From positions 3,478,432 through 3,542,431 of the forward strand of contig OY762722.1 in the NCBI GenBank assembly GCA_963666305.1: a DNA stretch of 64,000 nt. The letters are read 5' to 3'. The position numbers and the translations under genes are program-made. Below, piece by piece: positions 1 through 64,000 of this stretch. The stretch's first letter is position 1. The number at the start of each line of letters is the position of its first letter. A model generated the notes under the pieces. That model worked only from the letters and a program-made list of their open reading frames with translations, was not told the DNA's origin and searched no databases. The stretch comes from Candidatus Poribacteria bacterium. Its GTDB lineage: Bacteria > Poribacteria > WGA-4E > WGA-3G.

Positions 1-516
1 GAACAACTTGGTTCAGCAGACATCATCGTCAATAACGCTGTGATTCAGTATAACTGGACCTCGGTTTTAGAACAGTCCGCTGAGGACTACGAGAGCCAGT
101 TCCAGTCATGCGTTCTGCATAATGTATATATGGCACAAGCCTTTGTCCCTGGAATGATCGAATCAGGATGGGGACGGGTTGTCAGCATTAATACGGAATG
201 TTCAATGCAAAACTTCGCAACTCAAAGTGCCTACACATCGGGAAAGCGAGGTATGGACGGTGTCTTGCGAGTGCTCGCTAAAGAGGTCGGTGCAGACGGT
301 GTCACTGTCAACCAAGTTGCTCCGGGATGGACTGTCAGCGAAAAAAGTGAAGCGAGTGCATCCGACGAACATTATTGGAGTAAGGTGCCGATGCAACGCC
401 GTGGCACTGCCCAAGAGATCGCCAACACCGTGCTTTTTCTTGCATCAGATCTCGCGAGTTACATCACGGGTGCGTATATCCCGGTGTGCGGTGGGAATGT
501 AATGCCCACAATTTGA
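1..516 (+). CDS. Short-chain dehydrogenase/reductase (SDR) family oxidoreductase, 5'-truncated at window edge
   Basis: The frame is open from nt 1 (EQLGSADIIVNNAVIQ..., an NNAG-like motif). C-terminal SDR hallmarks are VNQVAPGWT and ASYITGAYIPVCGG. Only the C-terminal ~170 aa lie inside the window. Confidence 0.8.
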   Translation, partial: EQLGSADIIVNNAVIQYNWTSVLEQSAEDYESQFQSCVLHNVYMAQAFVPGMIESGWGRVVSINTECSMQNFATQSAYTSGKRGMDGVLRVLAKEVGADGVTVNQVAPGWTVSEKSEASASDEHYWSKVPMQRRGTAQEIANTVLFLASDLASYITGAYIPVCGGNVMPTI

Positions 517-528
517 GGAATTTATTCC

Positions 529-924
529 ATGGAATTAAAAGTTTGCGCCCTCGGAATTTTGTTCAGGAATAAAGAAATTCTGTTGGGTAAGAGGGCTAAA
601 CACCGAACTTCTTATCCGAATGTTTGGGATATGATCGGTGGACACTGCGAAAATGGTGAAACACTGACACAGACACTCATCAGAGAATTGCAGGAAGAAA
701 TCGGTGTTATACCAATCCGGTTTCAACACATCGCGACACTATTTGATTCCAACAACGACCACACTTACCATGTATTTGTCGTAACGGATTGGAAAGGCGA
801 ACCGGATTGCTTACAACCGGAAGAGCACTCAATTATCGGATGGTTTGAAATCATTGAGGCGTTAAAATTGGAGCTTGCCTTACCTGTATATCGCGATTTA
901 TTCGTCAGTCTTGAAGACCGCTAA
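529..924 (+). CDS. NUDIX hydrolase
   Basis: The Nudix box GGHCENGETLTQTLIRELQEEIGV matches GX5EX7REUXEEXGU. Size is 131 aa. Confidence 0.85.
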   Translation: MELKVCALGILFRNKEILLGKRAKHRTSYPNVWDMIGGHCENGETLTQTLIRELQEEIGVIPIRFQHIATLFDSNNDHTYHVFVVTDWKGEPDCLQPEEHSIIGWFEIIEALKLELALPVYRDLFVSLEDR

Positions 925-963
925 TCAATTGCATATTTTACTGTAGAATCAATCGAGGGAAAT

Positions 964-1800
964 ATGAAACGACATAAACTCCAGTACGAAGTACTGAATG
1001 ACCACAGTCCAGGGGCAGAATCCGGGGGACACTGGGAAATTGAAGTGCATGCTGACCCCAAAGAATTGCAGACGTTCGCCGCAACGGGTTATCTCGTTCG
1101 TGAAGGACTCTTTCAGGGACATGCACTCCAGAAATTGACGGATGCTCTCGATCGTTTGGAGGAACGTGAATGGGAAAAACGAGACAGTGCGATGGCTGGT
1201 AAACGGGGGTGGGGCTTCATTCCGCGGCACTTGATGGATAAAGATGAAGTATTCTTAGAACTCCTGAAATTTCAACCGACTTTATCAATTGCCCGTGCGA
1301 TGATGGGACCGCTTGTGCGGTTGCGGGGTTTGAGTGCGCGCATCAGTTATCCGGGTGAAGATCGAGAGCAGCAAACACCGTGGCATCAACACATGCGTGT
1401 GATCTCGAATCCGATTCCACCGTGGTTCTCACGTCCACACTGCATCGATTGCCTCATCTATCTTGATGATTTGAACGAGGATACCGGTGCAGTCGCTATT
1501 GTCCCAGGATCACATAACTGGTTAGACAAGGCGACGCCGAATGTCTATGGACCTGTGGAAGGAGAGATTGAACTACATGTGAAAGCCGGGGGCGGCGTAC
1601 TGATCCACGGTAATCTCTGGCATCGTGGTTTACCAACGCTCAACGCCAAGCGGAGAATGTTAATCTTAAGTTATACGCCCACCTGGCTACGGAAGTCGCC
1701 ACACGGCGGGGCACAACCCGAAGATGGGTTAACCCACACCTTTCTTGAAGATGCAGATCGGGAAGAACGGATGCTGTTAGGTGTGGGTGGATATTCCTAA
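964..1800 (+). CDS. Phytanoyl-CoA dioxygenase (PhyH) family Fe(II)/2-oxoglutarate oxygenase
   Basis: PhyH-like motifs are present: WHQHMRV, DCLIYLDDLNEDTGAVAIVPGSHNW and NLWHRG (an HxD...H facial triad arrangement). Confidence 0.75.
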   Translation: MKRHKLQYEVLNDHSPGAESGGHWEIEVHADPKELQTFAATGYLVREGLFQGHALQKLTDALDRLEEREWEKRDSAMAGKRGWGFIPRHLMDKDEVFLELLKFQPTLSIARAMMGPLVRLRGLSARISYPGEDREQQTPWHQHMRVISNPIPPWFSRPHCIDCLIYLDDLNEDTGAVAIVPGSHNWLDKATPNVYGPVEGEIELHVKAGGGVLIHGNLWHRGLPTLNAKRRMLILSYTPTWLRKSPHGGAQPEDGLTHTFLEDADREERMLLGVGGYS

Positions 1801-1820
1801 ACCGCAGGAGAAATTATCGA

Positions 1821-2570
1821 ATGAAATATTGTTTGTCTTTAATCGTTGTTCTCTCTACTTTCGCAGTATGTTTGCCTATTTCTGCTCAACACCCGGATGC
1901 TGTTGGAATTTGGCTTTTCGATGAAGGGGCTGGTGATGAAGCTTCTGATAGTTCTGGACATGAGCACACTGCTAAAATTGCTGCTGGAAAATTGGAATGG
2001 GACGATGGTAAAATCGGAAAGGCGGTCGGTTTTAAGCCCGGAACTTATCTTGAAGTCGAACATACAGACACGTTGAATCTCAAAACGTTCACAGTCGCCG
2101 CGTGGGTTAAATTCCGCAATGACACAGGCGGTGGTGAGCAGAACATCGCTTACAAACAGGTAGGGAATGACCGAGCAACCCGAAACTATACTTTAAAAAT
2201 GTGGGGCGGAAAAATCTACGGTATCTTTGCCAGTGACGGTAACACAGATGCCGTTGAATTGGAAAGTGCCACCAATGTCGTTGATGAGAAATGGCATCAC
2301 GTGACATTAACCTATGACAAAAAAGCCCTGAAGTTATATGTGAATGGTAAAGAGGAAGGTTCCGGGGATTTCACGAAAGATCCCGAAACAAATGACGCAC
2401 CGCTTCGCATCGGTAACGGCATTGATGGGCTTATTGATGAACTTCAGATTTTGAGCGTCGCTCTCTCTGTAGACGACATCAAAAGCGATATGAATAATGG
2501 GATACAGCTCGCAGTCAAAGCAAATGGGAAAGCAGCAACAATGTGGGGATACCTGAAAACTCAATGGTAA
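1821..2570 (+). CDS. Secreted LamG/concanavalin-A-like jelly-roll domain protein
   Basis: An N-terminal signal peptide is present (MKYCLSLIVVLSTFAVCLPISAQ). The LamG-type core is EKWHHVTLTYDKKALKLYVNGKEEG...LIDELQIL. It is a paralog of 5500..6321. Confidence 0.55.
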   Translation: MKYCLSLIVVLSTFAVCLPISAQHPDAVGIWLFDEGAGDEASDSSGHEHTAKIAAGKLEWDDGKIGKAVGFKPGTYLEVEHTDTLNLKTFTVAAWVKFRNDTGGGEQNIAYKQVGNDRATRNYTLKMWGGKIYGIFASDGNTDAVELESATNVVDEKWHHVTLTYDKKALKLYVNGKEEGSGDFTKDPETNDAPLRIGNGIDGLIDELQILSVALSVDDIKSDMNNGIQLAVKANGKAATMWGYLKTQW

Positions 2571-2597
2571 GGAACCACACGACGTGGTGAGAAAGAT

Positions 2598-3110
2598 ATG
2601 GAACCCGTCATTAGAAAAGCAATCCCAGATGACGCAAAAGCCGTTGCAGCGGTGATTAACTCAGTCATTTTGGAAGGGCAATACACCGCATTAACCAACC
2701 CATTCACAGAGGAAGAGGAACGCGCCTTCATCACCGGACTCTGCGATCGAAGTGCCCTGTTCGTCGCCGAGGTAGATAGCGAGATTGTTGGGATCCAGGT
2801 CATTGAGCCAGATGCCTTAGCACACTACACAGATTCGATGCAGCATGTCGCAACGATTGGCACGTGGATACAGACGAGTTTTCGCGGGCGGAAGATTGGA
2901 CAGTTACTGGCTGAGGTATCTTTCAGGTTTGGACGCGCGAAAAACTTCAGAAAGATCGCTATTCAAGTGATAGCAGACAACACGCGAGCCCTTCGGTTTT
3001 ATGGCAATCTTGGCTTTCAAAAAATTGGGACCGCCAAAAAACATGCGAAACTTGCAGGTGGTTTCCGTGATGTGATCTATCTGGAAAAATTCCTGACAGA
3101 TGACTCCTAA
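2598..3110 (+). CDS. GNAT family N-acetyltransferase
   Basis: The GNAT acetyl-CoA binding motif is RGRKIGQLLAEV...ALRFYGNLGFQKIG. Size is 170 aa. The gene overlaps the downstream gene by 11 nt, which suggests an operon. Confidence 0.75.
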   Translation: MEPVIRKAIPDDAKAVAAVINSVILEGQYTALTNPFTEEEERAFITGLCDRSALFVAEVDSEIVGIQVIEPDALAHYTDSMQHVATIGTWIQTSFRGRKIGQLLAEVSFRFGRAKNFRKIAIQVIADNTRALRFYGNLGFQKIGTAKKHAKLAGGFRDVIYLEKFLTDDS

Positions 3111-5061
3111 ACGCGGCGTAACCCTTCGAGCGGTGCTGATAGGCTTGGTGTTTATTCCTCTCAACGCCTATCTCGTTGTGCAATTAGAAACAGTGTGGGG
3201 TATCGGCGATCCCACGACAATGACGATATTCTTCAATGCTGTTTTCTGCTTCTTTCTCGTCATCTCCCTGAATCTTTTATTTCTCCGATGGATACCCAAA
3301 AATGCATTAAATCAAGGTGAGTTGCTGACAATTTACAGCATTTTGATGGTGTCTATATCGGTGAGCGGACAGGATTTCACGCATACTATTTTTGGCACCT
3401 TGGGCAACGCCCGATGGTTCGCGACACCTGAAAACGAATGGGCGACTTTGTTCCTAAGCTACCTTCCACAGTGGCTTGAACCTTCTGAAAAAGCATTGGA
3501 AGGCTATTTTTCGGGGGAGTCTTCATTCTATACGTCAAGAAACATCAAAGGATGGATTCAACCGTTAGTGTGGTGGACGCTCTTCCTAACGGTCCTGTGC
3601 TTTGTGATGATTTGCATCAATAGCATCATCCGCCGGCAATGGGTAGAACAGGAAAGATTGACATACCCATTAGTCTACTTACCCTTTGAAATGACGCAGG
3701 CGTACTTTTTCAAAAATCGGCTCTTATGGCTCGGTTTCGGCATCGCTGGAGCAATCAATCTTCTCAACGGTCTAAATGCACTCGTCCCCATTCTCCCTGA
3801 AATTCCGCTCTCCTATAATCTCGCGACACATTTTATAGAACGCCCTTGGAATAGCATTCGAGGCTGGCCCGGTATGCCTGTTCAAGCGAATCCTTTTATT
3901 ATCGGGCTTACCTTTCTAATTCCTCTTGGGCTGCTCTTTTCCTGCTGGTTTTTCTATTTTATATGGAAGTTACAGTACATCGTTGGCAGTATGGTTGGTG
4001 TTAACGTTCCACACTATCCGTTTGCAGATCAGCAGGTATTAGGCGGGTATTTAGGAATCGTTGTTGTAACAGTGTGGCTCGCGAGAAAGCATCTGTGGCG
4101 TGTCCTGAAAGGGGTGATAAACCCAACATCAGCCTCTGACGATGTCACCGAACCGATGCGATATCGGACAGCAGTCTGCGGAACACTGTTAGGCATCGCC
4201 TTCTTAATCGGTTTCTGCTATCAAGCTGGAATGTCCTTGAGTTTTGCCTTCGCATTTTTCGGCATTTACTATCTTATCCTGTTCGGATTTACGCGGATGC
4301 GGGCTGAGCTTGGTCCCCTTATGCATGGTATCCATTACTTCGGTCCTTTCCAACTCATTGTAGCAACAATTGGAAGTCATCGTATCTCCCCACAGACGCT
4401 AACTGTCGCAGCACCGTATTGGACACACACGAAAGAATTCCTAAACAAGCCGATGCCAGCCTATTTGGAAAGCTTCAAACTGGCGGAGCGAGCGAACGTT
4501 AACGCTGGCAACGTTGCGATAGATACGCGTAGACTCTGGAAGGTATGCCTGTTGGCAACGTTTCTATCAATTGCTGTAACACTCTGGGCATTCCTTGAAC
4601 TCGGCTACAAATGGGGCGGACCCGGGGCGTGGCGGGGAAACCTTGCTTACAACGCTATTGCGCGAGTGCTGAAACAACCGACAGATCCAGATTTCGCACA
4701 ACTCGGTGCGACAGGCTTTGGTATAGTATTCATCCTTGTTGGGACTGCCTTGCGGTTAAGATTTCTCTGGTGGTCCCTCTATCCACTTGCCTACCCACTC
4801 GCTGGCTATTACTATTTCAACTATCTCTGGTTTCCGTTTCTCGTCTGTTGGTTGGTAAAGTGGATAACTCTAAAATACGGCGGAATTCATGGGTATCGTA
4901 GAGCGGTGCCACTATTTCTCGGACTGGTTCTTGGAGACTTTGTTTTAGGATGTATATGGACAATCCTTGGCTTATTGACAGGTGAAGCGACGTATATGTT
5001 CCAAGAATTGGTTATATTTCCCCAGAACTTGTCAGTAGCAACCGAATATGCTTTGTCTTGA
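3100..5061 (+). CDS. Polytopic integral membrane protein of unknown function (>=12 predicted TM segments, aromatic-rich)
   Basis: A long ORF with many hydrophobic stretches (e.g. LIGLVFIPLNAYLVVQL, FFLVISLNLLFL, LFLTVLCFVMICI). No family motif was recognised. Confidence 0.6.
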   Translation: MTPKRGVTLRAVLIGLVFIPLNAYLVVQLETVWGIGDPTTMTIFFNAVFCFFLVISLNLLFLRWIPKNALNQGELLTIYSILMVSISVSGQDFTHTIFGTLGNARWFATPENEWATLFLSYLPQWLEPSEKALEGYFSGESSFYTSRNIKGWIQPLVWWTLFLTVLCFVMICINSIIRRQWVEQERLTYPLVYLPFEMTQAYFFKNRLLWLGFGIAGAINLLNGLNALVPILPEIPLSYNLATHFIERPWNSIRGWPGMPVQANPFIIGLTFLIPLGLLFSCWFFYFIWKLQYIVGSMVGVNVPHYPFADQQVLGGYLGIVVVTVWLARKHLWRVLKGVINPTSASDDVTEPMRYRTAVCGTLLGIAFLIGFCYQAGMSLSFAFAFFGIYYLILFGFTRMRAELGPLMHGIHYFGPFQLIVATIGSHRISPQTLTVAAPYWTHTKEFLNKPMPAYLESFKLAERANVNAGNVAIDTRRLWKVCLLATFLSIAVTLWAFLELGYKWGGPGAWRGNLAYNAIARVLKQPTDPDFAQLGATGFGIVFILVGTALRLRFLWWSLYPLAYPLAGYYYFNYLWFPFLVCWLVKWITLKYGGIHGYRRAVPLFLGLVLGDFVLGCIWTILGLLTGEATYMFQELVIFPQNLSVATEYALS

Positions 5062-5499
5062 AACAGGAGATTGAATCCACGGGTTTTGATGGTGTGGATA
5101 AAGAAAGAAAAAATTGTTGTTTTTTTATATTCTTTATTATATATTGCAATCAGCGGATGTTGACCGCTTGAGATTAAACGGACATCTCAATTGTATAGTG
5201 TCGTACAATGTCAGTACATGAGAACACCTTTTAGCGATTTGATCTGTGGCAGGATAGAAACACTATAAAGGTATTCCCATGACTTTGAAAGCAAACTCAA
5301 GGTGTTTATACCGTTTTAGGAGCAACTTTGGTTATTGCAACCGTAACTCGGTGTATCCCCAATGAGCCATTCTTATATCGCTTTCGTTGATTTAGTCAAA
5401 TCTATTCGGAAAAAGTTCGCCTTTCCCGTCTTTTGAAATATGAACAGCTTTAACAGCGTACCCTGAGACGTATGCCTCTTATTACAGAAGGAGACCCCA

Positions 5500-6321
5500 A
5501 TGAAAACTACTCTTACGTTCAGATTAGTGATGTCAGTGTTATTTTTAATGGGACCGGTGCTGATGACCGATGCCCAAGTGGTCAAAGAGGATGAGCTCAT
5601 CATCTACTACAGTTTCAACAAAGACACCCTCAAGGGTGATGATGTCGTCGATGTATCCGGTAATAAAAATGACGGACTTATCAAAGGCGGCAATATCAAA
5701 TCGGTGGCAGGCAAGGTTGGAGAAGGAATGGAGTTTCCCGGGGTGAGTTCAGATTACATTTCAGTTCGGGAACACCAGTACGCTGATCCGATTGAAGAGA
5801 TTACCCTCGCCGCATGGGTTAAAACGGGACAGAGAGGCATGATTGCGTCATGGGACCGGAGCGAATTCTTCCGTTTTGCTGTCGGCGATGACGTAGGTGG
5901 AAACAACGGCACAACTTTTGTTGCTTTTGACACCTGTTGTCCGTGCTGCCATGACTGGTTCGGTAAAACGGATGTTGCGGATGAGAAATGGCACCACCTT
6001 GTCGCAACATCTGATGGTAAGGAACATCGGATATACGTTGATGGCAAATTGGATGAGAAGGTAGATGCCCCCGCTAAAGTCATTGGTGCAGGGCAGGCGC
6101 GGTTCGGATTCATCGGGATTGGCTCAGAAGCCGCCGCCTTTGACGCAGCTACGGGACCGACATGGGCGTATGGCGGAATTCTGGACGAGTTTATGTTGTT
6201 CCACCGTTCACTTTCTGAGAAAGAGATTGAACACCTTGCCAACGGACCTGAGAACCCGTTTGCGGTCGATCCGAACGGCAAAATGAGTACAACTTGGGGC
6301 GACATTAAAGACATCCAGTAG
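5500..6321 (+). CDS. Secreted LamG/concanavalin-A-like jelly-roll domain protein (paralog of 1821..2570)
   Basis: A signal peptide is present (MKTTLTFRLVMSVLFLMGPVLMTDAQ). It shares the motifs EKWHHLVATSDGKEHRIYVDGK and ILDEFMLF with the 1821..2570 protein. Confidence 0.55.
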   Translation: MKTTLTFRLVMSVLFLMGPVLMTDAQVVKEDELIIYYSFNKDTLKGDDVVDVSGNKNDGLIKGGNIKSVAGKVGEGMEFPGVSSDYISVREHQYADPIEEITLAAWVKTGQRGMIASWDRSEFFRFAVGDDVGGNNGTTFVAFDTCCPCCHDWFGKTDVADEKWHHLVATSDGKEHRIYVDGKLDEKVDAPAKVIGAGQARFGFIGIGSEAAAFDAATGPTWAYGGILDEFMLFHRSLSEKEIEHLANGPENPFAVDPNGKMSTTWGDIKDIQ

Positions 6322-6328
6322 TAAAGTA

Positions 6329-6360
6329 AAAGGGCGGTGACATAAAACCGCCCTTCTTTC
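6329..6360. terminator. Bidirectional rho-independent terminator between convergent genes
   Basis: A GC stem AAGGGCGGT / ACCGCCCTT with loop GACATAAA is followed by CTTTC. It lies between the ends of 5500..6321(+) and 6380..7153(-). Confidence 0.6.
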
Positions 6361-6379
6361 AGATTCTCGATCAGTGGCT

Positions 6380-7153
6380 TTAGGCATCAGATGCTGTTAT
6401 TGCTTCCTGAACGCCGGGCCATTCATTCCAAATATTGGTGTAGGCATCATAACCGTTTTTCTCACAATCAACGTGACGTAGGCGAAAAATAACAGCGTAG
6501 CGAATATCAGCCGCCGCGTTGGGTGCCGCCGTGTGAACGATCTGGTGGTGTGTCAGGATTACATCCCCCGCTTTACCAACTATCTGCGTTGGTCCTTCAG
6601 GTAGTTCCGATTTCGGCATCCCGTTTGCCAACATCTCATGTCCTTCCTTTTTGAAATAGTCAGCGAAGAAACTATGCGATTTGGGCCAAACAGTGAAGTT
6701 TCCGCTATACGGTTCCGGCACATCCGCGAGATAAATCACAGCGAGTGCAGTAAATCCACGTCGATAAACTCCTTTTGCCATGCCATTCTTACCGCTCCCT
6801 AACCCATCAAGGTGTCCGTGTGGTTCATTGGGATCCACGTGCAACGGACCCGGAAAACGCAATGCGATCTGTCCTGAGTTCGGAATTTGAACGTTCCCTT
6901 CACCCATCAATGATTCTGAAAGTCGGAGTACAGGCGTTTTACTGAAGAGATCGACGATCTCAGAGGCTTCACGAATTTCGCCGCAGTAGGATTGCGCACG
7001 GTAGCGTTCTAAGTCCCCTTCGTTCATACCAACAGCACCTATAGAGTGATTAATTGCCTGCCGTGCCGCGTCCACCATCAGTTGCGGTACAACCCCGGGG
7101 ACAGAGATATAGCCGTTTCTATAAAACTCTAACTTCTGTTTATGACTGAGCAT
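6380..7153 (-). CDS. Phytanoyl-CoA dioxygenase (PhyH) family oxygenase
   Basis: PhyH-like motifs are present: LHVDPNEPHGHLDG, VILTHHQIVHTAAPN and YAVIFRL. This is the second of three PhyH paralogs in the window. Confidence 0.7.
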   Translation of the reverse strand: MLSHKQKLEFYRNGYISVPGVVPQLMVDAARQAINHSIGAVGMNEGDLERYRAQSYCGEIREASEIVDLFSKTPVLRLSESLMGEGNVQIPNSGQIALRFPGPLHVDPNEPHGHLDGLGSGKNGMAKGVYRRGFTALAVIYLADVPEPYSGNFTVWPKSHSFFADYFKKEGHEMLANGMPKSELPEGPTQIVGKAGDVILTHHQIVHTAAPNAAADIRYAVIFRLRHVDCEKNGYDAYTNIWNEWPGVQEAITASDA

Positions 7154-7283
7154 ATATGCTTCTCCATTTTGCGAGCATTAAAGCGTTTTACCCACTAAAA
7201 GTTTATCATAAATCAATTATAACATGTCCAAACCTGATTACCAAAAGGTTTTTGAATATCAGTGTGCCTGTAGTTTTGAAGAA

Positions 7284-8012
7284 TTAATGTGTGAGTGCAT
7301 AGACCACCGCATTGATACCGATCTGCAATGCGGCATTTGAATACTCTCGCGGATAGAAATCCTCAGCGGCATGCTCCCATGCGTCTCCGAGGTCGGTATT
7401 GAAGTTGATCATCATCATAAGCCTGCCATTGTCGTCATAGACACCGCGACAGTATGCAGGATAACCATCGTATCTTTCATACGTGCGTCCACTAAAAAGC
7501 GAGCGAAGCCCAGGAATCTGGACGAGTTTTTCGATTTTGAAGAAGCATTGGAAAATCGGATGAGATATTGGGATATCCACCGGCTCTCGTTCTGGGAAAA
7601 TCTTCTTGAATTCCGTGTAAAACCGTTCCCATTCGCGTTCGCCGTGGAAATCGTCAACGAAGATAAAACCGCCGCGTAAGAGATATTCACGTAGGTTCTC
7701 TGCTTCTCTTCGGTTCAACCTGAGACTGCCGACCTCCAACATGTAGGAAAACGGATATTCAAAGAGTTCCGTCGCACCAACTTCAATAATCTTTTCACGG
7801 GGATCTGCATCAATGTTCGTCTGTTTGCGGAGTTGCCAGATAAAGTTCCGGTCGGAGGCGGGCCAATCCACTTGCCAACTGCTGCGTCTCGTAAGTTGAC
7901 CGCCATACTGTAGACGGACGAATGTGAATCGGTCCGAATCACATTCCGAATTCGGCAGGATAACAGATACGGACATCACGATGAAAGTAGCCAACAACTG
8001 GATGGTTCGCAT
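7284..8012 (-). CDS. Secreted DUF4159-like protein (copy B)
   Basis: A signal peptide is present. The conserved block is FTFVRLQYGG...DWPASDRNF...LREYLLRGGFIFVDDFHG...MMMINFNTDLGDAWEH. The DUF4159 assignment is from memory of the family consensus. It is a paralog of 13217..13999. Confidence 0.5.
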   Translation of the reverse strand: MRTIQLLATFIVMSVSVILPNSECDSDRFTFVRLQYGGQLTRRSSWQVDWPASDRNFIWQLRKQTNIDADPREKIIEVGATELFEYPFSYMLEVGSLRLNRREAENLREYLLRGGFIFVDDFHGEREWERFYTEFKKIFPEREPVDIPISHPIFQCFFKIEKLVQIPGLRSLFSGRTYERYDGYPAYCRGVYDDNGRLMMMINFNTDLGDAWEHAAEDFYPREYSNAALQIGINAVVYALTH

Positions 8013-8163
8013 ATTTTTCCGGTTTGAAGGTAGGTTTCAACATCTGGGTAATATTTATTCCTGAATTCCTGACTTAGAGTGTAACATATGGAGGGAATTA
8101 AATCCACTCTTAAACCAGATTCGGATGTCCAAGGGCAGGTTCAAATGAAAGTAAGGATTTAGA

Positions 8164-10620
8164 CTAAAAACTTTTGGACCAAACCGTCGTAACTTGGATA
8201 CCTGTGCCAGATTCAAAGGCTTTTGCGACGTTAACTCTGAAAACAGAATCATCTCTTCCAGAATGTATACCCGGAACGTTGACGACAACAGAATTATCCT
8301 CTCCAAACTGTAGACCGATGCCGATATTTCCTTTAGGATCGAAGGTATATGCTGGACCAGATACATTCCAGACTTGTCCTTCATCAAAGAAGACAATAGC
8401 AAAAGCGTTTTTGAAAATACCCCAATCGAACAGATTGGATAAACGGTAGTGATATTCGACATTGAGTAGAAATCCCCGGTCTCCTGCAAACGTGTATGGA
8501 GAAGACGTATGTCCACTTTTGTAAGTTATTGGACCTTCAGATTCACTTTCCTGTCTATACCAAGGATACCCCCTGAGGCCTGCCATTCCACCAATGATAA
8601 ATTGGCGTTGAATTGGCAAAGTCGAGTTGGAAAACCCAAACAGAAGCCGAGTACGAACTCGGTTATTCTTTAAACGGAATGCATACCGAAAGTGCCATTG
8701 TAAACGTGTGAAATCAAAATCGGAGCCTACGGCGGCATTACTATGTTCAATGGAAAACGTGTTGTGCCAACCCACGGAACTCGTTATATTATTCAAATCG
8801 TATTGGAAGGTGAGACTCCGCATTTTGCCGGGGATTATTGATGGGTTTTCTCTTACGCGTAGCCTCGAGCCCCAATTGGCGACAAACCAATCTGTGCTTT
8901 TCTGCAGACTCGCATGTGATTCAGCAACCATTGCCAATTTGAAGAAATGGGATGGCATAATCGGTGACCACTGCAATGCGATCTCGGCACCTTGCCGCAG
9001 ATAGTAATTTTGAAAATCTGGTGTCCCAACGATACGTTGAAAAATGGGTAGTGGATTGTTGTAATTCGGAAAAAGTTCAGGAGCAACGACATCTGTCAAA
9101 CGGTGAATTTGTGCTGTGAGTCCGAGATTCCAAATGTAAGGTTTCCCCCAATTCGCTATGCCACCCATCCGGTAATGGACATGTGGGTTACCGAACGCAT
9201 AACTCGCCTTCCCAAAGAACTTTGAAGTTTGATCGCTCGATGAATCTCTGATGTTCCACGTCCAAAGGGGTCCGACATCCTTTCGTTTGCCGAGTTCAAA
9301 ACCAGTGCCGATTTCCCACCCCGTCACTCGATTAAATCCGAGGCGTAGCGGCGGATTGAGACCAAGATACGCATTCGTAGAAAGCGGTTTCTCATCAACA
9401 GTAATCGTCGCGACGTATTTTGAATTCTCCTCAGCTACCTGTAGGTTTAACTCGTCAAAGTAGGGCATCGCTTTATAGAGTGTTTTGAGTGCTTGTTCAA
9501 GGTCTTCAGAACCGTTTTCAAGTGCCTGTTGAATCTGTGCTTCCGATATCTTCTCATTTCCTTGAATGCGTATTTCGTGGATCGGGACTTCCCCTGCCAG
9601 AAATCGTGTGCCTACGGCTGAAAGTTGAGCATCTAATTCCTGTAAAACCAACTTGCCTGCTGTTGATTTGTGGACCTTGTTAGCCTGAGAACCAGAGATT
9701 TTCAAAGATTTTAGGACTGACAGGGTTCGCGTAATCGGCAGATCCGTCACAGTAATTATCGCAGTGTGCTTGGCATTCACTTCTTCAACGCGTAAAGATG
9801 CCTTTTTAGAATTATTGAGGAGCACGCTTGTAAGAATAGGCATGACTTCAGCAATGTCGCCAGATCCACTTTCGAGGACTTGCACAATGTTGGCACTTAC
9901 AATTTCGTCTACACCTTGGATTTGAATATCGTGAATTTGCTCACCATCAAAAATCCAATCCCATGACTCTGCCTGTTCTTGTATGTCTTGTAACGATGGG
10001 GATACCTCTTCAAGAGTATGGGTTGTAACAGGAGGTGTTGGCTCGACAACTTCAGGCGTTGAGGGCGGCGGAGGGGGTGCGATTTCCAGATCGCGAGGTT
10101 TAAGCGATGTCAGTTCAGAAATCTCAATACCGAGTTGATTGAGATTGAGTAGCAATTCACCAAGCTGTTTTTTCGGGATTTCGCCAACGATATTTATGAG
10201 ATACACATCGTCGTCACTTTTAACAATAACGAAGACCCCTTTGATAGTCTCATTTACTTGAAGGGTGTAGAGATGTAAATTGTCGTTTTCGAGATTGTCT
10301 TGAAAAGAGTGTCCTAATGTATTCCAGCCGCGCACCTTCAGGGTTTCTCCATAATATTGAACAACTTCCTTAAGATTGACAGACCGACTTCGATAACTGC
10401 GGAGATGTAAGTTGTCTATAGTGTTAAACAGCGGCACAATATTGGAAGTCGGTTCCTCCATCACGAGAGCAATGACACGTCTGTCTAAATCAAACTGGAA
10501 TTCAGAGGATGGCAGATTTGGAAAATCGAAGGCGACAGTGCCGTTATTCGACTGTGATTGCCCTGTAGAGGCAATGAGAAACAGGAGTGTTATCATTACT
10601 TTTGTAACAGCATATTTCAT
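8164..10620 (-). CDS. Omp85-superfamily outer-membrane beta-barrel with N-terminal extra domain and two POTRA-like domains (copy B)
   Basis: A signal peptide is present. The POTRA-like repeats are IHDIQIQGVDEIVS... and IHEIRIQGNEKISEAQIQQAL...VATITVDEKP. The Omp85 loop-6 motif is GGMAGLRGYP. The C-terminal ...VTTVWSKSF ends in Phe, a beta-barrel signature. Confidence 0.7.
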   Translation of the reverse strand: MKYAVTKVMITLLFLIASTGQSQSNNGTVAFDFPNLPSSEFQFDLDRRVIALVMEEPTSNIVPLFNTIDNLHLRSYRSRSVNLKEVVQYYGETLKVRGWNTLGHSFQDNLENDNLHLYTLQVNETIKGVFVIVKSDDDVYLINIVGEIPKKQLGELLLNLNQLGIEISELTSLKPRDLEIAPPPPPSTPEVVEPTPPVTTHTLEEVSPSLQDIQEQAESWDWIFDGEQIHDIQIQGVDEIVSANIVQVLESGSGDIAEVMPILTSVLLNNSKKASLRVEEVNAKHTAIITVTDLPITRTLSVLKSLKISGSQANKVHKSTAGKLVLQELDAQLSAVGTRFLAGEVPIHEIRIQGNEKISEAQIQQALENGSEDLEQALKTLYKAMPYFDELNLQVAEENSKYVATITVDEKPLSTNAYLGLNPPLRLGFNRVTGWEIGTGFELGKRKDVGPLWTWNIRDSSSDQTSKFFGKASYAFGNPHVHYRMGGIANWGKPYIWNLGLTAQIHRLTDVVAPELFPNYNNPLPIFQRIVGTPDFQNYYLRQGAEIALQWSPIMPSHFFKLAMVAESHASLQKSTDWFVANWGSRLRVRENPSIIPGKMRSLTFQYDLNNITSSVGWHNTFSIEHSNAAVGSDFDFTRLQWHFRYAFRLKNNRVRTRLLFGFSNSTLPIQRQFIIGGMAGLRGYPWYRQESESEGPITYKSGHTSSPYTFAGDRGFLLNVEYHYRLSNLFDWGIFKNAFAIVFFDEGQVWNVSGPAYTFDPKGNIGIGLQFGEDNSVVVNVPGIHSGRDDSVFRVNVAKAFESGTGIQVTTVWSKSF

Positions 10621-10631
10621 TTAATTCTCCT

Positions 10632-11804
10632 TTACTGTTCATTCTCGATGTTCTTCAGGCGTTGTTGTAGTTTTCTCAAGGCATCTGGAATGCGAGGTTT
10701 GCCGGGTCGATAGATAATTTCGGGTGGCACAATCCTTCCGAACATATATGACTCCGAGCGCAAACTCCATACAGGGGTTGTTATCGAACGGGAACGAATC
10801 GTCTCAGATAAATGCTCTTTCGGGGGTAGATAGAACCACTGTAGCGCGATAGAGTGCCGCGGTCCCTGAAAATAGTGAATCTCAACGGAATGGACACCTG
10901 TAGAGAGCGTTATACTGCCCCGTTTCCCCTTCCCTTCGTGAACGCCATCATTATCTACAACCAGATTTCTGTCGATGTATAGTTTTGCTCCATCATCTGA
11001 GTAAAGAGCGAAATGATACAATCCAGGTGTGTCGATTGCTAACTCGCCTCGGAAGCGAATTGCAAAATCCTCAACAACATATTGCATCTCTGGTGTCGGG
11101 AATCCTTGAGTATAATCTCTTTTAGAGACATCTAAATTTGCTGTAACAAAGGTATAGACAGGTGTCAAAAGGTCGAAATCCGGCATTCGATGGATGGGAC
11201 TACCGGGGACGTAGACTTCCCCGATTAATCCATGTCCGGCCATTACATCTGTGTCGAAGATACCGAGTCCTGCATCTATGCCATCAAGCGTTGCGAGTTC
11301 GACATCCGATGCACCTGTCCCTTTTTCAAAATGTTTTCCTGTCCCATATCCTCCGGTTCCACGTCCATTACGTCCGGGTCCACCAACCCCGGTTCCTCGC
11401 TGTCCCTCAACGACAACTGGACCCGACAGTTCGCCATCTTCACCAAAACTGGCGTTGGACACAGGACTCGGAGCATCTGATTGCGGAAGATCGGCGTATG
11501 TAACGATGTCGGGAATTACATCAGCATGGACGGGTGCCTTAGGAACGCTCACCTCTGGAGCATAGGTTGGTGCGGCGGGGGAAGAAGACGATGCTTCCGT
11601 CTCACTTACCTGTGGCACCACAGGTGTGCGTGGCGGTAAAACCCGTTGTCTTACTCGCTTCTCGGATTCTGGCTCTAATATCTCGGCGGATATGCTCTCT
11701 TTTTCTAAAGTGAAATGATTGGCAAGAAATGGCGAAATCGCTAACATCAATCCTATGTGGAGCACAAGCGATATCAATAAGGCACGGTTTGTGTATCTTC
11801 GCAT
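10632..11804 (-). CDS. TonB-like inner-membrane-anchored protein with Pro-rich linker, Gly-rich segment and C-terminal PA14 domain (copy 2)
   Basis: Six cytoplasmic residues precede a TM helix (ALLISLVLHIGLMLAISPFL). A Pro/Ser-rich linker follows. The PA14-like core is GLYHFALYSDDGAKLYIDRNLVVDNDG...HSVEIHYFQG. Confidence 0.65.
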   Translation of the reverse strand: MRRYTNRALLISLVLHIGLMLAISPFLANHFTLEKESISAEILEPESEKRVRQRVLPPRTPVVPQVSETEASSSSPAAPTYAPEVSVPKAPVHADVIPDIVTYADLPQSDAPSPVSNASFGEDGELSGPVVVEGQRGTGVGGPGRNGRGTGGYGTGKHFEKGTGASDVELATLDGIDAGLGIFDTDVMAGHGLIGEVYVPGSPIHRMPDFDLLTPVYTFVTANLDVSKRDYTQGFPTPEMQYVVEDFAIRFRGELAIDTPGLYHFALYSDDGAKLYIDRNLVVDNDGVHEGKGKRGSITLSTGVHSVEIHYFQGPRHSIALQWFYLPPKEHLSETIRSRSITTPVWSLRSESYMFGRIVPPEIIYRPGKPRIPDALRKLQQRLKNIENEQ

Positions 11805-11805
11805 T

Positions 11806-12960
11806 TTAGTTTATTTGCTCAAGCCGTTGCTGTAGTTTCTTCAACGCATTTGGCACGCGCGACTTACCCGGGCGATAGATAACTTCAGGTGGAACAATCT
11901 GTCTATAGGAATTTGGGGGTTGATAGAACCATTGAAGCGCGATTTCATAACGGGGTCCTTGGAAGTACTGAATTTCAAACGGATGTGTCCCAGTTGTTAA
12001 CTCCATACTTCCGTGTTTACCCATATCCATGAAAGGTCCCTTAAAATGCCACGATACCTGGGTATTTTTCGACAAATCCTTGCGTCCCTTGTTCCGCGTT
12101 ATTCCGTGAAGCCCATCATTATCAATAACGAGGGTGTCGGCAATATACAACTTTGAACCATCATCCGATAAAAGCCAGAAAGTGTACCTGCCGGGAGTAT
12201 CTACAGCCAACACACCGCGGAACCGAACCGCGAAATTCTCAACGACAATCTGCTTCCCTGGTATAGGAAATCCTTGCGTGTACTCTCTTACGGGTACATC
12301 TAAATTTGTTGTAATAAAGGTGTAAACTGGTGTCAAAGCCCCAAAATCGGGCATCCGCTCAATAGCGATACCGGGAACATAAGCCTGCCCAATTAACCCG
12401 TGTCCTGGCATCACGTTTGTGTCGAAGATACCGAGTCCCTCATCTACGGTATCAAGCGTTGCGAATCCTACATCTGATACACCTGTCCCATGGGAACCCA
12501 AGTGTTTTCCATTCCCATATCCACTGTTTCCGATGCCACCTACCCCGATTCCTTGCTGTCCCTCAATCACAACGGGACCTGAAAGCGCGCCGTCTTCGCC
12601 AAAACTGGCGTTGGACACAGGACTTGGAGCGTCTGATTGGGGAACATCAGCGTGTGTAACGATGTCAGGCGTTACATCAGCATGGACAGGTGCCTTCGGG
12701 ACGCTTACCTCTGGTGCGTATACCGGTGACGCAGGGGATGCGGGTGATGATTCGGTCTTGTTCACTTGTGGCACTACAGGCGAACGCGCCGGTAGAACCC
12801 GTCGTTTTACAGGCTTCTCGGATTCTGGCTCCAATATCTCAGCCGATATGCTCTCTTTTACTATGATAAATCGATTCACAAGAAGGGGTGAAATCGCTAA
12901 CATCAGCCCGATATGGAGAGCAAAGGATAGCAATAGTGCTCTATTTGTGTATCCGCGCAT
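11806..12960 (-). CDS. TonB-like inner-membrane-anchored PA14-domain protein (copy 1, tandem paralog)
   Basis: The architecture matches 10632..11804: MRGYTNRALLLSFALHIGLMLAISPLL..., a Pro-rich linker, and a PA14-like GRYTFWLLSDDGSKLYIADTLVIDNDG...HPFEIQYFQG. An AAGGAG RBS sits 9 nt before the ATG. Confidence 0.65.
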   Translation of the reverse strand: MRGYTNRALLLSFALHIGLMLAISPLLVNRFIIVKESISAEILEPESEKPVKRRVLPARSPVVPQVNKTESSPASPASPVYAPEVSVPKAPVHADVTPDIVTHADVPQSDAPSPVSNASFGEDGALSGPVVIEGQQGIGVGGIGNSGYGNGKHLGSHGTGVSDVGFATLDTVDEGLGIFDTNVMPGHGLIGQAYVPGIAIERMPDFGALTPVYTFITTNLDVPVREYTQGFPIPGKQIVVENFAVRFRGVLAVDTPGRYTFWLLSDDGSKLYIADTLVIDNDGLHGITRNKGRKDLSKNTQVSWHFKGPFMDMGKHGSMELTTGTHPFEIQYFQGPRYEIALQWFYQPPNSYRQIVPPEVIYRPGKSRVPNALKKLQQRLEQIN

Positions 12961-13150
12961 TCCATTACTCCTTATGCTCTTGGAACGGATGTGTTAACAA
13001 AAGATGTAGGGATTCGGAGATCCCTCCTACAAATATATCCGTTACATTACTACAAACGAGTTTCCAAGAAGTTGCAGTTTTTTTGATTGTCTCAGATCAT
13101 AAACATTTTTTTCGCGACTTCGCTAAGAAATTTAACATCCTATGATTAGG

Positions 13151-13182
13151 GTGACGGCACTTACGTACCCAAAGGTTGCATT
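13151..13182 (-). promoter_or_regulatory. ECF-type promoter copy (TGCAACC-N17-CGTCAC) upstream of the PA14 gene pair
   Basis: In gene orientation the sequence is AATGCAACCTTT-GGGTACGTAAGTGC-CGTCAC. It has the same architecture and spacing as the six other copies. Confidence 0.6.
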
Positions 13183-13216
13183 TTTTTTCAAAAACGCCCT
13201 ACGGAACTCACTGTAT

Positions 13217-13999
13217 TTAGTGTGTGAGCGAATAGATAACGGCGTTAATTCCCATTTTGAATGCTATATCCGAATATGCTTGCGGATAGAACGAATCCGC
13301 GGCGTGTTCCCATGCGTCTCCCCAATCGGTATTGAAGTTAATCATCATCATGAGCCTGCGGTTGTTATCATAGATTCCGAGACACCGCACGCGGCTGCCG
13401 CCAGTACTATCTCTTTCGTAAGTCCTTCCTCTGCGTGCTGAGCCTGATCCGGGAATTTGCATCAACTCGTTAATGTTATAGAAGCAGTTAAAAATCGGGT
13501 GCGAGATCGGGATGTCCTCGGGTTCACGATCCGGGAAAATTTTCTTCAACTGTTTATAAAACCGCTTCCATGCCTGTCTTCCGTGAAAATCATCGACAAC
13601 GATGAAACCACCGCGTAGCAAGTATTCCCGTAAGTTTCTCGCCTCAGCATCAGTAAATTTCAAACGCTTGACATCAACCATATAGCCAAACGGGTAACGA
13701 AAAAGTTCCCCAGAACCAACATCAATTATCTTTTCCTTTGAACTCACCGCGATATTTGTCTGCTCGCGGAGCTGCAGGATGAAGTTCCGGTCTGAAGCGG
13801 GCCAATCTGTCTCCCATTTGCCATGATACCCCCAAGAACACCTATATTTCAGACGGACGAAGGTGAATACATCAGTCTCTGACTCCTCTACTACAGCCGC
13901 AGAGGCGAAATTACCTCCGAAAATAGACGATACTATCAATATTGATACAATATGGAATGCAAAGGATAGTAAAAAAATACGATTTATGTTTCGTAGCAT
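13217..13999 (-). CDS. Secreted DUF4159-like protein (copy A)
   Basis: It is a paralog of 7284..8012 (FTFVRLKY...DWPASDRNF...LREYLLRGGFIVVDDFHG...MMMINFNTDWGDAWEH). The likely start is the ATG at 13999, preceded by AAGGA. Confidence 0.5.
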   Translation of the reverse strand: MLRNINRIFLLSFAFHIVSILIVSSIFGGNFASAAVVEESETDVFTFVRLKYRCSWGYHGKWETDWPASDRNFILQLREQTNIAVSSKEKIIDVGSGELFRYPFGYMVDVKRLKFTDAEARNLREYLLRGGFIVVDDFHGRQAWKRFYKQLKKIFPDREPEDIPISHPIFNCFYNINELMQIPGSGSARRGRTYERDSTGGSRVRCLGIYDNNRRLMMMINFNTDWGDAWEHAADSFYPQAYSDIAFKMGINAVIYSLTH

Positions 14000-14109
14000 T
14001 TCGTTGTCCTTGTTACCGTTAAAAATTAATTGGACACTTTCAAGCAATTCCTAATGCTGTTATCGTGCACTGGACAGGCACAAACTAACAGTTTATGCTA
14101 AAAATCTGA

Positions 14110-16113
14110 TTAAAAACTATAAAACCAGAGGACGTTGAATTGCACACCTCGTTTTGATTCAAAAGCTTTCGCAACGTTAAACCGTAGGAAGGAGTCGCTT
14201 TCACCGAACTGAAAACCGATCCCCGCATCGCTCTTCGGTACAAGTGTGCGCGTTTCGTCAGTTAAATTCCACGTTTGACCTGCATCAAGAAAAAGCACCA
14301 AAAAGAGGTTAAAATCAAAATCAGATTGCGTGTTTCTCCAAAAAAAGAGTTCCGGTAGGGGGTAAAAATATTCGACGTTGAAGAGGTAGCCACGGTCACC
14401 AGCAAAAGCGTAGAGTGGATAACCGTTCAATATGCCCGGTCCACCGATGGTAAATTGGCGTTGAATCGGTAGAGATTCAGTTGAAAAACTACCGATTGCC
14501 CGAGTCCGTATCCGATGTTTGCCGAGTGAATGTGCATAGCGAAGATGGAGTTGGTAGCGTGTAAAATCGAAGTCTGAACCGAAGGCGGTGTTGCTATGTT
14601 CAACCGAAAACGTGTTGTGCCAACCGAGATAATTTGTGCGAAGGTTAAGATCGTACATGAATATGACACTCTGCATCCGACCAGATGTTATGGCTGGATT
14701 TTCTCGCGCTATTGACGTTGAACGCCAATTGAAAAGATGCCAATCTGTGCTTTTTTCCAGACTTTCGTGATATTCAGCAAGAAGTGCCAACTTAAGCAAA
14801 TGCCTTGCGGGAATAGACTCCACACGTGGCAGTTTTTCCCATCGGAACGCTACTTCAACGCCAGTCTTCAAATAATAGTTGTGCAAGTTTTCCGCACCAA
14901 AAAGGTTATAGAACAAAGCACCTGGATCATTCAAAGAATGGGAAACACGATAAGGAATCACGTTGTCAGGTGTGATGTCTGCAACACGGTGGACCTTGGC
15001 ATTTATGCCAAACCCATGATACCATCTGTCAGCATCTCCCTCCAGATTGTTAAATTGTGTGTACGTCGCAAATGGCATCGTATCAATACCAATTTCGACA
15101 TCTGTTATTTTGTTACCAAACCCGTAACCTGCATATCCAAAAATATTTGAGGTCGGCATTCCATTTGAAAAACGTGCTCTTCGTAAATCCCTTTTTACAG
15201 TCGTACCCAGTTTCCAACCTGTGACCCGATTAAATCTAATCATTGGGTTCATTGTAAAGGAACCAGAAGATCGTAATGAAGCACGTTCCTTCACCGTAAT
15301 CACCGCGATATGTTTCCCCTTTTTTTCTTTAATACTCGACTCTACCGCCTCTAATTTCGCGCCCATTTTTTTTCGGAGTGTTCCTACTGCTTTTTCGATG
15401 TCCTCGTCACCAGTTTCAAGCGTTTCGAGAATCTCCGACCTATCAATTGTATGATTGCCCTGAATCTGAACTTCATGGATCTGCGAACCATCGGCAGTAC
15501 GGAACCGCGTCGGTGAAGAGGCAGGTTGTTTGTTAAAGCGACCAAACGGAAGGGGAAGACGAAAGGTCACAGTAGTCCGTAAAGAAGCAGGTTGTTCGTC
15601 GAAGTCTAACACGAGTAGCGATTTCACTTCAGGAATCTCAATGCCGAGTTTACCGAGATCCGTTAAGAGTTGACCTGCCTGTTGCAATGGAACACTGCCA
15701 ACGATATTTAGCAGATAGACCTTCTCAGCACTTTTTATAACCGCAAAGATGCCCGTGAAGATATCATCCAGGCTTGTGCCTTCCAGAGCAGCTCCGTTCA
15801 GGACATAGAGTCCGACCCTATCATCTTCCTGTATGCCGTTCCAGTCTTTCGCCTTCAAGTTTTCGCTGTAATATTGAGCAAGTTTATCATAAATACCGAC
15901 TTCATCATCGTAGATGTGGATGTAAAGGTCGCTTAGTGTATTAAAGGGTGCTGTCGGAGCAGCGAGTGCAATCAGTTCACGTGTGAAGTGGAATTGAAAC
16001 TTGGCATTTGGTATATCCGGGCAATCGAAAGGGATTGTGCCGTCTGGCGTTTCAGCAGACGTTTGCACGGATACAGTCAGTAGAACGACTATGATATATA
16101 ATATGTATTTCAT
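14110..16113 (-). CDS. Omp85-superfamily outer-membrane beta-barrel with N-terminal extra domain and one POTRA-like domain (copy A)
   Basis: Its N-terminal domain is homologous to that of 8164..10620. The POTRA-like segment is IHEVQIQGNHTIDRSEIL... The L6-like motif is GGPGILNGYP. The C-terminal ...FNVLWFYSF ends in Phe. The likely start is MKYILY at 16113. Confidence 0.65.
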   Translation of the reverse strand: MKYILYIIVVLLTVSVQTSAETPDGTIPFDCPDIPNAKFQFHFTRELIALAAPTAPFNTLSDLYIHIYDDEVGIYDKLAQYYSENLKAKDWNGIQEDDRVGLYVLNGAALEGTSLDDIFTGIFAVIKSAEKVYLLNIVGSVPLQQAGQLLTDLGKLGIEIPEVKSLLVLDFDEQPASLRTTVTFRLPLPFGRFNKQPASSPTRFRTADGSQIHEVQIQGNHTIDRSEILETLETGDEDIEKAVGTLRKKMGAKLEAVESSIKEKKGKHIAVITVKERASLRSSGSFTMNPMIRFNRVTGWKLGTTVKRDLRRARFSNGMPTSNIFGYAGYGFGNKITDVEIGIDTMPFATYTQFNNLEGDADRWYHGFGINAKVHRVADITPDNVIPYRVSHSLNDPGALFYNLFGAENLHNYYLKTGVEVAFRWEKLPRVESIPARHLLKLALLAEYHESLEKSTDWHLFNWRSTSIARENPAITSGRMQSVIFMYDLNLRTNYLGWHNTFSVEHSNTAFGSDFDFTRYQLHLRYAHSLGKHRIRTRAIGSFSTESLPIQRQFTIGGPGILNGYPLYAFAGDRGYLFNVEYFYPLPELFFWRNTQSDFDFNLFLVLFLDAGQTWNLTDETRTLVPKSDAGIGFQFGESDSFLRFNVAKAFESKRGVQFNVLWFYSF

Positions 16114-16430
16114 ATTCACTTTCTGGGCATACACGGTTTTTGGAGGTTGTAAAGGTTATTATAATAACTTAAGCGTGCCTTGTCAAATTGCTGCGTCTGA
16201 AAGGTTTAACGATGGGTCTACAAAGCGCGTTTACAGAACAGGAAAGGCGTGCTTTCTAAGTACGTCTACAGCGGGTATGGTTGAATTAAGAACTAACCCA
16301 AGTTGCTATCTTCTGATCATGAGGATACCCACTATCACTGCCTCCACGGAGTATTACAAATAGTCCAGGTAGGAGTGAAAGGATTACGTATCGCATCTGT
16401 ATCTCCTTGGTATTGTGGGTACATTCGTGC

Positions 16431-16648
16431 TAATTGGATCCGAATGTGTAACGCTTTGTAGAAGTTCCCTCACGCGCTTCTATGCTCTCCACACGCGCTT
16501 CAAACCCCTTTTTTTCGATGGCTTCTATTAAAGCCGCTTTTACACGCTCTGAGATTACTTCATTCACACCATTAGCGGGATCGGCCCCAGCGAATGCCCT
16601 TATCTGAACAATAAAGTACTACTGACAAACAGATAAATGACCACTTTA
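16431..16648 (-). pseudogene. Small putative lipoprotein ORF (~72 aa) interrupted by a 1-nt frameshift in a C3/G3 run
   Basis: A GGAGG RBS precedes ATG...MRQLKWSFICLSVVLYCSDKG (lipobox-like LYC), then a frame change at 16597-16599. The continuation AFAGADPANGVNEVISERVKAALIEAIEKKGF... is open only in the -1 frame. Confidence 0.35.
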
Positions 16649-16779
16649 GCTGACGCATCTTAATTTTCCTCCATACTTTAAAAAACTATGGTAGATTTTA
16701 CAATTACGCATACAGCGGAAAGGAACCAGGATCTGGTATGCCCAATTATGCAGAGCGTTAGAAACAATAAAAAATAGGG

Positions 16780-17349
16780 TTACTCTTCATCTTCATCACC
16801 CTCGACTTCTATAGGAATTTTGAATTCTTGAGGGTTTACCCCCTGGTCCTCAAGGTCCTTAATCTGGTGTTCAAGTTGTTCAGCATTTTCTTCCAAAGTC
16901 TTGATATAGTCCCGACTTTCATCGTTATCGCGCGCGATTTGGAGTTCTATCTGATTCGCTCGCAGAAGCTCCGGCACAGTTGCTTCCTTTTTCCGGAAAA
17001 TCTTATGTGTGAGAACTACCCACTCTTCCAAGAGAGAATGATCGCCCTTAGCGTGGATATACAAAGAGATTCTGAGTGCTTCTAATGCTTCAGCACTGTC
17101 TTTATCTTTGAATTCAAGATACTTGAGCATATATTCTTTTGCCCTTGCTTTCCGCTGCTCAAGTGGACGGGATAATAGGTAATCAAGAGATTTTAACTTA
17201 TTTGCAAGGGCTGCCTTGTCTTCTTCATTCAACCTCTCAACGATGCTGACCGATGTTTCTTCATCCACGCCATCAGGGTCGTGATCGCAGCCAGTATTTC
17301 CAGTTGTGAAGATGATAAAAAACGCGAGAAGAATAAGAAATCGGATCAT
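16780..17349 (-). CDS. Secreted/lipoprotein-like coiled-coil protein of unknown function
   Basis: A signal peptide ends NTGC. The protein is charged and helical (EEDKAALANKLKSLDY...EENAEQLEHQIKDLEDQ). Confidence 0.5.
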   Translation of the reverse strand: MIRFLILLAFFIIFTTGNTGCDHDPDGVDEETSVSIVERLNEEDKAALANKLKSLDYLLSRPLEQRKARAKEYMLKYLEFKDKDSAEALEALRISLYIHAKGDHSLLEEWVVLTHKIFRKKEATVPELLRANQIELQIARDNDESRDYIKTLEENAEQLEHQIKDLEDQGVNPQEFKIPIEVEGDEDEE

Positions 17350-17440
17350 TTTAGTGCCTCCTCAGCAATTGCAGGTTGCTTTATTCATTAAAACTGACGA
17401 TTCGCGCGTGATAGTTCATATCTCGCATCGCTTATCCACA

Positions 17441-20400
17441 TTATTCATCAAGGTTGAACCGCAGGACACCACGATTCGCGGTGCCGACATACAGTATGTT
17501 ACCATCAACAGTGAAAGAGATAACAGAGCCTGGAATTTCGGGTGTTGCCTGTTTCCATGTATTGGAATCCTCTTTCAAGAGATACACGTGTTGATTGGTC
17601 TGTCCATACACCGTTGTGCCCTCCGCTGCTAATCGGGAGACGACGAGAGATTTACCTTCAGCATCGGTTGTGACGTGCCAGTGCGTACTGTCGTTTGAAT
17701 ACGCAACACCTGTGTCGGTTGCCACATAAACGGTTGGTCCCGCGAAGGCGATCGCCTTGAATTTCTCAAAAGAGAACGGGATACCTACAGTAACATCGTT
17801 CCAGGTGTCTCCTTCATCAAACGATTGAAAGAGGTGTCCCTCCCGTTTTCCGACGTAAACAGTACTGCCCGACACGGCGATTTTGAAGCCCATAGAAGTA
17901 ATTGAATCATGAGCAGTAGCAACATCAGCGGAATAACTGTCAGGAGAGGACAATAGAGATGCGAAAGAGTCTTCGCCTGTATCTACTAACCCCGTGTTAT
18001 GCCACTCACTCATACCCGGTTTCCATCTATAAAGCGTCTTCCCGTATTCCACATAGTAGGTATCGCTACTCACGGCAAAGTTTCCAATAAACGCCATCAT
18101 ACTTGCTGAAGCTTGTTCTTGCATAACCTTATTCATGGTTTCATTTAACTGCTCAAAATCAATATCTTCGGGATTTGGTGGTTCGCCCTTTTCAAGGTTT
18201 TGCTTAGCCTTGTCCGTAAACGCTTGCATCATAATTTCGTCCATTTCTATGCGTATTTCCTGTGAATTGATACTTTCAAAAGCGGGCATACCCTCTATAA
18301 ACGCCATGCTATTGTCCTCGGTGGATAGACGAGCTATCGGCGAAGGCGAAGCCATATGATTCCCTCTCTTTACATACAAAGTATCGTCAAATGCTTCAAT
18401 AAGGACACCGGCGTCAATACCACGGGGAAGCGGGGTCCACGATTCACCCTTGTCTGCTGAGAAGACAAATCCATTTGTTGAATTTGCGTAGAGTTTATCG
18501 TTAACAGTGATGAGCGTCTGAACCGGAATACCAACGAGCCCGCTATTAAACGGATACCACGATTTGCCACCATCAATTGTGCACTGAACCCCGGACGGTC
18601 CTCCTTTGTAGAAAGTGTTTTCGTTCATCATCAGCATAGGTGGCGGCACGTTGTAACCTGACCCACCATTTACATTTAAGGCAGTCCAGGTTTCTCCGGT
18701 ATTCATGGAGTAGAAAAGTTCTCCAAACGCATCTACGACTGTAACTTTTCCCTGTGTTGCGAAGAGTTTGATACTCGGCATATAGATTTCTGTTGATTCT
18801 GCACCAGGAAATGGGAAACTTATCCCAAATTGTCCGCCTTGCTGCTTCTCTTCTCCACCCTCCTGTCTTTTCCGTGGATCTATGGAGTACCACGTATCGC
18901 CTTGATCTGTTGAGCGGTAAAGCGACCACTCATCATTCCCTGTCAGCGAAGATTTAAATTGCATCCCGATCTGATTCTGATTTGTCAGTTCGTCCCCCAC
19001 GGCAGCATAGAGACGATGTTCATCGACTGCTAAGGCATGGATGGCTGATTTGTTTTCGGACATTTCTGCTGGACGGATGGTCAATCTTTCCCATGTATCT
19101 GTGTTGAAACGATAGAGTCCACTGTCAGTCCCAGCAAACAGGGCGTTTTCAATGGCGGCGATTGCACGAATTTTTCGATCCGCGAGGTTCTCGTCATTCA
19201 GAGGTATCCACGACTTGCCGGTGTCCACAGAACGAAATATCCCTCCAATGAGAGCAAGATTCAGAGTCATATCGGCTTCTGCCCCAGGTCCCCTATCTGT
19301 TATGACCATGCCAACCGGCTGCCCTTTTGGGTGCGCACCGAGCGAAGTCCATGTCTCACCATCATCTGTAGAAGTCAATACCTCCCCATTGGTAGCGACG
19401 TAGAGCGTCCCGTCCCTCTCTACCATCTGTTGTGTGCCGCCCATCATCCAATCTTTCAGACTGAGTGATGTTGGACTTCCAGCGATGACGAGTTTCCATG
19501 AATGTCCGTCGTCTGCCATCTTATAAAAATTGGTGGAGGTTCCGGCGAAAATGTCTCCACGCGTTGTCGTGAAGAGGGTATTGACAAGCCCCCCTGCGGG
19601 TCCCTTTGTTTGTATCCACTGCGATTTCGGTGTTGAAACCTCAGTTTCATCGACAAGTGCCGCGGCGAAGAGCCTCGCATCCGGTTGCTGACCGGCACCG
19701 GGATTCTTACCGGGGACAGCCGACGTTCCTATCTGATTCCGCACTGCAGGTTTCGCAGGTGAATCTACGACCAAAATCGCCTCGATCAGATCAACCGTCC
19801 GTTCCGATGTAGCGTTTAGGTCGTAAGGTTTCTGGAAACGGGAGAGATACTGTGTGCCAGCCCCCATCAATAGGAAAATCAATACAGCCGAAGCAGCAGA
19901 AAGCACCCAAGGGATCACAGGTTTATTTGCAGTCGGTGGAGTCGGAGTGATACGTGAGACCTCGTTCATAATGTTCTGTGTTAAGTTAGCAGGCAGTTCA
20001 AAACTGTTGAGATTTTGTTGAATCATGTCTTCTTCCTTCATTAGACGATTACGAGCGCGGCTGAGCCGACTCTTAACAGTATTTGGAGATACACCGAGAA
20101 ACTCAGAAATGGCTTTGATTGTCAGTTCCCCAAGGTAGTAAAGCGTCATTACTGTGCGTTCGCTTTCTGGCAGTTTCTGAAGTAGTTTCTTAACAACTTC
20201 ACGGCGCGTTTCATCCGCTTCGGCTGCCTGTTTCTCTGCTACGTATCGAGAGTATGACACTTCATTCACCTCACTCATATCCGTAACTTCTAAAGATTGT
20301 TCCGGTGGCGGATTCTTTCGGAACCAGTCAGAACACAAATTTGCCGCAATGACATAAAGCCAGCCTGGAAACTGGTTATAGTTTTTCAAGGTACCCAGTT

Positions 20401-20575
20401 TCTGGTATGCCCTAAGAAACGCGTCCTGCGTAACTTCCTGTGCGATGTGAAAATCGCCGATCTTCCGCCACACCAGCGCGTGAACCCTTTTCTGGTATTT
20501 CGTGACTAAGGGACTGAATGCGTCCTGATCGCCTTGTAATACCCGTTGAATGAGTTCAGCATCGTTGTATTCCAT
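17441..20575 (-). CDS. Fused ECF sigma factor - TM helix - Asp-box (BNR) beta-propeller protein, paralog 1 (1044 aa)
   Basis: Sigma-70 region 2 is DFHIAQEVTQDAFLRAYQKL...WLYVIAANLC. The region 4 HTH is TVMTLYYLGELTIKAISEFLGVSPNTVKSRLSRARNRL. A single TM helix is VIPWVLSAASAVLIFLLMGAG. Seven or more SxDxGxTW Asp-boxes follow (STDDGETW, SVDTGKSW, STDQGDTW, SMNTGETW, TIDGGKSW, SADKGESW, SFDEGDTW). Confidence 0.8.
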   Translation of the reverse strand: MEYNDAELIQRVLQGDQDAFSPLVTKYQKRVHALVWRKIGDFHIAQEVTQDAFLRAYQKLGTLKNYNQFPGWLYVIAANLCSDWFRKNPPPEQSLEVTDMSEVNEVSYSRYVAEKQAAEADETRREVVKKLLQKLPESERTVMTLYYLGELTIKAISEFLGVSPNTVKSRLSRARNRLMKEEDMIQQNLNSFELPANLTQNIMNEVSRITPTPPTANKPVIPWVLSAASAVLIFLLMGAGTQYLSRFQKPYDLNATSERTVDLIEAILVVDSPAKPAVRNQIGTSAVPGKNPGAGQQPDARLFAAALVDETEVSTPKSQWIQTKGPAGGLVNTLFTTTRGDIFAGTSTNFYKMADDGHSWKLVIAGSPTSLSLKDWMMGGTQQMVERDGTLYVATNGEVLTSTDDGETWTSLGAHPKGQPVGMVITDRGPGAEADMTLNLALIGGIFRSVDTGKSWIPLNDENLADRKIRAIAAIENALFAGTDSGLYRFNTDTWERLTIRPAEMSENKSAIHALAVDEHRLYAAVGDELTNQNQIGMQFKSSLTGNDEWSLYRSTDQGDTWYSIDPRKRQEGGEEKQQGGQFGISFPFPGAESTEIYMPSIKLFATQGKVTVVDAFGELFYSMNTGETWTALNVNGGSGYNVPPPMLMMNENTFYKGGPSGVQCTIDGGKSWYPFNSGLVGIPVQTLITVNDKLYANSTNGFVFSADKGESWTPLPRGIDAGVLIEAFDDTLYVKRGNHMASPSPIARLSTEDNSMAFIEGMPAFESINSQEIRIEMDEIMMQAFTDKAKQNLEKGEPPNPEDIDFEQLNETMNKVMQEQASASMMAFIGNFAVSSDTYYVEYGKTLYRWKPGMSEWHNTGLVDTGEDSFASLLSSPDSYSADVATAHDSITSMGFKIAVSGSTVYVGKREGHLFQSFDEGDTWNDVTVGIPFSFEKFKAIAFAGPTVYVATDTGVAYSNDSTHWHVTTDAEGKSLVVSRLAAEGTTVYGQTNQHVYLLKEDSNTWKQATPEIPGSVISFTVDGNILYVGTANRGVLRFNLDE

Positions 20576-20614
20576 TACAAGCCTTCTCCAGAATCGTATT
20601 ATGTTTTAACTTAA

Positions 20615-20646
20615 GTGACGGATTTTAGGTTCTAAGAAGTTGCATT
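20615..20646 (-). promoter_or_regulatory. ECF-type promoter copy (variant -35 TGCAACT) 40 nt upstream of fused sigma paralog 1
   Basis: In gene orientation: AATAATGCAACTT-CTTAGAACCTAAAATC-CGTCAC. Confidence 0.55.
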
Positions 20647-20771
20647 ATTTTTCATAAAGTGGAATCAAGATTAGGAAATTGATGCTATTGACGATGTTTA
20701 AAGTAGAAACGAACGACGTAATTGCGAGCTCGTATGGTTGGAGGTGAGCAGAATCAATGTGAAATTGAGTC

Positions 20772-22028
20772 TTATTCGGTTCGCAATGCCTCGATTGGAG
20801 AGATATGTGATGCCCTCATTGCAGGGTAAAGCCCAAACAGAATACCGATACAAACGGAGATACTAACGGAGACTGTCATCCAGTGCAGGGAGATTACGAC
20901 TGGCCAGTGCGGAATTACCTTAACGACTTTGACAGCAATATATGAACAAAGATAACCTGTGCCGATACCGAGAAAAATCCCTAACAAACCACCGACACCA
21001 CACATCACAACCGCTTCAATCAAAAACTGAAAGAAAATGTCTTTTCGTTTTGCGCCGATGGCGCGGCGTATTCCGATTTCCCGTGTGCGTTGGTTCACTG
21101 AAACCAACATCATATTCATAATCCCGACGCTTCCCACAAATAGCGAAAAGCCTGCGATACTGCTGAGCATGATTGTGAGAATCCGACTGATATTATCGAG
21201 TTCCTTTACAGCGGTGGTATGGAAACTAATATCGAAAAAATTGTCTTGATTCCGATGCCGTTTTCTTAAAACGGACTTGACTTCCTCAGCGGCTTTTTCA
21301 ATGGTATCGGCATTCATCGCTCTGACGCTGAGATAATTGACATGATGTTTTCCTTTAAACCTATCTTGTGCGGTTGTCAAGGGAATGAACACAATATCGT
21401 CCCAACTGAATCCGTATTGCAGGCTCGTTCCACGTTCAGCCATAACGCCTAAGATGCGGAAACGGTCGGGTCTTCCCCCTTGCAGTGAAAGTTTGATTTC
21501 TTTGCCAATCGGATTCTGTTTTCCAAACAGTTCTGTTGCGACCTCTAAGCCGAGAATACAGACTTTCCTACGGTTATTGAACTCATCTTCGGAGAAGAAT
21601 CGTCCCTGCTGAACCCACCACTTCTTCCCAGTCGGGAAATAAGAATTGACCGCATCATATTCCGTCCATTTCGTTGCACCACCTTCAGCCTGGGCGAGCA
21701 CTTCACCAGAAATTATCGGGATTACAGATTCAACAGTTGGACATTCGGCTTCGATCGCCAAAACGTCTTCATATTTCAGGTGTTCACCGCTGCGATTTGG
21801 TATTACGCGATCTCCGATCCAAATCCACGGATTCCGTCGGATAGTAAAATGGCTGCCATACTTTTCAAACTCTTGGGTAACAATGCTTTTCGCACCGTCA
21901 CCGACGGCGAGCATTGCGAGCACAGCGGCAACGCCAATGATGATACCGAGCATTGTCAGTGCCGAACGCATTTTTTCTTCCAGAATGGCAGTGAGTCCTG
22001 TTGAAATGCCTTCGTAAAATTTCATTGG
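20772..22028 (-). CDS. FtsX/MacB-like ABC transporter permease (periplasmic domain plus 4 TM)
   Basis: MKFYEGISTGLTAILEEKMRSALTMLGIIIGVAAV is followed by a large periplasmic domain. The C-terminal FtsX motifs are MLVSVNQRTREIGIRRAIGAKRKDIFFQFLIEAVVM. No adjacent ATPase gene is present. Confidence 0.7.
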   Translation of the reverse strand, partial: PMKFYEGISTGLTAILEEKMRSALTMLGIIIGVAAVLAMLAVGDGAKSIVTQEFEKYGSHFTIRRNPWIWIGDRVIPNRSGEHLKYEDVLAIEAECPTVESVIPIISGEVLAQAEGGATKWTEYDAVNSYFPTGKKWWVQQGRFFSEDEFNNRRKVCILGLEVATELFGKQNPIGKEIKLSLQGGRPDRFRILGVMAERGTSLQYGFSWDDIVFIPLTTAQDRFKGKHHVNYLSVRAMNADTIEKAAEEVKSVLRKRHRNQDNFFDISFHTTAVKELDNISRILTIMLSSIAGFSLFVGSVGIMNMMLVSVNQRTREIGIRRAIGAKRKDIFFQFLIEAVVMCGVGGLLGIFLGIGTGYLCSYIAVKVVKVIPHWPVVISLHWMTVSVSISVCIGILFGLYPAMRASHISPIEALRTE

Positions 22029-22166
22029 GCTACCCTCCGTTACAATGCGTGTTGAAGTTATAGTAAAGCCCGAAAATAAGTGGGCACCCTCTAAAACACA
22101 AAACACCTCACCGCCGCTGGCGAGGTTTGATGAAGTTTAAGTATTTAATTCGGTAATATTTATCTT

Positions 22167-22433
22167 CCCCAGGCCCGGTAGGTGCGGTTTCCTAACCGCA
22201 CCGGGTATGGTTGTAGAATTACCGAAATATTTTATTAAAACGCATTAACCTCGCCCTGCCGTTGAAGTTTATTTAATTATAGGCTTTACGATAAGATACT
22301 GTGGATGGCTATATGCAAGGTGTTCCCGTATAAGTGAGTCTTCAAACCATAAGTGTCATTTATGGTAGACTTTAGAATTAATTAGATATTCAGCACCGGT
22401 GCGGTTAGAAACCGCATCTACCGGGCCCGGGGG
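22167..22433. mobile_element. MITE-like element (~267 bp) with ~40-nt imperfect terminal inverted repeats, each containing a 9-bp-stem hairpin
   Basis: The left end is CCCCAGGCCCGGTAGGTGCGGTTTCCTAACCGCACCGGG. The reverse complement of the right end is CCCCCGGGCCCGGTAGATGCGGTTTCTAACCGCACCGG. The core is AT-rich and non-coding. A solo copy lies at 53591..53627. Confidence 0.55.
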
Positions 22434-22543
22434 AAAATGTCTGTTTATTTTTCAGGTTTACCATAGTATGTAGATAGCTCCCAGAAACCGTGTGAGCACT
22501 CAATCGCCTCTTCAGCCCCGTAGGGGCGGTATCTGTGTAGCCT

Positions 22544-24370
22544 TCAAACGTACCATTGTGCTTGTGCTCTGAAGAACTGGGCATAAAGCCGATCTTTTGC
22601 AAGTAGCGTCTCGTGGTCTCCGTCTTCGACGATTCTGCCCTTATCAAGGACGAGGATCCGGTCACAGGTTCGGACAGAAGAGAGACGGTGTGAAATTAGC
22701 ACGGATGTGCGCCCGGCACTCCGTTCAATGAATCGTTCGTAAACTGCCTGTTCAGCGAGCGGATCGAGCGCGGCAGTCGGTTCATCAAGCACGACCAGCC
22801 ATGGGGTCTCTCGCATGAAACTCCGGGCTGTTGCGAGTCGTTGCCATTCACCACCGGAGAGATCGCGTCCGCCGAAGGTGGGACCGAGGATTGTTTCATA
22901 ACCGTCTGTGAGTCCGTCAACAACCGAAGCTGCACCACCAGCGATAGATGCCGTTTCCATACGTTCCGGATGTTCAAGGTCACCGAAGATAACGTTATCA
23001 CGTGCGGTAAGGTGGTACTGCGTAAAGTCTTGGAAGACCGCACTACAATGCATCAACCACGCTCGACGGTTTTCATCTGTGAGTGGCATATCTCCTATGT
23101 GGACTATTCCCGTCTGTGGGCGGTAGAGTCCTAAGAGTAAACGCGCCAGAGTGGTTTTCCCCGCGCCATTGGGTCCAACGATTGCGACCCGTTCCCCTTT
23201 TCTCAACGTCAGCGTTATGTTATTTAACGTGGGTTCTTGCGTATTTGGGTAGAAAAACGATATATTTTCTATCGCAATGTTTTGAATTGAATTGTTTTCA
23301 TCTAATTCATCTGTTTTCCGAGAGTGTTTCTCTACTGCAGCTGCATCGCGCCCTAAAAATTGATACAAATCGCCGGACAAACGGTGCATCTGACTCCCTA
23401 TCAACTGAAAATATCCCGCCACTTCATTCCAGATACCGTCCAGTTGGACGAGTGCAGCGGCAGCGGCGATATAGGTGCCGACGGTGAGTCCACCCTGAAA
23501 GATCTCAAGCAATAATAAAATGAGTGAGCCGGCGTATAATAATCCACGGACGATGTCAATCGCAAGATGTGCAAAGAATTTACGGCGTTCAATCCTTTGT
23601 TGTCCGTGTATGAGGGTCTGCGATAACTGTTTCCAGCGGTTTATCCATAAGTCTTGAGTTTGGTATAATCGAACCTCTTTGCCGGTGCCACGATCGGTGA
23701 GGATCCCTTCTAATGCATCTTTCTCCCGACGTTGCGAGGTCTGCTCGACATCAAAGTTGTAACTATCCACAGCGAAACGCGAATCGCTCCACCAAGAGAT
23801 CATACCCGTGAAGGCGGGCAGCAAAACCAATAATGGATGATAACGCCATAACACGATGCCCAGCGTTACAACGCTGATGAATTGTTGGAGGCTATCAATA
23901 AGCCACCAGAGGATATTCTCAAGGTCTAACCCGGAAACCGAACGCGCTCGCTCAAGGGCATTTTGAAATTCAGAGGTCTGGAATTCGATAAGTTCTGTGG
24001 TGTCAGCTTTTTCAAGGATGCGCGCATTCAGCCAGATTTCAATGTTTTCTCTGACACGGATATGGAGCGGTTGGCTTAACTGATTGGCAAGGGTGATAAA
24101 AATGCGTAAGCCAAGCAGCCCTATCAACCACGGAACGACTTGCCGCCACCAGTTCGTATCACCGACAGCATCAGTGATGGCATTGACGAGGTGTTCGGTT
24201 ACAAAGAACTCACCAGCGGGGACAATACCGAGCGATAGTGTGAGTAATATCATCCCCAAAAGCGCGAGTGAACCGCTTTGCCAAACCACTCCAAAAGTTC
24301 GGAAGTAGGCGAATAGACTTTCCTTCGCAGCTGAGCTCCATGTTTTCCATTTTCCTTTAGTGTTTGACAT
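22544..24370 (-). CDS. ABC exporter, fused TMD-NBD half-transporter (subunit 1 of a probable heterodimer)
   Basis: Six TM-like segments precede Walker A GPNGAGKTT, the signature LSGGEWQRLATAR, and Walker B VVLDEPTAALD. The C-terminal LYAQFFRAQAQWYV resembles that of the neighbouring gene. Confidence 0.8.
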   Translation of the reverse strand: MSNTKGKWKTWSSAAKESLFAYFRTFGVVWQSGSLALLGMILLTLSLGIVPAGEFFVTEHLVNAITDAVGDTNWWRQVVPWLIGLLGLRIFITLANQLSQPLHIRVRENIEIWLNARILEKADTTELIEFQTSEFQNALERARSVSGLDLENILWWLIDSLQQFISVVTLGIVLWRYHPLLVLLPAFTGMISWWSDSRFAVDSYNFDVEQTSQRREKDALEGILTDRGTGKEVRLYQTQDLWINRWKQLSQTLIHGQQRIERRKFFAHLAIDIVRGLLYAGSLILLLLEIFQGGLTVGTYIAAAAALVQLDGIWNEVAGYFQLIGSQMHRLSGDLYQFLGRDAAAVEKHSRKTDELDENNSIQNIAIENISFFYPNTQEPTLNNITLTLRKGERVAIVGPNGAGKTTLARLLLGLYRPQTGIVHIGDMPLTDENRRAWLMHCSAVFQDFTQYHLTARDNVIFGDLEHPERMETASIAGGAASVVDGLTDGYETILGPTFGGRDLSGGEWQRLATARSFMRETPWLVVLDEPTAALDPLAEQAVYERFIERSAGRTSVLISHRLSSVRTCDRILVLDKGRIVEDGDHETLLAKDRLYAQFFRAQAQWYV

Positions 24371-24385
24371 CGGAAACCTCTCTTT

Positions 24386-26227
24386 TTATTGATACCAATG
24401 TGCCTGTGCTCTGAAAAATTGGGCATAAAGCCCATTTCTGGCGATCAGTGCTTCATGTGTCCCATCTTCAATGATACGACCCGCATCCAGGACCAAAATA
24501 CGGTCGGCGAGACGCGCCGATCCGATACGGTGTGAAATCAGGAACGTCATACGTCCGGCGGCGAGTTCAACAAAACGTTGATAGAGTTCGACTTCAGCTT
24601 GCGGGTCTAAGGCAGCGGTCGGTTCGTCAAGCACAAGGACTTGCGGGTTTCGGACCAAAGCCCGGGCAACCGCGACTTTTTGCCATTCACCGCCAGATAA
24701 CTCGGCACCTTCACCCTCTTCACCGAGCGACGGGTCGAGAAACGTATCTAAACCGCGGGGAAAGGTTTGAAAACGCTCGTCAAGACCGACTTCATTGATG
24801 ACGCGCCGAAGTGTATCATCGTCAATGTGAAAGTCCGCGGGACCGGGGACCAATTCTTCTCGCACAGGTCTACGAAATCGCGCAAAATCCTGAAAAACAG
24901 CAGCACAGTTCAGCGCGATCTGTTCGGGCGCAATTGAAGCAACGTTTTTGCTATCATAGTGGATCGTCCCATCATCCGGCTGATACAAACCGAGCAGCAA
25001 TTTGATGAGTGTTGACTTGCCTGCACCGTTGGCACCGACGATGCTGACGATCTCCCCGGGGCGTACATGCAAGTTTATGTCTTGTAGCACATCATCTGCT
25101 GCTTCTGGGTATCGGAAGCGTAGATTATGAACCTCTATACCATCTTGTAGGGGTTGTGGAAATGTCTCGGTTCCTGCCTGTGTATGTGCCTTTTCTGCAC
25201 GTTCCAAGAAGGAATGCAAGTCACGCAGCATCGGCAAATCCTCAAATATGGCTTGGATCTGAGAAAGAATCGCCTCCAAATTGCCTTGAAAACTTGCTGC
25301 CGCACCGGTAAGAACGACATAATCTCCAAGCGTGAGGTTGCCATCAACAATACGGGATGCGAGTATGGCAATTGCGATAGCATAGGCAAGAATTTCGGCG
25401 ATAGTTGTGCCGATAGCACCTTTTGCCTGTGTCCAAATCTTTGCAAGCGATTCTTCCTTCCATTTCTGGTGGTTCGTTCGCCAGCGTCTGAAAAGATGAT
25501 CGAAAAGTCCATAAAGCCGGACTTCCTGTCCAGAAGAAGTACCGAGCAATAAACCGAGCATGTAAGCCATCATACGGCGGACGGGGGTCGCATCGTAGTC
25601 ATGAATGTACCCACTCTCGGCTGTTTTAACTTTGAGCCAAGCGGAAGGGATTGCGGGTAAGACGACGACAAGCACGAGCAGCGGGTCAGCGATCCAGAGG
25701 AGCACTCCGTAACCAACGAGCGTTATGCAGAGTTGTCCGATCTCTGTTAGAAAGCGCAAGAGGTTGGTTAACCGGTGTCCGAGAGCCTGTCGTGCCCGTT
25801 GTATCAAATCGTAAGTCTGCGGCTGATCAAAAACGGCAAAATCGATATGCGTTGCGGCTTCAATCAAGGCATGCTGTTGATGGAGCTCAATGCGGTTCTG
25901 CATTTTCCATCGCAAGTAACTGTCCCAAGTGCCAGCAAGGTTTCTGAGAATCGCCAAAAGCACAAGAGCGATCACCCAAGGTGCTGCGGTCTGTAGACTC
26001 GGCTCTGTTTCGTTTGCGAGAATAGCAGCGATGAGATTCACCAATCCTCGACTCGCCCAGAGGACACCTATAGGGATACACCCGTGGACGAGTGTAAGGA
26101 GTGCCTGTGCGATGGCACCGAACGGACTGGCGTGCCACGCGACGAGACAAAAACGACGTAGCGTTTTGATCGCCGACGGACGCGATTCGGATTCTGTGTT
26201 GGGGATTTGAGAATTATTGGAAACCAT
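24386..26227 (-). CDS. ABC exporter, fused TMD-NBD half-transporter (subunit 2)
   Basis: Walker A is GANGAGKST, the signature is LSGGEWQKVAVAR, and Walker B is LVLDEPTAALD. It is tandem with 22544..24370. Confidence 0.8.
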   Translation of the reverse strand: MVSNNSQIPNTESESRPSAIKTLRRFCLVAWHASPFGAIAQALLTLVHGCIPIGVLWASRGLVNLIAAILANETEPSLQTAAPWVIALVLLAILRNLAGTWDSYLRWKMQNRIELHQQHALIEAATHIDFAVFDQPQTYDLIQRARQALGHRLTNLLRFLTEIGQLCITLVGYGVLLWIADPLLVLVVVLPAIPSAWLKVKTAESGYIHDYDATPVRRMMAYMLGLLLGTSSGQEVRLYGLFDHLFRRWRTNHQKWKEESLAKIWTQAKGAIGTTIAEILAYAIAIAILASRIVDGNLTLGDYVVLTGAAASFQGNLEAILSQIQAIFEDLPMLRDLHSFLERAEKAHTQAGTETFPQPLQDGIEVHNLRFRYPEAADDVLQDINLHVRPGEIVSIVGANGAGKSTLIKLLLGLYQPDDGTIHYDSKNVASIAPEQIALNCAAVFQDFARFRRPVREELVPGPADFHIDDDTLRRVINEVGLDERFQTFPRGLDTFLDPSLGEEGEGAELSGGEWQKVAVARALVRNPQVLVLDEPTAALDPQAEVELYQRFVELAAGRMTFLISHRIGSARLADRILVLDAGRIIEDGTHEALIARNGLYAQFFRAQAHWYQ

Positions 26228-26377
26228 TTATGTGTTTATCTCACTATTTAAAACTCACAACTGCAACAGAGGGAGATTAATTTGGAAATTGGATTACTTA
26301 CGACGTAGCAGAATCAACAGGTGTTCAGACTCGCTAAGCAATATCCTCTAAACTCGACTAAAGTTGGCAATATCCAT

Positions 26378-29209
26378 CTACTCCTGGATCGAGATGTGGA
26401 ACATGCCATGGTCGTGCGTACCGACGTAGAGTCGATTGTTACTGATAGCGAGAGACATAATAAAACTCCTGGGAACCTCTGCGGAAAGCAGTGCCCAGTC
26501 TTCGTAAGCATCTAAGCGGTAGGCACCGCCATCACCGACACCGTAGATTGTAGTGCCGTCTATAGCGAGTTTCTCTATGACAGTGGGCATCTGTTTTTTA
26601 TCAGTGATGGTCTGCCAGTGTTCTCCAGTTTTTGAGATCAAGACACCTTTATCGGTCGCGATGCAAACAGTTGACCCTAAGAAGATAATGTCTTTGAAAT
26701 GGGTAAAACGGATTGGCAGTATTGACGTGATGTCTTTCCAACTCTCTCCGCTGTCAAGGGATTGAAACAATTTTCCGTTGGTTTTACCTGCATAGACGGT
26801 ATCGCCAGAAGCCATCAAGGTAGATGTGAAACCGATATCGACAAGTCCTGTGTCCGTCCATTGCGGATCACCGGGTTTCCACTTGAAAAGACGCTCCTTG
26901 TATCCAGCGAAAAAAGTCTCACGACTGACAGCGAAGGATTCAATTCTCACGTGTCTTTTTCTCAGTAGATACAACATATATGCTGAGGTATCGCCATCGT
27001 CTGGTGCGGTCTCGGCTTCAAAACTCGGGACACCGTGGACGGGAATGAGTTCATCGCCCGTAGGGGATGTGCGGAAAATACGCGGTTTGTTCTCCTCAAT
27101 TGAAATGGCATAGAATTGATTATCGGCAATCGTTAGTTTGATGTGATCATAGAAATCGCCATCCAATTTGGGGGACTGCTCGTGGGTATTGAAACGAACA
27201 CTTTCCCAAGTTTCGCCGCCATCTGTTGACTGGACGAGGTCGCCCCCGATATGCATATAGAATCTGTGAGTGAGGGTGATCAGGTCGTAAGTTGCGGGAC
27301 CTGTCATCCCGTTCACAAATGGATGCCAGGTCTCACCGGCATCGGTTGTGCGGCTGATCCCGAATATGTCAACTTTGTAAAATGTATTCTCATCGGCAGC
27401 GACGGCTGGGAATCTCGACACGCCAAATGCGTTGAGGTTATCTCTAAGCGATGTCCAAGTTTTCCCCGCATCCGTGGATCGAAATTCGGAGATTCCGAGG
27501 ATTAGGAGCGTTTTCCCTGCCGCCAAGACCTGTATTGCGGCATCAAGGTTCATAACCTCGGGTTTATTTGTTGGTGTTATTTCAGTCCATGAGGTGCCGG
27601 CATCTGCGGAGTGGAAGACTCTCTTAGGCACGTAGCCGCCCAAAGAGCCTCCTTGACCGATTTTCGCGGATGCGAAATCGCGTGTTATTCCGACATAGAG
27701 GTTGTTCTCGTCGACAGTCAGGGTGTAAACAGCGTCCGATGCCTCTGTGAGTGCTTGCTTCCATTTGCTTGAATCGAGGCGATAGAGACCTTGGTTGGTG
27801 CCAGCGAATAAGGTGTTTCCGACGGCGGCGAGGGTATAAATCCATTTCTCTGTCAATCCGGTGTTGAGGGGCATCCAATGCTTACCGGTATCGGTAGATC
27901 GGAAGATGCCTTTCTCTTGAAGGGCGAGGGACAGGATGAGAGCTTCTTTCTCGGGTGCCTCGGTGACGATGAGTCCATTTGCGATGCCCTTTGGACGGGA
28001 GCCAAGGGCGTTCCATGTCTCACCCCCGTTTTCTGAAGCCAACACTTCATCAGCGGAGACGGTATAGAGGGTGCCTTGGTGCTCGGTGATAGGGATTCGG
28101 TACTGTCCAATAGGGATGTCAGCGTTAAGAAGCACCCATGTCGCGTCGGGTGTCAATTTATAGAGCCCTGTTTTTGCGGCAGCGTAGAGGGTTGCGTCAG
28201 CGGCTTCAAAGATATTGAAGACAATACTGCCTGTGGGGCCGATTGCCTGTGTCCATTGTGAATCCTCACCCGTGTCGGTGTCGTCCGATGCGTTTGCGGT
28301 GAAGTGAGGCTCGGAGGTTTGCATACCGGCACCGCTGTTTTTACCGGGCGCGATCGTTCTACCGATCTGGTTCCGCACTGCGGGTTTGGCGAGAATCTCA
28401 AGGTAGATGGGTTCATCAACGATTTCAATGGTAGGCTCAGCGTCGGCATCGAAACTGTATGGCACCTGAAACCGGAGGAGATATTGACCCCCGATGCCGA
28501 AGAGGATCGCCAAGACGGCTACGGCACCGAGCGTTGCCAAAGGGAGTAAGGGTTTCTTAGACGGCGGTGGCGCGGTTGGGCTCAGTTCGGCAATATGTCG
28601 CATAACATTCTCAGTGAGACTGTCGGGGAATTGGAAACTGCCAAGATTCTGCTGAATTACCTCTTCCTCTTTCCGTAGACGGTTGCGTGCGCGGCTCAAA
28701 CGACTCTTAACGGTATTCGGGGAGACACCGAGAAACTCACTGATGGCTTTGATTGTCATCTCGCCCAGGTAATGGAGCGTCATCACTGTGCGTTCACTTT
28801 CCGGCAGTTTTTGGAGCAGTTGCTTGACGATTTCACGGCGCGTGTCATCGGCTTCAGATTTCTGTTGGTCTGTTACATACTGAGAATATGATGCCTTATC
28901 CACCTCACTTGAATCGGCAGTATCGAGGGATTCCATAGATATGCGGTTCTTTCGGAGCCAATCGAGGCACAAGTGTGCTACGATCACATAAAGCCATCCT
29001 GCAAACGCGTTCGGGTTCTTTAAGGTCCCCAGTTTTTGATACGCCCTGAGAAAAGCGTCCTGCGTGATTTCTTGGGCGATGTGAAAATCGCCGATCTTCC
29101 GCCACGCAAGCGCGTGAATCCCTTTCTGATATTTTTTCACCAAAGGACTGAATGCGTCCTCGTCCCCTTGTAATACTCGTTGAATGAGTTGAGCATCGCT
29201 CTGTTGCAT
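26378..29209 (-). CDS. Fused ECF sigma factor - TM - Asp-box beta-propeller protein, paralog 2 (943 aa)
   Basis: The N-terminal region (MQQSDAQLIQRVLQGDEDAFSPLVKKYQKGIHALAWRKIGDFHIAQEITQDAFLRAYQKL) is near-identical to the other paralogs. The HTH is TVMTLHYLGEMTIKAISEFLGVSPNTVKSRLSRARNRL. One TM helix is present. The Asp-boxes are SENGGETW, STDTGKHW, SADAGTSW, STDAGKTW, TTDAGETW, STDGGETW, SLDSGESW. Confidence 0.8.
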   Translation of the reverse strand: MQQSDAQLIQRVLQGDEDAFSPLVKKYQKGIHALAWRKIGDFHIAQEITQDAFLRAYQKLGTLKNPNAFAGWLYVIVAHLCLDWLRKNRISMESLDTADSSEVDKASYSQYVTDQQKSEADDTRREIVKQLLQKLPESERTVMTLHYLGEMTIKAISEFLGVSPNTVKSRLSRARNRLRKEEEVIQQNLGSFQFPDSLTENVMRHIAELSPTAPPPSKKPLLPLATLGAVAVLAILFGIGGQYLLRFQVPYSFDADAEPTIEIVDEPIYLEILAKPAVRNQIGRTIAPGKNSGAGMQTSEPHFTANASDDTDTGEDSQWTQAIGPTGSIVFNIFEAADATLYAAAKTGLYKLTPDATWVLLNADIPIGQYRIPITEHQGTLYTVSADEVLASENGGETWNALGSRPKGIANGLIVTEAPEKEALILSLALQEKGIFRSTDTGKHWMPLNTGLTEKWIYTLAAVGNTLFAGTNQGLYRLDSSKWKQALTEASDAVYTLTVDENNLYVGITRDFASAKIGQGGSLGGYVPKRVFHSADAGTSWTEITPTNKPEVMNLDAAIQVLAAGKTLLILGISEFRSTDAGKTWTSLRDNLNAFGVSRFPAVAADENTFYKVDIFGISRTTDAGETWHPFVNGMTGPATYDLITLTHRFYMHIGGDLVQSTDGGETWESVRFNTHEQSPKLDGDFYDHIKLTIADNQFYAISIEENKPRIFRTSPTGDELIPVHGVPSFEAETAPDDGDTSAYMLYLLRKRHVRIESFAVSRETFFAGYKERLFKWKPGDPQWTDTGLVDIGFTSTLMASGDTVYAGKTNGKLFQSLDSGESWKDITSILPIRFTHFKDIIFLGSTVCIATDKGVLISKTGEHWQTITDKKQMPTVIEKLAIDGTTIYGVGDGGAYRLDAYEDWALLSAEVPRSFIMSLAISNNRLYVGTHDHGMFHISIQE

Positions 29210-29248
29210 TGCACGCCGCCTCCCGAATTATTACGTCTATTGATTGAA

Positions 29249-29280
29249 GTGACGTAACTTGGGTATGGAAAGGTTGCATT
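29249..29280 (-). promoter_or_regulatory. ECF-type promoter copy 40 nt upstream of fused sigma paralog 2
   Basis: In gene orientation: AATAATGCAACCTTT-CCATACCCAAGTTA-CGTCAC. Confidence 0.6.
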
Positions 29281-29369
29281 ATTCTCGAAAAAAGTGAAAA
29301 ATGGTAACACAAACTAAAGTTTATGCTACACGCATATTGAAAAGTATTCAATTAGAAATGATATGAGAA

Positions 29370-30764
29370 TTATTCAGGCTGCTTTGCCAGATTCTCCTGC
29401 ACCAGTTCCGTGACAGCTTCCTCAAGGGCACGCCCGCGGAGTTCAACCTTGCGAACAATTCCTTCTCCGTCAATAAGGAAAGTAGCTGGAATCCCTGTGA
29501 CATTATACATTTTGGTAACAACACCGCTATCCAAAAACTGGGTCCAGGTAATATTCTGTTCTTCGATATATGAATCAAGTGCTACCTGCGTTTGGTCTAA
29601 GCTGATACCGATAATCTCAAATTTCTGATCTTTGTATTTATCGTAGACCTGTTTGAGATGCGGTATTTCCGCCAGACACGGAATACACCATGTCGCCCAG
29701 AAGTCAAGTAGCACAACCTGTCCACGGTATTTCTTCAGCGAGAGTTCTTGACCCTTCAAGTCTATTACCTCAAAATCCGGTGCGGGTTTGCCGATTTTCT
29801 CGCGATGGGAAACCTTGGGAACAACTGAAGCACCTTTCTGTTCACTCTTCTTGTCGTTCTTCTTGTCCGCTGAATTTAGACTGAATGGAATCTTTGCGTC
29901 AGCCTTTCCGTCACGTTCGTACATTTTGGCAACCAATTTCAGTTGCTCCAAACTATCTGCCGATTCCTTAATTTCTTTAGCATACTTTTCGGGATCTATG
30001 TCCGTGAGCATCTGTTTTATCATTTCCAGAAAGCGGGTAATATCTGAGACCGTCGCTGCCCTTTCACTACCCATACGAAAGAAAAGTTCTATCCACTCTT
30101 CTGTGAGCGGATGCCCCTGATAGAACTTTGCGGCATAAGTTTCCAATTCCTGGCGTGCCGCCTCCGGATCGGTGGAGACCAGCTTATAAAATTTCTCCAT
30201 CTGCTTCTCCATTTGAGACGATTCTGACTCAGTTTGAGAAGCGTGATTCTGCGCGTCGGGAGTAACTTCTTCAGATCCCGACGATTTACCACCAACGGCT
30301 TCGGCGATCTCAGCAAGTTCTGTATAGTATTTGAGGGTATCTCGGTGGAATTGTATCTGCTTCGCATACTTTTTTGGGTCCATATCAGTGAGCATTTCAA
30401 GACCAAGTTCATATAAGTGTTTGAGATCCGAAATGAGTTTCCAGGGAGGCTCGGTTTCACTCTGTTCAGTTTCTTTTAGACTAATTTGGTAGAAGACTTG
30501 GTAGAAGAGTTCGACCCACTCCTCGGTTCGCGGATGTTCGTTGAATAATTCTTTAGCAACGCTCTGGAGTTCGACGCGCGCTGCTTCAGGGTCTGTCTTG
30601 AGAACTTGATAAAATGTTTCAAGTTCCGCATCCCAAGAGGCATCGCCTACATAGCGAGTGTGTGATTCAGATGTCGCTTTAGTTTCATCATGCCCGAAAG
30701 CAAGGTAACCGATACCAAACAGGAACAAGCAGACGAGGAATAGATTAATCATTAGAAAACGCAT
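29370..30764 (-). CDS. Secreted TlpA/ResA-like thiol:disulfide oxidoreductase with a duplicated N-terminal helical domain
   Basis: The C-terminal thioredoxin fold carries WCIPC (VVLLDFWATWCIPCLAEIPHL). The signal peptide is MRFLMINLFLVCLFLFGIGYLAF. The likely start is the ATG at 30764, preceded by AAGGAGAG. There is an internal ~110-aa tandem duplication (TDPEAARxEL...HPxTEEWxELF...MLTDxDPxKYAKxI). Confidence 0.75.
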   Translation of the reverse strand: MRFLMINLFLVCLFLFGIGYLAFGHDETKATSESHTRYVGDASWDAELETFYQVLKTDPEAARVELQSVAKELFNEHPRTEEWVELFYQVFYQISLKETEQSETEPPWKLISDLKHLYELGLEMLTDMDPKKYAKQIQFHRDTLKYYTELAEIAEAVGGKSSGSEEVTPDAQNHASQTESESSQMEKQMEKFYKLVSTDPEAARQELETYAAKFYQGHPLTEEWIELFFRMGSERAATVSDITRFLEMIKQMLTDIDPEKYAKEIKESADSLEQLKLVAKMYERDGKADAKIPFSLNSADKKNDKKSEQKGASVVPKVSHREKIGKPAPDFEVIDLKGQELSLKKYRGQVVLLDFWATWCIPCLAEIPHLKQVYDKYKDQKFEIIGISLDQTQVALDSYIEEQNITWTQFLDSGVVTKMYNVTGIPATFLIDGEGIVRKVELRGRALEEAVTELVQENLAKQPE

Positions 30765-30830
30765 TTTTACTCTCCTTGTATAAATAGGCTTACGTTGAAT
30801 TTGCAAGTATTATCTGTCTTGTTGATTTAA

Positions 30831-30862
30831 GTGACGCAGCTTAGATTTCAAAAGGTTGCATT
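30831..30862 (-). promoter_or_regulatory. ECF-type promoter copy upstream of the TlpA-like gene
   Basis: In gene orientation: AATAATGCAACCTTT-TGAAATCTAAGCTG-CGTCAC. Confidence 0.6.
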
Positions 30863-30967
30863 ATTTTCGGCAGAATAACAAAATCGACCTCAAATTCTCA
30901 CCTGTAGATAGGTTTAAGTTTCCGTTGCTTCCACAAACTGAAGACCGAAGACTGATAACTACTCACA

Positions 30968-32392
30968 TCAGATATCGGAACGGAAGAATTTTAGGAACGC
31001 CACTGCCGTAAACGCTAAAGCAAAAAAACCGAGTAAGCACACATCTACTGCAGAGCGACGCAAGGTATCCGATAAAGAAGGTTCCGTCACGGTTGGTGGT
31101 GGTGGAATTTCTTCTGATTCGGAAAGATTATTCCGCTGTCGATCCATTATTTGTACGACCTGTGCCATCACGTCGTCTGAAATTCCACTGAAATATGAAT
31201 CATCAAGTTGCTTGTAGTATCTCTCACCCGTTTGAAAGTAGGTGTCCCTTTTTAGTTTACCGGTTTGCGTTAAGTTTATCGCAGAATAGATGAGAGAGGA
31301 CGTTGGCACGAGCCGAGAGAGCACTTCTCCAATGTGCTCTTGGCGATCCTTTTCGCGTTGGTATCCGTTGTCAATTTTGTTTGCCTGATTCTGGAACTTC
31401 AGTCGAGATTCCTCGTTAATCGGTTTCCGAATCTTGTCCAATCTTTTTTGCACCTCTGGTGTTATCGCCAAATTCGTCCCAAAAATTTCAAATATTTTTT
31501 TATTCAACTTCTCTTGTTTCTCTTTCGCCAGGTTATTGCGAAGTGCGGTTTTTTCCATATAAACAGTCTGCTGCGTTCGGGTGGGTGAGACGAGTTTTGC
31601 TACGATAAACGCCCCTCGTGGTGCAATTAGCACCGCAAACACCCAAAATGTAAAAGCGACAATCAGCGCGGTCTTGGCGTTGTCGAGATACGTTGAAATG
31701 ACGACACCTATCGCAAAAAAGACCGCAATATAGAGCAGCGAGACAAGCGTTAGACCGAGCACTGGCATCGCGATCTTGAGCTCACCGAGTGGAAACCCTT
31801 GCCAGACGATCAGGAGTAACCCCAAAAGGAAAGAGACTAAAAACGGAAGAACGAACACAATGTATCCACCGATCAGCTTGCTCCACAAAAACACATCTCG
31901 AGGAACGGGGTTTGACAAGTTTATCCGAAGGGTGCCTGCTTCTCTCTCCCCCGCAACAGCATCAAATGTGAACAGAAGTGCCAGCAGACTGAAAACCGTC
32001 CCAACAATAAACAGGAAGTCCAGATTTCCTAATACATACGCGAGCGGTGCTTGCGCAAGTGCTGTTGAACCCGGCCGAATGCCATTACGCGTCATTCCAA
32101 GATGGGTCGGCAGCACTTCCTCTAAACCGTTTGCGAAGACGCTCAGCGGCATGGGCTTGAGGAAAAGCTTGGAAACTTCTACATCCGGATCTTGCGCATT
32201 CGGTGGATTTACCTTTGCTTCTGATCGTGAGCGATTCACCGATTCTTGATAATCTGTCAAACTCTGACGATGCTTGCGATAACTGATAGAAAGGGTGAGT
32301 GGGATGAGCAAAGCACACATCAGCAAGAGCGCGATGAACCGGACGCTCAAAATGTGGTGCATAATTTCTTTCTGAATCAATGTTATTAACAC
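30968..32392 (-). CDS. ABC-2 family transporter permease (orphan paralog of 41254..42696)
   Basis: Its N-terminus (MLITLIQKEIMHHILSVRFIALLLMCALLIPLTLS) is almost identical to that of 41254..42696. It has a large extracytoplasmic loop and then five TM segments. There is no adjacent ATPase gene. Confidence 0.65.
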   Translation of the reverse strand: MLITLIQKEIMHHILSVRFIALLLMCALLIPLTLSISYRKHRQSLTDYQESVNRSRSEAKVNPPNAQDPDVEVSKLFLKPMPLSVFANGLEEVLPTHLGMTRNGIRPGSTALAQAPLAYVLGNLDFLFIVGTVFSLLALLFTFDAVAGEREAGTLRINLSNPVPRDVFLWSKLIGGYIVFVLPFLVSFLLGLLLIVWQGFPLGELKIAMPVLGLTLVSLLYIAVFFAIGVVISTYLDNAKTALIVAFTFWVFAVLIAPRGAFIVAKLVSPTRTQQTVYMEKTALRNNLAKEKQEKLNKKIFEIFGTNLAITPEVQKRLDKIRKPINEESRLKFQNQANKIDNGYQREKDRQEHIGEVLSRLVPTSSLIYSAINLTQTGKLKRDTYFQTGERYYKQLDDSYFSGISDDVMAQVVQIMDRQRNNLSESEEIPPPPTVTEPSLSDTLRRSAVDVCLLGFFALAFTAVAFLKFFRSDI

Positions 32393-32431
32393 GGTAATTT
32401 CTCCTCTGTTTTTTAGTTCTTAACCGTTTCG

Positions 32432-32566
32432 TTAGTCGTCTAATTTAAAACGTAACACACCACTACCATAGGTGCCAACATAAAGCACGTTCCCCTCAAC
32501 ATCGAGAGCACTAACAGGACTCGGAATCTCGGGTGTCATCTGTTTCCATCTGTCAGAATTTGTTTT
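32432..32566 (-). other. In-frame continuation encoding the conserved C-terminal tail of the fused-sigma family, located after the TAA stop of 32567..35392
   Basis: It translates to KTNSDRWKQMTPEIPSPVSALDVEGNVLYVGTYGSGVLRFKLDD*. This is collinear with the tails of paralogs 1 and 4 (...NTWKQATPEIPGSVISFTVDGNILYVGTANRGVLRFNLDE). Confidence 0.6.
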
Positions 32567-35392
32567 TTATTGATAGACGCGTTGTTCCGTAACGCCATAC
32601 AGAGTTGTTCCGCTCACCGCAAATTGGTCTATAACGATTGGCACACCTTCAGGGTCGGATGTAACGTGCCAGTGCGTGCCATCGCTTGAATATGCAACCC
32701 CTCCATCGGTTGCCACGTAGATAGCGGAGCCAGCGAATTCTATTGCCTTGAAATGTGTAAAAGAAAACGGAAGTTCGCCCGTAACATCGTTCCACGTATC
32801 TCCTTCGTCAAACGACTGGAAGAGGTGTCCGTCTAATTTAGCGACGTAGACAGTTCTCCTTGAAACAGCGATTTTGAAACCGATGGAACTGGGATTGTTA
32901 AAACTGCCAACCGTATCAATGAGTTCACCTTCATCTATGAGCCCGGTATCAACCCATTCCGGCGTGCCGGGTTTCCACCTGAAGAGTCTCTGTTCATATT
33001 CCATATAGTACGTATTACGACTGACAGCGAAACCTCCGAGAAGTCCACGCATCAGCTGCCGGATATCTTCCACGGCCTTATTGTCATCTCCAGCAACATC
33101 CACATCTAAAGAGGCGTTTTTCCTTAAAAACGACATCCCCGGAATAGGGCTTAACCGATCGTCCTCGGTAGATAAGCGCAAGAGTTGAACGCGATGTTCG
33201 GTGTCTCCTATACCTCTGGCATAGAGCAGATCGTTGAATTTCGCCAGATTCGTGATGTTTCCGAGGCTGCTTGGGACAGGTGTCCACACCTCATCCCCCT
33301 TGGACGAGGCGAGAAGTTCGCCCCCCACATTGGCATACAGCACATTCCGCACAGAAACTAAATTCATCACGCTTGTATTTACCAATCCCGTGCTAAATGG
33401 ATGCCACGTTTTGCCGGCATCGGTTGTGCGATAAATCCCAGACGCTCCGTTCCGATAGAAGGTATTCGCATTCAAAGACACAAGCTTGGAAACATCTCTT
33501 ATGTCTGGTATATTTGAATCCAAGGTAACCCAGTTTTCACCTGCGTCACTTGAGTAATAACTGCCTTTATCGTCCATTGCGAAAAGGCTTTCTTCCACTG
33601 CTACCATTTTGAAGGTTGAAGTCGTTTTCGTTTCTGAGTCTTTGGGTTTATCCTTACCCTTTTGGTAGGATTCCGAAGTTCCAGAAGCAACATGAATCGT
33701 CAGTCCATCTTGGGAGGATGGCTCTATTTTCCTTTTTATAAAGTCTAATGTCTGCCACGAATCTCCCAAATCTGTTGAGCGATATAGGGACAGAGATGTC
33801 GCGGATATCAGTCGCGCTGGCAGACCAAACCCGACCCCTTGATTCACAGCCTTTTCCCCCACGGCGACATAGAGTCGATGCTCGGCACTCGCCACTGCAC
33901 GGATATTCTGGGATTCACCCACCGATAATAAGGTGCTGCCTTCCGAATTGAGGCGATACAGTCCAGAGTCCGTCCCAACAAACACAACATTTTCAACGGC
34001 TGTGATTGCGCGAATTTCTTTCTTCACCAACTGTCCGCTTACGGACACCCACGAGTTACCAGCGTCCACAGAACGGAATACACCATTAACAAGTGCCAAG
34101 TACATTACAATATTGGCTTGCGCCCCAGGTGCTTCATCTGTTATGACGAGATCAATCAACTGACCCACTGGACGTGTACCGAGTGTATCCCACGTCTCGC
34201 CTCTGTCCATTGAAGCGCGGATTTCTGTATCGGAGGCAACGTAGAGGGTATCGTCCGTCTCTATTATTTGCCATGATCCGTTAGGGGGCATGTTGGCGTT
34301 GACAAGGTTCCACCGACTTCTATCGTCCGTCAATCTATAGAGGTCGGTACCTGTCCCGACGTAAGAATCTCCGTTAGCTGCGATGAACAAGTTCTGAACG
34401 CCGCCACCTTCGGGTCCCCCGGTTTGGGTCCACTGCGGTTTCGGGGTTGAGACTTCTGTCGTGTCGATGGGGAGTGTGGCAACAAGGGATTCGTCCGGTT
34501 TCTGAGCTGCCCCAGGACTTTTACCGGGGAGTGCCGAACTTCCTGCCTGAGTCCGCACTGCGGGTTTCGCAGGGAAATCGTAAATAAAAACTGCGTCAAT
34601 AATCTTAACTGTCGGTTCCGAGGTGGCATCAAGGTTATAAGGCTTCTGAAAACGAGAGAGATGCTGCGTGCCAATCCCAATCAGTAGGAAAAGCACGACG
34701 GCTGAGACAACGGAAAGTGCCAACGGGACTACCGGCTTACCTGTAGGAACAGAAACCGGACTCAGACGTGAAACTTCCCGCATGATGTTCTCTGTTAATT
34801 GATCCGGGAGTTGGAAACTGCCAAGATTCTGATGGAGTATATCTTTCTCTTTTCGTAAACGGTTGCGAGCGCGGCTCAGGCGGCTTTTGATGGTATTCTG
34901 GGAGACACCGAGAAACTCAGAAATGGATTTGACCGTCATCTCGCCAAGGTAATGGAGCGTCATCACTGTCCGCTCGCTTTCGGGCAGTGTCTGGAGGAGC
35001 TTCTTAACGACTTCACGGCGCGTCTCATTGGCTTCGGCTGCCTGTTTTTCTGCTATATACTGAGAATATGAAACCCTGTCTATCTCATTAGTCTCGGTAG
35101 CCTCTACGGATTCCAGCACCGGCATGCGATTCTTTCGGAACCAGTCAGCACACAAGTTTGCCGCAATAACGTAGAGCCAACCTGAGAACTGGTTATGGTT
35201 TTTCAAGGTTCCGAGTTTTTTATACGCAGTGAGAAACGCGTCTTGCGTGATTTCTTGGGCAATATGAAAATCACCGATCTTCCGCCACACCAGCGCGTGA
35301 ACCCCTTTCTGATATTTTTTCACTAAGGTACTGAATGCCTCCTGGTCCCCCTGTAATACCCGCCAAATGAGTTGAGCATCGTTTTGTTCCAC
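32567..35392 (-). CDS. Fused ECF sigma factor - TM - Asp-box beta-propeller protein, paralog 3 (941 aa as called, GTG start; ends at an in-frame TAA)
   Basis: The N-terminus is (V/M)EQNDAQLIWRVLQGDQEAFSTLVKKYQKGVHALVWRKIGDFHIAQEITQDAFLTAYKKL. The HTH is TVMTLHYLGEMTVKSISEFLGVSQNTIKSRLSRARNRL. A TM helix and Asp-boxes (SMDRGETW, SVDAGNSW, STDLGDSW, SSDAGENW, TTDAGKTW, SFDEGDTW) follow. A GGAGGAGG RBS lies 6 nt upstream of the GTG. Confidence 0.75.
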   Translation of the reverse strand: MEQNDAQLIWRVLQGDQEAFSTLVKKYQKGVHALVWRKIGDFHIAQEITQDAFLTAYKKLGTLKNHNQFSGWLYVIAANLCADWFRKNRMPVLESVEATETNEIDRVSYSQYIAEKQAAEANETRREVVKKLLQTLPESERTVMTLHYLGEMTVKSISEFLGVSQNTIKSRLSRARNRLRKEKDILHQNLGSFQLPDQLTENIMREVSRLSPVSVPTGKPVVPLALSVVSAVVLFLLIGIGTQHLSRFQKPYNLDATSEPTVKIIDAVFIYDFPAKPAVRTQAGSSALPGKSPGAAQKPDESLVATLPIDTTEVSTPKPQWTQTGGPEGGGVQNLFIAANGDSYVGTGTDLYRLTDDRSRWNLVNANMPPNGSWQIIETDDTLYVASDTEIRASMDRGETWDTLGTRPVGQLIDLVITDEAPGAQANIVMYLALVNGVFRSVDAGNSWVSVSGQLVKKEIRAITAVENVVFVGTDSGLYRLNSEGSTLLSVGESQNIRAVASAEHRLYVAVGEKAVNQGVGFGLPARLISATSLSLYRSTDLGDSWQTLDFIKRKIEPSSQDGLTIHVASGTSESYQKGKDKPKDSETKTTSTFKMVAVEESLFAMDDKGSYYSSDAGENWVTLDSNIPDIRDVSKLVSLNANTFYRNGASGIYRTTDAGKTWHPFSTGLVNTSVMNLVSVRNVLYANVGGELLASSKGDEVWTPVPSSLGNITNLAKFNDLLYARGIGDTEHRVQLLRLSTEDDRLSPIPGMSFLRKNASLDVDVAGDDNKAVEDIRQLMRGLLGGFAVSRNTYYMEYEQRLFRWKPGTPEWVDTGLIDEGELIDTVGSFNNPSSIGFKIAVSRRTVYVAKLDGHLFQSFDEGDTWNDVTGELPFSFTHFKAIEFAGSAIYVATDGGVAYSSDGTHWHVTSDPEGVPIVIDQFAVSGTTLYGVTEQRVYQ

Positions 35393-35432
35393 AGCACGCC
35401 TCCTCCAGAAGTGTGTACATCTATTGATTGAG

Positions 35433-35464
35433 GTGACGTAATTTAGACCTCAAAAGGTTGCATT
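35433..35464 (-). promoter_or_regulatory. ECF-type promoter copy 40 nt upstream of fused sigma paralog 3
   Basis: In gene orientation: AATAATGCAACCTTT-TGAGGTCTAAATTA-CGTCAC. Confidence 0.6.
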
Positions 35465-35747
35465 ATTTTTCAAATGGCTTTCAGCAGTCAGGAGTCGGAA
35501 AACAAGATACCGTCGTCAACACGGTCTTTGCTGATGGATTCCGATAGCCAATTAGCATACTTGTTAATAATAGCGTAGATATATCCGAAAGTAGGTGTGT
35601 AAATATTTCAGCAGCGGATTGTTAGAAATAGGAAACCTCTTCGATTTTGGGCAAATACCGGCACAAACTAACAATTTATACTATAGGGTGGCTTCCTTGC
35701 CAGAATCGCGTGTCAAAAACTTTACACACCCTATCTAAAGCCTGCTC

Positions 35748-36347
35748 CTATTGTAGGTAGGGGAGCAGCAGAGTCTGGAGTCTTTGACGGGCATGGTGCA
35801 AATATGTTTTAACGGTGCTTTCCGACTTGTCTAAGTGTGAGGCAATCTCTTTTATCGGGAGGTCCTGCAAGTAACGCAAACGAAAAGCGCGACGTTGTCC
35901 AGATGGCAGTCGATGCACAGCACTACGGATAACGCGTCCAAGTTCCTCCTCCTCAAGAATCTGACAAGGTGATGACTGCTTTTGGAGCATCGGGAGGCAA
36001 TCGTCGGCGTTTTGTGGTAATGTCTCACACGCAAAAACGATTTCCCTATCTCGTTTGCGGAGGAAATCAATACTACAATTGACAGCAATTTGGTAAAGCC
36101 AACTATAAAATACGGATTGTCCCTTGAAGTTCGGCAGTGCCTGCCACGCCTTCAAGAACACTTCTTGGCAAAGGTCTTCCGCTGTCTCGCGATCCCGAAC
36201 CTTACGGTAAATCAAATTATAGATTTTTTGCTGATATTTGTATACGAGTGGGTTAAACGCCTCTGTATCGCCATTCTGCGCACGCGCCACAAGTTCCGAC
36301 TCATTGAAATCGTTGCGTTCAGGGTGTATTGTTAAATCACTTCGCAT
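35748..36347 (-). CDS. Stand-alone ECF (RpoE-like) RNA polymerase sigma factor, 199 aa
   Basis: Region 2 is DLCQEVFLKAWQALPNFKGQSVFYSWLYQIAVNCSIDFLRKR. Region 4 is QRRAFRLRYLQDLPIKEIASHLDKSESTVKTYLHHARQRL. No anti-sigma gene is adjacent. Confidence 0.8.
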   Translation of the reverse strand: MRSDLTIHPERNDFNESELVARAQNGDTEAFNPLVYKYQQKIYNLIYRKVRDRETAEDLCQEVFLKAWQALPNFKGQSVFYSWLYQIAVNCSIDFLRKRDREIVFACETLPQNADDCLPMLQKQSSPCQILEEEELGRVIRSAVHRLPSGQRRAFRLRYLQDLPIKEIASHLDKSESTVKTYLHHARQRLQTLLLPYLQ

Positions 36348-36401
36348 AGTTTTCTCCTTGTTTAGTAGTTGTCAGCAGTGAGGTTATCGTTTAACAAAAG
36401 T

Positions 36402-36445
36402 CTCTTTACTGATTGCTGATTGCTGACACCTGACGGCTGATTGCT
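36402..36445 (-). promoter_or_regulatory. Tandem-heptamer leader element (GTCAGCAATCAGCAATCAGTAAAGAGAC in gene orientation) upstream of the ECF sigma gene
   Basis: It shares the downstream 24 nt (CTGCTGACAACTACTAAACAAGGAG, including the RBS) exactly with the leader of 52578..53582. Related copies lie at 37899..37944 and 52447..52572. Confidence 0.45.
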
Positions 36446-37820
36446 ATTCAATCCATTGCATTGTTTCTCGGAGTTGTTCCTTTGCTTTGGCGTAATCTCG
36501 GCGCGCCTGATAAAAGACGCGTTGTGCTTCTGTGAACTGCGCTTGTGTTTGAAATGCATCGTTGTAAGTCATATTTTGATACCCCGGTATTTCAACCGTG
36601 ACCTCATCAAGCACGCGTTCTATGGTTCGTAACCTTTGCTCAAAAATCCGCACGCGTGTTTCTTCGATCTCCGCCCGTTCTCTGGCATTTGCCACCTCAC
36701 GATAGGCGCGTCGCACCGCGACACGGATTGACTTTGTTTTTTCGATATACGTCAAGTGCAACCGCTCCAGTTCTGCGATTTCTACAGCGCGGAGATTTTT
36801 CGTCTTGTTTCCATCGTAGAGCGGGATATTGAAGTTGAAACGCAGTTCCCACCCGTCTCGTGTTCGCGGACTGGTTTGAAAAATGCTTGACGCATCTCGC
36901 TCGCGATCGAGTATCACTGGATCATAGAGTGCCTTTGCGTCCCATGTTTGGTTCTGCTGATGTTGCTCGAGCAACACATGGAGATCCTTGTAGCGCGCTT
37001 CGGCAGAGAGTTCGGGGAATCGGTGCCAGAGTGTCTCTGCGGCGAGACGTTCTTGACGGAGCATATCGCCTTGTAAGTCGCGTAAACCAAGGTTGCTTGC
37101 GAGCGCGAGTTCAACAGCGGTTTCCAGGGTCAGATCGTCTTCAGGGAGCGGTTGTGAGAGCGTCACTTCTGAAAGTGGATCAAGTCCAGTGAGACGAATG
37201 AGTTCTGCGGTGTCCACGTCAAGTCGCCGTTGGAGTTCGTTGAGGGCGAGTTGCTGTTCGGAGAGTTCAAGTTCCGTATTGAGGCGACTGAGGAAAGGGA
37301 TCCGTTTCTCTGCGTGCTTGATTTGTGTGCCTTTGAGTTTTTTATTCAGTTCTACCTCAATCGCACGCCGTTCCTGAATCTCTTCCTGTGTGAGGATGAT
37401 ATTGTTCCAGAGATTACGAACATCGTGAACGCTCTGCTTTCTCACGCGTTCGTATTCAATCTCTGCCTTTCGGACTTCCTCCTGTGTGGCATCGAGACCT
37501 TCGGGGATCTCACCGAACTGGGCGAGAAGCATACTTGCCTGTGCGCGGGTGAGATAATCTCTTTCATCAATATCGCCATCTTTCTGGCGTTGATATTCAC
37601 CGGTGAGTCCAACTTGTGGCAGATAAACAGCCTTAGACACACGGAGGTTCGCCTTGGCACGTTCCACCACTTTTTCCGCTTTTTTCACCGCTTCGTTGTT
37701 CTGTAGAGCGAGCTCGATGGCGCGTGTAGGTTGTAGCGCGACGAGTCGTTGTCCTTGAGCAGAAACATCCACAATACTCAAAAGTAAACAGATTATGAAA
37801 ACCATCAATTCTTTGTTCAT
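36444..37820 (-). CDS. TolC-family outer-membrane efflux protein
   Basis: A signal peptide (MNKELMVFIICLLLSIVDVSAQ) is followed by TolC-like helical repeats (LALQNNEAVKKAEKVVERAKANLRVSKAVYLPQVGLTGEY..., and a second repeat with ...RAVEIAELERLHLTYIEKTKSIRVAVRRAYREV). The likely start is the ATG at 37820, preceded by GGAG. Confidence 0.7.
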   Translation of the reverse strand: MNKELMVFIICLLLSIVDVSAQGQRLVALQPTRAIELALQNNEAVKKAEKVVERAKANLRVSKAVYLPQVGLTGEYQRQKDGDIDERDYLTRAQASMLLAQFGEIPEGLDATQEEVRKAEIEYERVRKQSVHDVRNLWNNIILTQEEIQERRAIEVELNKKLKGTQIKHAEKRIPFLSRLNTELELSEQQLALNELQRRLDVDTAELIRLTGLDPLSEVTLSQPLPEDDLTLETAVELALASNLGLRDLQGDMLRQERLAAETLWHRFPELSAEARYKDLHVLLEQHQQNQTWDAKALYDPVILDRERDASSIFQTSPRTRDGWELRFNFNIPLYDGNKTKNLRAVEIAELERLHLTYIEKTKSIRVAVRRAYREVANARERAEIEETRVRIFEQRLRTIERVLDEVTVEIPGYQNMTYNDAFQTQAQFTEAQRVFYQARRDYAKAKEQLRETMQWIE

Positions 37821-37898
37821 TACAATCTCCATTATGTTGGCAGTCAGCCGTCAGTAGGGCGTGTGACGATTACAATCGTTTTCCCTCCGCCACAACGC

Positions 37899-37944
37899 TC
37901 TCTTTACCGATTGCTGATAGCGAAGCGGCTGATTGCTGACACCC
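37899..37944 (-). promoter_or_regulatory. Tandem-heptamer leader element copy upstream of the TolC-like gene
   Basis: In gene orientation: GTCAGCAATCAGCCGCTTCGCTATCAGCAATCGGTAAAGAGAG. Confidence 0.4.
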
Positions 37945-37949
37945 ATTCC

Positions 37950-40262
37950 TCAACGTCGGCTGATGCGGATTGTGACGATAACGATCCCAATCATCAGGAG
38001 TATCAACGCACCGAACAGCAGCGTCGTCACCGACATTTGCGTCTGAGACTCGACTTGTACAGTGATCGAACGGTCGCGTGCCTCAAATTTACGGTTATCG
38101 ACAGTGACTTCCGCATTCAACTTCGCTTGATATTCCCCTACACCGATGTCCGCAGGTGGACGCAACGTCAGTTGGATATCTGTTTCCTCGTTCCGTTTGA
38201 GTGAACCAATGACTTCAGGGATCACCGTGTATTTCCAATCCGTGTTGACATCGACAAGCATACGAATATCGACGAGATCGCGGGTACCGATGTTCTTTAG
38301 CGTCGCTGTCATGTTGACTTCTTCGCCAATTTTAATCGTCTGGAATGCGTTCGGCACGAATACCTCAATCTCCGGCACCCCCTTTGGAATCAGTTCAAAC
38401 CGTTCGACACCGCCTTGGATACCCGAAATCCTATCAGCGGGTAACTCCAACCGATTGTTAACACCCCCAAGTTCAGTGGCTTCCGCGTCATCAATCACGG
38501 CGACGTAGAACTCAAGCGTGCTGTCGAGATACGACGCATCCAATTCCTCTGGTAGATAGACAATCAACGACAGATTCCGCTTCGACTGTTCCTGCGTGAA
38601 CTTCACCTGTGACTGGCGAGATTTTGTCTCTGGATCTTGGAATTCAAAGGAGAGACGATTTAGCAGGTTAATGACGCGCAACTGGAATGTATTCTCCGTT
38701 TCTGCCAACCGATCGAGCGTCAAGTCGTAGGTGACGCTGCTTCCCAAGTTCCCTTCCTGCGAGAATCGGAGTGAGCTGACATTGACCACATCGAGTGCGG
38801 ATTCTTTTTGGAGATAGATGAGTCGCGTGTCGGGTTCGGCAAGTTCGGGGTATTTCAGCGATACCTTCAGACTCTCGACATCTTTCTGAAGTTGGAACGT
38901 CAGTTCCACGGTTTCATTGTAACCAAGGACTGGTATCTTCTCTTCATACGGCTTGACGATATTCGTATCATCGATAACGTCGAGTAAGGAGATATAAATC
39001 CCACGGATCTCATTCGCCGCGGCGATCTCTTCAGGTGTCGCGTTGATCGGCATTGCTTCTGTCGTTGACGTGTTTTTTAATTGGATTGTCACCATCATTT
39101 GCCCACCTGTATTACTGGCGATACGAAACTTCTTCGCACTCAGGATAGAGATATGACGTGTGTCCTCCTCAAGATGGATTTTATAGGGGATTTCCTGATC
39201 GAGGTATTTCAGGCTGACAATGAGACTATCAACATTTCGCCGGAGTTCAAAATCGAGAGTTTTCTCCTGTCCATCTTTGAGTGTCGGAATGCGATATTCA
39301 TAAGGAAAGCCGATGATAGATTCCGTATCATCTTTGATGGAGACATAGACATTGTTGATTTCTTGTGCCGTTGCTTCTTCCGAGTAACCGGCGGAGGTAC
39401 CGGTGCCTGTTTCTTCTGTTTCGCCATTGATTGCACCATACGTGAGCACGACTTCCAGATACCGCCGATCCCCCTGTTTGTAGCGCCTCGCAGACACGAC
39501 AGAGATATACGGATCCTCCTGTTTCAGATGGATGTTCTTCTGGTCCTCGCGCCCTGAGTACGTCAACGCTACAACGACATCTCGCACATTCTCTTTTATC
39601 AGCTCAAACTCCAAAGTGATAGATTCACCCTCTTTGAGCGTCTCAATGCGTCGTTCGTAAGGTTCAGTGATAATCGCTCCACTGGCACCATAACTTTCCT
39701 GTTCTTTAATCGAGACGAAGATATCGTCAATCTGTGCGCTGATAATAATTTCTCGTTCCAGCACTTTCGAGCTTTCAATGAGTTTGACGGGAGATGAGCT
39801 ATTCCGCAAAGTGATTGAGAACAACTCCCGACCATCGACGGATTCATACAGTCTTGTCTCTTCAACGGTGATATGCCACTCATCTTGTAGCGATTCAAGC
39901 TCTACCTGTTGGAGCGTCAATTTTGCCTGTTCATATTCATCGACAGCACGTTCGTAAGCCTCCTCGGCTTTATTGACTTCGGAGACAGTAACGATGTTGT
40001 TGTCCTCCATCATCATCGCCTTGAGGTTTTCAAGGTCAATCTGCTTTTTATTCATCAGTTTTTCTGCCAATTCCATTTTCAAACGCTCGACTTCTATCAG
40101 GATTTGGCGACTCTGTTCCTCTTTCGTTTTTGGATCGTTCCCATTGGCAAGCGAAACATCTTCGGATTCCGCTGCGGGTAGGGGCGAGGTCACCTCGCCC
40201 GTACTGAACAGCGATATCCCTATCACGCTAATGAAAACAATTGTAAGTATATTGGTTCGCAT
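37950..40262 (-). CDS. Large secreted repeat protein (770 aa) with N-terminal coiled coil, three or more ~120-aa beta-sandwich-like repeats, a NEW3/CARDB-like domain and a C-terminal TM anchor (COG1470-like)
   Basis: A signal peptide is followed by a coiled coil (ILIEVERLKMELAEKLMNKKQIDLENLKA). Internal repeats are present (EPYERRIETLKEGESITLEFELIKENV / FPYEYRIPTLKDGQEKTLDFELRRNV / KPYEEKIPVLGYNETVELTFQLQKDV). The NEW3/CARDB-like block is ATLKNIGTRDLVDIRMLVDVNTDWKYTVIPE...GEYQAKLNAEV. The C-terminal anchor is TLLFGALILLMIGIVIVTIRISRR. Confidence 0.55.
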   Translation of the reverse strand: MRTNILTIVFISVIGISLFSTGEVTSPLPAAESEDVSLANGNDPKTKEEQSRQILIEVERLKMELAEKLMNKKQIDLENLKAMMMEDNNIVTVSEVNKAEEAYERAVDEYEQAKLTLQQVELESLQDEWHITVEETRLYESVDGRELFSITLRNSSSPVKLIESSKVLEREIIISAQIDDIFVSIKEQESYGASGAIITEPYERRIETLKEGESITLEFELIKENVRDVVVALTYSGREDQKNIHLKQEDPYISVVSARRYKQGDRRYLEVVLTYGAINGETEETGTGTSAGYSEEATAQEINNVYVSIKDDTESIIGFPYEYRIPTLKDGQEKTLDFELRRNVDSLIVSLKYLDQEIPYKIHLEEDTRHISILSAKKFRIASNTGGQMMVTIQLKNTSTTEAMPINATPEEIAAANEIRGIYISLLDVIDDTNIVKPYEEKIPVLGYNETVELTFQLQKDVESLKVSLKYPELAEPDTRLIYLQKESALDVVNVSSLRFSQEGNLGSSVTYDLTLDRLAETENTFQLRVINLLNRLSFEFQDPETKSRQSQVKFTQEQSKRNLSLIVYLPEELDASYLDSTLEFYVAVIDDAEATELGGVNNRLELPADRISGIQGGVERFELIPKGVPEIEVFVPNAFQTIKIGEEVNMTATLKNIGTRDLVDIRMLVDVNTDWKYTVIPEVIGSLKRNEETDIQLTLRPPADIGVGEYQAKLNAEVTVDNRKFEARDRSITVQVESQTQMSVTTLLFGALILLMIGIVIVTIRISRR

Positions 40263-40347
40263 TTTTAATTAATCCTGTCGTTATAATTGGGTATCCGATT
40301 CGCCAAATCTTGGTTTGACGAATCGGTTGGTTTGTGTCGCGAGCACA

Positions 40348-41082
40348 TTATGCGGCTGTGTCATCCGCAGGTTCGTATCCAGCAACGTAATGCAGATACA
40401 ACGCCTCGAGATCCTCTTTTAGAATTTCTTCGCGCGTTAGCTCCCGTTCAAGATTGCCTTGCACCAGAATACCGATTCTGTCAGCAACCTCCTTCGCACG
40501 GAAGATGTCGTGTGTAGACATAAAGATAGATTTCCCTTCCTCCTTTAGTTCACGGAGTAGATGCAGGAAATCGGCACCCCCCTTCGGATCCAAGCCGGAG
40601 GTCGGTTCATCAAGCAGGACGGCTTGTGCGTTTTTCATGATCGCAATCGCAATGCCCAAGCGTTGACGCATCCCCTTGGAGAAGGTCTTGACGCGCCGTG
40701 TAAAGGCTTCTTCCGGCAGGCCGACGCGTCCGAGTGTCGCATCGAGCTCCTCGTTTGATATCTTTTTGCGTCCGCCGAGTTTCGCGAAGAAGGACAGATT
40801 TTGCCGTGCTGTAAAGTTGCGATAGAGTTCCACATTCTCAGAAACGTAAGCGAGATGCTTCTTCGCTTCGAGTGGGAACTTCGGAATCTCAATGTCACCT
40901 ATCAATGCAGTGCCGCTTGTCGGTTCGATGAAGTTAAGTAGCATTGAGATGGTCGTGCTTTTCCCGGCACCGTTCGCACCGAGGACGACATAGATTTCAC
41001 CGTCGTCCACTTTCAGGTTCAATTTATTCAAGGCTAAGACACTTTCGTTATAGACTTTCGTAAGATCACGGGTTTCTAACAT
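40348..41082 (-). CDS. ABC transporter ATP-binding protein (ABC-2/CcmA-like)
   Basis: Walker A is GANGAGKST, the signature is FSKGMRQRLGIAIAIM, and Walker B is VLLDEPTSGLDP. It lies immediately downstream of the ABC-2 permease 41254..42696. Confidence 0.85.
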   Translation of the reverse strand: MLETRDLTKVYNESVLALNKLNLKVDDGEIYVVLGANGAGKSTTISMLLNFIEPTSGTALIGDIEIPKFPLEAKKHLAYVSENVELYRNFTARQNLSFFAKLGGRKKISNEELDATLGRVGLPEEAFTRRVKTFSKGMRQRLGIAIAIMKNAQAVLLDEPTSGLDPKGGADFLHLLRELKEEGKSIFMSTHDIFRAKEVADRIGILVQGNLERELTREEILKEDLEALYLHYVAGYEPADDTAA

Positions 41083-41253
41083 GGGTTTCTCCTTAGGTTA
41101 TTTTTTCCGCTTTATAATTAAGGATACAATTTTGAGGCAGAATGGGTGCATCGTGGAATGGTTAAGGGTATCAGTTATCGGTAAAGAGGTTTTCGTTTAG
41201 CCATATCCCTCTTTAACCGAAAACTGAAGACCGACGACCGATAACCACTCACA

Positions 41254-42696
41254 TTAAATATCGGAACGGAAGAACTTCAAAAACGCCACGACTGTGAACA
41301 CCAGTGCGAAAAAACCGAGTAAGAACACATCCACTGCGGAGCGGCGCAATGTGTCCGATAAAGCAGGTTCTATTAACATTGGTGGCGGCAGGATTTCGTC
41401 TGTTTCGGATTCAGAAGAATCATTCACTCGATTCATCACTTGTAGCATCTGTGCCATCGCGTCGTCTGAAATTGTGCTGAAATATGTATCATCAAGTTGA
41501 TCATAGTACCGCTCGCCCGTTTGAAAGTAGGTATCCCTTTTTAACGTGCCGGTTTGTGTGAGGTTCATTGCAAAATAGGTGAGTGAAGACGTTGGTGCGA
41601 TCCGGGAGAGCATCTCACCAACCTGCTCTTGCCGATCCTTTTCGCGTTGATAGTCCCTGTCAATTTTACCCGATTGATTCTGGAACTCCAGTCGAAACTG
41701 TTCATCAATCGGGCCTCTGAGTTTATCCAACCTTTTTTGCGTCTCTGGATCGTTTAGGTTAATACGAACACTACCGCCGCTCTCAAAAGCTAAAGCCATT
41801 TTTTTGTTAATCTTGTCTTGCTTATCTTTCATGAGGTTATTGTGAAGTGCGCTTTTTTCCATATAAACAGCCTGCTGTGTCCGAGTGGGTGCGACGAGTT
41901 TCGCGACGACAAACGCGCCTCGCGGCGCGATCAGCACTGCAAATACCCAAAACGTAAAAGCGACAATGAGCGCAGTCTTGGCGTTGTCGAGATACGTTGA
42001 AATGACGACACCTATCGCAAAAAAGACCGCAATATAGAGCAGCGAGACAAGCGTCAGACCCAGCACCGGCAGTGCAACCTTAAGCTCACCGAGCGGAAAT
42101 CCCTGCCAGACGATTAGGAGCAACCCCAAGAGGAAGGATACCAAAAAGGGAATGACGAACACGATGTATCCACCGATCAGCTTGCTCCACAGAAACACAT
42201 CTCGGGGAAGCGGATTTGACAGATTTATCCGGAGCGTGCCTGCCTCTCTTTCTCCGGCAACAGCATCAAATGTGAACAGAAGTGCCAGCAGGCTGAAAAC
42301 CGTCCCGATAATAAACAGGAAATCAAGGTTCCCGAGTGCATACGCCACGGATGCCTGAGAAATCCCTGCTGAACCTTGTCGAACGCCATTACGCGTCATC
42401 CCAAGATAGGTCGGCAGTGCTTCTTCTAAACCGTTTGCGAAGACGCTCAAAGGTGTAGGTTTGAGGAAGAACTTAGAGACTTCCACGTTTGGGTCCTGTG
42501 CGTTCGGTGGATTCTCCTTTGCTTCTGCGCGTGTGCGTTTTACCGATTCTTGATAATCTGTCACATTCTGGCTATATCTACGATAATTGATGGAAAGGGT
42601 GAGCGGGATGAGCAGCGCACACATCAGCAAGAGTGCGACGAACCGGACGCTGAGAATGTGATGCATAATCTCTTTTTGAATCAATGTCGTTAACAT
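41254..42696 (-). CDS. ABC-2 family transporter permease
   Basis: It is a paralog of 30968..32392 (MLTTLIQKEIMHHILSVRFVALLLMCALLIPLTLS..., with a C-terminal ...AFLKFFRSDI shared). It has multiple TM segments and is paired with the ATPase 40348..41082. Confidence 0.7.
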   Translation of the reverse strand: MLTTLIQKEIMHHILSVRFVALLLMCALLIPLTLSINYRRYSQNVTDYQESVKRTRAEAKENPPNAQDPNVEVSKFFLKPTPLSVFANGLEEALPTYLGMTRNGVRQGSAGISQASVAYALGNLDFLFIIGTVFSLLALLFTFDAVAGEREAGTLRINLSNPLPRDVFLWSKLIGGYIVFVIPFLVSFLLGLLLIVWQGFPLGELKVALPVLGLTLVSLLYIAVFFAIGVVISTYLDNAKTALIVAFTFWVFAVLIAPRGAFVVAKLVAPTRTQQAVYMEKSALHNNLMKDKQDKINKKMALAFESGGSVRINLNDPETQKRLDKLRGPIDEQFRLEFQNQSGKIDRDYQREKDRQEQVGEMLSRIAPTSSLTYFAMNLTQTGTLKRDTYFQTGERYYDQLDDTYFSTISDDAMAQMLQVMNRVNDSSESETDEILPPPMLIEPALSDTLRRSAVDVFLLGFFALVFTVVAFLKFFRSDI

Positions 42697-42771
42697 GGTA
42701 ATTTCTCCTGTGTTTTTTACGTGAGTTCGGTTGCATCTCTTTTACCGAACTCACGTTATTGTAGATTGAAG

Positions 42772-44088
42772 TCAATTGAGGGATAATACGTCAGCGGACA
42801 ACAATACCGATAGCTGCTGGAGTATATCCTGTCCCTCTTCGGTTTTTAGAAATTCTTCTCCGAGTTGCGCTTCAAGTTGCGACTGTAGTTGTACCTTAAT
42901 TTGATCCCCCACCTGCGGTATTGCTTCTTTGAGGATACTCATCCCCATTGGTGTTTGGAGAATGTCTTTTCCGAGTTGTGCTTCAAGCTGAGAAACAATC
43001 TCTTTCTCCAAGGCATTCAGCAGTTGTGGTACGAATTTTTTCAGGACTAATTCTTCAGTTGCCTGCTTGAGTTTTTCTCTACCTTCTTGGGTCTTGAGAA
43101 ACGCGTTTCCGTGTTGTTTACGTAAGTCACGCACAATGTCAGCGAGCGCGGAGAATCCCATTTTGTTGCTATTATAGATGTCTCTTTGCGGACCGTTACG
43201 ATAGAGTTTTCCGCTGAGACTGAGGTTGAGACGATGGTGTTCACAGCGAACGATAGGGACCATATCACCTTCCTGTGTCCACAGCATTTGTTGACCGTCT
43301 TTCTCAGAAGGCCGAATCTCGTAGAGATAGCTGCACGGAAGTGTTGGATCCGCAGCATCTTCGGTGAGAACTCCAGGGACTCCTGCTGTTGGATCTGCTG
43401 GACAAAGGATTACGTTCTTCTCCAAATATTGCGGAGAAAGATCGGAAAGCCATTGTGGGTCTGTATCTGCATTGGAAGTCCTATAGTCATCACGGGCGCG
43501 TTTTATCAGCCTCAAATTTTCTCTGCACGTCTCAATACCTTTGGAAGCCTCAGAACTTTGTTGCGCTGAGAGTGAGGCAAGTTCGTGCGGATAGGCATCT
43601 GCTAAGAGGCACCGGTTTAGGCGAATCAACGCTTCCCCACTTTTCGGGTTTTCTGCGATGAGTACCTGCGTCTGTTCACTGAGTTCAATATTGGCGAACC
43701 GTTGCGTATCGTAGAGAGAACTCCCTTGAAGCAGCTGATTTAGGTCTGAAAGCAATACTTCTTGCTGCTGAGCGGAAGGGGTGCTTGTGCCGTTGTATCC
43801 GAGTAGCACCCACTGCATATCTTCGGACAATTGCGATGCAATCCATTCGGACACCGGTGCACGCGTGTCTTGGAGTTTCACAATCAAACTGCCAGGGTCC
43901 TTAATCGCATCCGCATCCAAGAGGTGCTGAGGTGTGCCTGCATGGAGCGGCGGTTGGATTGCCATTGCCATGAATAGAATTGTGAGCAAGGTTGTCGCAC
44001 AAACGGTTAATTTGTGTAATCTGTGTCGCAAACTAAAAGTTTGCGCTACAATTGGTCTGGAGGGTCGAATCGTTTTTAACATTTTCAA
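42772..44088 (-). CDS. Secreted hypothetical protein with C-terminal amphipathic repeats
   Basis: A long N-terminal signal/anchor is present (TVCATTLLTILFMAMAIQPPLHA). The C-terminal repeats are LEAQLGKDILQT.../LEAQLGEEFLKTEEGQDILQQ. Confidence 0.5.
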   Translation of the reverse strand: MKMLKTIRPSRPIVAQTFSLRHRLHKLTVCATTLLTILFMAMAIQPPLHAGTPQHLLDADAIKDPGSLIVKLQDTRAPVSEWIASQLSEDMQWVLLGYNGTSTPSAQQQEVLLSDLNQLLQGSSLYDTQRFANIELSEQTQVLIAENPKSGEALIRLNRCLLADAYPHELASLSAQQSSEASKGIETCRENLRLIKRARDDYRTSNADTDPQWLSDLSPQYLEKNVILCPADPTAGVPGVLTEDAADPTLPCSYLYEIRPSEKDGQQMLWTQEGDMVPIVRCEHHRLNLSLSGKLYRNGPQRDIYNSNKMGFSALADIVRDLRKQHGNAFLKTQEGREKLKQATEELVLKKFVPQLLNALEKEIVSQLEAQLGKDILQTPMGMSILKEAIPQVGDQIKVQLQSQLEAQLGEEFLKTEEGQDILQQLSVLLSADVLSLN

Positions 44089-44132
44089 AATCTCCTTTTT
44101 TGTTTGTTTTCGGTTTTAACTATCGTTAATTG

Positions 44133-47100
44133 CTAATTAATTTTAAAACGTAACACACCACTGCCAGCGGTACCGACATAAAGCACGTTCTCCTCAACAG
44201 CAAGAGAGGTAATAGGCATTGGGATTTCCGGGGCAACCTGTTCCCACACACCAGTATTCTCTTTCAATCGATACACGTGTCGCTCGCTTGTCCCATACAG
44301 CGTTGTCCCGCCTATTGCAAACCTTTCTATAAGGATAGGCGCGCCTTCTGTATCCGTTGTTGCGTGCCAGTGAACGCCATCATTGGAGAACGCAACTCCC
44401 TTATCGGTCGCGACATAAACGGTGGATCCTGTAAAGGTTACTCCCTTGAAATGTGCAACAGGAAAGGGGAGGCTCGCCGTAACATCGTTCCACGTATTTC
44501 CCTCATCAAACGATTGGAAGAGATGTCCATCCCATTTACCGACGTAGATAGTACTCCCTGAAACCGCAAGGTTGGAAGGGAGGGAATCAGGATTGTTAGC
44601 GCTGTCAATCATATCGACAGGAAGTTCATTGATGAGTCCGGTATTCACCCATTCAGTTGCGCCGGCTTTCCATCTGAAGAGTCTTTGCTCATACTCCATA
44701 TAGTAAGTATCACCACTGACAGCGAAACCCCCGATAACCGACCTCACAATTTCACCCAGGAGCTCCTCTAAGGCCGGACTATAGTCTTCAACAAATGCCT
44801 CCATATCTAAATCTTCAAGGATATTATCTTCAAGGATGTTTTGCTGTCCGTCAGTCTGGTCTGTTACTGGCAGAATTTCCTTGAAACGTTCTTCCATCAG
44901 CTTGGTATAGTCTGTCTCCTTTAAAAATGGCATACCCGGAACAGACGTTAACCGATTATCCTCGGTAGATAAGCGAAAGAGGCGGGGGTGAGGTGTCGTG
45001 TCGTCTATAGCTCTGGCGTAGAGCAGATCGTTGAATCTCACCAACTGAATAATGTTTCCGAGGCTGCTTGGAACAAGTGTCCATGACTCGCCCGCATTAG
45101 ATGAGGTGAGAAGTGTGCCTCCGACGTTAGCATAGAGCACATTCTGCACAGAAACTAAATTCATCACGGCTGTCTTTACCAATCCAGCGTTAAACGGATG
45201 CCACGTTTTGCCGGTATCGGTTGTGCGATAAATCCCGGACTCTCCGTTCCAATAGAAGGTATTTGCATTCAAAGACACGAGCGTGGAAACATCTCCTATG
45301 CCCGGTATACTTGAATCCAAAGTAACCCAGGTGTCCCCTGCGTCATTTGAATAATAACCGTTTCCGTCGTCCACTACGAAAAGGTTGTCTTCCACTGCTA
45401 CCATTTCAAAGATTAAAGTCGTTTTCGTTTCTGCGTCCTTAGGACTCTCCTTGCCATTTTGGGCGGATTCCGGAGCTGCAGGTTCAACCCGAATCGTCAT
45501 GCTAACTTGGGGGGAAGGCTCTGTTTCTGTTTTTTTGTAGTCTAATGTCTGCCACGAATCTCCCAAATCTGTTGAACGGTACAGGGATAGAGATGCCTTC
45601 CATACTATTCGCGCTGGCAGCCCGAACCCAAAATCCTTGTTCACCACCTTGTCCCCCACGGCAACATAGAGTCGATACCCGGCACTTGCCAGTGCGCGGA
45701 TATTGCGGGTCTTATGGTCTTCATCCACCGGTAATAGCGTCCAATCTTCGGAACTACGGCGATACAGTCCAAAATCGGTCCCAACAAATACGACATCTTC
45801 AATAGTAGTGATTGCGCGGATTTCTTTGTTCACCAACTTCTCGCTTACGGGATCCCATGATTTCCCAGCGTCCACGGAACGGAATACGCCATCAACAAGT
45901 CCCAAGTACATTGTAATATCGGTTTGCTCTCCAGGGATCCCATCTGTTATGACGAGGTCAATCAGCTGTCCTTCTGGACGTGTGCCGAGTGAATTCCACG
46001 TCTCGCCTCTGTCCATTGAAGCGAGGACTTCCGTATCAGAAACAACATAGAGGGTATTCTCATGTTCTGTCATTTGCCATGACCCATTGATGGACATGTT
46101 GCTACTGACAAGCCCCCACCGACTTTTATCGTCCGCCAATCTATAGAGATCGGTATCTGTTCCGGCGTAAGAATCGCCGTTAGCTGCGATGAACAGGTTC
46201 TGCACGCTGCCACCTTCGGGGCCCTTTGTTTGGCTCCACTGAGGTTTGGGTGTTGGGACTTCTGCGGTGTCAATAGGCAGCGTAGCAACAAGGGATTCTT
46301 CGGATTTCTGTCCTTCCCCTGGACTTTTACCGGGGAGCACGGAACTTCCTGCTTGACTCCGTATTGCAGGTTTCGCAGGGGAATCGTAAACAAAAACCGC
46401 GTCAATAATTTCAACCGTCGGTTCCGATGTTGCATCTAAATTGTAAGGCTTCTGAAAACGGGAGAGATATTGCGTGCCAACACCCATCAGCAGGAAAAGC
46501 AAAACAGCCGAAGCCGCAGAAAGTGCCAAGGGTGCCACCGGTTTACTCACTGCAGGTGGCGGAACAGGGGACATACGCGAGACTTCCTGCATGATGTTAT
46601 CCGCTAAGGTATCAGGGAGTTGGAAGCTGCCAAGATTCTCCTGAAGCACGTCTTCCTCTTGCCGCAAACGGTTGCGTGCACGACTGAGTCGGCTCTTGAT
46701 GGTGTTCTGGGACACACCGAGAAACTCGGAAATGGATTTGATTGTCATCTCGCCAAGGTAATGCATCATCATCACCGTCCGCTCACTCTCTGGCAGCTTT
46801 TGGAGCAGTTTCTTGACGACTTCACGCCGTGATTCATCGGCATCGGCTGCCTGTTTTTCTGCTACATATCGAGAATATGACACTTTGTCCACCTCATTCG
46901 TATTGTCGGCATCTAAGGATTCCATCGGTAGGCGATTCTTTTTCAGATAGTCGCGACACAGGTTTGCCGCGATAACATAAAGCCATCCTGCAAATTGGTT
47001 ATGGTTTTTCAATGTTCGGAGTTTCTTATACGCGGTGAGGAACGCGTCTTGCGTAATTTCTTGTGCGATATGAAAATCACCGATCTTCCGCCACGCAAGT

Positions 47101-47198
47101 GTGTGAACCCCTTTCTGATATTTCTTGACCAAAGGACTGAGCGCGTCCTGATCTCCCTGTAGTATACGTTGGATGAGTTCAACATCGGTGTGTGCCAT
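44133..47198 (-). CDS. Fused ECF sigma factor - TM - Asp-box beta-propeller protein, paralog 4 (1021 aa)
   Basis: The N-terminus is MAHTDVELIQRILQGDQDALSPLVKKYQKGVHTLAWRKIGDFHIAQEITQDAFLTAYKKL. The HTH is TVMMMHYLGEMTIKSISEFLGVSQNTIKSRLSRARNRL. A TM helix and Asp-boxes (SMDRGETW, SVDAGKSW, STDLGDSW, SNDAGDTW, TTDTGKTW, SSNAGESW, SFDEGNTW) follow. Confidence 0.8.
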   Translation of the reverse strand: MAHTDVELIQRILQGDQDALSPLVKKYQKGVHTLAWRKIGDFHIAQEITQDAFLTAYKKLRTLKNHNQFAGWLYVIAANLCRDYLKKNRLPMESLDADNTNEVDKVSYSRYVAEKQAADADESRREVVKKLLQKLPESERTVMMMHYLGEMTIKSISEFLGVSQNTIKSRLSRARNRLRQEEDVLQENLGSFQLPDTLADNIMQEVSRMSPVPPPAVSKPVAPLALSAASAVLLFLLMGVGTQYLSRFQKPYNLDATSEPTVEIIDAVFVYDSPAKPAIRSQAGSSVLPGKSPGEGQKSEESLVATLPIDTAEVPTPKPQWSQTKGPEGGSVQNLFIAANGDSYAGTDTDLYRLADDKSRWGLVSSNMSINGSWQMTEHENTLYVVSDTEVLASMDRGETWNSLGTRPEGQLIDLVITDGIPGEQTDITMYLGLVDGVFRSVDAGKSWDPVSEKLVNKEIRAITTIEDVVFVGTDFGLYRRSSEDWTLLPVDEDHKTRNIRALASAGYRLYVAVGDKVVNKDFGFGLPARIVWKASLSLYRSTDLGDSWQTLDYKKTETEPSPQVSMTIRVEPAAPESAQNGKESPKDAETKTTLIFEMVAVEDNLFVVDDGNGYYSNDAGDTWVTLDSSIPGIGDVSTLVSLNANTFYWNGESGIYRTTDTGKTWHPFNAGLVKTAVMNLVSVQNVLYANVGGTLLTSSNAGESWTLVPSSLGNIIQLVRFNDLLYARAIDDTTPHPRLFRLSTEDNRLTSVPGMPFLKETDYTKLMEERFKEILPVTDQTDGQQNILEDNILEDLDMEAFVEDYSPALEELLGEIVRSVIGGFAVSGDTYYMEYEQRLFRWKAGATEWVNTGLINELPVDMIDSANNPDSLPSNLAVSGSTIYVGKWDGHLFQSFDEGNTWNDVTASLPFPVAHFKGVTFTGSTVYVATDKGVAFSNDGVHWHATTDTEGAPILIERFAIGGTTLYGTSERHVYRLKENTGVWEQVAPEIPMPITSLAVEENVLYVGTAGSGVLRFKIN

Positions 47199-47304
47199 CG
47201 AAAATCTCCTCCGGAATTATTGCCTTTATGATAGAAGGAACGTAACCTTAAGCAATTCGATTGATGAAACTTTGAAAAATAGTAAGATGTTGCTTCTGTA
47301 AGAT

Positions 47305-48318
47305 TCAGTCCCCAATTTTCATTTTTCCCCACACCGTAGTTAACAACTGTGGTTGTGACGAGACTGGTAAGGCAAACGCCGGATCGAACCAATCCGCGCT
47401 GAAGTTATTACCCCGGTGTGTGAGTTGTTCCGAGATACCTCCGCCCAAAGCGATTTTGAAAAGGTGTGTGGCACCACGGATCCGCTTTACGTAAACGAGT
47501 TCATCCGCCTGCGGTGCCCAGATAGGCGCAGATGTTGCCCCGTCATCTGTAGCAACAATGCGCTGTAGTCCGCTACCATCCCGGTTTACAACATAGATAG
47601 CCGCGGTATCCGCCGCATTTTTGCCTGCTAAGAGATCTGCTATGGGGATCGCATCCAGATTTATCCAGGAAAAGGCTATCTTAGTACTATTGGGGGACCA
47701 GGCGGGGGCGTGCATCAAGATCTCTCCTGGAAGAAGTATCTCTTCCGTATTGGTTTGTAGATTGATAATCTGAATCTTGGGACCCCTGGCTTGGAGCACT
47801 CCCCCAGCATCAAGTGCAAACCCTTCATCGGCAACAAAGGCTATCTCAGAGCCGTCGGGTGACCACGCGGGCCACAAACCATTCGTAAGTTTCGCCTCAT
47901 CTTTCCCATCACTCGAGGCGACGTAGACAGCAAATTTTTTAAATCGGTGATAAGCAAACTGTTTTCCATCGGGCGACCAAGTTGGGTGTTCTCTACCCAC
48001 TAATCTCCGGAATACTTTACGCACGTTTGTCCCATCCGCATCCATAAGGTAGAGATCCTTGACTCCCTGTCGTCGATCGGAGGCAAAAAGAATTTGCTTA
48101 CCTGTTGGCGACCAGACGGGGTTGGTATCGGAGGCACGATGTTGGGTTAAGTTTACCTGCACAGACCCATCTGGGTTCATAATATAAATTTCGGAATTGC
48201 CATCGCGGTTCGATGTAAATGCGATTTTGGCAGTTGCTGGGGCTCCTGCAAAAGCGACACGGATAATTCCAAAAACGAGTAGTACACTGAGTGGATAAAA
48301 AATAGGGTTACATTTCAT
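47305..48318 (-). CDS. Secreted TolB-like (PD40/WD40-like) beta-propeller protein
   Basis: The signal peptide is MKCNPIFYPLSVLLVFGIIRVAFA. PD40-type repeats follow (FTSNRDGNSEIYIMNPDGS, SPTGKQILFASDRR, SPDGKQFAYH, SPDGSEIAFVAD). GGAGG lies 8 nt before the ATG at 48318. Confidence 0.7.
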   Translation of the reverse strand: MKCNPIFYPLSVLLVFGIIRVAFAGAPATAKIAFTSNRDGNSEIYIMNPDGSVQVNLTQHRASDTNPVWSPTGKQILFASDRRQGVKDLYLMDADGTNVRKVFRRLVGREHPTWSPDGKQFAYHRFKKFAVYVASSDGKDEAKLTNGLWPAWSPDGSEIAFVADEGFALDAGGVLQARGPKIQIINLQTNTEEILLPGEILMHAPAWSPNSTKIAFSWINLDAIPIADLLAGKNAADTAAIYVVNRDGSGLQRIVATDDGATSAPIWAPQADELVYVKRIRGATHLFKIALGGGISEQLTHRGNNFSADWFDPAFALPVSSQPQLLTTVWGKMKIGD

Positions 48319-48580
48319 CACTGTTTCCTCCATAGATTATGTCTATCTTCACCTGCATTGAATCAGGATCGCCCCAAAACAGACGAATCCGACTGCAAAG
48401 GTAACTGAAGTTGAATTCACCAAAGTTGTGAACGGAAGGCTCATGATCCTGCGCGGTGGAAACAACCGGGCAGGATAGAGTTGCCGATCTTGAAATAGTC
48501 TCGGTATCACCGAAAGCGAGGTAAGCGATGCCGAATAGCAGCAAACAAACAAGGAGTAGATTAATCATCATAAAGCGCAT
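48308..48580 (-). CDS. Small secreted protein (90 aa) whose 5' region and signal peptide duplicate those of the TlpA-like gene
   Basis: MRFMMINLLLVCLLLFGIAYLAFGDTE aligns with the TlpA-like MRFLMINLFLVCLFLFGIGYLAFGHDE. An AAGGAGA RBS and the same ECF promoter precede it. It overlaps the TolB-like gene start by 11 nt. Confidence 0.45.
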   Translation of the reverse strand: MRFMMINLLLVCLLLFGIAYLAFGDTETISRSATLSCPVVSTAQDHEPSVHNFGEFNFSYLCSRIRLFWGDPDSMQVKIDIIYGGNSDEM

Positions 48581-48659
48581 GGTTTTCTCCTTTTAAGCGG
48601 CAGTTTCATTCGGTTCGCAAAAAACAACTTGGTTGAAATTTAAACATCCAATGATTAGG

Positions 48660-48691
48660 GTGACGACTCTTAGGTACCGAAAGGTTGCATT
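48660..48691 (-). promoter_or_regulatory. ECF-type promoter copy upstream of the small secreted ORF / TolB-like operon
   Basis: In gene orientation: AAATGCAACCTTT-CGGTACCTAAGAGT-CGTCAC. Confidence 0.6.
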
Positions 48692-48964
48692 TTTTTAGAA
48701 AAAAGTGAAAAATCATAGGACTTCCGTAGATATACTTTCAAAACGCGGGTATTTCCAAAAACAGCGGGGTTTGTAGTAGCGCAATTCATTGCGCTTTGCG
48801 TAAACCCTAAATGAAATAAATCTTGATTCAGGCAACAAAAAAGGGAACCGGTAAAACTAGCTCCCTTTTAACATTTATTGGACTTCGGAATCTACGCTGA
48901 TAGTCCCGCGACTGCTAAATGGCAAATCCCTGATCTAAATTGCGCATCGTTCCAATCTTTGCCG

Positions 48965-51378
48965 TCAAAATTCAAGTGTCAATCCGAAATAAATGATCCG
49001 AGGCAGTTGTGGCGCATCAAAGACTTCACGTTCAATGCCGACCTCCTGACCTTGTACGTCAAGTGTTGCCTCTTCAAAAATGAACTTTATCTTGTTTTTG
49101 CGGTTGTAGACATTCAGAACATCAAGGAATCCACCCGCCTTTAGTCCCCAGATGTTCCATTTATAACTCACCCGAAGGTCTAACTTATGGTACGGTGTGA
49201 GTTCGGTGCTTAATTGTTCGTCTGCACTCGCCAAAAGCGGGTTCAGTCCACGCGTTACGGGGTCTTGGATGAGAACGATGGAACTGATCGGTGCTTCGGA
49301 GGTGCCACTGAGATACTGCCACTTCGCGCCGATCTCAAACTTCGGTGTGAAACTATAGTTGGCAACAACGCTAACAATGTGCGTGTTATCGAAGAGGTAA
49401 GGTTGATAAGTAGCGGTTGGATTCTCGCGTCGCTCAGCGTGTGTATAGGCGTAGGAAATCCAACCGAAGAACTTATCTGGAATCCGATGCCGTAAGAATA
49501 CCTCCGCACCCGCGACAGACGCTGCCCCTTGATTGAGATAGTTCGAGACTGCATTGGGTGTTACCAACTTCTGTGCGTCTTTGTAATAGGTAGCAAGTTT
49601 CAATTCGGTCCGCGATGAGAGTTCGTGTTCTAATTCCATGATATAGTGTCGTGTGAGACTTGATTCCAATGTCCGGTTGCCGTTTTCCGCTAATAACTGA
49701 GACGGTTGTGGACTCTGTTCATAGTGCCCATAGGCAAAGCGAAGATTGGAACCGTTCGGCAACTTGAAACTCACACTCCCTCGCGGTTGAATAGAAACTT
49801 GCTCTGTCACATTCAGATAGTCAAATCGAACGCCGAGTGCTACCGACAAGAACGAAAGCGGGTCATATCGTCCTTGTACGTATCCTTCAGTCCGATAGAA
49901 ATCGTGCCCGAATTCGTCGTGTACCTCCTCGAAAGTGTCTTCTCTGATGATTTCACCGTCGGGTGTCTCCGTTGTATAACTTAGATCATGATCTGACTCG
50001 AAATTTTCCTCAAGCCAGCCGTTTTCAGAGCTCTTCGCGGGATTGAAGGCGTAGAGAAAACCTGACTCTAATTGAAGCGTTGGGTTTAATCTGTAGGAGA
50101 CATCTTCGCGCAGCATGTAGACTGGGGCATTAATCTTTATTTCATAGTGGAAGTAGTTCGCTGCGTAGCTTGAGGGGTCCACTCTGCCTGCAACGACAGT
50201 GTAACTCTCCCCGGTTACAGCTTGGAGGTCAATATTGAGAAAATTATGGGAACGGGTCAAAGAGAGATAGGAGGTGAGATTTTCGGTGAAATTTGAGCGG
50301 AGATGAAGCCCTTGTCCATCGAACCCGTTTTTGAAATGGACACTTGAGCGCGCAGCATCTTGATAGGGAATTTCTTCTAAATCTTGTATTTCTTCGCCCT
50401 CTTCTACCAGGGTTGCCTCTCCCGTAATCTGAAAATGGTCAGTTGCAGCGAAGGCATTCACTGTAAGGTGATGCTTTTCACCGAGCGGATAGGCACATTT
50501 GAGTTGATAGTCTGAAAAATAGGGTAACTGCTGTGACGTTCCCGTCTGCTGCGCAATGATCGGTCCAGCGATGAGGTCTAAGTAGCTGCGCCGCCCAGAA
50601 GCGGAGATGTATCCCTGATCACCGACTTTGGTTTCGAGGAGTCCTTCAGAATAGAGAAGATTTAAATTGAATTTTCCGCTCCACGACTTTTCGATGCTAT
50701 CACGAGCGTAGATGTCAAGTACGGCTTGCGAGTCGAGTCCGAATTCAGCCCCATATCCACCCGCATAGATGTCGATTTTTTCAAGGCTTTCTGAACTGAT
50801 TGTTGAAAGTAAACCGCCCCAATGGAAAGGGTAGCCGAGAGGTGTTCGATCGAGATAATAAAGGTTAGATCCGGGTTCACTCCCACGGATGTAGAGTGCC
50901 CCGAAGTAATCGTTTGGGATGCCGATGCTTGGGAGGGTCATGAGCCCTTTGAGGGTATCATTGAGGGTGCCGGGGATACGAAGGAGTTCACTCCCACGGA
51001 CTTCCGTGCGACTGATCGTAGGTGGCAGCCGTTTCCCTTCCACCACAACTGTTTCGAGTTTAAAGGCTACGCCGAGGTGTATTTTGATTTCCGTGGTATC
51101 GCCGCTACTGATGTCTACAGTGACTTTTGTGGGGGCACTTCTACAGGATGTGTGACGACGAAGGTATATGTACCTGCGGGCAGTTTCGTGAAGCGGAAGA
51201 CCCCATTTGCATCGGTTTTTTGGTGCTGATCGGTTTCGAGGATATGAACATCGGCGTCCACGAGGGATTTTCCTGTGCTTTGCTGATAGACGGTTCCTTG
51301 AATATCGCCGGTTTGGGCTAAAACAGAGAGTGGCATGGTGACAAACGCAAATAGTGCTATGATGAATTGTGGCTTCAT
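48965..51378 (-). pseudogene. TonB-dependent receptor (CarbopepD_reg N-domain + plug + barrel) split by a 1-nt frameshift in a T4/A4 homopolymer at 51126..51129
   Basis: The upstream frame encodes a signal peptide plus a carboxypeptidase-regulatory-like domain (GTVYQQSTGKSLVDADVHI...TDANGVFRFTKLPAGTYTFVVTHP). The downstream frame continues ...KVTVDISSGDTTEIKIHLGVAFKLETVVVEGKRL...plug...barrel, ending ...RIIYFGLTLEF. Adding one A restores PQKVTVDI continuity. Confidence 0.7.
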
Positions 51379-51455
51379 TGAGTCGTTTTACCTCTGATGT
51401 GGGCGTTAATACATTTCTGAGTATTTCCCAAAATCCATTACATCCAACGATTAGG

Positions 51456-51487
51456 GTGACGACACTTGAGTCTCGAAAGGTTGCATT
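51456..51487 (-). promoter_or_regulatory. ECF-type promoter copy upstream of the TonB-dependent receptor
   Basis: In gene orientation: AATAATGCAACCTTT-CGAGACTCAAGTGT-CGTCAC. Confidence 0.6.
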
Positions 51488-51619
51488 ATTTTGTAATTTT
51501 CTTTTCTACTTCCTGAAATATGTGTTATACTTTTGTATACATACTTTTGGCACATCCTGCCAGTCGAAACCTGCTATACAAAAGTTGGAACTACGACATG
51601 CTCAACTCGGAGGCATAGC

Positions 51620-52438
51620 ATGGAACACCATATAACAAATGAACAGTGGGAACATTTTGAGGAGAACGGCTACGTACGTATCGGACAAGTCGCAACGGAT
51701 ACCGAACTCGCGAAACTGCAAGAGCGGATGGATGACATCATGCTCGGTAAAGCACCCCTGGATTATGACCAAATCATGATGCAACTGGATCGGGCGCCCG
51801 GAAAAGACTCGCCAGGACCGCAGTCTAAAGGGCACAAAGGTGCCACGTTACTGTATCGGAAGATACAGAACCTTGAACTCGATCCGATTTTCTTGGAGTA
51901 CCTCCAGAAACCGGTTTTCCAAGAAGTCTGCGCGAAAATCTACGGAGATGATACCCCTATTGCCTGTTTTCGGGCAATGTTTATGAACAAACCCGCACAC
52001 GAAGGGACTCAGCTCACATGGCATCAAGACAGGTGGAGAGATCTCGATCGAGACCCGAAAATTACGATTTATACCGCCTTGGATCCAGCAATGATTGAGA
52101 ACGGCTGCGTACACATCATTCCGAAATCGCATAGCAGGCTCATCAATCCTGAAAACGGATCCGGTTTTCTAACACAGGAACACATTGACGACATCGTTGC
52201 CCAGACAACACCACTCCCGATGGAGTTGAAGGCGGGAGAAGTCGTTTTACTCCACAATTGGATGCTACACAGTTCCGGGACAAATGACACGGATATTCCG
52301 CGGCGCGCCTTCAGCGTCTGCTACATGCATGGCGAGACGACGTCGCATCACGGACATGCCTTTACGCGGGTGTTCGGCGACGGGGCGATCCGTATTGACG
52401 ATTTATCGAAGTTTAAGTATGAAAGCCCAATCGTTTAG
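51620..52438 (+). CDS. Phytanoyl-CoA dioxygenase (PhyH) family oxygenase (third paralog)
   Basis: GGAGG lies 6 nt before the ATG at 51620 (MEHHITNEQWEHFEENGY...). The motifs are TWHQDRW, IYTALDP...NGCVHIIPKSHS and VLLHNWMLHSSGTN. Confidence 0.7.
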   Translation: MEHHITNEQWEHFEENGYVRIGQVATDTELAKLQERMDDIMLGKAPLDYDQIMMQLDRAPGKDSPGPQSKGHKGATLLYRKIQNLELDPIFLEYLQKPVFQEVCAKIYGDDTPIACFRAMFMNKPAHEGTQLTWHQDRWRDLDRDPKITIYTALDPAMIENGCVHIIPKSHSRLINPENGSGFLTQEHIDDIVAQTTPLPMELKAGEVVLLHNWMLHSSGTNDTDIPRRAFSVCYMHGETTSHHGHAFTRVFGDGAIRIDDLSKFKYESPIV

Positions 52439-52446
52439 ATTTGGGA

Positions 52447-52572
52447 GCAGCCAGCAATCAGAAATCGGCAATCAGTAAAGAGACTCTCGTTAAACAATAA
52501 CCTCTTTCACTGACTGCTGAAAGGATTTTTGAAAAAATCCGCCCTGATTGCTGACAACTACTAAACAAGGAG
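52447..52572 (+). promoter_or_regulatory. Tandem-heptamer leader element (longest copy, with internal 8-bp hairpin) upstream of the Gfo/Idh/MocA gene
   Basis: The sequence is GCAGCCAGCAATCAGAAATCGGCAATCAGTAAAGAGACTCTCGTTAAACAATAACCTCTTTCACTGACTGCTGAAAGG-GGATTTTTGAAAAAATCC-GCCCTGATTGCTGACAACTACTAAACAAGGAG. The last 24 nt are identical to the leader of the ECF sigma gene 35748..36347. Confidence 0.45.
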
Positions 52573-52577
52573 AAAAT

Positions 52578-53582
52578 ATGTCGAAAATTCGACTTGCCAT
52601 GATTGGATGTGGCGGAAACTCATCAGGCCACGCCAGACGAATGAACGCAAATCCTGACGTACAAATCGTCGGTACCTGCGATGTGAATACCGACATCGCT
52701 AACGGCTATATTGATCGGAATCTGTCTGATCTGAGTCCACGACCCAGTGCCTATGACGACATCGGCACGCTGCTGAAAGAGACATCGCCGGATGCCGTGG
52801 TCATCTCTACACCGCACACGCTCCACTTTGAGCAGGGGATGCAGGCACTTGAAGCCGGATGCCATGTCTTGATGGAAAAGCCGATGGTTACGTCTTCTAA
52901 AGATGCGTATACCATCGCAGAAAAGGCGGAAGAGACCGGATTAACGCTGACGATCGGCTACAATACGCCATGCACACCCAATTTCTATTATACCCGAGAA
53001 ATTATCCGTAGTGGGGAATTTGGCAAGTTGGAATTGGTCATTGGCTATATCACACAAGGCTGGAAAGGTGGCACAACCGGAACGTGGCGGCAGAATCCGA
53101 AACTTTCTGGCGGTGGGCAAGCTTACGATAGTGGCGCACACCTTCTGAACAGTCTCTGCTGGGCAGTCGAGTCGAAAGTCGCCGAAGTCTATGCCTATAC
53201 GGACAACCAAGATCGGGATGTTGATATCAATTCCTCAATCAACGTCAAGTTTGAAAGCGGTGTTCTCGCAGCAATGGCGGTGAGTGGCAATTGCCCAAGC
53301 CCTGGTGGTACGCACATGGCGTTGGTTTTTGAGAACGGTAGGATCGAGGTTGATGGCTGGAGTGGCGGTTGGATTCGCGTCTGGAAAGGTAATGAAGCGT
53401 TGGATCCGCCTCCGATTACAGATGACATGTCCGCGGGTTCGCCTGATGATAACTTCATTGACACTCTCTTGGGTAGAGCGGAACCCCGTACCAATCCAAT
53501 GAATGGGATTATCCAATCTGAACTGATGGATCTCATTTACGAATCCGCCGAAACGGGAGTTCCCGCGCGTCCTGAACGCTAA
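52578..53582 (+). CDS. Gfo/Idh/MocA family NAD(P)-dependent oxidoreductase
   Basis: The Rossmann motif is MSKIRLAMIGCGGNSSGHA. The family pattern is EKPMVTSSKDAYTIAEKAEETG. AAGGAG lies before the ATG at 52578. Confidence 0.8.
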   Translation: MSKIRLAMIGCGGNSSGHARRMNANPDVQIVGTCDVNTDIANGYIDRNLSDLSPRPSAYDDIGTLLKETSPDAVVISTPHTLHFEQGMQALEAGCHVLMEKPMVTSSKDAYTIAEKAEETGLTLTIGYNTPCTPNFYYTREIIRSGEFGKLELVIGYITQGWKGGTTGTWRQNPKLSGGGQAYDSGAHLLNSLCWAVESKVAEVYAYTDNQDRDVDINSSINVKFESGVLAAMAVSGNCPSPGGTHMALVFENGRIEVDGWSGGWIRVWKGNEALDPPPITDDMSAGSPDDNFIDTLLGRAEPRTNPMNGIIQSELMDLIYESAETGVPARPER

Positions 53583-53590
53583 ATCTACTT

Positions 53591-53627
53591 CCCCCGATCC
53601 GGTAGGTGCGGTTTCCTAACCGCACCG
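53591..53627. repeat. Solo copy of the hairpin repeat that forms the MITE termini at 22167..22433
   Basis: CCCCCGATCCGGTAGGTGCGGTTTCCTAACCGCACCG lies immediately after the stop of 52578..53582. The stem GGTGCGGTT/AACCGCACC has loop TCCT. Confidence 0.55.
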
Positions 53628-53688
53628 ATCATCTCTAAAAATTACCGATGTCTACATTTCCCCTTTTATCATTGAACTGGGGGTTAGG

Positions 53689-54861
53689 TCACACTCCTAC
53701 TGTCGCCCCTTCAGGACGCGGGGCTGTTGGTCGGATAGGCATCTTCTGATAGGAACGATATGCGAGTTCTGCTAAATGCGGGGTCTCCATTCGGATGTGT
53801 CCTTCCGCCCGCGAGTGCATAAGCGCATCGAGAACACCCGTCACGAGCAGTGTCCGTTCCACAGGATACTGCGGTTCCCCTGTCACAAACATCTCTTCGA
53901 TATTCAGACTCAAATAACTGAAATGGGCATGCGGCGGTCCGTTCTGTAGGTAGAACTCCGTCGCGTAGTGGATATCGCCCGCCTTCGCAGCGTAAGCGAA
54001 ATCAGATACATAGCCGGTCAGCATTAGCACAGCAGAACGGAACCCGTCCCGATGTTCCAGCAAAAACGCCGTTGGATTTGGGCAACCTTCTATAAAGGTG
54101 GTATCTGGACGATTTTCAATCTGCGCACACGCCTTCTCTGCCAAGTCGAGAGACCACTTTCCAGACTCACCTGCCTCCCAAACTGCATCACCTTCCAGAC
54201 ACTGAATTGCCACGATTCCAGACTCACCACCTTGTCGACGCTCAATCATACATTGCAGCGTCTCAAGCGAATGAAAACCGTACGACTCTACACCGGCATA
54301 GCCGATACCGATAGCCGATTCCAGTTCTGTGTCGAGCGGATGTTCTAAAAAGGGTTTCCGCCAACTTAGAGGGAGCGAAGAACCCGCCATAAACGGCACA
54401 TCGAGGGTATTTGCACGATTATACATCCAAATTGCGTCGTCCCAATTGTAGGAGAGGTGTTTATCGTTGAACACAGGCACCGATCTACCACTCGACGCAA
54501 AGACCCCGCAAATCTGTTCAAACATGTAACGGCGCGGATACATGTGCTGTCCGATTTCGTTATACGGATAGTCGCCGTGTTCCCCGATCAATATCACACC
54601 ATCAACAGATAGTTCATTCCCACCGAGTGTCAATGCTTGTCGAATACTTGGGTAGATAGGAACGTTGTGTTCGGATGCTAAACCGACCCCGATGTCCCGA
54701 TCGTCTACCTGATCCAGATAGATAGATACCAATTCCACGCGAGGCATTTGATGCCCGGTATCTGTCGGGAACCCCTTCATATATTTCGTAGCAATCACAT
54801 CTGCGTGTGAGTGTTGATAATATGTGGTGATGATTGCGGCAATTTTTTTAGGTGTAGTCAT
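53689..54861 (-). CDS. Hypothetical protein (390 aa), no recognised domain
   Basis: A long ORF with coding-like composition (MTTPKKIAAIITTYYQHSHADVIATKYMKG...). No motif was identified. Confidence 0.45.
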   Translation of the reverse strand: MTTPKKIAAIITTYYQHSHADVIATKYMKGFPTDTGHQMPRVELVSIYLDQVDDRDIGVGLASEHNVPIYPSIRQALTLGGNELSVDGVILIGEHGDYPYNEIGQHMYPRRYMFEQICGVFASSGRSVPVFNDKHLSYNWDDAIWMYNRANTLDVPFMAGSSLPLSWRKPFLEHPLDTELESAIGIGYAGVESYGFHSLETLQCMIERRQGGESGIVAIQCLEGDAVWEAGESGKWSLDLAEKACAQIENRPDTTFIEGCPNPTAFLLEHRDGFRSAVLMLTGYVSDFAYAAKAGDIHYATEFYLQNGPPHAHFSYLSLNIEEMFVTGEPQYPVERTLLVTGVLDALMHSRAEGHIRMETPHLAELAYRSYQKMPIRPTAPRPEGATVGV

Positions 54862-54927
54862 TGCTTCGCCCGTCTATCTATCTGTCGTGCTGGTAGGAGG
54901 GAACTCCGATTCCAGACTCCTACAAAC

Positions 54928-55803
54928 TCATCTAACGATTTCGGTCCCGATTCCACCCTCTGTGAAGACTTCAAGGAGTAACGAGTGAGGGATACGACCA
55001 TCAATAATATGCGTCTTGAAGACACCACCCATGAGTGCTGTCGTGCATGCCTCTACCTTGGGAAGCATACCACCCGCGATGAAACCTTCCTGAATGAATT
55101 GATCTACTTCTCTCATACGAAGGGTAGGCACCAGCGACGAGGTGTCCGTTAGATCGCGGAGGATGCCGCGCGTATCCGTCAACATAATTAATTTCTCTGC
55201 TTGGAACGCTGATGCAATCTCGCCAGCCATTGTATCGGCATTGATATTATAGGTTTGTCCACGAATACCGACACCAATCGGTGCGATGATAGGAATATAA
55301 CCGGCTTTGTCGAGTGCGGTAATCGACTCGGTGTTAACCCCGATGATCTTACCGACGAATCCGAGATCCACATCGGTCTGCTGTCCATTTTCACCGGTAA
55401 TCTGCGTTTCCTGCTTCTCCGCGAGAATCAGGTTCGCGTCTTTTCCAGACAACCCAATCGCTTTTCCGCCGTGTTGATTGATACGTGCCACAATCTCTTT
55501 GTTAATTGACCCAAGCACCATCTCAGCGATTTCAACCGTTTCCGCATCGGTTACTCGCAATCCCTGTATAAATTCCGGGACTTTCCCAACCTTATCCATC
55601 CATGCGGTGATCCTCGGTCCACCGCCGTGAACGATAATGGGTCGGATGCCGACATATTTCATCAGAACGATGTCTTGCATGACGGAGTGGATGAGCGTCT
55701 CATCCTCCATTGCGGCACCGCCATATTTGATAACAATCCGCCGGTCGTAAAAGCGTCGGATATACGGTAAGGCTTCAATAAGAACTTCAGCAGTTCTGTT
55801 CAT
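54928..55803 (-). CDS. argB: Acetylglutamate kinase
   Basis: ArgB hallmarks are present: RIVIKYGGAAMED, PIIVHGGGP, GLRVTDAETVEI and INADTMAGEIA. Confidence 0.9.
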   Translation of the reverse strand: MNRTAEVLIEALPYIRRFYDRRIVIKYGGAAMEDETLIHSVMQDIVLMKYVGIRPIIVHGGGPRITAWMDKVGKVPEFIQGLRVTDAETVEIAEMVLGSINKEIVARINQHGGKAIGLSGKDANLILAEKQETQITGENGQQTDVDLGFVGKIIGVNTESITALDKAGYIPIIAPIGVGIRGQTYNINADTMAGEIASAFQAEKLIMLTDTRGILRDLTDTSSLVPTLRMREVDQFIQEGFIAGGMLPKVEACTTALMGGVFKTHIIDGRIPHSLLLEVFTEGGIGTEIVR

Positions 55804-56075
55804 GTCTTTTGCTCTTGTCCTCTGTCTTTTAATTCAGAATAGTGTATAATATATGATACGTGAACCTTCTGGGTTTGTCAAATAAAAAATGGTTATCAGT
55901 TATCGGTTGTCGGTAAGAGGATTGGATAAGGAAAATCGCCGAAGTTAGATAACGTTTAGAGGATATTACGATAATTCTATGAAGGAGAACTTTCAATCAA
56001 GAAGACGGCATCATCCTGAGAATCCTCTAATCCTGCAAATCCTGATTCAGACAATGAATAAGGAGTACTCCCACA

Positions 56076-57167
56076 ATGCAAATATCCGCACAGATTTCAC
56101 AATTTCACGGTGTTGGTCTCCCATTTGAAGTTTGCGAGATGCCTATGGCTGCCACTTCAGAGGCCGTTCTCGTCCGCGTTTCACTTTCAACTATCTGTGG
56201 CTCCGACCTTCATACGGTATCGGGTCGCCGCGGGGCAGAGATTCCATGTATACTCGGACATGAAATCGTTGGAACTGTTGTGGCACCAACTCATATTCGT
56301 TCAGCGACAGGAGAGGTACTAAGCGAAGGCGATCGGGTTACGTGGAGTCTCACGACTTCTTGTGGAACATGTGCCTATTGTGCACATCGTAACCTCCCGC
56401 AGAAATGCGAGACGATGTTCAAATATGGTCACGCACGCAGTGAAGATGCTGGTGCTTTTTCAGGTGGGTTCGCCACGCATATCCTATTGCGTCCAAGGAC
56501 AGCAATCTACCACATCCCCGACGGTATGACAGACCAAGAAGCGGTCCCTATTAACTGCGCGCTCTCAACTGTAGTCAACGGCTTGATGAACATCGGCACA
56601 CAGTCCGGTGAGACAGCTGTTGTCCACGGTGCCGGTATGTTAGGCATCTATGCGACGTGTTATCTTCGTGAACAAGGATATGAGGGAGTCGTCGTTGTGG
56701 ATACCAACGAAAGTCGTTTAGAGATTGCCAGACGCTTCGGTGCAACGCATACGTTCAATCCAGATGAGACATCCGTTGTGGAAATTGAATCAGCATTAAA
56801 GGAATTGACGAACGGACGCGGGGCGGATCTCGGTGTAGAAGTCAGCGGTGCAACGATTGGAATCCCTCATCTGATTACGTGGTTAGCAATTGGCGGAAGA
56901 TGTGTGACACTCGGTTATGTCTACCCAAACGCCCATATCACTGTCGATGCCCACCAACTCGTCACGAAGTGTGTAACGCTGCGAGGCATTCATAACTATC
57001 ATCATACCGCGCTCGGCGCATCCATACGTTTTGTGGAGGAAAGCCGAAGCCGTTACCCATTTGCGGAGCTTATCGGAGAAACATATCAATTAGCGGAAAT
57101 TAACACCGCATTTGAACACGCGTTTCGCCAAGAGGTACTTCGCGTCGCTATTGCACCGTCTTCATAG
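56076..57167 (+). CDS. Zinc-dependent alcohol dehydrogenase (MDR) family, threonine/sorbitol dehydrogenase-like
   Basis: Catalytic Zn ligands are CGSDLH and GHEIVG. The structural Zn cysteines are CGTCAYCAHRNLPQKC. The NAD fold is VHGAGMLG. Confidence 0.8.
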   Translation: MQISAQISQFHGVGLPFEVCEMPMAATSEAVLVRVSLSTICGSDLHTVSGRRGAEIPCILGHEIVGTVVAPTHIRSATGEVLSEGDRVTWSLTTSCGTCAYCAHRNLPQKCETMFKYGHARSEDAGAFSGGFATHILLRPRTAIYHIPDGMTDQEAVPINCALSTVVNGLMNIGTQSGETAVVHGAGMLGIYATCYLREQGYEGVVVVDTNESRLEIARRFGATHTFNPDETSVVEIESALKELTNGRGADLGVEVSGATIGIPHLITWLAIGGRCVTLGYVYPNAHITVDAHQLVTKCVTLRGIHNYHHTALGASIRFVEESRSRYPFAELIGETYQLAEINTAFEHAFRQEVLRVAIAPSS

Positions 57168-57177
57168 CTATCACCAG

Positions 57178-59664
57178 TTAGTAAGATCGCGAGCGAAGCT
57201 CGCTCCTACAGAAAGAATCAATCCAGCATCTTGTTCCATCGGTGCGGAGTGTAATCGCGCCCGCCTCGTCGGTTCGTAACATTGGGCATTCACGTACCCG
57301 ATACCGCGCAACCACATCCACATGTGGAAATCGATAGCGATTCCCTTGACCGAGTGAGAAGATCGCATAACGCGGTTGAACGGCATCTAAAAACGGAGCA
57401 CTGCTCGATGTACGACTTCCGTGATGCGGCACTTTTAGAATCTCTGAACGAAGATCTTGTCCAGACGCGATGAGTCGGGACTCGGCGTTTTTGCCGATGT
57501 CACCCGTGAACAGGATGTCTACCTCACCACAGGTAATCTTCATCACGAGTGAATCGTCGTTTTTGTCCGTATCCAGTAGGTTAGTGGAACTTGCATCGAT
57601 GGGGTGTAAGAGATTGAGCGTGGCAGTCGATGTGAATTCAATCTCTCCGGCATAAGGAAACGAATAGGGGATGTTCCGCGCCTTAACAATAGCGTGTAAG
57701 CGTCGATGAGTTTGAGAGTCGAGCGGCATATCCGAGATACCGATGACTTGTTTTACTTTAAAATTCTCTAAAATATAGCCAAGTCCGCCACCGTGGTCGA
57801 GGTCTGGATGCGTCAGGACTACCATGTCTATTTTCCGAATGCCATGAAAGTCAAGATAGGGTTCAATAATCCGTTTGCCGACATCATATTCAACTCGTTT
57901 CCGTTTCTGTTTGTTGTAATAACTCCGTTGAATGCCACCATCAATCAGGATCGTCCGGTTATCTGGAAATCTGACGATTGCAGCGTCCCCTTGCCCGACA
58001 TCAAGCGTAATTACTTCCAACAGTTTTCCCTTCTCGCGGAAAGCGGTATCCCAAACCCAAATCGCCATAACGGACAACCCGATGAGGCTTGCGACTCTCC
58101 ATTGACGATAGACAATCCGCCACTGTGTAATGCCTAAACAGCAGGCGACATAGAGGACGAACAGACCAACTGTTGGTGGCGTTAACTTGGCTATCCCCCA
58201 TGTCTGTCCGAACATGCCGATCAGGGTCAGGAAGATGGAGATAATCGCGTGATTGAGAACGCCAAGCAGTTTCGCAAACGGGAGCCAGATAAAACCGACG
58301 CATACGGATGCCATACCCACCGCAACGATGAGCGATACGAGTCCGACTGCAAACGGACCGACGAGGATTCCGAGCGGATATGCCCGATAGAAGTGGTAGG
58401 CAATTAGCGGTCCGGTTCCGATTTGCGCGGCGAACGTCACGAGATAGGAGAGTACCACCCACTTGATTGCGACCTTCCGAAATTTTGTCAGGACTGAACC
58501 TTCGCTTTCTGAAGATGAACCCTCCGCGCCCTCCCACAACCGACGCAACGGTTTCTCCATTTTCGGGACAAAATAAACAATTGAAACGACGGCGACAAAG
58601 GACAACTGGAATCCGACATCCCACAGTTGCTGCGGGTTCAAGAGCAGTAACACTAACGCCGCAAACGCTAACAGGTTGAAGATGTCCGCATCCCGATCGA
58701 TGAGGGTCGCGAAGAGAAATAGGATTGCCATCAGCGAGGCACGAAACACGGAGGGACGGAAACCGATAAGGCATGCGTAAATTAGCACTGCTATAATCGT
58801 CAGGAGACAAAGAATCTTCTGTGGGAACCGGAAAAGTGAGAAACCGAAATAGCAGAACATCGCGACAAGCCCGACGTGCAGACCGGAGACTGCAAGCACA
58901 TGGAAGGTTCCACTGTTTCGGAAGAGATCCAATGTTTCTGTGGGAACATCACTACGTTTACCGAGTAAGATGCCTTTGAGAAGTTGGGCGTGCAACGAGG
59001 GTTCAAGGAGAGGTGTCTCTACCTCAGTTTGCGTGTAGATAACGTCAATTAGACGTTCTGTCCGGAGACGGAGTGCTTCAATCCACCGTAAGGGTGGAAA
59101 TCCGCCCTGTTCCCCTATACGCACAATCCCTTTCGTATCAATTATGCCGACGATGCCTTGCCGAGAAAGGTGTGCCTGGTAGTCAAAACCACCCGGATTG
59201 CGCTTGGCTTGTGGTTGACGCAGGACACCGGTCAGCGTTAGATGTTTACCGTAGCGGAGTGGTAACAACTCCTGAAATCTGATCAGGAATTTCGCTGATA
59301 CCTGTTGTGTCGAATCTGACAATAACCGGAGTTCACCGACGGCATAACAGGCATCCCACACCTCTCCGCGTTCGGGTTGATATACGGTGGTGCCTGAGAA
59401 GCTGATCGGCTCGTCGTAAAAGTGGTTGTGGATTGGTGAATCGGAGGCGGTTTCTAATCGTAGCATCCCGCCAGCGAAAACCGCCAGATGGAGCAAAGCG
59501 TAACAGAGGTACCGCTGACGATTTCTTGTTACGATGCTACCGATAAAACAGAGGAGCACAAATATCCAGAGCCATAGAAACGGGATGGATGCCCATTTGC
59601 CTACGATAATACCCAGTAGATACGGGATAAGAAAGAAGAGTGCGGGGCGTGGTTTGATTTTCAT
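57178..59664 (-). CDS. comEC: DNA internalization-related competence protein ComEC/Rec2 (DUF4131 + competence + metallo-beta-lactamase domains)
   Basis: The competence-domain membrane core is VLAVSGLHVGLVAMF. The C-terminal MBL domain carries DVGQGDAAIV, HPDLDHGGG and VPHHGS. Confidence 0.85.
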   Translation of the reverse strand: MKIKPRPALFFLIPYLLGIIVGKWASIPFLWLWIFVLLCFIGSIVTRNRQRYLCYALLHLAVFAGGMLRLETASDSPIHNHFYDEPISFSGTTVYQPERGEVWDACYAVGELRLLSDSTQQVSAKFLIRFQELLPLRYGKHLTLTGVLRQPQAKRNPGGFDYQAHLSRQGIVGIIDTKGIVRIGEQGGFPPLRWIEALRLRTERLIDVIYTQTEVETPLLEPSLHAQLLKGILLGKRSDVPTETLDLFRNSGTFHVLAVSGLHVGLVAMFCYFGFSLFRFPQKILCLLTIIAVLIYACLIGFRPSVFRASLMAILFLFATLIDRDADIFNLLAFAALVLLLLNPQQLWDVGFQLSFVAVVSIVYFVPKMEKPLRRLWEGAEGSSSESEGSVLTKFRKVAIKWVVLSYLVTFAAQIGTGPLIAYHFYRAYPLGILVGPFAVGLVSLIVAVGMASVCVGFIWLPFAKLLGVLNHAIISIFLTLIGMFGQTWGIAKLTPPTVGLFVLYVACCLGITQWRIVYRQWRVASLIGLSVMAIWVWDTAFREKGKLLEVITLDVGQGDAAIVRFPDNRTILIDGGIQRSYYNKQKRKRVEYDVGKRIIEPYLDFHGIRKIDMVVLTHPDLDHGGGLGYILENFKVKQVIGISDMPLDSQTHRRLHAIVKARNIPYSFPYAGEIEFTSTATLNLLHPIDASSTNLLDTDKNDDSLVMKITCGEVDILFTGDIGKNAESRLIASGQDLRSEILKVPHHGSRTSSSAPFLDAVQPRYAIFSLGQGNRYRFPHVDVVARYRVRECPMLRTDEAGAITLRTDGTRCWIDSFCRSELRSRSY

Positions 59665-59843
59665 TTGAATCTTATCGGGGTTTTCCTCAATGTCTTGCCA
59701 TTATATCAGTCTCTCCGAAAATATTCTGCTTTTTTAATAGTTTCCAGTTATCGGTTAGGAGACGTTTGTAGAATTCACGATATACGCAACTACCACAGGC
59801 ACTGAACCGAAGACCGAGAACCGAAGACCGATAGCCATTATAT

Positions 59844-59872
59844 TTGACGTGTTCCGTGATTTGTGATATAAT
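59844..59872 (+). promoter_or_regulatory. Sigma70-like promoter with extended -10 for the Eis-like gene
   Basis: TTGACG, a 17-nt spacer, then TGaTATAAT. This is ~30 nt upstream of the 59904 start. Confidence 0.55.
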
Positions 59873-59903
59873 CCGTTTTGACACTACTTTATAAGGAACA
59901 TCA

Positions 59904-61232
59904 ATGCCAAAAAACAGTATTCTCTCACAGATGCCGATGGACCTCGGTGACAACTTGAAACTCCGATTTGCTACTCCTGCCGACACGGATGCTCTCGCTG
60001 AATTCAATACCCGTCTTCATGAAGAAGTGAGCGTGGATCCAGGCACCCGAGACTTGATGTCAGGAGATCACCCCACCTGCAAAGCAAGCGATTTTACCGT
60101 CGTTGAAGATACGAAGGCACGGAAAATCGTGTCATCTCTCTGTCTCATCTCGCAGACCTGGACGTATAGTGGGATCCCTTTCAAGTTCGGGCAACCCGAA
60201 TTCGTCGCAACTGAACCTGAGTACCGCAGAAGAGGCTTAGTCCGCAAGCAGTTCGAGGTCATCCACGCGTTGAGCGAGGCACGCGGTGAATTGATGCAAG
60301 GTATCACAGGTATCCCATGGTATTACCGATTGTTCGGATATGAGATGGCACTGGATATGGAGGCAGAGCGTGTTATTGACGGGATACACATCCCAGCATT
60401 GAAAAAAGGGCAGAACGAGACGTGTCGGCTCCGACCACGAACGGATTCAGATAATGCTTTCATTCAAGACATTTATGAGCGTACTATTGAGCGCAAGGTC
60501 TTTGTTTGCCATCGGACATCGGAGATGTGGGAATATGAATTCACTGGACGTTCTGCGGGAAGTGAAGCACGGCATGAATTCTTACTCATCGAAGATATGG
60601 AAGGGACGCGACTCGGTTATGTCCAACATTTTCAATGGTGTTACGAAAATTTTCTTATCATGCAAATGGAGCTTAAACCGGGGGTTGGCTGTCTACATCA
60701 TATCCCATCACTACTGCGAGCGTTGTGGAAAAAGGCAGAGACGACACCAATTGTCGCCGAAAATGACAACCCGAAAGCAACAGGTGTGCAGTTCATGTTG
60801 GGACGTGAGCATCCGGTCTATCAGGCATTACCCAAAGGCGTTGTTCGTAAGGAGTCGCCCTACGCGTGGTATATCCGCGTGCCAAATTTAACAGCGTTTC
60901 TACGGCATATCCAACCCGCACTCGAAAAACACCTCATCGGCACCATCGCAGAGGGTTACACGGGTGAGCTTAAACTCAACTTCTATCGAAGTGGGGTACA
61001 CCTCAAATTTGAACGAGGTCGCGTCACAGACATTGCCGATTGGACTCCGAAAGACGTTGAGGAGGGGGATGCGGCGTTCCCTGAATTAACTTTTTTACAA
61101 CTGCTGTGCGGACGGTGTCGAACAGAAGAGTTGGTATCAAATTTCGTTGATTGCTGGACGAACGGCAGTTCTCCGGCAGTCCTACTCGATTGCCTGTTCC
61201 CGACATTCGCTGGCGAGGTTTGGCATCTCTAA
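59904..61232 (+). CDS. Eis-like GNAT acetyltransferase (GNAT + C-terminal SCP2-like region)
   Basis: The GNAT core is VATEPEYRRRGLVRKQFEVIHALSEARGELMQGITGIPWYYRLFGYEMA, an RRRGL...YxxFGY pattern as in Eis. Total length is 442 aa. Confidence 0.55.
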   Translation: MPKNSILSQMPMDLGDNLKLRFATPADTDALAEFNTRLHEEVSVDPGTRDLMSGDHPTCKASDFTVVEDTKARKIVSSLCLISQTWTYSGIPFKFGQPEFVATEPEYRRRGLVRKQFEVIHALSEARGELMQGITGIPWYYRLFGYEMALDMEAERVIDGIHIPALKKGQNETCRLRPRTDSDNAFIQDIYERTIERKVFVCHRTSEMWEYEFTGRSAGSEARHEFLLIEDMEGTRLGYVQHFQWCYENFLIMQMELKPGVGCLHHIPSLLRALWKKAETTPIVAENDNPKATGVQFMLGREHPVYQALPKGVVRKESPYAWYIRVPNLTAFLRHIQPALEKHLIGTIAEGYTGELKLNFYRSGVHLKFERGRVTDIADWTPKDVEEGDAAFPELTFLQLLCGRCRTEELVSNFVDCWTNGSSPAVLLDCLFPTFAGEVWHL

Positions 61233-61284
61233 TTGGTTGTCCGTCGTCAGTCTTCAGTTAAGAGATGGCTTGGTAAAACAAAGT

Positions 61285-61317
61285 CTCTCTTTAACCGATA
61301 ACCGATAACTGATAACC
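61285..61317 (+). promoter_or_regulatory. Tandem-heptamer leader element, Y-variant (CTCTCTTTAACCGATAACCGATAACTGATAACC)
   Basis: It lies directly upstream of the 61327 gene. The same variant (in gene orientation) lies upstream of argB (55891..55920), comEC (59744..59763) and the ABC ATPase (41166..41189). Confidence 0.4.
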
Positions 61318-61326
61318 ACTAAAACA

Positions 61327-61896
61327 ATGGTTACCCAATCGCATGTCGTCCTCAACATAGCACTCCTCTCAAAGCGAAACAAACCTTTCCTACATTTCTA
61401 CGCGTTCATCGGTGCTGTCCTTCCTGACCTGCCGATGTTCGTTTTCTTTGCAGTCGAAACTTTTATCCTTAAAACACCACAGCGTGAACTCTGGGGTTCC
61501 CGATACTTCATGGAGTCGTGGCAAACTTTCTTTGACATTTTCAACGCCATCCCGTTGATTCTGATCGTCTTGGGGATTGGATATTATCTACTAAACTCCG
61601 AGAGAATCGTCGTTTTTGCGTGGAGCATGCTCCTCCATTGCGGCTTTGATTTTCTGACGCATCACGATGACGGACATCATCACTTTTTCCCGCTCTCCGA
61701 TTTTGTCTTTGAAAGCCCGATTTCTTATTGGGACAGGGATCACTACGGCAATATCGTCGCGCCGATAGAACGATTGGTTATGCTTGCCGCGTCTATCTAT
61801 CTGTTCCGACGACTGAAAACCCGAATAGCACGTTGGGCACTGGTTATCATCAATGTTCTGTTCTTAGGTTCTTATCTCCTCTTTTTTCTCCGGTAG
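61327..61896 (+). CDS. Small polytopic membrane protein, possibly DUF457/YdjM-like metal-dependent hydrolase
   Basis: It has four or more hydrophobic segments, plus an LPDLPMF motif and a His-rich HHDDGHHH motif. The family assignment is tentative. Confidence 0.4.
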   Translation: MVTQSHVVLNIALLSKRNKPFLHFYAFIGAVLPDLPMFVFFAVETFILKTPQRELWGSRYFMESWQTFFDIFNAIPLILIVLGIGYYLLNSERIVVFAWSMLLHCGFDFLTHHDDGHHHFFPLSDFVFESPISYWDRDHYGNIVAPIERLVMLAASIYLFRRLKTRIARWALVIINVLFLGSYLLFFLR

Positions 61897-62397
61897 GTGT
61901 AGCCTCTCTGTCACGATTTCCTGTCCAATCGTCCATCTTCCTGTAGGAGCGATCTCCTGATCGCGACTTCCGTAGAGTGCAGATGCTATTTGTCAGAATC
62001 GCGGATTGTTTGAATGTGTCAAGTTTCAGAGTATTCAGAGTAAATCCGAAAATCGATGGGGTCTCAAAACGACTGTAACCTTAGACGCTCATTGGGTTTT
62101 GAACGATTTTGAAAGAAGATACTGAAATGCTTACTCTGAAATTTTAGCATCAGGGGTAGGGGTCGAAGTAATGCTGTCTGAATGAAAAATCCATCCGTTT
62201 TCACGGAGGCTTCACGGAGATTTTCGCCGGTATATGCGGGCAGTGGGTGCCACGATGCAATATGTTGACCCCTTCCCCCGAAAAAACGGATGTGAATATA
62301 AAATTAACGTATCGTGTCAGTGTTTTTAGAACCGGATGTGCTTATCTTTTTTGTAGGTACCAATAGAGATTTTCTTCCCATGCTTAAAGACAGATTC

Positions 62398-63615
62398 TCA
62401 ATCTTGGCTTGGTATAAGGCAATCAAATGCGCGTTGTAATGCTTCGCGTAACTTTTGTTCATCCCGAATCATCTCTTGTACTCTCCAAGAATTAGGTGGA
62501 CTACCGTGTGCCAGGGCATTGCGAATCTGATTAAGATTTTCACAGGCTTCACGATTATCTCCAGGTCTCTGTCCGTTTCTTAAGGACCACTGCTGAACTT
62601 CAGATTGAATGTCTTGATCTTGACGGATATAAGGATCCTTTGAATCAAGTCCTTTTTTCTTACACACCACTGTAACAACCGCTTCCCAACCGAATAGTGC
62701 TGCACGTACATAATCGCGACGTCTCAAGTATTGACGGGCTAATTCGGCTTGCTGTTTGGAAAGGTCACCAAGGTCAACCCACGCTAAACGCTCAGCCAAT
62801 CTTCGTTGAAACAGGCCAGATGCTCCGGCGAGTTTAGACGCAAAGACAGGTCTGAACCTACGAATCTCATCGGCTGCTGCAGATAAATTGAGCGTCCGCT
62901 CGTGAAAAGCAGCATTTTCAAGATGTCTCGCTTTATCTGCTTCCACGCCATCTTTAGTGAGGAGCGAGCCGAACACCCGATAATCTCCGGTCGCGTCAAA
63001 GCGGTTGAGAGCATCCAACCATTGTCGTACCCGGTCAAGACCGTCTAATTTAAGTACAGGAGTGATACCTTCTTGAGTCATTTCGAGGGCACCGTACCAC
63101 AGATTTTTCACTTCAAGCCCACGAACACGCGAGAGCATGAAAGCCGAAAGGAAGCCAATCATGCCGAAATGACGAAACCCATGTGTCAAATCGAAATTGA
63201 CAACTCCTTCAGGAACACTGTTGGCAACGACATCTAATATTTTGTACTGTTCGCTCTCATTTTCTCCAAACGGGATCAGGCGTGGCACAACTTCACAACC
63301 GACAGCGCGACACATTAGACTCGTAACATTATCCAAATGTTCTTGCTCAATTTCGCCTTCAGTTTCGACATCAATGAGTTTAAGTCGCGCCTCCTCTTCC
63401 TCACCTTCCGCTGCCAGATTTTCTACTAAAACCCCCCATTGGCTGCTATTCGTGCCCAAAATAACGGTGCGGTCTGGATTGATATATTCTGCTAATGCAA
63501 GTCCAAAAAACGCCGTTGTTTTCGTGGATTTATCTGGAAACTCGTACGTGGTTTCCCGGTATCCAGTTGTTTTGTTTTCCCTACCCCTACCGAGGAATGT
63601 CACAAATGTTTTCAT
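62398..63615 (-). CDS. csx1: Csx1/Csm6-family CARF-HEPN protein (cas_TM1812 / DxTHG family)
   Basis: The N-terminus is MKTFVTFLGRG...TGYRETTYEF (TM1812-family start). The DxTHG motif is NFDLTHGFRHFGMIG. The C-terminal HEPN Rx4H motif is NQIRNALAHG. Confidence 0.65.
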   Translation of the reverse strand: MKTFVTFLGRGRENKTTGYRETTYEFPDKSTKTTAFFGLALAEYINPDRTVILGTNSSQWGVLVENLAAEGEEEEARLKLIDVETEGEIEQEHLDNVTSLMCRAVGCEVVPRLIPFGENESEQYKILDVVANSVPEGVVNFDLTHGFRHFGMIGFLSAFMLSRVRGLEVKNLWYGALEMTQEGITPVLKLDGLDRVRQWLDALNRFDATGDYRVFGSLLTKDGVEADKARHLENAAFHERTLNLSAAADEIRRFRPVFASKLAGASGLFQRRLAERLAWVDLGDLSKQQAELARQYLRRRDYVRAALFGWEAVVTVVCKKKGLDSKDPYIRQDQDIQSEVQQWSLRNGQRPGDNREACENLNQIRNALAHGSPPNSWRVQEMIRDEQKLREALQRAFDCLIPSQD

Positions 63616-64000
63616 TCAAATGTTTCTCCATCAGTCAAAGGTTGCCAATGGCAGAGAAAGAAATCAAGTTCGTCTAATGTGGGTTGATATGTGCTGATGT
63701 CGGATGGATCTTGTATGCGGTGACGCAGCTTAACAATGAGCATCACATCTCCCGTTGTAAGTTCTGCTGGCTCCCGTGACACTTCAATCTCAATACCTGT
63801 AAGCTGCTCAATCAATCGAGCGGTTTCAGGGTAACCGATATAACTTTGAAGGTCGCCAGTTGCGACGGCTTCATGGAGAACTTTTTGGAAAACTGCTTTA
63901 GAAATACGTTTTAGTGTATACACGCCTTCGGTTGGCATGACAGCTGAATTGAGTAAAAGCACCATACGTGTTGTGTTCAGCACGTGCGATGAATCGCACG
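63612..64000 (-). CDS. DUF1874 (STIV B116 / AcrIII-1 / Crn2-like) protein; start uncertain and frame open to window edge
   Basis: MVLLLNSAVMPTEGVYTLKRIS...LQSYIGYPETARLIEQLTGIEIEVSREPAELTTGDVMLIVKLRHRI resembles the B116 family pattern (LTNAF...AIGHDSTINL...G..L..NR.E...GDEALI). Its stop overlaps the csx1-like gene. The candidate starts are an ATG at 63965 and a GTG at 63983, or the gene may extend beyond nt 64000. Confidence 0.5.
   Translation of the reverse strand, partial: CDSSHVLNTTRMVLLLNSAVMPTEGVYTLKRISKAVFQKVLHEAVATGDLQSYIGYPETARLIEQLTGIEIEVSREPAELTTGDVMLIVKLRHRIQDPSDISTYQPTLDELDFFLCHWQPLTDGETFE

Follow-up and report, generated by a model that had tools for sequence, protein, structure and literature searches.

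One of the four genes encoding sigma-factor/beta-propeller fusions (P1, P2, P3, and P4) in a sponge-symbiont Poribacteria genome carried an in-frame TAA codon near its 3' end, and in the alignments this stop is private to the present assembly among the relatives compared. The lesion, which lies in P3, is explained either by ordinary, recent nonsense mutation or by an error in the consensus and is not a recoding site. The former is the probable explanation: a genuine, recent nonsense substitution, private to this lineage, in a single member of a multicopy family. Coordinates refer to the window, i.e., the whole stretch of 64,000 nucleotides that was analyzed.

The premature stop codon and the orphaned tail

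The features at the 3' end of P3 and the paralogs used as comparators were as follows.

32567..35392, minus strand: truncated ORF P3, 941 aa (ORF list and translation)
32567..32569, minus strand: premature TAA at codon 942, located by DNA alignments with L001-L007, L012/L013, and L014
32561..32563, minus strand: codon 944, ACA (Thr), with the second window-private change, G to A at 32563
32435..32566, minus strand: orphaned tail of 44 in-frame codons, corresponding to residues 943-986 in the intact orthologs
32432..32434, minus strand: natural (ancestral) TAA stop of the P3 gene, in the column where eight orthologous genes end
30968..32392, minus strand: ABC-2 permease gene downstream of P3, 474 aa, start codon GTG
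17441..20575, minus strand: intact paralog P1, 1044 aa
26378..29209, minus strand: intact paralog P2, 943 aa
44133..47198, minus strand: intact paralog P4, 1021 aa

By translation, the P3 ORF ended in TEQRVYQ followed by TAA (32569..32567, minus strand), and the frame remained open beyond it as KTNSDRWKQMTPEIPSPVSALDVEGNVLYVGTYGSGVLRFKLDD up to a second TAA at 32434..32432, the stop and the tail lying where an earlier note on this DNA had placed them. That note had also proposed that a one-base change from TTA to TAA removed the last 45 residues and had suggested comparing orthologs at the site, and the comparison bore the proposal out. TTA, together with the same natural stop, was present in eight orthologous genes from other Poribacteria genomes or contigs (L001-L006, L013, and L014), and TTA was also found in the partial L007 and the partly covered L012; the stop occurred in no relative. 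The ortholog C termini (RFKLDD, RFKLDN, or RFKLDG) were followed by a stop in the same alignment column as the natural TAA of P3. The T-to-A change at 32568, polarized as private to the window, converts the orthologous TTA (Leu942) to TAA and shortens the product from 986 to 941 aa, a loss of 45 residues, or 4.6% of the protein; with TAA in place of Leu942, the ribosome would therefore terminate 45 codons early. The paralogs, from which the earlier note had argued, all had Leu in the stop column (3/3), but the codons were TTG in P1 and P4 and CTT in P2, so that the paralogs alone are no proof of a one-step change, which is confirmed by the orthologous TTA.

P3 is identical to the public protein P0130 (941 aa), which is encoded on a 5,622,920-bp contig of the same assembly and is the sole 941-aa member of its 90% protein cluster. 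The 14 other members, which were 94-97% identical, all had Leu at the site, and the 12 complete ones were 986-987 aa long. More widely, 64/64 aligned homologs ran 44-52 residues past the site, where the family column contained L43/F17/W3/S1, and the lost 45 residues included 8 positions that were invariant and 8 more that were ≥90% conserved across these 64 homologs. An open stretch of 44 codons is by itself unremarkable, with 30-67 open codons following the stops of other long ORFs in the window. The encoded sequence, however, aligned end to end with the C-terminal 43 residues of P4 (27/43 identical, E = 2e-17) and was identical to the orthologs at 43/45 positions, and its likeness to both is beyond chance.

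The permease gene starts 39 nt past the natural stop of P3 and 174 nt past the premature one; the orthologous loci had the same spacing and a GAGGAG ribosome-binding site, and synteny with the permease was retained in L014 and L018. No Rfam match at E ≤ 1 and no promoter-like site was found in the orphaned tail, and the only terminator-like match, a weak one, was upstream, within coding sequence. An internal ATG (Met952) as the start for separate translation of the tail was rejected by reasoning: the sequence there is unchanged relative to the orthologs, and the product, 35 residues long and lacking a signal peptide, would have no route to an extracytoplasmic propeller. In reads, the premature-stop allele would be marked by TATCAATAAAAAACAAATTC; the peptide stretch encoded past the stop is WKQMTPEIPSPVSALDVEGNVLYVGTYGSGVLR.

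Domain architecture and the segment lost

Pfam matches in P3 included Sigma70_r2 (46.4 bits; cutoff, 24), Sigma70_r4_2 (55.5 bits; cutoff, 25.7), Sigma70_ECF (24 bits; cutoff, 21.1), and Sortilin-Vps10 (40.2 bits; cutoff, 33), while BNR and PSII_BNR matches fell under their cutoffs and sigma region 1 and region 3 had no Pfam match. This combination of sigma2 and sigma4 without sigma1.1 or sigma3 makes P3 an ECF (group 4) sigma-70 factor. The sigma4 region ends near residue 182 and is followed by a linker of roughly 40 residues with one predicted helix, a hydrophobic stretch, PLALSVVSAVVLFLLIGIG, near residues 222-241 (predicted helix, 230-239) that forms a putative single membrane span near residues 220-242, and the propeller, from about residue 330 to 986. 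P3 thus appears to have the layout of fusion ECF proteins, in which a sigma domain is followed by a putative membrane span and an extracytoplasmic C-terminal extension. No anti-sigma Pfam family was matched in P3 at E ≤ 0.01, a search that divergent short anti-sigma domains could escape.

Asp-box motifs (S-x-D-x-G-x-x-W) were recognized in P3, among them SMDRGETW, SVDAGNSW, STDLGDSW, TTDAGKTW, and SFDEGDTW, and the top Foldseek matches of the predicted outer region were GH74 double propellers (E = 4e-20); the region qualifies as a BNR/Asp-box beta-propeller of the Sortilin-Vps10/GH74-like kind. P3 is accordingly pictured as a one-polypeptide transmembrane signal transducer that would cross the membrane once, with the ECF sigma domain at its cytoplasmic N terminus and a GH74-like double beta-propeller on the outside. 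Strands were predicted within the lost segment at 949-950, 960-966, 969-975, and 978-983 (pLDDT, 72-88), in agreement with the earlier suggestion that the final propeller strands are missing. In the model, the penultimate blade would lose its outer strand, and the last blade all three of its strands, on truncation. The C-terminal propeller would then be unable to close, and the extracytoplasmic domain would for that reason probably misfold. The likely consequence is loss of function of P3, which the presence of three intact paralogs may make tolerable; alternatively, as the examples of IutY and SCO4117 suggest, proteolysis may release the sigma domain.

Nonsense mutation, consensus error, and other explanations

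Three explanations had been offered in the earlier note, of which recent mutation and sequencing error survived and stop-codon readthrough did not. The old truncation with a decayed tail that it had named as a refuting scenario is excluded: the tail was identical to that of L014, the closest intact allele, at 131/132 nt and was free of additional stops and indels, and 32568 and 32563 were the only positions from 32637 to 32312 at which the window differed from L014. Gene-wide dN/dS was 0.26-0.30 in pairs involving the window and 0.24 for the intact pair L013/L014, and neither these values nor the comparison of the tail with L014 gave any sign of relaxed selection or further lesions in P3. On the sequence evidence, the event looks very recent relative to the roughly 3% divergence from the nearest relatives, or artifactual. 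Dating of the stop by substitutions in the tail was abandoned, as three synonymous changes that had seemed private to the window are common to L014 and leave no dating power beyond "very recent."

An ordinary nonsense mutation or incipient pseudogene is matched by several features: a disabling single-base lesion in P3 set against intact orthologs and paralogs, intact copies in the same genome, and independent decay of the family elsewhere. The syntenic ortholog in L018 has been reduced by deletion to the C-terminal 311 residues, a change that cannot be a base-calling error and that makes family decay real elsewhere; in L009, a paralog of the sigma-propeller family carries a change from TGG to TAG. 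In long-read consensus sequence, by our own estimate, substitution errors that create stops should arise far less often in 64 kb than nonsense alleles that truly segregate. P3 differs from an established pseudogene, however, in having no secondary lesions and no relaxed dN/dS and in losing only 4.6% of the protein, and therefore the label "pseudogene" is not established for it.

It is possible, without being likely, that the organism has TTA and an intact gene of 986 aa and that the TAA is a feature of the assembled sequence alone. The allele was seen in one assembly only, the public 941-aa protein being from that same assembly, and the undecayed tail and unchanged gene-wide dN/dS are also what an artifact predicts. 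Single multimegabase contigs imply long reads, the residual errors of which cluster at homopolymers, and related assemblies had contig names in the style of hifiasm-meta or metaMDBG. In both private changes, a base next to an A4 run became A (T-AAAA-G to AAAAAA), a context that is prone to miscalls and also to real dislocation mutagenesis. A second private lesion, C5 versus C6, is of a classic long-read error type and lies 18.5 kb away in the following gene, which is an uninterrupted 804 aa in relatives.

48965..51378: TonB-dependent-receptor-like gene, split by a private frameshift (C5 versus C6) in a C run near 51131-51135

Against an error, the lesion in P3 consists of two substitutions with no change in length; a compensated pair of homopolymer indels would need at least three events to produce both changes and was rejected as less parsimonious. 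The alignments with L012 and L013 (3.8 and 4.6 kb) contained zero gaps, which argues that the assembly is not generally error ridden. The second change, Ala944Thr, sits 5 nt downstream of the one that created the stop. Codon 944 is GCA (Ala) in the closest relatives and GAA (Glu) in more distant ones, and the family column is variable (E53, A5, K2, D1, T1, and M1 among the aligned homologs); with Thr in another homolog at this naturally variable position, the neighboring change looks like ordinary polymorphism. Two of the three mismatches with L014 in about 540 nt lay within 5 nt of each other (p about 0.06). Among the 35 private changes in the gene, however, 3 pairs lay within 5 nt, versus about 2 expected, so that such spacing is not unusual for this gene, and a single odd event behind the two changes was rejected as not significant. 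Gene conversion from another copy was likewise rejected, the 18-mer around the stop having no other match in the window even at 2 mismatches.

There is a slim chance that the truncated allele is functional and possibly selected, as a natural gain-of-function allele in which loss of the last blade destabilizes the sensor propeller and the sigma domain is constitutively released by proteolysis. The analogy is with engineered truncations of IutY, which is activated by regulated intramembrane proteolysis and which is reported to be active with or without signal once most of its C-terminal extension is gone; activation by proteolysis has also been proposed for SCO4117 and the ECF52 group (PMC8999054). 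P3 has the same kind of architecture (sigma domain, putative span, and extracytoplasmic domain), and its gene body shows no relaxed selection, an observation that recency explains equally well. The allele was seen once, with no sign of selection for it, and the region from sigma4 to the putative span yielded no anti-sigma domain. Were gain of function true, one sigma-propeller regulon would be locked on in this strain.

Programmed readthrough or recoding of the TAA to yield full-length protein is close to refuted: it has the open frame and conserved tail in its favor and nothing else. A sense codon (mostly Leu/TTA) occupies the site in orthologs, cluster members, and homologs alike, so that readthrough would have no conserved stop to act on. 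In the window, TAA is the terminator used most, ending 15/33 ORFs of ≥250 aa, including P1, and also serves as the natural end of P3. No tRNA gene was found in the window and no Rfam RNA element around the site, and basal UAA readthrough in bacteria is very low.

Related systems and turnover of the family

Among known systems, IutY (Pseudomonas putida, ECF243) and SCO4117 (Streptomyces coelicolor, ECF52) resemble P3 in joining, within one polypeptide, an ECF sigma domain at the N terminus to a span and a large extracytoplasmic domain at the C terminus, and C-terminal truncation is known to alter their activity (PMC8999054). P3 differs from them in that no anti-sigma or zinc-finger domain was detected in its linker and in that its outer domain is a BNR double propeller rather than a FecR-like domain or a carbohydrate-binding module. 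The predicted outer region of P3, with its Asp-box repeats and its two beta-propellers in tandem, had as best fold matches GH74 xyloglucanases (e.g., 2cn3 and 7kn8) and the periplasmic sensor domains of the Bacteroides hybrid two-component systems BT4663 and BT4673 (E = 4e-20 to 1e-15), at identities of 10-15% and TM-scores of only 0.23-0.51. The P3 propeller, unlike these matches, is tethered to a sigma factor and is not part of an enzyme or kinase. A literature search for Poribacteria sigma-BNR fusions returned nothing specific.

A private nonsense codon close to the 3' end in one paralog out of four is routine genome variation or a consensus error, and the lesion alone is of little consequence. 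The public 941-aa protein is best regarded as a model, truncated or possibly wrong, of a protein of 986 aa, and the P3 stop and the C5/C6 frameshift in the TonB-dependent-receptor-like gene are two sites in the assembly that need checking. Of more interest than the lesion is the family itself, in which an ECF sigma domain is tethered to a GH74-like double propeller; taken together, the P3 lesion, the L018 deletion remnant, and the L009 TAG indicate turnover by gene decay in this large family of Poribacteria sigma-propeller genes.

The stop in P3 and the corresponding codon in relatives

The window holds four paralogs (P1 to P4) of a fusion of an ECF sigma domain, a membrane span, and a GH74-like double propeller:
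17441..20575, P1, paralog
26378..29209, P2, paralog
32567..35392, minus strand, P3, paralog carrying the stop
44133..47198, P4, paralog

The P3 open reading frame (ORF) (35392..32567, minus strand) encodes 941 residues ending in GTTLYGVTEQRVYQ and terminates at TAA (32569..32567), past which the frame stays open for 44 further codons, KTNSDRWKQMTPEIPSPVSALDVEGNVLYVGTYGSGVLRFKLDD, until TAA at 32434..32432 (minus strand). Taken alone, this open stretch is unremarkable compared with other ORF ends in the window; the homology of the tail, which is 63% identical to the last 43 residues of P4 (E = 2e-17), is the decisive evidence from sequence comparison that the P3 stop is premature. The ORF and the P4 alignment confirmed the claim of an earlier note that an in-frame TAA replaces a Leu codon and that the tail runs on in frame. 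The single-base change from TTA proposed there was likewise borne out, because the orthologs use TTA. The intact paralogs do have Leu at the stop column (P1, P2, and P4, three of three), but their codons are TTG (P1 and P4) and CTT (P2), so they do not display a single T-to-A step.

A scan of species-representative genomes yielded 11 loci, every one in Candidatus Poribacteria MAGs, and seven of them (L001 to L007, the last a partial gene) were 82-92% identical to P3 across its C-terminal region. All seven read CAA TTA AAA GAA AAT where the window reads CAA TAA AAA ACA AAT. Two metagenome contigs found by a degenerate-pattern scan, L012 and L013, aligned gap-free with the window at 96.7-97.0% identity, and both read CAA TTA AAA GCA AAT. 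The 90% protein cluster around P0001, a 96%-identical full-length relative, contained 18 sequences: Leu942 was present in all 12 complete relatives (986-987 aa, 94-97% identical), Leu occupied the site in both partial members (952 aa and 313 aa), and the sole 941-aa member, the public protein P0130, was identical to the window's P3 protein and is encoded on a 5,622,920-bp contig, presumably that of the source genome itself. The gene was also intact, with gene order as in the window, in L014, a 5.33-Mb contig. All 64 aligned homologs extended 44-52 residues beyond the stop site, and 8 of the 45 lost residues were invariant in this alignment, with 8 more at least 90% conserved. The comparison of orthologous positions suggested in the earlier note thus returned TTA/Leu in relatives, and the P3 stop is neither conserved nor programmed.

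Between 32637 and 32312, the window differed from L014 only at 32568 (the stop) and 32563, and its tail was 131/132 identical to the intact allele. The change at 32563 (GCA to ACA, Ala944Thr) looks like ordinary polymorphism because residue 944 is variable across the family (E, A, K, D, T, and M). Gene-wide dN/dS values (0.26 for window-L013, 0.30 for window-L014, and 0.24 for the intact pair L013-L014) gave no sign of relaxed constraint on P3. These values and the intact tail exclude the case that the earlier note had set against its own reading, a truncation of long standing whose tail has decayed. Together they point to a lesion that is either very recent relative to the strain's ~3% divergence or not real.

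Real mutation or consensus error

The earlier note had named both a recent inactivating mutation and a sequencing error; the near-identical L014 tail bears out a recent or artefactual origin and singles out neither. We consider the stop probably a real mutation. A consensus error, which is possible but doubtful, would fit a TAA allele known from one assembly only, the pristine tail, two private changes that each put an A in place of a base next to an A4 run, and a second private lesion in the window of classic long-read type. However, the P3 lesion is a substitution that leaves length unchanged, the alignments with L012 and L013 are indel-free, neighbouring substitution pairs are not unusual in the P3 gene, and decay of the family is seen in other genomes. 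By our own rough base rates, error-made stop codons should be far rarer than real nonsense alleles. The kind of event that explains the stop is already well known, and the finding serves mainly to mark the site for checking against reads and to inform the annotation of the public 941-aa protein.

The second lesion lies in a TonB-dependent-receptor-like gene (48965..51378, minus strand; signal peptide, CarboxypepD_reg, Plug, and barrel), where a -1 frameshift at a C-run near 51131..51135 (C5 in the window, C6 in the three related contigs L015 to L017) leaves ORFs 51115..51378 (87 aa) and 48965..51046 (693 aa). Orthologs such as P0135 are uninterrupted (804 aa, 95% identity). Either a genuine slippage mutation or a consensus error in the homopolymer could account for the frameshift.

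The decay in other genomes involves L018 (ena:ERZ25084387:ctg36588c, 5,889,692 bp) and L009 (OZ250160.1):
L018, 4001..4942, remnant of the P3 ortholog, C-terminal 311 residues only, 94% identical, in syntenic position
L018, 6788..6895, 34-residue N-terminal stub of a P2-like sigma-propeller copy, farther downstream
L009, 3436..6439, paralog in another Poribacteria MAG, in-frame TAG at 6199..6201

The syntenic order in L018 is NPCBM_assoc protein, OEP, ECF sigma, P3 remnant, and ABC-2 permease, with the TlpA-like gene and the P2 ortholog missing, a pattern of family decay by deletion. In L009, an Asp-box (NNGTD*HIP) has TAG in place of its conserved Trp codon (TGG), about 80 codons ahead of a conserved C-terminus, which gives the family another, independent premature stop close to the 3' end.

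Architecture of P3 and predicted effect of truncation

Pfam placed Sigma70_r2, Sigma70_r4_2, and Sigma70_ECF within residues 6-182 of P3 and Sortilin-Vps10/BNR-type repeats farther along, and a hydrophobic span lies around residues 222-241. An AlphaFold2 model of P0001, built with 64 homologs as input, was all-beta from about residue 330 to 986 (pLDDT mostly 70-90), with the sigma part poorly modelled. In the PDB, Foldseek matched it best (E = 4e-20) to GH74 xyloglucanases, whose two seven-bladed propellers stand in tandem, and then to periplasmic sensor domains of Bacteroides hybrid two-component systems. P3 is therefore predicted to consist of an ECF sigma domain, a single membrane span that tethers it, and a double propeller on the extracytoplasmic side. 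IutY and SCO4117 (PMC8999054) exemplify a sigma/anti-sigma fusion class of similar layout, but Pfam returned no anti-sigma domain for the short linker of P3, and P3 is at most a candidate member. The family is large, with at least 120 database matches; among the matches listed, all scored >1290 bits and nearly all were 977-1043 aa with full coverage. A search of the ECF literature found no description of a sigma/GH74-like double-propeller fusion family, which looks more interesting than the P3 stop codon.

In the P0001 model, predicted strand 939-942 ends at the position of the stop, and strands 949-950, 960-966, 969-975, and 978-983 lie in the lost segment, in agreement with the earlier note's view that the final 45 residues probably hold the last propeller strands. 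In the C-terminal propeller, the truncation would remove the last blade entirely and the outer strand of the blade before it, with invariant residues W949, P957, LYVG 970-973, G978, and R981 among those lost. A propeller without its closing blade would be expected to misfold, and the simplest outcome would be loss of P3 function, buffered by P1, P2, and P4. That truncated P3 is functional or hyperactive is improbable, although by analogy with truncated IutY (PMC8999054) a destabilised propeller might lead to proteolytic cleavage and constitutive release of the sigma domain. Readthrough of the TAA, also raised in the earlier note, or its recoding to give full-length protein is very improbable: every relative has a sense codon at this position, TAA terminates more of the window's long ORFs than any other stop (15/33) and also closes P1 and the P3 gene at its natural end, and neither a tRNA gene in the 64-kb window nor an Rfam match around the site was found. 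It is implausible that the tail is translated on its own: its sequence does not depart from that of the orthologs, and so short a product, lacking a signal peptide, would be unable to get to the membrane's outer face.

Neighbouring genes in the window

A stand-alone ECF sigma gene (35748..36347, minus strand, 199 aa) lies directly upstream of P3, which thus holds the +1 position usually held by an anti-sigma gene. The pairing is kept in L014 and L018; P1, P2, and P4 have no such neighbour. Of two ABC-2 permease paralogs (about 81% nucleotide identity), one (30968..32392, 474 aa) follows P3 directly and the other (41254..42696, 480 aa) follows P4 after one 438-aa gene without a Pfam match, which suggests segmental duplication of a sigma-propeller and permease module. 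As a minor side effect of truncation, the permease gene behind P3 would now lie 174 nt from termination, formerly 39 nt.

Elsewhere, a 405-aa ORF (62398..63615, minus strand) had no Pfam match at E <= 0.001, and its C-terminal region contains NQIRNALAHG, similar to an R-x4-H HEPN-type motif. Two Omp85-superfamily genes (8164..10620 and 14110..16134, one encoding an N-terminal DUF4252) flank tandem PA14-domain paralogs one base apart (10632..11804 and 11806..12960). Two ABC exporter genes (22544..24370 and 24386..26227, minus strand; 608 and 613 aa) share a frame, separated by TAA and four codons; a broken gene was rejected here because both are full length, as in a normal tandem pair.

What the first reader, a model, noticed from the sequence alone, without database searches (positions are those of the whole stretch)
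36351..61317. Dispersed tandem-heptamer leader element (CTCTTTA + (CYGATWR)2-3) in two mirror-image variants upstream of at least 7 unrelated genes
The X-variant in gene orientation is GTCAGCAATCAG..GCAATCAGTAAAGAGAC. It precedes the stand-alone ECF sigma (36402..36445), the TolC-like gene (37899..37944) and Gfo/Idh/MocA (52447..52572). The ECF sigma and Gfo/Idh/MocA leaders also share an identical 24-nt RBS-proximal segment CTGCTGACAACTACTAAACAAGGAG. The Y-variant in gene orientation is CTCTTTAACCGATAACCGATAACTGATAACC. It precedes the 61327 membrane protein, argB (55891..55920), comEC (59744..59763) and the ABC ATPase (41166..41189). X is approximately the reverse complement of Y, with heptamer CAATCAG versus TTATCGG. 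Direct heptamer repeats in a fixed orientation relative to the start codon suggest a binding site for a global regulator such as a response regulator. Alternatively the elements may be a REP-like dispersed element that has colonised 5' UTRs.
Basis: seen in the sequence. Interest (0 to 1): 0.55.

Follow-up and report, generated by a model that had tools for sequence, protein, structure and literature searches.

The report
Heptamer-armed palindromic repeat elements of Poribacteria
The "leader motif" is one arm of an abundant, previously undescribed family of palindromic repeat elements built from 7-base tandem repeats; these elements fill the gaps between genes, and sometimes sit in frame inside genes, in the sponge-symbiont phylum Poribacteria, and they behave like invasive repeat DNA rather than a gene switch.

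Summary
The sequences are real and far beyond chance (12 matches to CYGAN3CYGAN3CYGA against 0.05 expected). The reading as two mirror-image leaders is wrong. The unit is an arm with three parts: a head CTCTTTA(A), 2-8 heptamers CYGANNR (commonest CTGATAA, which is TAACTGA), and a tail CYATT. Arms mostly occur as head-to-head inverted pairs around a palindromic centre of three kinds. The difference CTGATTG versus CCGATAA marks two subtypes.

A scan of 185,579 species genomes found the pattern overwhelmingly in Candidatus Poribacteria, at several hundred arms per genome. Orientation relative to genes is about 50:50. Tails abut stop codons as tightly as ribosome-binding sites. Copies lie in convergent, divergent and tandem spacers. 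Orthologous spacers can be filled, differently filled or empty. Complete elements also sit in frame inside real genes (PBP1C, TlyA, alpha-2-macroglobulin).

This refutes a fixed-orientation regulator site. The closest relatives are TAACTGA heptamer repeats, BIME/REP elements and Rickettsia palindromic elements. The spreading mechanism and any host function remain unknown.

The parts
30938..30963 (+). Headless single arm: CTGAAGA CCGAAGA CTGATAA plus tail CTACT. It ends 4 nt before the stop codon (TGA, 30968-30970 on the - strand) of the ABC-2 permease gene 30968..32392(-).
   Evidence: It is paralogous to arm 41217-41249, and the junction of the segmental duplication lies inside the array.
35473..35506 (-). 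Single arm with a weak head (CTTGTTTT): CCGACTC CTGACTG CTGAAAG plus tail CCATT. It points towards the ECF-sigma fusion gene 32567..35392(-).
36360..36384 (-). Element A, near (sense) arm, short: head CCTCAC, CTGCTGACAA, tail CTACTAAAC. The SD AAGGAG and the ATG of the ECF sigma gene 35748..36347(-) follow directly.
36385..36401 (.). Element A centre, type I (TTATCGTTTAACAAAAGT; core GTTTAAC).
   Evidence: The orthologous copy is in L033.
36402..36448 (+). The CTA of the tail is the TAG stop of the TolC-like gene 36444..37832(-).
37836..37859 (-). Element B near arm: head CCCTA, CTGACGG CTGACTG, tail CCAAC. The start region of the TolC-like gene follows directly.
37860..37899 (.). Element B centre, type II (CGTGTGACGATT...CCGCCACAACG; inverted TGTGGC/GCCACA family).
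37900..37947 (+). It ends 2 nt before the TGA stop of gene 37950..40262(-).
41163..41189 (-). Element F/G arm towards the ABC ATPase gene 40348..41082(-): head CCTCTTTA, CCGATAA CTGATAC, tail CCTTA.
41190..41208 (.). Element F/G centre, type I (TTTTCGTTTAGCCATATCC).
41209..41249 (+). Element F/G arm towards the end of the ABC-2 permease gene 41254..42696(-): head CTCTTTAA, 4 units, tail CCACT. The TAA stop lies 4 nt further.
   Evidence: The whole doublet folds with z = -4.9 and -4.2 on the two strands.
52447..52482 (-). It begins 8 nt after the stop of the PhyH gene 51533..52438(+).
52483..52501 (.). Element C centre, type I (ACTCTCGTTAAACAATAAC).
52502..52562 (+). Element C near arm: head CTCTTTCA, CTGACTG CTGAAAG, mini-hairpin module (GGATTTT-TGAA-AAAATCC, 52523-52540), CTGATTG CTGACAA, tail CTACT. 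SD 52567-52572 and the ATG 52578 of the Gfo/Idh/MocA gene follow.
   Evidence: (z = -4.7 and -5.6). The orthologous spacer is differently filled in L042 and empty in L108.
55888..55920 (-). Single arm upstream of argB: head CCTCTTA, CCGACAA CCGATAA CTGATAA, tail CCATT. An 11/12 sigma-70-like promoter (55881..55853, -) follows 6 nt after the tail.
   Evidence: An orthologous arm is in L042.
59744..59839 (.). Doublet in the divergent comEC / GNAT spacer: left arm (-) 59744-59763 (GTCTCCTAA CCGATAA CTGG), type II-like centre 59764-59801, right arm (+) 59802-59839 (4 units plus tail CCATT). An 11/12 promoter (59844-59872, +) follows the right tail.
61237..61320 (.). Element D doublet: left arm (-) 61237-61264 (head CTCTTAA, CTGAAGA CTGACGA CGGACAA), centre 61265-61286, right arm (+) 61287-61320 (head CTCTTTAA, CCGATAA x2, CTGATAA, tail CCACT). 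It spans from 4 nt after the TAA stop of gene 59904..61232 to 6 nt before the ATG at 61327. No SD is present.
   Evidence: z = -5.1 and -4.4.

Best explanation
These are copies of a phylum-wide family of interspersed, mosaic, palindromic repeat elements. Each arm has a head CTCTTTA(A), a variable tandem array of heptamers CYGANNR (TAACTGA-type, subtype A or G) and a tail CYATT. Two arms usually face head to head around one of at least three palindromic centre modules. An optional small hairpin module can sit inside an arm. The family behaves as invasive, non-coding repeat DNA, like REP/BIME elements, MITEs and Rickettsia palindromic elements. It is gained, lost and replaced at a given site. 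It survives wherever it does no harm: in spacers of any gene arrangement, in either orientation, and in frame in tolerant protein loops. Its arrays change length in 7-nt steps, presumably by slippage (inferred). When a spacer copy is transcribed it is predicted to fold into a long imperfect hairpin reaching from the stop codon of the upstream gene to the ribosome-binding site of the downstream gene. Effects on mRNA stability, termination-codon ribosome stalling or translational coupling are therefore likely by-products or secondary domestication (inferred, not shown). The enzyme or process that spreads the elements is not identified.
For: Anatomy: the tail is C .85, Y .92, A .76, T .57, T .70, and the head is conserved; both are identical whichever way the arm faces. 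There are 71 head-to-head pairs against 1 tail-to-tail pair. The three centre types are seen. The two arms of a pair share a subtype in 38 of 41 pairs. The window is syntenic with Poribacteria chromosome OZ246979.1 at 84-97% identity. Period 7 dominates the tandem repeats (190 of about 420), and about 165 of those 190 have a CYGANNN unit. Neutrality towards genes: orientation is 61:73 in tandem spacers, with 15 arms in convergent and 13 in divergent spacers. Tails lie a median 6 nt from stop codons and 21 nt from start codons. Folding energy shows no strand bias (27 against 21, p = 0.36). The mini-hairpin occurs in arms of both orientations. Turnover: the W / L042 / L108 spacer is G-type, A-type and empty respectively. 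W and L033 carry different elements at the same site. A clean 93-nt presence/absence is seen between L103 and L080. An element is present in 39 orthologous spacers and absent in 24. In-frame copies inside genes: the PBP1C transpeptidase domain, the TlyA FtsJ domain, an A2M linker, and DUF4340, AsmA, POR and Opp genes, about 21 arrays in all. Hairpin potential: z = -4.2 to -5.6 for three window doublets. Twenty of 20 context-selected mini-hairpins are perfectly paired, with 6 different stems.
Against: No transposase or RAYT-like gene was found next to copies; genes enclosed head-inward are housekeeping genes. No target-site duplication is visible at filled and empty sites. No near-identical full-length copies occur at different loci of one genome, though only a few doublets per genome were sampled. 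Arms of a doublet do not match unit by unit (identity 0.51 against 0.44 permuted), so a precise hairpin is not maintained. The conserved CYGA core, the 7-nt register and the presence of similar arrays in distant phyla could instead reflect recognition by a conserved host protein. The two best sigma-70-like promoters in the region sit directly after arm tails.
Confidence: 0.65

Rival explanations
1. The heptamer arrays are tracks for a sequence-preferring single-strand nucleic-acid-binding protein with a 7-nt footprint, such as a cold-shock-domain or S1-type protein, or for a DNA-binding regulator. Binding would be nucleated at the head, forming a global (post-)transcriptional network as proposed for TAACTGA repeats in Beggiatoaceae.
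For: The register is a strict 7 nt, with an invariant C-Y-G-A core and purine at position 7, while positions 5-6 are free. The head (G)TCTCTTTA resembles the best Bs-CspB heptamer GTCTTTA (from memory; MacGregor 2015, PMC4679880, also cites one CspB per heptamer). Near arms end right at the SD or start codon. Gene 61327 has the array in place of an SD. The same unit TAACTGA lies next to start codons in Beggiatoaceae, cyanobacteria and Bacteroidetes.
Against: Orientation is about 50:50. Copies occur at gene 3' ends, in convergent spacers and inside coding regions. Orthologous genes do without the element. No binding protein has been identified.
Confidence: 0.15
2. The doublets are host-functional RNA hairpins in polycistronic mRNAs. 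They would act as intercistronic stabilisers, processing sites, U-tract-less terminators or translational-coupling devices, working as REP/BIME elements do in E. coli operons.
For: Doublets fold with z = -4.2 to -5.6 and span exactly from stop codon to SD. Canonical hairpin-plus-U-tract terminators are not enriched in 30-64 kb (25 against 19 and 17 against 15 expected). In about 60 of 93 cases the stop codon lies within 9 nt of the last unit of the arm. From memory, that is the range in which E. coli REPs stall terminating ribosomes (Liang, Rudd and Deutscher 2015).
Against: There is no strand asymmetry in folding energy. There is no unit-level covariation between arms. Single arms are common. 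Copies lie in divergent promoter regions and in ORFs. Empty orthologous sites exist.
Confidence: 0.15
3. The arrays are plain microsatellites (STRR-like heptanucleotide slippage products) with no element identity.
For: Period-7 simple repeats are the commonest long simple repeats in many bacteria (Mrazek 2007 as summarised in PMC4679880). Units within an arm are often identical, for example CTGATCG x4 or CCGAGAG x3.
Against: Head and tail are conserved. Head-to-head pairing is obligatory (71:1). There are three recurrent centre modules and a conserved mini-hairpin module. Complete doublets lie inside genes.
Confidence: 0.04

Closest known systems
Intergenic TAACTGA heptamer direct repeats of marine Beggiatoaceae, cyanobacteria and some Bacteroidetes (MacGregor 2015, Front Microbiol 6:1397, PMC4679880); cyanobacterial STRR heptamers
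   Same: The unit is the same: the commonest Poribacteria unit CTGATAA is TAACTGA rotated. Both have 2-6+ tandem copies, 'split' sets with related heptamers, a mostly intergenic location, arrays ending at start codons, forward arrays carrying stop codons and reverse arrays translating as LSVISYQ-like peptides. Function is unknown in both.
   Different: In 'Maribeggiatoa', 147 of 170 sets point to a start codon and usually replace the SD. Only one inverted repeat was seen, and no head, tail or centre was described. Poribacteria arms are orientation-neutral, mostly paired head to head around palindromic centres, carry CTCTTTA heads and CYATT tails, use degenerate CYGANNR units of two subtypes, and are followed by a normal SD. 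Poribacteria are not in the published host list.
E. coli REP / BIME (bacterial interspersed mosaic elements) and REPINs
   Same: Both have hundreds of extragenic copies. Both are mosaics of inverted motifs joined by a small set of linker modules. Both have hairpin potential when transcribed, lie close to stop codons and show presence/absence between relatives.
   Different: REP units are themselves 20-40-bp imperfect palindromes with a GTAG or CGTC tag (PMC3733652 abstract). Here the arms are direct heptamer arrays without that tag. No RAYT gene was found, and copies are not near-identical.
Rickettsia palindromic elements (RPE) and other intragenic MITEs (review PMC10969869)
   Same: Both are palindromic repeats of about 100-150 bp found in spacers and, in frame, inside unrelated housekeeping genes, adding a peptide segment to the protein. 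No transposase is known for either.
   Different: RPEs are not built from tandem heptamers, and each family encodes a conserved peptide. Here length and sequence vary by unit. The in-ORF fraction is about 10% (about 21 of about 220 arrays), against nearly half for some RPE families.

Membership tests
TAACTGA-type intergenic heptamer direct repeats / STRR | Tandem direct repeats with a 7-nt period, 2 or more copies | tested here: met
TAACTGA-type intergenic heptamer direct repeats / STRR | The unit is TAACTGA; related heptamers are rarely repeated | tested here: inconclusive
   CTGATAA (= TAACTGA) is the commonest unit (34 arrays), but CTGACAA (27), CCGATAA (18), CTGAAAA (17) and the G-type units are nearly as common.
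TAACTGA-type intergenic heptamer direct repeats / STRR | Forward orientation towards a nearby start codon, replacing the SD (Beggiatoaceae pattern) | tested here: not met
   The split is 61:73 in tandem spacers and 24:26 for single arms. An SD usually follows the tail. Published cyanobacterial samples are also mixed.
REP / BIME / REPIN | The repeat unit is a short imperfect palindrome with a GTAG or CGTC tag | tested here: not met
   Arms are direct repeats. Only the optional mini-hairpin is palindromic, and it is flanked by GAAAG and GTA, not GTAG.
REP / BIME / REPIN | Inverted pairs joined by a limited set of linker motifs (mosaic structure); extragenic; hundreds of copies | tested here: met
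   The density is about 0.12-0.15 arms of 3 or more units per kb.
REP / BIME / REPIN | A cognate RAYT (Y1 HUH transposase) gene flanked by the repeats | tested here: inconclusive
   Six head-inward enclosed genes are NIPSNAP, SecF, MutY, MBL-fold, ClpP and nitroreductase. Whole genomes were not searched.
MITE | Terminal inverted repeats plus a target-site duplication | tested here: inconclusive
   The ends are inverted (AATRG...CYATT). No duplication is visible at the L103/L080 and W/L108 filled and empty sites, but only a few sites were examined.
MITE | Families of near-identical copies within a genome, derived from a parent IS | tested here: not met
   The best same-genome match between different loci is 38 nt at 92%. 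The sample per genome is small.
RPE-like intragenic palindromic elements | Palindromic repeats inserted in frame in unrelated conserved genes, with the ORF kept open | tested here: met
   PBP1C, TlyA/FtsJ, A2M and others. Orthologues carry elements of different length at the same site with intact ORFs.
Intrinsic terminator | GC-rich hairpin followed by a U tract | tested here: not met
   No element is reported by the terminator scan. Tails are followed by A-rich sequence on the sense strand.
Any Rfam family (riboswitch, leader, sRNA) | A match at the gathering score | tested here: not met
   There are 0 hits in the window and only tRNAs in 18 loci.

The most novel reading that the evidence does not exclude
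The elements are not merely junk. The head plus heptamer track could be a loading site for a protein with a 7-nt footprint (for example a cold-shock-domain protein, one per unit) that opens the stop-codon-to-SD hairpin. That would give Poribacteria a genome-wide, tunable (by unit number) post-transcriptional coupling system. The same system could explain the unexplained TAACTGA repeats of Beggiatoaceae, cyanobacteria and Bacteroidetes. Alternatively, the family is spread by an undescribed mechanism that builds arms by templated heptamer addition.
Probability: 0.12. Interest if true: 0.8.

Novelty: new variant of a known kind. Interest (0 to 1): 0.55.

Why it matters
Poribacteria are uncultivated sponge symbionts whose genome biology is known only from MAGs. 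By the density estimate, several hundred of these elements per genome occupy roughly a third of the longer spacers in this window, and they also modify proteins such as PBP1C and TlyA. They will confuse gene calling through read-through ORFs and apparent gene fusions, and they will confuse assembly and motif-based regulon prediction. They also give the enigmatic TAACTGA heptamer repeats a structured context: head, tail, centre and inverted pairing. This points to an invasive-element origin and offers unit-number polymorphisms as strain markers.

Tried and rejected
- **Rfam:** gathering-score scans of the window and of 18 loci found nothing but tRNAs.
- **Source look-up:** an exact-protein look-up for the source contig found nothing on record.
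- **Literature:** searches for Poribacteria with heptamer, Poribacteria-1, or intergenic palindromic returned nothing relevant.
- **Promoter in the doublet centre:** I considered an extended -10-like TGnTTAAAT with a transcript starting at CTCTTTA. I rejected it as a general reading. The centre core is itself a palindrome, the strong head points with the genes 15 times and against them 14 times, and the consensus scan finds no sigma-70-like site in any centre.
- **Mini-ORF in the centre:** the idea of AAGAGG-N3-ATG-ATT-TAA was dropped because the 'start' varies (ATG, GTG, TTG, CTG) and follows from the palindrome.
- **RNA-level selection:** there is no strand bias in folding energy, no sense-specific placement of the mini-hairpin and no unit-by-unit covariation between arms.
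- **Transposase next to copies:** none was found among head-inward enclosed genes.
- **Recent transposition:** no near-identical paralogous copies were found.
- **Chi-like reading of the G-type unit (GCTGATGG):** dropped because A-type arms lack it.
- **Viral contigs:** 8 stretches matched, two of them on one 78,675-bp IMG/VR contig, the same length as Poribacteria contig PYJC01000177.1. This was not pursued.


Full report
**1. The observation**

The cited sequences are present.
- Arrays of CYGA spaced 7 nt apart are far beyond chance. CYGAN3CYGAN3CYGA matches 12 times (8 arrays) against 0.05 expected, and none of 100 dinucleotide-preserving shuffles reaches 12.
- TRF independently reports period-7 arrays at 36409, 52452, 55891, 59806 and 61292.
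- CTCTTTA alone is not enriched (11 against 6.8 expected).
- The 24-nt identity between the ECF-sigma and Gfo/Idh/MocA leaders is exact.
- All window copies lie between ORFs, and none lies in the first 30 kb.

**2. Anatomy**

When every copy is written with CTCTTTA on the left, X and Y have the same polarity. Each has a head CTCTTTA(A), then n heptamers C-Y-G-A-N-N-R, then a tail.

In about 220 arrays from Poribacteria DNA the five bases after the last unit are C .85, Y .92, A .76, T .57, T .70. Nothing beyond them is conserved. Head and tail are the same whether the arm faces a gene start or a gene end.

The G subtype includes CTGATTG, CTGACGG and CTGACTG. The A subtype includes CCGATAA, CTGACAA and CTGAAAA.

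Arms are mostly paired head to head: 71 such pairs against 1 tail-to-tail pair. They flank a centre of three recurrent kinds:
- **Type I**, about 20 nt, with the quasi-palindromic core TGRTTWAAYCA.
- **Type II**, about 37 nt, TGTGGCAG...GCCACA.
- **Type III**, about 65 nt, GGTAACAAT...TTGGAATATTCCAA...ATTGTTACC.

The two arms of a pair share a subtype (A-A 22, G-G 16, mixed 3). They do not share unit sequences (identity 0.51 against 0.44 permuted).

Many arms carry a small inserted module after a CYGAAAG unit. Selected by context alone, 20 of 20 inserts fold as perfect 6-9-bp hairpins with six different stems and mostly GNA triloops. The window copy is at 52523-52540.

The near arm, next to the Shine-Dalgarno sequence, was overlooked (36360-36384, 37836-37859, 52502-52562).

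**3. Where it occurs**

The head plus three units was searched in one genome per species for 185,579 species.

The window is syntenic with Poribacteria chromosome OZ246979.1 at 84-97% nucleotide identity. I therefore take it to be a related Poribacteria genome.

In the Poribacteria loci period 7 is by far the commonest tandem-repeat period (190 of about 420 arrays). About 165 of those 190 have a CYGANNN unit. The commonest unit is CTGATAA, which is TAACTGA rotated.

The density is about 0.12-0.15 arms of 3 or more units per kb. I extrapolate several hundred arms per 5-6-Mb genome.

A few non-Poribacteria hits show the same head and head-to-head architecture (Terriglobia L060, Acidobacteriota L066). 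Others are cyanobacterial heptamer arrays.

**4. Relation to genes**

- With crude ORF calls, arms in tandem spacers point to a start 61 times and to an end 73 times. Fifteen arms lie in convergent and 13 in divergent spacers.
- Arms without a detectable partner split 24 to 26.
- Tails abut genes while heads do not. Tail to stop codon is a median 6 nt. In 15 of 93 cases the CTA of the tail is itself the TAG stop, as at 36444. Tail to start is a median 21 nt, which leaves room only for an SD. Heads are 100-126 nt from the nearest gene.
- A doublet therefore typically fills the whole spacer from stop codon to ribosome-binding site.
- The window doublets at 41150-41256, 52440-52582 and 61233-61330 fold into long, regularly interrupted hairpins on either strand (z = -4.2 to -5.6). 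The asymmetric element A does not (z = -0.2 and -1.5).
- Across 49 doublets in tandem spacers the transcribed strand does not fold better than its complement (27 against 21, p = 0.36).
- Mini-hairpins occur in arms of both orientations.
- The two best sigma-70-like promoters in 48-64 kb (11 of 12 matches) lie just after arm tails in the two divergent spacers, for argB and GNAT. There the element sits upstream of the promoters, not in the 5' UTR.

**5. Turnover**

At the PhyH to Gfo/Idh/MocA spacer three states are seen:
- the window has a G-type doublet with a mini-hairpin;
- L042 has an A-type element;
- L108 has only a 35-nt spacer with the same flanks and the same SD.

At the TolC-like spacer the window has a G-type, centre-II doublet, while the close relative L033 has an A-type doublet with other modules.

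L103 and L080 differ by a clean 93-nt block running from the first to the last unit, with no obvious target duplication.

Over 63 orthologous-spacer comparisons an element is present in 39 and absent in 24. At 96-97% flank identity a doublet is 99% identical (L030/L091). No near-identical copies were seen at different loci of one genome.

A segmental duplication in the window (30935-35410 and 41221-47216, 80% identity) has its junction inside an arm. This explains the headless arm at 30938.

**6. Copies inside genes**

Some arrays that my ORF caller placed inside ORFs are real in-frame insertions.
- **PBP1C-like gene.** In L094 a complete G-type doublet (about 4497-4642) interrupts the transpeptidase domain and is translated. 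The orthologue in L037 has a shorter element at the same place. A second site precedes the transglycosylase domain in four genomes.
- **TlyA/FtsJ methyltransferase.** In L079 the gene carries a 60-residue A-type doublet, including the mini-hairpin, between VIKLL and YDIIALLKPQFE. The L027 orthologue carries a 20-residue G-type element at the same site.
- **Alpha-2-macroglobulin.** The gene in L094 has a doublet where the orthologues have an unrelated linker.
- **Other genes.** Further cases lie in DUF4340, AsmA-like, POR and Opp-like ORFs.

In all, about 21 of about 220 arrays lie inside genes. Reverse arms have no stop codons and read as LSVISSQ-like peptides. Forward arms stay open through the choice of frame and through CCGA units.

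No transposase was found next to copies.

**7. Interpretation**

The following findings are what is expected of an invasive repeat family and not of a regulator site or a dedicated leader:
- orientation neutrality;
- presence in all spacer types and in ORFs;
- empty and replaced orthologous sites;
- a modular mosaic structure.

I therefore file the finding as a new, Poribacteria-wide family that combines two known themes.
- TAACTGA-type heptamer arrays were described in Beggiatoaceae, cyanobacteria and Bacteroidetes, with unknown function (PMC4679880).
- Mosaic palindromic interspersed elements include REP/BIME and, for the in-frame copies, Rickettsia palindromic elements (PMC10969869).

Shown: the anatomy, distribution, turnover, coding insertions and hairpin potential.

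Inferred: length change by slippage, mobility as a unit, and any effect on mRNA.

Not excluded: the conserved CYGA core and 7-nt register may reflect binding by a host protein. The head resembles the CspB-preferred heptamer GTCTTTA (from memory). Spacer copies may have been domesticated as intercistronic hairpins.

**8. Verdict**

The REP-like alternative is supported and extended. The finding is a new variant of known kinds, of moderate to good interest.

Noticed in passing
window 13168-13187, 29266-29285, 30848-30867, 35450-35469, 48677-48696, 51473-51492 (all + strand): There are six copies of AAAGGTTGCATT(A/T)TTTT (0-3 mismatches to TCAAAAGGTTGCATTATTTT; 0.01 expected). Five of the six, and possibly the sixth, lie upstream of minus-strand genes. 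Read in gene orientation the two perfect copies give TGCAACC-N17-CGTCA, which looks like an ECF-sigma-type promoter, 42-58 nt before the starts of the thioredoxin-like gene and the ECF-sigma fusion gene. This, rather than the heptamer element, is the fixed-orientation regulatory motif of the region.
   Followed up: partly
window 30935-35410 versus 41221-47216: This is a segmental duplication (about 80% identity) of an ABC-2 permease, a hypothetical gene and an ECF-sigma-BNR/Sortilin fusion gene. One junction falls inside a heptamer arm. Further paralogous pieces lie at 17.4-20.6 kb and 28.6-29.3 kb.
   Followed up: partly
window 56013-56050; L014 2461-2477, L044 1315-1331, L062, L083, L092: A second recurrent motif, AATCCTG(C)AAATCCTGATTCAGACAA, occurs. 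In the window it precedes the SD of the ADH gene. In L014 it directly precedes a heptamer array, as if it were an alternative head.
   Followed up: partly
L033 7090-7170; L061 2340-2420; L030 990-1020 / L091 3800-3840: A different heptamer family (TGGAAGN and its complement CTTCCAN) forms palindromic arrays. In L033 it replaces the right arm of the element that the window carries at 41209-41249.
   Followed up: no
L027 ~3990, L044 ~1200, L064 3540-3640: Another dispersed repeat, TTCCTGTAGGAGGGAACTCCGATTCCCGAC, lies next to heptamer arrays.
   Followed up: no
L060 (Terriglobia MAG) 5180-5260; L066 (Acidobacteriota MAG) rc 2500-2580; L112 (three arrays): In L060 and L066 the same head CTCTTTA, CTGAnnn heptamers and head-to-head pairing occur outside Poribacteria, in high-GC genomes; L112 carries three CTCTTTAC-headed CTGA arrays. 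The architecture is therefore not strictly phylum-specific.
   Followed up: partly
window 61316-61329: The gene 61327..61896 has no Shine-Dalgarno sequence. The arm tail CCACT is followed by AAAACA and then the ATG, as described for TAACTGA repeats in 'Maribeggiatoa'.
   Followed up: no
window 30000-64000: Hairpin-plus-U-tract terminator-like sites are no more frequent than in shuffled sequence (25 against 19.0 and 17 against 15.1), and none lies in a spacer that carries an element.
   Followed up: no
L072 2192-4243: A 683-residue ORF with two ABC_tran and two oligo_HPY domains (OppD-like and OppF-like halves) has a heptamer array exactly between the halves. The element may have fused two adjacent genes, or the ORF call may be an artefact of a stop-free array.
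   Followed up: no
L119 / L126 (IMGVR_UViG_2740892559_000001, 78,675 bp): An IMG/VR 'viral' contig carrying two copies has the same length as Poribacteria contig PYJC01000177.1. It may be the same contig flagged as (pro)viral.
   Followed up: no

Follow-up and report, generated by a model that had tools for sequence, protein, structure and literature searches.

Results and Discussion

Gene content of the locus

[quoted passage not shown] A first-pass annotation had described four co-oriented genes in a tripartite-efflux-like arrangement, and all four ORFs indeed lie on the minus strand at the coordinates it gave, except that the OEP gene begins further upstream, the start proposed at 37820 being the second in-frame ATG.

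Table 1. Coordinates of the genes of the module, the domains of the 770-aa protein and the neighbouring genes
Feature	Position	Strand	Details and basis
ABC-2 (type V fold) permease	41254..42696	-	480 aa; Pfam ABC2_membrane_2 (PF12679)
ABC ATPase (NBD)	40348..41082	-	244 aa; Pfam ABC_tran
770-aa hairpin/β-sandwich/NEW3 protein, putative non-canonical periplasmic adaptor	37950..40262	-	whole gene
Residues 1-26, N-terminal hydrophobic segment (Sec signal peptide or signal anchor)	40185..40262	-	hydropathy
Residues 47-128, antiparallel α-helical hairpin, MFP type	39879..40124	-	AF2; profile against PDB
Residues 129-490, three homologous Ig-like β-sandwich repeats	38793..39878	-	pairwise z; AF2
Residues 491-629, β-sandwich domain D4	38376..38792	-	alignment A3; AF2
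Residues 630-740, NEW3 (NPCBM_assoc) β-sandwich domain, adjoining the membrane	38043..38375	-	PF10633
Residues 741-770, C-terminal TM helix with a presumably cytoplasmic Arg-Arg end	37953..38042	-	hydropathy; A3; AF2
TolC-like outer-membrane factor (OEP)	36444..37832	-	462 aa; Pfam OEP; alternative start 37820
ECF sigma factor	35748..36347	-	199 aa; Sigma70_r2/r4_2 (Pfam)
Second ABC-2 permease	30968..32392	-	Pfam; 79% identical to 41254-42696
438-aa protein with N-terminal TM or signal segment, optional accessory	42772..44088	-	no family match

The permease matches ABC2_membrane_2 at 113.5 bits, where 27.2 are required (1.4e-32), and its six hydrophobic segments by hydropathy correspond to six TM segments. 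Its first periplasmic loop spans ~80 aa, and TM5 is separated from TM6 by ~180 aa of helix-rich loop, which has a sub-threshold match to DUF3526. Its sole solved relative is NosY, with a weak match of 1.5e-4. The ATPase (ABC_tran, 103 bits, 2.2e-29) is nearest among solved structures to NBD1 of ABCA3, ABCA4 and ABCA1 (4e-58 to 6e-51), followed by NosF (3e-34) as its closest prokaryotic solved relative. The OEP gene product matches PF02321 in two stretches (119.6 bits, 1.8e-34), as two tandem OEP repeats do, and its N-terminal hydrophobic segment (residues 1-28, hydropathy) has the features of a signal peptide. Since it falls below the TIGR01844 and NodT cut-offs and finds no PDB match by phmmer, we regard it as a divergent TolC-family member. 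The module does not conform to a GldAFG system, as the ATPase scores 136 bits against the 402.6 required for GldA and the permease 25.8 against 288.5 for GldF, and Pfam and NCBIfam searches of the module returned no GldG-like protein. Nor does it conform to NosDFY, given the weak NosY similarity and the lack of a NosD match in the module (Pfam).

Architecture of the 770-aa protein

The adaptor position had been said to be occupied by a large protein not of the HlyD type. In agreement, Pfam models for HlyD, biotin-lipoyl and BSH give no match to the 770-aa protein at E<=1, NCBIfam has no match to it of any kind, and the large ORFs in the 6-55 kb part of the window include none for an HlyD-family adaptor. 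The domain architecture is read from the sequence and an AF2 model (pLDDT 76.5), in which a hairpin of ~37+36 residues precedes five β-sandwich domains and a TM helix closes the chain; the inter-domain geometry of the model is unreliable at a pTM of 0.36. The anticipated N-terminal coiled coil takes the form of a two-helix hairpin (H47-84 and H93-128, pLDDT 85-93), and the "three or more" repeats of ~120 aa number exactly three (residues 129-250, 251-369 and 370-490; pairwise Smith-Waterman z 16.5, 20.5 and 9.9 against shuffles), all-β in the model at pLDDT ~65-88. They are followed by D4, a domain without Pfam match that is modelled at pLDDT 78-92 from a deeper alignment (AF2) and holds the most conserved motif of the family, S-[AVL]-[QR]-F-[SA]-Q-E-[GA]-x-L (here SLRFSQEGNL, residues 497-506), whose columns are invariant or near-invariant in alignment A3 and which served as the pattern for family scans. 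A CARDB/NEW3-like domain had also been proposed, of which the NEW3 part stands, with PF10633 at 32.1 bits against a gathering threshold of 24.4 (residues 644-719) and a match in 41/41 aligned family members, whereas CARDB (PF07705), a related fold whose match overlaps that of NEW3, stays at 20.6 bits against 22.7. The C-terminal membrane anchor, too, is recovered as a hydrophobic segment by hydropathy and as a helix (743-769) in the AF2 model, and both R769 and R770 are invariant in alignment A3. At the other end, the non-poribacterial homologues carry classic AXA-type signal peptides as judged by eye (e.g. VNA↓QG, LWA↓QE, ASA↓QA), while the N-terminus of the protein in the window might be an uncleaved anchor instead.

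In canonical adaptors the hairpin is flanked by the lipoyl domain (PMC8277102), whereas here it stands at the N-terminus, outside any lipoyl fold (AF2). Neither a β-barrel nor a membrane-proximal domain is present in the 770-aa protein, and its conserved anchor is the C-terminal TM helix ending in RR rather than an N-terminal lipid or TM anchor. As NEW3/CARDB-type β-sandwich arrays are frequent in surface proteins, the protein could alternatively be a cell-surface or S-layer-like structural protein, or a cargo, which the ABC/OEP system assembles or secretes. We consider this very unlikely, because the invariant C-terminal TM helix with its presumably cytoplasmic RR tail would tie the protein to the inner membrane of a diderm cell, its N-terminal signal is probably of the Sec type and not a type-1 secretion signal, the MFP-like hairpin would be left without a role, and the tandem paralogue pairs of other phyla (see below) look like two-adaptor pumps. 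Surface-layer assembly had also been suggested in the first-pass annotation, and we found nothing in its support.

Likeness of the hairpin to periplasmic adaptors

An HMM profile of the family hairpin, searched against 177,635 PDB sequences (E<=10), returned 27 matches, 22 of which are periplasmic adaptors aligned on their own hairpins. Best among these are a MacA/MexA chimera and MexJ (2.2e-4), TriAB (2.5e-4) and ZneB (4.2e-4), followed by MexA (2.8e-3), EmrA (0.013) and AcrA (0.06), while a reversed-sequence control yielded seven PDB matches, none of them an adaptor (best 0.03). The tip motif L-x6-[ST], corresponding to the L and S of the RLS motif of adaptors, occurs in 42/50 relatives, a subset of which has the complete R-x3-L-x6-S tip (e.g. 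FDRALKLKEEGLISEEDFA), and one relative (P0273) has a faint precomputed Pfam match to HH_EMRA. In the protein of the window, the Leu of the tip is replaced by Met, the loop is two residues longer, and the Pfam hairpin and HlyD models find no match. Against the adaptor reading it must be said that the E-values are weak (best ~2e-4) and that coiled coils are prone to convergent similarity. At this weak level of resemblance in sequence and model, the protein appears to possess the α-hairpin of a periplasmic adaptor, be it by homology or by convergence.

A family with conserved gene linkage

The 770-aa protein is, judging from its sequence, an expanded member of an unannotated family found in Poribacteria, Latescibacterota and Phycisphaerae, most members of which have ~500 aa and a single repeat (alignment A3), the number of repeats ranging from one to three. 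One relative bears the JGI name 'uncharacterized membrane protein', which is a hint only. The arrangement of ATPase, permease, 770-aa protein and OEP is far beyond chance and recurs in 80 Poribacteria and eight distant loci. In Poribacteria, the OEP gene lies directly downstream of the gene for the NEW3 protein in 78/78 loci and the ATPase gene less than 400 nt upstream in 67/76, with eight of the other nine having it within 1.5 kb. A paralogous pair of loci in one genome shares the ATPase-NEW3-OEP-sigma core and differs in the number of permeases. The distant set consists of eight loci of relatives with 29-35% identity, Latescibacterota and Phycisphaerae among them. A permease of the same subfamily occurs at 8/8 of these loci and the ATPase at 7/8, the exception being a locus truncated where its contig ends. 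At 6/8 the OEP gene is a neighbour of the adaptor gene, and in five of these six the two genes overlap by 4-29 nt. The locus of one relative lacks an OEP over 7 kb, which counts against the adaptor reading. Outside Poribacteria two permeases per locus are found, and the Latescibacterota relatives and two other loci possess two tandem paralogous adaptors. As expected of an adaptor, the protein thus shares its loci with genes for an inner-membrane transporter and an outer-membrane factor, in Poribacteria and the distant relatives alike.

In the window the intergenic gaps of 85-171 nt each contain a stem-loop (z from -2.2 to -4.6), as might be expected if the genes were separately transcribed neighbours without joint function, the coiled coil generic and the resemblance to a pump superficial. 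This view is disfavoured and, in our estimate, highly improbable: in none of the spacers of the module is the stem-loop followed by a U-tract, the matches of the hairpin profile are adaptor-specific with a negative reversed control, and linkage has been kept across at least three phyla despite changes in gene order, including overlapping genes.

A more serious alternative, still unlikely, is that the 770-aa protein serves the ABC-2 transporter as an accessory subunit in the periplasm without OEP contact, comparable to NosD with NosFY or GldG with GldAF. The ATPase would then drive conformational work on the β-sandwich array, by which a substrate from the periplasm or envelope is captured, modified or handed over, and the OEP would act separately or with another partner. 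Such a role would suit the solved relatives NosY and NosF, the sub-threshold GldA and GldF matches of ATPase and permease, and the tighter linkage of the permease than of the OEP in the distant loci. It would also suit the variable number of repeats, which, at similar OEP lengths, is awkward for a rigid spacer, and P0253, a fusion of permease and NEW3 protein that tethers the hairpin ~10 residues from a TM segment and, if real, argues against a membrane-distal hairpin. However, the OEP is adjacent in all Poribacteria loci counted and its gene often overlaps that of the adaptor in distant ones, the specific similarity to TolC-docking hairpins would be left without explanation, and neither a NosD-like β-helix nor a GldG-like domain was detected (Pfam, NCBIfam).

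A putative tripartite exporter with an inverted adaptor

The tripartite-efflux reading, with a large non-HlyD protein in the adaptor slot, gains support from the synteny conserved across phyla and the specific similarity of the hairpin to the TolC-docking hairpin of MFPs, and we consider it somewhat more probable than its negation that the four genes constitute an envelope-spanning tripartite ABC export system with a non-canonical, 'inverted' periplasmic adaptor. For its topology, oligomerisation, physical bridging and substrate we infer the following. A dimer of the ATPase would power the type V permease in the inner membrane, whose partner there may be a second copy of itself or its paralogue at 30968-32392. 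The 770-aa protein would be exported through its N-terminal signal sequence, and its C-terminal TM helix, with the RR tail on the cytoplasmic side, would anchor it in the inner membrane, so that NEW3 and D4 lie beside the permease and the three Ig-like repeats form an extended stalk. At the far end, the hairpin would engage, in oligomeric form, the periplasmic end of the OEP, through which ATP-driven movements of the permease would expel the substrate. A hydrophobic, lipid-like or amphipathic substrate seems most plausible by analogy, because the ATPase is ABCA/DrrA-like.

With the MacA system the module shares an ABC transporter of the inner membrane that is driven by ATP and has sizeable loops in the periplasm, a single TM helix as the anchor of the adaptor, an α-hairpin similar in sequence, and a TolC-family exit duct encoded alongside. 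It differs in its permease, which has the ABC-2/type V fold (PF12679) and not that of FtsX/MacB, and in its adaptor, where five Ig-like β-sandwiches including NEW3 stand in place of the lipoyl, β-barrel and membrane-proximal domains, and the positions of hairpin (N-terminal) and anchor (C-terminal) are reversed.

E. coli YbhGFSR is an ABC-2-type tripartite system with a canonical HlyD-family adaptor. The same holds for H. pylori HP1486-HP1489, where ABC-2 permeases are combined with an HlyD-family adaptor and an OEP (PMC9570263). In these systems, as here, ABC-2 permeases (usually two, as in the non-Poribacteria relatives), ATPase, adaptor and OEP are encoded together, but the slot of their normal MFP is filled here by the hairpin-β-sandwich-NEW3 family, in which an HlyD domain is undetectable.

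A need for two different adaptors is known from the RND pump TriABC-OpmH (PDB 6vej), which the tandem paralogous adaptors of the relatives recall and whose TriAB hairpins are among the best profile matches. Its transporter and canonical four-domain adaptors are nevertheless unlike those of the window, where only one adaptor gene is present and its repeat is triplicated. NosDFY (PDB 7o0y), an ABC-2 complex acting on a periplasmic partner, is related in permease (NosY) and ATPase (NosF) and offers a precedent for an ABC2_membrane_2 permease driving a large periplasmic protein; it has no OEP and no hairpin protein, however, and the window module has neither a NosD β-helix nor NosL.

Finally, NEW3/COG1470-type membrane proteins adjoin ABC-2 transporters in archaea and Gram-positives. 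Like the 770-aa protein, they have NEW3 followed by a C-terminal TM helix and ABC-2 genes nearby, a likeness at the level of general layout. Only the diderm family of the window has the hairpin, the repeats, the OEP partner and D4 with its SxQFSQEGxL motif.

With a confidence a little short of even, we propose that the family is a hitherto unrecognised class of periplasmic adaptor: a C-terminally anchored Ig-like stalk (NEW3, D4 and one to three repeats) bearing the MFP-type hairpin alone. In Poribacteria, Latescibacterota, Planctomycetota and uncultured diderms related to them, it would connect type-V ABC-2 exporters with TolC-like channels. If this is true, tripartite pumps were assembled at least twice, with differing adaptor scaffolds round the same docking hairpin.

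Three neighbouring genes may be connected with the module. The second permease is a possible heterodimer partner of the first, its membership of the system being presumed. The 438-aa protein, without Pfam or NCBIfam match, is encoded upstream in 18/65 Poribacteria loci. The ECF sigma factor gene comes after that of the OEP in 26/73 Poribacteria loci but in none of the distant ones, and its product is possibly a local regulator outside the core of the module.

A conserved ABC-2/OEP module with a proposed non-canonical adaptor

[quoted passage not shown] The first-pass annotation had read it as tripartite-efflux-like, a reading that is supported and sharpened here. The four co-oriented ORFs lie on the minus strand exactly where they had been placed, except that the OEP gene, rightly recognised as TolC-like, opens at 37832, the earlier start (37820) being its second ATG. 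In the permease, hydropathy separates TM5 from TM6 by a loop of ~180 aa. The proposal that the adaptor position lacks a canonical HlyD/MFP also holds: Pfam gave no HlyD-family match on the 770-aa protein even at E<=1, and no canonical MFP occurs among the large ORFs from 6 to 55 kb of the window. The second permease may pair with the first, because relatives elsewhere have two permeases.

Features of the module, the 770-aa protein, the remaining window and related loci
Feature	Location	Strand	Remarks
ABC-2 permease	41254-42696	-	480 aa; ABC2_membrane_2 1.4e-32; six hydrophobic segments
ABC ATPase	40348-41082	-	244 aa; ABC_tran 2.2e-29
770-aa NEW3 protein	37950-40262	-	Pfam NEW3/NPCBM_assoc
TolC-like OEP	36444-37832	-	PF02321 1.8e-34, two repeats
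ECF sigma factor	35748-36347	-	next gene after OEP
Second permease	30968-32392		79% identical to first permease
N-terminal hydrophobic segment	residues 1-26 of 770-aa protein
Disordered linker	residues ~18-45		AF2
Antiparallel two-helix hairpin	residues 47-84 / 93-128		AF2, pLDDT 85-93
Three β-sandwich repeats	residues 129-250, 251-369, 370-490		AF2
D4, fourth β-sandwich	residues 491-629		AF2
NEW3 sandwich	residues 630-740		AF2
Terminal TM helix	residues 743-769		AF2
Perfect 13-bp hairpin CCGAUUCGUCAAA/UUUGGCGAAUCGG	40263-40347	-	between ATPase and NEW3 genes; z -3.2; no U-tract
Long hairpin	41120-41253	-	between permease and ATPase genes; z -4.6; no U-tract
20-nt repeat ATCAGCAATCRGTAAAGAGA	36401-36420, 37899-37918	-
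20-nt repeat ATCAGCAATCRGTAAAGAGA	41170-41189, 52464-52483	+
Sigma-BNR fusion proteins	44133-47198, 32567-35392, 26378-29209, 17441-20575	-
MacB-type permease	20772-22106	-	MacB_PCD + FtsX
Two ~610-aa half-transporters	22544-24370, 24386-26227	-	TMD and NBD fused; adjoin MacB-type permease
478-aa protein	29370-30806	-	AhpC/TSA-redoxin only at C-terminus, residues 338-458
DUF4159	7284-8012, 13217-14047	-
Omp85-superfamily	8164-10620 (with DUF4252), 14110-16134	-
PA14-domain proteins	10632-11804, 11806-12960	-
HEAT_2 (often + CBM9) proteins	L005 8651-9706 and 13008-14411; L006 1-1291; L089 12197-13558; locus of P0301		loci of relatives of the 770-aa protein

The 770-aa protein and its family

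Judged from its sequence, the 770-aa protein is a bona fide NEW3-domain protein, NEW3/NPCBM_assoc (residues 644-719) being its only Pfam domain above threshold. The CARDB alternative in the earlier CARDB/NEW3-like assignment fell below threshold, and NCBIfam gave no match. An AF2 model from a 41-sequence alignment (mean pLDDT 76.5), the domain packing of which is unreliable (pTM 0.36), superseded an earlier shallow-alignment model (pLDDT 57.7) with the D4 region unresolved. It recovers the expected N-terminal coiled coil as an antiparallel hairpin, the internal ~120-aa repeats, three in number, and the C-terminal membrane anchor as a terminal TM helix. That the repeats are NEW3 copies was rejected; repeats, D4 and NEW3 share no sequence similarity.

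When 1.84 billion cluster representatives were searched exhaustively, 416 relatives passed E<=1e-3, of which 141 also passed E<=1e-30. Poribacterial proteins of 84-100% identity make up the best 120 homologues; beyond such close sequences most relatives are ~480-560 aa long, 28-37% identical, and align to residues ~410-770 plus the N-terminal hairpin. Their layout comprises a signal peptide, the hairpin, one repeat, D4, NEW3 and a TM helix with an invariant terminal RR, and the window protein, with three repeats, is thus an expanded form within the family. The most conserved motif, S-[AVL]-[QR]-F-[SA]-Q-E-[GA]-x-L, opens D4. Where named, relatives are called 'hypothetical' or 'NEW3 domain-containing' and come from Latescibacterota and Phycisphaerae, a breadth of phyla that is drawn from the names on a few proteins, the best 80 of 263 relatives in the genome scan being almost all Poribacteria. 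A literature search found nothing on this family.

An adaptor-like hairpin

A profile HMM of 18 family hairpins was searched against all 177,635 distinct PDB sequences. At E<=10 it returned 27 matches; in 22 of them the match was a periplasmic adaptor and the alignment fell on its α-hairpin. The statistics are modest, with E-values that are weak singly and jointly specific to adaptors: the MacA/MexA chimera and MexJ (both 2.2e-4), TriAB (2.5e-4), ZneB (4.2e-4), MexA (2.8e-3), EmrA (0.013), AcrA (0.06) and MacA (0.09-1.7). A reversed-sequence profile, preserving composition and periodicity, gave seven matches against the same sequences (best 0.03) and no adaptor.

Periplasmic adaptors carry an R-L-S motif. 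At the hairpin tip, 42 of 50 relatives have L-x6-[ST], which corresponds to the Leu and Ser of that motif, and some also have the Arg (e.g. FDRALKLKEEGLISEEDFA); the window protein has Met in place of Leu and a loop two residues longer. Pfam hairpin models did not match the window protein, and a faint precomputed HH_EMRA match exists on one relative (P0273). When searched in isolation against Pfam, the hairpins matched no HlyD-hairpin family, with weak OEP coiled-coil matches in 10 of 18. Together, these sequence comparisons are consistent with a family hairpin that is homologous to the TolC-docking one or has closely converged on it.

Conserved gene linkage

A GTDB genome scan found 263 relatives, of which the best 80 provide the Poribacteria counts. 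Among these best 80, the OEP lies directly downstream of the NEW3 gene in 78 of 78 testable loci, the ATPase less than 400 nt upstream in 67/76 (and within 1.5 kb in eight of the remaining nine), one to four permease genes upstream in 56/65, and an ECF sigma gene after the OEP in 26/73. In one genome, two paralogous loci both have the ATPase-NEW3-OEP-sigma core and differ in permease number (one and three); in the locus comparison the paralogues P0017 and P0015 stand in for the window protein and P0001.

At eight distant loci, encoding 29-35%-identical relatives, the same permease subfamily was found throughout (one confirmed by BLASTP, 4e-29), the 240-aa ATPase in seven (the eighth is cut by a contig end) and an adjoining OEP in six. 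OEP stop and adaptor start overlap by 4 nt in three of them and by 20-29 nt in two. The order is OEP-adaptor-ATPase-permeases in other phyla, whereas it is permease-ATPase-adaptor-OEP in the window, so the linkage is more than inherited synteny. Three loci encode a tandem pair of paralogous adaptors whose architecture is identical. A HEAT_2 protein, often with CBM9, adjoins the module permeases in 4/8 loci outside Poribacteria and may be a further accessory component. A contig labelled 'MAG: Nitrosopumilus sp.' (L031; CBDCWS010000001.1, 123 kb) contains the poribacterial locus, with 85% protein identity to the window, and has probably been mis-binned into that public MAG.

Relation to known systems and proposed mechanism

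All adaptors of the tripartite efflux and type-1 secretion systems characterised so far share hairpin, lipoyl, β-barrel and membrane-proximal domains (PMC8277102). The 770-aa protein, which has neither the latter three domains nor the N-terminal anchor of HlyD/MFP proteins, is not a member of that family. With three β-domains and a hairpin, the ~500-aa relatives match the module count of a canonical adaptor (PMC8277102 section 7.3), but their folds differ and their polarity is reversed. The cluster resembles an ABC-driven tripartite pump, with MacAB-TolC and ABC-2-type systems that use a canonical adaptor, such as HP1486-1489 (PMC9570263), as comparators. GldAFG and NosDFY were rejected: GldA and GldF matches fell below their cut-offs, neither a GldG-like protein nor a NosD match was found in the module, and the similarity to NosY is weak.

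The ATPase is closest, among solved structures, to NBD1 of eukaryotic ABCA lipid transporters (ABCA3 at 4e-58, ABCA4, ABCA1), with NosF, the best bacterial NBD, far behind (3e-34); NosY is the only solved relative of the permease. These affinities assign the motor to the type-V ABC class, members of which typically act on hydrophobic or lipid-linked molecules or perform mechanical work in the periplasm.

The four proteins probably act together, and we lean slightly towards a specific bridging mechanism in which the adaptor links the ABC-2 transporter to the OEP. Export of the adaptor would depend on Sec, and its C-terminal TM helix would hold it back with a cytoplasmic RR tail. NEW3 and D4 would lie at the membrane beside the periplasmic loops of the permease, the repeats would form a stalk, and the N-terminal hairpin at the opposite end would oligomerise and dock onto the OEP. 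The N-termini of relatives resemble, by eye, classic cleavable Sec signal peptides (VNA|QG, LWA|QE, ASA|QA). That of the window protein could be an uncleaved anchor, which would count against bridging, as do the variation in repeat number from one to three across the family with no obvious change in OEP size, and one relative's locus at which no OEP was found near the adaptor gene. In one cluster representative, P0253, Pfam detects permease and adaptor in a single protein, which may be a real fusion or the product of a frameshift; its hairpin begins ~10 residues past a TM segment, and a genuine fusion would thus be a misfit with a membrane-distal hairpin.

If bridging is correct, the docking hairpin would be a transferable module and the remainder of the adaptor replaceable, by Ig-like domains with reversed anchoring. 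ABC-2 transporters of several poorly studied phyla would then own a separate route across the outer membrane, and hundreds of proteins labelled 'hypothetical' or 'NEW3 domain-containing' would gain a function. Poribacteria, the source of the window, are sponge symbionts; their duplicated module among ECF-sigma genes would suggest a capacity for export or efflux of possible importance to life in sponges.

Spacers, repeats and neighbouring genes

Spacers between the module genes measure 85-171 nt. All contain a stem-loop (z -2.2 to -4.6), and none of these is followed by a U-tract; the two strong intercistronic stem-loops listed in the table may serve in the processing or stability of mRNA. Four copies of a 20-nt repeat are dispersed between genes (0 expected), all directly 3' of a stop codon and inside a predicted stem-loop region. 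Promoter and terminator scans gave matches no more than chance, and Rfam and tRNA scans of the window gave none.

Four paralogous ~940-1040-aa proteins, two of them 68% identical, combine a complete ECF sigma factor, with regions 2 and 4, a TM segment and a large extracytoplasmic BNR/Sortilin-type β-propeller. Their position, each ahead of a transporter module, suggests that sensor and sigma factor are united in one membrane-tethered protein. A tandem segmental duplication (30968-35392 vs 41254-47198) comprises in each copy a sigma-BNR fusion and an ABC-2 permease, the permease of the former being without an ATPase of its own. No HlyD-family adaptor adjoins the MacB-type and half-transporter genes (20772-26227), and the first ~330 residues of the 478-aa redoxin protein matched no Pfam family. 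Finally, a gene set encoding DUF4159, Omp85-superfamily and PA14-domain proteins is duplicated at 6380-16134 on the minus strand.

Follow-up and report, generated by a model that had tools for sequence, protein, structure and literature searches.

A csx1 gene overlapping a tyrosine-type member of the DUF1874 (Crn2/AcrIII-1) family in Candidatus Poribacteria, at the probable end of a type III-A operon

Whether a type III CRISPR response leads to recovery, or to dormancy or death, depends on ring nucleases, and DUF1874 is a family that is used by viruses (AcrIII-1) as well as by cells (Crn2). Its published mechanism rests on one histidine: H47 of SIRV1 gp29 is the general acid and was called absolutely conserved, and the H47A exchange slows the rate more than 2500-fold (bioRxiv 10.1101/778746). 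Crn2 has been recorded by type III loci in 49 species (Athukoralage et al.) and at 7 loci (Hoikkala et al., PMC12409355). A solved example is the Csx1-Crn2 fusion of Marinitoga (8Y6Z, 8Y7F and 8Y7G; PMC7293037, PMC11317161), which joins a CARF2-type Csx1 HEPN RNase to a DUF1874 domain that binds cyclic tetra-adenylate (cA4). In its crystal structure R132 inserts into the cA4 ring, and both R132A and K12A, the latter in the LGKG motif I (residues 10-17), abolish activity; in the Crn2 domain H495A abolishes cleavage, and E536 is the glutamate that orients the catalytic histidine (PMC11317161). Csx16 (VVA1548 family) is a further small cA4-specific ring nuclease that is associated with or fused to Csx1 and distantly similar to DUF1874 (PMC12409355).

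The window analysed here, a whole stretch of 64,000 nt from a Candidatus Poribacteria bacterium (GCA_963666305.1 OY762722.1:3478432-3542431), carries two minus-strand genes in its last 1.6 kb, with the DUF1874 gene upstream and csx1 downstream (Table 1). They lie where an earlier reading of the bare sequence (hereafter the original prediction) had placed two overlapping reading frames at the window edge. The ATGA shared by stop and start codon suggests translational coupling of the two genes, and the gene calls overlap likewise in several related loci (L009, L010, L011-L017 and L054). Two start codons are possible for the DUF1874 gene, and the 117-aa form was preferred, being equal in length and sequence to a 100%-identical database protein (P0121). 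Upstream of this gene the window extends for 35 nt, which show two mismatches to the spacer 3' of the intact csm5 stop codon in L017 and are equally close to the spacer after a csm5 remnant in L009. The hairpin within this spacer folded no better than shuffled sequence (z -1.3), and neither did a palindrome at 61941-61967. Downstream of csx1, the terminator-like hairpin is weak evidence, as the consensus scan found one site where 1.7 were expected by chance. An Rfam search of the window gave no match, and its terminal sequence was absent from JGI metagenomes in an exact-pattern scan.

Table 1. Features of the csx1 and DUF1874 gene pair and its flanks, in window coordinates.
Feature	Position	Strand	Basis
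csx1, 405-aa putative CARF-HEPN effector (TM1812/Csx2-type Csx1, CARF2 class)	62398..63615	-	ATG start; TIGR02221 and PADLOC
crn2-like DUF1874 gene, Tyr clade, 117 aa from ATG	63612..63965	-	
Alternative GTG start of the DUF1874 gene, 123 aa	63612..63983	-	
ATGA stop/start overlap of the DUF1874 gene and csx1, 4 nt	63612..63615	-	read in sequence
Putative csm5-crn2 intergenic spacer, conserved, with small hairpin CGTGCGA-TTCA-TCGCACG	63966..64000	-	
Terminator-like hairpin and T tract, ~190 nt 3' of csx1	62184..62207	-	consensus scan
CARF motif I, L8-G9-R10-G11 (LGRG)	63583..63594	-	
CARF motif II, D142-L-T-H-G-F-R148-H149 (DxTHG)	63169..63192	-	TIGR02549
HEPN catalytic motif R365-N-A-L-A-H370	62506..62523	-	alignment with Csx1-Crn2
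Tyr45 codon, position of the general-acid His (H47 in AcrIII-1, H495 in Csx1-Crn2)	63831..63833	-	alignments

The 405-aa protein had been proposed to be a Csx1-like CARF-HEPN effector, and three profile matches bear this out: NCBIfam TIGR02221 (cas_TM1812) at residues 3-219 (E 4.6e-46, 157 bits against a cutoff of 76), the DxTHG domain TIGR02549 (E 1.5e-5), and PADLOC CARF2--CARF_HEPN over the full length of the protein (residues 1-400, E 9e-133). A Pfam search gave no match, including to PF09455, which was the only one of the three profiles named beforehand that failed; TIGR02221 matched, as did PF08960 for the small protein. A profile built from 40 csx1 orthologs had the Marinitoga Csx1-Crn2 fusion (8Y6Z) as its sole PDB match (E 2e-9).

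Conservation was then assessed over 115 csx1 orthologs of 54-93% identity. In motif I, L8 and G9 were invariant and R10 was Arg or Lys throughout; judged by position and sequence, unaligned, this LGRG resembles the LGKG motif of Csx1-Crn2. In motif II, D142, T144, H145, F147, R148 and H149 were invariant and G146 was present in all sequences except one (114/115), and R148 of DLTHGFRH aligned with R132 of Csx1-Crn2. The R365-NALA-H370 motif aligned with the catalytic R401-x4-H406 of the same protein (8Y6Z). The original prediction was to be given up if this HEPN motif proved not to be conserved in orthologs, and as only one of the 115 lacks R365 and only one lacks H370, it is not refuted on this account; the four peptides that it had quoted from the two proteins (FVTFLGRG, FDLTHGFRH, RNALAH and IGYPET) are all present. 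Judged by its sequence, the 405-aa protein is a predicted Csx1-type CARF-HEPN effector with an N-terminal CARF and a C-terminal HEPN domain. Its closest solved relative and the cA4-specific family of its partner point to cA4 as the probable activator.

The small protein had been likened to DUF1874 (STIV B116), and its Pfam match, PDB matches and fold agree on this assignment. It matched PF08960 (STIV_B116-like) with an E-value of 2e-11 and 44.3 bits (gathering cutoff 26). A phmmer search against the PDB found AFV3-109 (E 2.5e-6), the Crn2 domain of Csx1-Crn2, STIV B116 and, weakly, SIRV1 gp29, and a profile of 150 family representatives recovered the same four (AFV3-109 at 1e-18, Csx1-Crn2 at 3.5e-16, STIV B116 at 1e-9 and SIRV1 gp29 at 6.5e-7); the PDB entries matched by the clade profile were 8Y7F, 2J6B, 2J85, 2X4I and 6SCF. 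An AlphaFold2 model computed from the 150-representative alignment reached a pLDDT of 94 and has the DUF1874 fold. A structure prediction without an alignment (pLDDT 61) was dropped in favour of this model. PADLOC also reported a 'Csx16' match, and an identity as Csx16 was rejected: the window protein matched neither of the curated Csx16 models (TIGR02620 and Pfam Cas_VVA1548) at E<=1, and no Csx16 model occurred among the 25 of 35 NCBIfam families listed for the 150 clade representatives.

Published contacts to cA4 (N8, T50, R66 and R85 of gp29; N451, S452, R514, K529, L530 and R533 of Crn2) served as the reference for the ligand pocket. The corresponding residues present in the small protein are N6, S7, T48, R64, K79, L80 and R83, those mapped from Csx1-Crn2 being N451 to N6, S452 to S7, R514 to R64, K529 to K79, L530 to L80 and R533 to R83. 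N6, R64 and R83 were at least 90% conserved among the 150 representatives. The pocket is intact, because all mapped contact residues are retained, and the change in this protein is confined to the acid pair.

This change concerns the catalytic histidine. The original prediction had set IGYPET against IGHDST, with Tyr in the place of His, and this comparison was correct: four independent alignments to solved structures agree in placing the Tyr of S-Y-I-G-Y45-P-E-T on the His of IGH in AFV3-109, STIV B116 and Csx1-Crn2, and also on the Ala of the H495A crystal form. E536 of Csx1-Crn2 (E88 in AcrIII-1 numbering) corresponds to D86, and instead of the canonical pair of His (H47/H495) and Glu (E88/E536) the window protein has Tyr45 and Asp86. 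Tyr45 was found in 121 of 121 sequences, which include the 120 closest homologs (62-100% identity), and 16 further positions were likewise invariant in this set, which shows that the DUF1874 protein is under purifying selection.

An exhaustive HMMER search of 1.84 billion representatives yielded 506 clusters at E<=1e-3. The best 150 of these were aligned with the query and three solved proteins, and the 154 sequences had Tyr at this position in 145 cases, His in five, Cys in two, and Asn and Trp in one each. Three of the five His belonged to the solved reference proteins, and ~96% of the best 150 of the 506 family representatives had Tyr. The clade consensus reads LLNSAMMP...G.Y...SYIGYP.TA...R...GD..L..KLKYRV.DP..KG, and its lid loop, of which K90 is a residue, has the form R-(V/I)-x-D/N-P-x-x-K in contrast to the canonical R-L-E-E-G. 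No compensating His was conserved in the clade, either among the 121 homologs or in the 154-sequence alignment; position 82, a His in the window protein, is mostly Tyr elsewhere in the clade, with Gln in a number of Poribacteria. Because Tyr is invariant where His is expected, the window protein is best filed as a variant branch of DUF1874 and not as a canonical member, and the His-to-Tyr change is a character of the clade rather than decay. The residue reaches beyond what the original prediction had in view, as it marks a large conserved branch of the family that includes genes on viral contigs. In the searchable literature, which omits most subscription papers, a Tyr-type DUF1874 protein goes unmentioned and no assay of one was found.

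Two clade motifs used as queries in IMG/VR matched 30 viral contigs, of which 29 have Tyr at the key position in xxIGY or xxVGY, while L039 reads SYISY. On the viral contig L029 the Tyr-clade gene is adjoined by genes for a small terminase subunit, a DnaB helicase and a primase, and some clade representatives are fused to, or called with, NUMOD3 homing-endonuclease motifs or HTH domains. Against the isolated phages of INPHARED, a tblastn search with the window protein gave no match, and a viral Tyr-clade query found His-type proteins only, at <=35% identity. Like the canonical family, the Tyr branch thus has viral as well as host members, but these are so far confined to uncultured material. 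Its presence on viral contigs argues that the Tyr form may well be effective against cA4 signalling, and it weakens a reading of the His-to-Tyr change as a 'detuning' that is particular to host copies.

The original prediction had also reported that no CRISPR array, cas10 or cmr/csm gene was in view, which held for the complete 64 kb: neither CRISPR repeats nor tandem arrays were found anywhere in the window, no cas gene besides the pair was found, and the repeat of the relatives was absent even with three mismatches allowed. When species-representative genomes were scanned, csx1 was located in Poribacteria. In ~15 related loci that include upstream sequence, all of them from Poribacteria or from unassigned metagenomes, cas10-csm2-csm3-csm4-csm5 directly precedes the pair. 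By tblastn, csm5 lay immediately upstream of it in L001/L010, L005, L006, L007, L011-L017, L019, L020 and L021. Several relatives also show a large CRISPR array and cas1/cas2, and the order in closed or long contigs is cas1-cas2, array, cas10(HD+GGDD)-csm2-csm3-csm4-csm5, DUF1874-csx1. The arrays of the relatives have a 30-nt repeat, CTTTTAATCGAACCAGTATGGAAT[TC]GAAAC, in 14-66 copies, and both the GGDD and the HD motif of Cas10 were retained in L010, L011, L017 and L020, the four relatives that were checked. Most of the csm5-bearing loci share their downstream genes with the window, namely those for a 189-aa membrane protein, a 442-aa acetyltransferase, ComEC, an alcohol dehydrogenase and an amino-acid kinase.

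Two outcomes had been left side by side beforehand, a stand-alone module and a locus that continues beyond nt 64000, and of these continuation is strongly favoured by synteny, while a stand-alone remnant did arise in L009. With the pair placed after a csm operon in so many relatives, a type III locus therefore very probably lies next to it past nt 64000 in this genome as well, and I hold it to be highly likely that the operon continues there.

The DUF1874-csx1 pair travels as a unit. In L003 it closes a type III-D locus (Cas10, Csx10, Csm2, three Csm3-like proteins, Csx19 and Csx21) and is followed by a second CARF effector (CARF4-PD-DExK) and Cas6, and in L054 it recurs with overlapping genes whose products are 50% (DUF1874) and 60% (Csx1) identical to those of the window. 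In L004, csm5 lies directly before csx1 without a DUF1874 gene, and the small protein is therefore dispensable in at least one lineage.

The best explanation, which I hold with moderate confidence, is that the pair represents the signalling end of a Poribacteria type III-A (Csm) operon and that the coupled Crn2-like protein removes cA4, probably by cleavage. It builds on the identification of the two genes, on the fold, on the mapped residues with their conservation, and on the synteny seen among relatives, and it presumes that this genome has csm genes, that the messenger is cA4 and that the Tyr form is catalytically competent. The remainder of the operon (csm5-csm4-csm3-csm2-cas10, the array and cas2-cas1) would be located just past nt 64000, the array being expected to contain CTTTTAATCGAACCAGTATGGAATTGAAAC. 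Once a Csm complex binds a phage transcript, the GGDD cyclase of Cas10 would make cA4, which would bind the CARF domains of dimeric Csx1 via LGRG and DLTHGFR148H, and the HEPN RNase (R365-x4-H370) of the cA4-bound form would be switched on and degrade RNA non-specifically. The 117-aa protein is predicted to form a dimer of the Crn2/AcrIII-1 fold that binds cA4 via N6, S7, T48, R64, K79, L80 and R83. Being co-translated, this dimer would compete for cA4 and remove it, and would in this way set the activation threshold and turn Csx1 off.

With His replaced by an invariant Tyr and the His-orienting Glu by Asp/Asn, cleavage would have to proceed with the Tyr hydroxyl, or geometry alone, in place of the imidazole. 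Ring nucleases without this His exist in other families. I infer that the Tyr form still cleaves cA4, with kinetics that are probably different; cleavage as the route of removal is somewhat favoured, and what points to it is an invariant protonatable hydroxyl at the catalytic spot together with a conserved, remodelled lid loop. The system would then be unremarkable as a type III cA4 signalling module, apart from its new Crn2 variant. A more far-reaching proposal, which can only be tentative, is that the Tyr ('SYIGY') branch forms a mechanistically distinct class of cA4 antagonists in phages and Poribacteria, either as ring nucleases that use Tyr, along with the conserved Asp/Asn and Lys of the lid loop, where the family has His, or as sponges that do not hydrolyse cA4. 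If this is true, the branch serves uncultured phages as an anti-CRISPR and Poribacteria as a stoichiometric, Csx1-linked threshold-setter. Were the Tyr form the slower one, it would exemplify in nature the 'detuned' anti-CRISPR which, as Athukoralage et al. proposed, cells would need.

The absence of the general-acid His, with no conserved substitute His, also lends itself to a different reading, in which the Tyr-type protein is a non-enzymatic, high-affinity binder that buffers cA4 and sets the threshold in a fixed ratio with Csx1. All cA4-contact residues are retained, the ATGA coupling would give stoichiometric co-expression, and the dead H495A Crn2 domain binds cA4 at ~60 nM, ~25-fold tighter than the CARF domain alone at ~1.6 uM (PMC11317161). 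Phages are moreover known to inhibit nucleotide signalling by sponges, and this mode of action has been suggested for Csx15 (PMC12409355). However, a pure binder would not need the Tyr position to be fixed, and an invariant Tyr exactly at the catalytic position, together with a lid loop that conserves Asp/Asn-Pro and Lys, suggests an active site that was remodelled and not lost. A general-acid His is dispensable for many ring nucleases (Crn1, CARF domains), and a stoichiometric binder cannot reset signalling after infection. I therefore regard pure binding as rather doubtful for the host protein, and I am equally sceptical of its counterpart in phages, where the Tyr-type protein would be a sponge-type anti-CRISPR; cleavage of cA4 by the Tyr form is the reading that is kept here.

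Two further alternatives concern the locus rather than the chemistry. As L009 has lost its csm genes, orphan pairs do arise, and the pair in this genome may have been left behind by a similar deletion, either as a remnant or acting in trans with another type III locus at a different site of the 5.6-Mb chromosome. The csx1 gene of L009 is the one most similar to that of the window (93%), upstream of its DUF1874 gene csm5 is reduced to the last 33 codons, beyond which come an HTH_Tnp_4 gene, two small ORFs and an HsdM methylase, and no CRISPR array lies within 10 kb; the last 35 nt of the window, as close to L009 as to intact loci, and the lack of cas genes or an array elsewhere in the 64 kb would fit such a history. 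It is nevertheless unlikely for this genome, considering that an intact csm5 adjoins the pair in ~15 of the related loci for which upstream sequence exists, that the flanking genes are nearer to those of the intact L020 (96% for the 189-aa gene) than to those of L009 (87%), and that both window genes are intact with all catalytic and ligand-binding residues present, Tyr45 standing in the position of His. The other alternative, in which the DUF1874 gene is an anti-CRISPR of phage origin that settled in the locus and disables it instead of regulating it for the host, is very improbable. A viral origin of the family has been proposed (bioRxiv 10.1101/778746; PMC12409355) and Tyr-clade genes do occur on viral contigs, but position, orientation and csx1 overlap are constant across lineages with csx1 identity down to 60%, the pair is found behind both III-A and III-D modules, no mobile-element genes lie alongside, and the relatives have long arrays of up to 66 repeats, which is what active loci would be expected to show. 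A host-encoded regulator at the end of a continuing type III-A operon is thus the preferred reading.

At 50% identity the Tyr branch comprises at least ~145 clusters, and it has members on viral contigs as well as inside cas operons. It implies that the accepted mechanism is not general, or else that part of the family acts by sequestration. The branch affects the counts of ring nucleases in genome surveys, and it offers a natural variant for studying how cells tame an anti-CRISPR enzyme.

Among known systems, Marinitoga Csx1-Crn2 is the best solved match for both window proteins and contains the same two modules. The equivalents of its CARF R132, its HEPN R401/H406 and its Crn2 N451/S452/R514/K529/L530/R533 are all present in the window. 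In contrast to the Marinitoga protein, in which DUF1874 is fused at the C-terminus, the window has two separate, coupled genes with DUF1874 first; H495 has become Tyr and E536 Asp, and identity is only ~20-23%. The AcrIII-1 proteins (SIRV1 gp29, 6SCF; AFV3-109, 2J6B; STIV B116, 2J85) differ in having His47 where the window protein has Tyr and R-L-E-E-G as their lid loop, and they are viral, whereas the window gene is host-encoded and probably set in a cas operon. Stand-alone bacterial Crn2 proteins (Crenothrix, Methylovulum, Thioalkalivibrio and others) are alike in that a DUF1874 gene accompanies a cellular type III locus and a cA4-dependent effector. Crenothrix Crn2 is the one CRISPR-linked example in the published alignment that was called absolutely conserved for His47, whereas the Poribacteria proteins fall in the Tyr branch. 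Crn2 beside Csx1 in a type III locus is already known, and both the Csx1 part and the locus architecture are ordinary; what is new is the Tyr-type variant, and not the system.

Identity around csx1, the gene for the CARF-HEPN effector, was mosaic when the window was compared with two related loci, L009 and L020. The window's csx1 was closest to that of L009 (93%, versus 85% to L020), whereas the adjoining 189-aa gene was closest to that of L020 (96%, versus 87% to L009). These identities suggest that the accessory cassette is exchanged between lineages by recombination.

Two sequence elements of the window are listed below together with intervals in related loci. The hairpin in the csm5-DUF1874 spacer is conserved, with ~33 nt inserted into the loop of its equivalents in L007, L019 and L020, and may mark the boundary between interference and accessory genes as a site of processing or attenuation. 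The palindrome just downstream of the 189-aa gene folded no better than shuffled sequence; it has three similar copies, spaced 66-78 nt apart, upstream of cas2 in the related locus L010. It could represent a REP-like element, or else the margin of another repeat array. L010 also carries eight tandem copies of a 12-mer between its CRISPR array and cas10; ACCAGTAT is common to this 12-mer and the CRISPR repeat.

Sequence elements and compared intervals in the window and related loci
Feature	Location	Strand
Interval compared with L009 and L020	window 59904-63615	
Palindromic element CTGTAGGAGCGATCTCCTGATCGCGAC	window 61941-61967	+
csm5-DUF1874 spacer containing the 7-bp hairpin CGTGCGA TTCA TCGCACG	window 63966-64000	-
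Copies similar to CTGTAGGAGCGATCTCCTGATCGCGAC	L010:12-184	
12-mer ACCAGTATCTTT tandem repeat	L010:3307-3438	
csm operon deletion	L009:8900-9660	
csm5 remnant	L009 9503-9601	
csm5-csx1 junction	L004:9953-10001	
csm2 with cold-shock domain	L016:6296-6850	
Type III-D locus	L003:820-13477	

Several relatives differed in gene content. The csm operon of L009 is deleted except for the final 33 codons of csm5, which adjoin an HTH_Tnp_4 gene, two small ORFs and an HsdM-type methylase; the DUF1874-csx1 pair is intact. On the Poribacteria chromosome that holds L004, csx1 follows csm5 directly after a 47-nt gap, without the DUF1874 gene, so that the small protein is naturally 'knocked out' there. In L016, the csm2 (Cas11) product of 184 aa combines Csm2_III-A with a cold-shock domain (PF00313), and Cas10 falls ~70 aa short of its counterparts in sister loci.

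The Tyr-type DUF1874-csx1 pair recurs in L003, a type III-D locus (Cas10, Csx10, Csm2, three Csm3-like genes, Csx19 and Csx21). It stands at the locus end, with a CARF4-PD-DExK (Can-like) effector and then Cas6 behind it. With csx1, this makes two cA4-type effectors alongside one putative ring nuclease.

Among Tyr-clade family representatives, P0352 and P0309 join NUMOD3 homing-endonuclease motifs to the DUF1874 domain in a single predicted protein, while others are accompanied by HTH/RstR-like repressor matches; both associations probably reflect either the gene neighbourhood in phages or gene calls that were merged. Canonical His-type AcrIII-1/DUF1874 proteins scored 1e-17 to 1e-19 with the PADLOC model PDLC01147, labelled 'Csx16'. 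Proteins annotated as 'Csx16' by this model may actually be Crn2/AcrIII-1.
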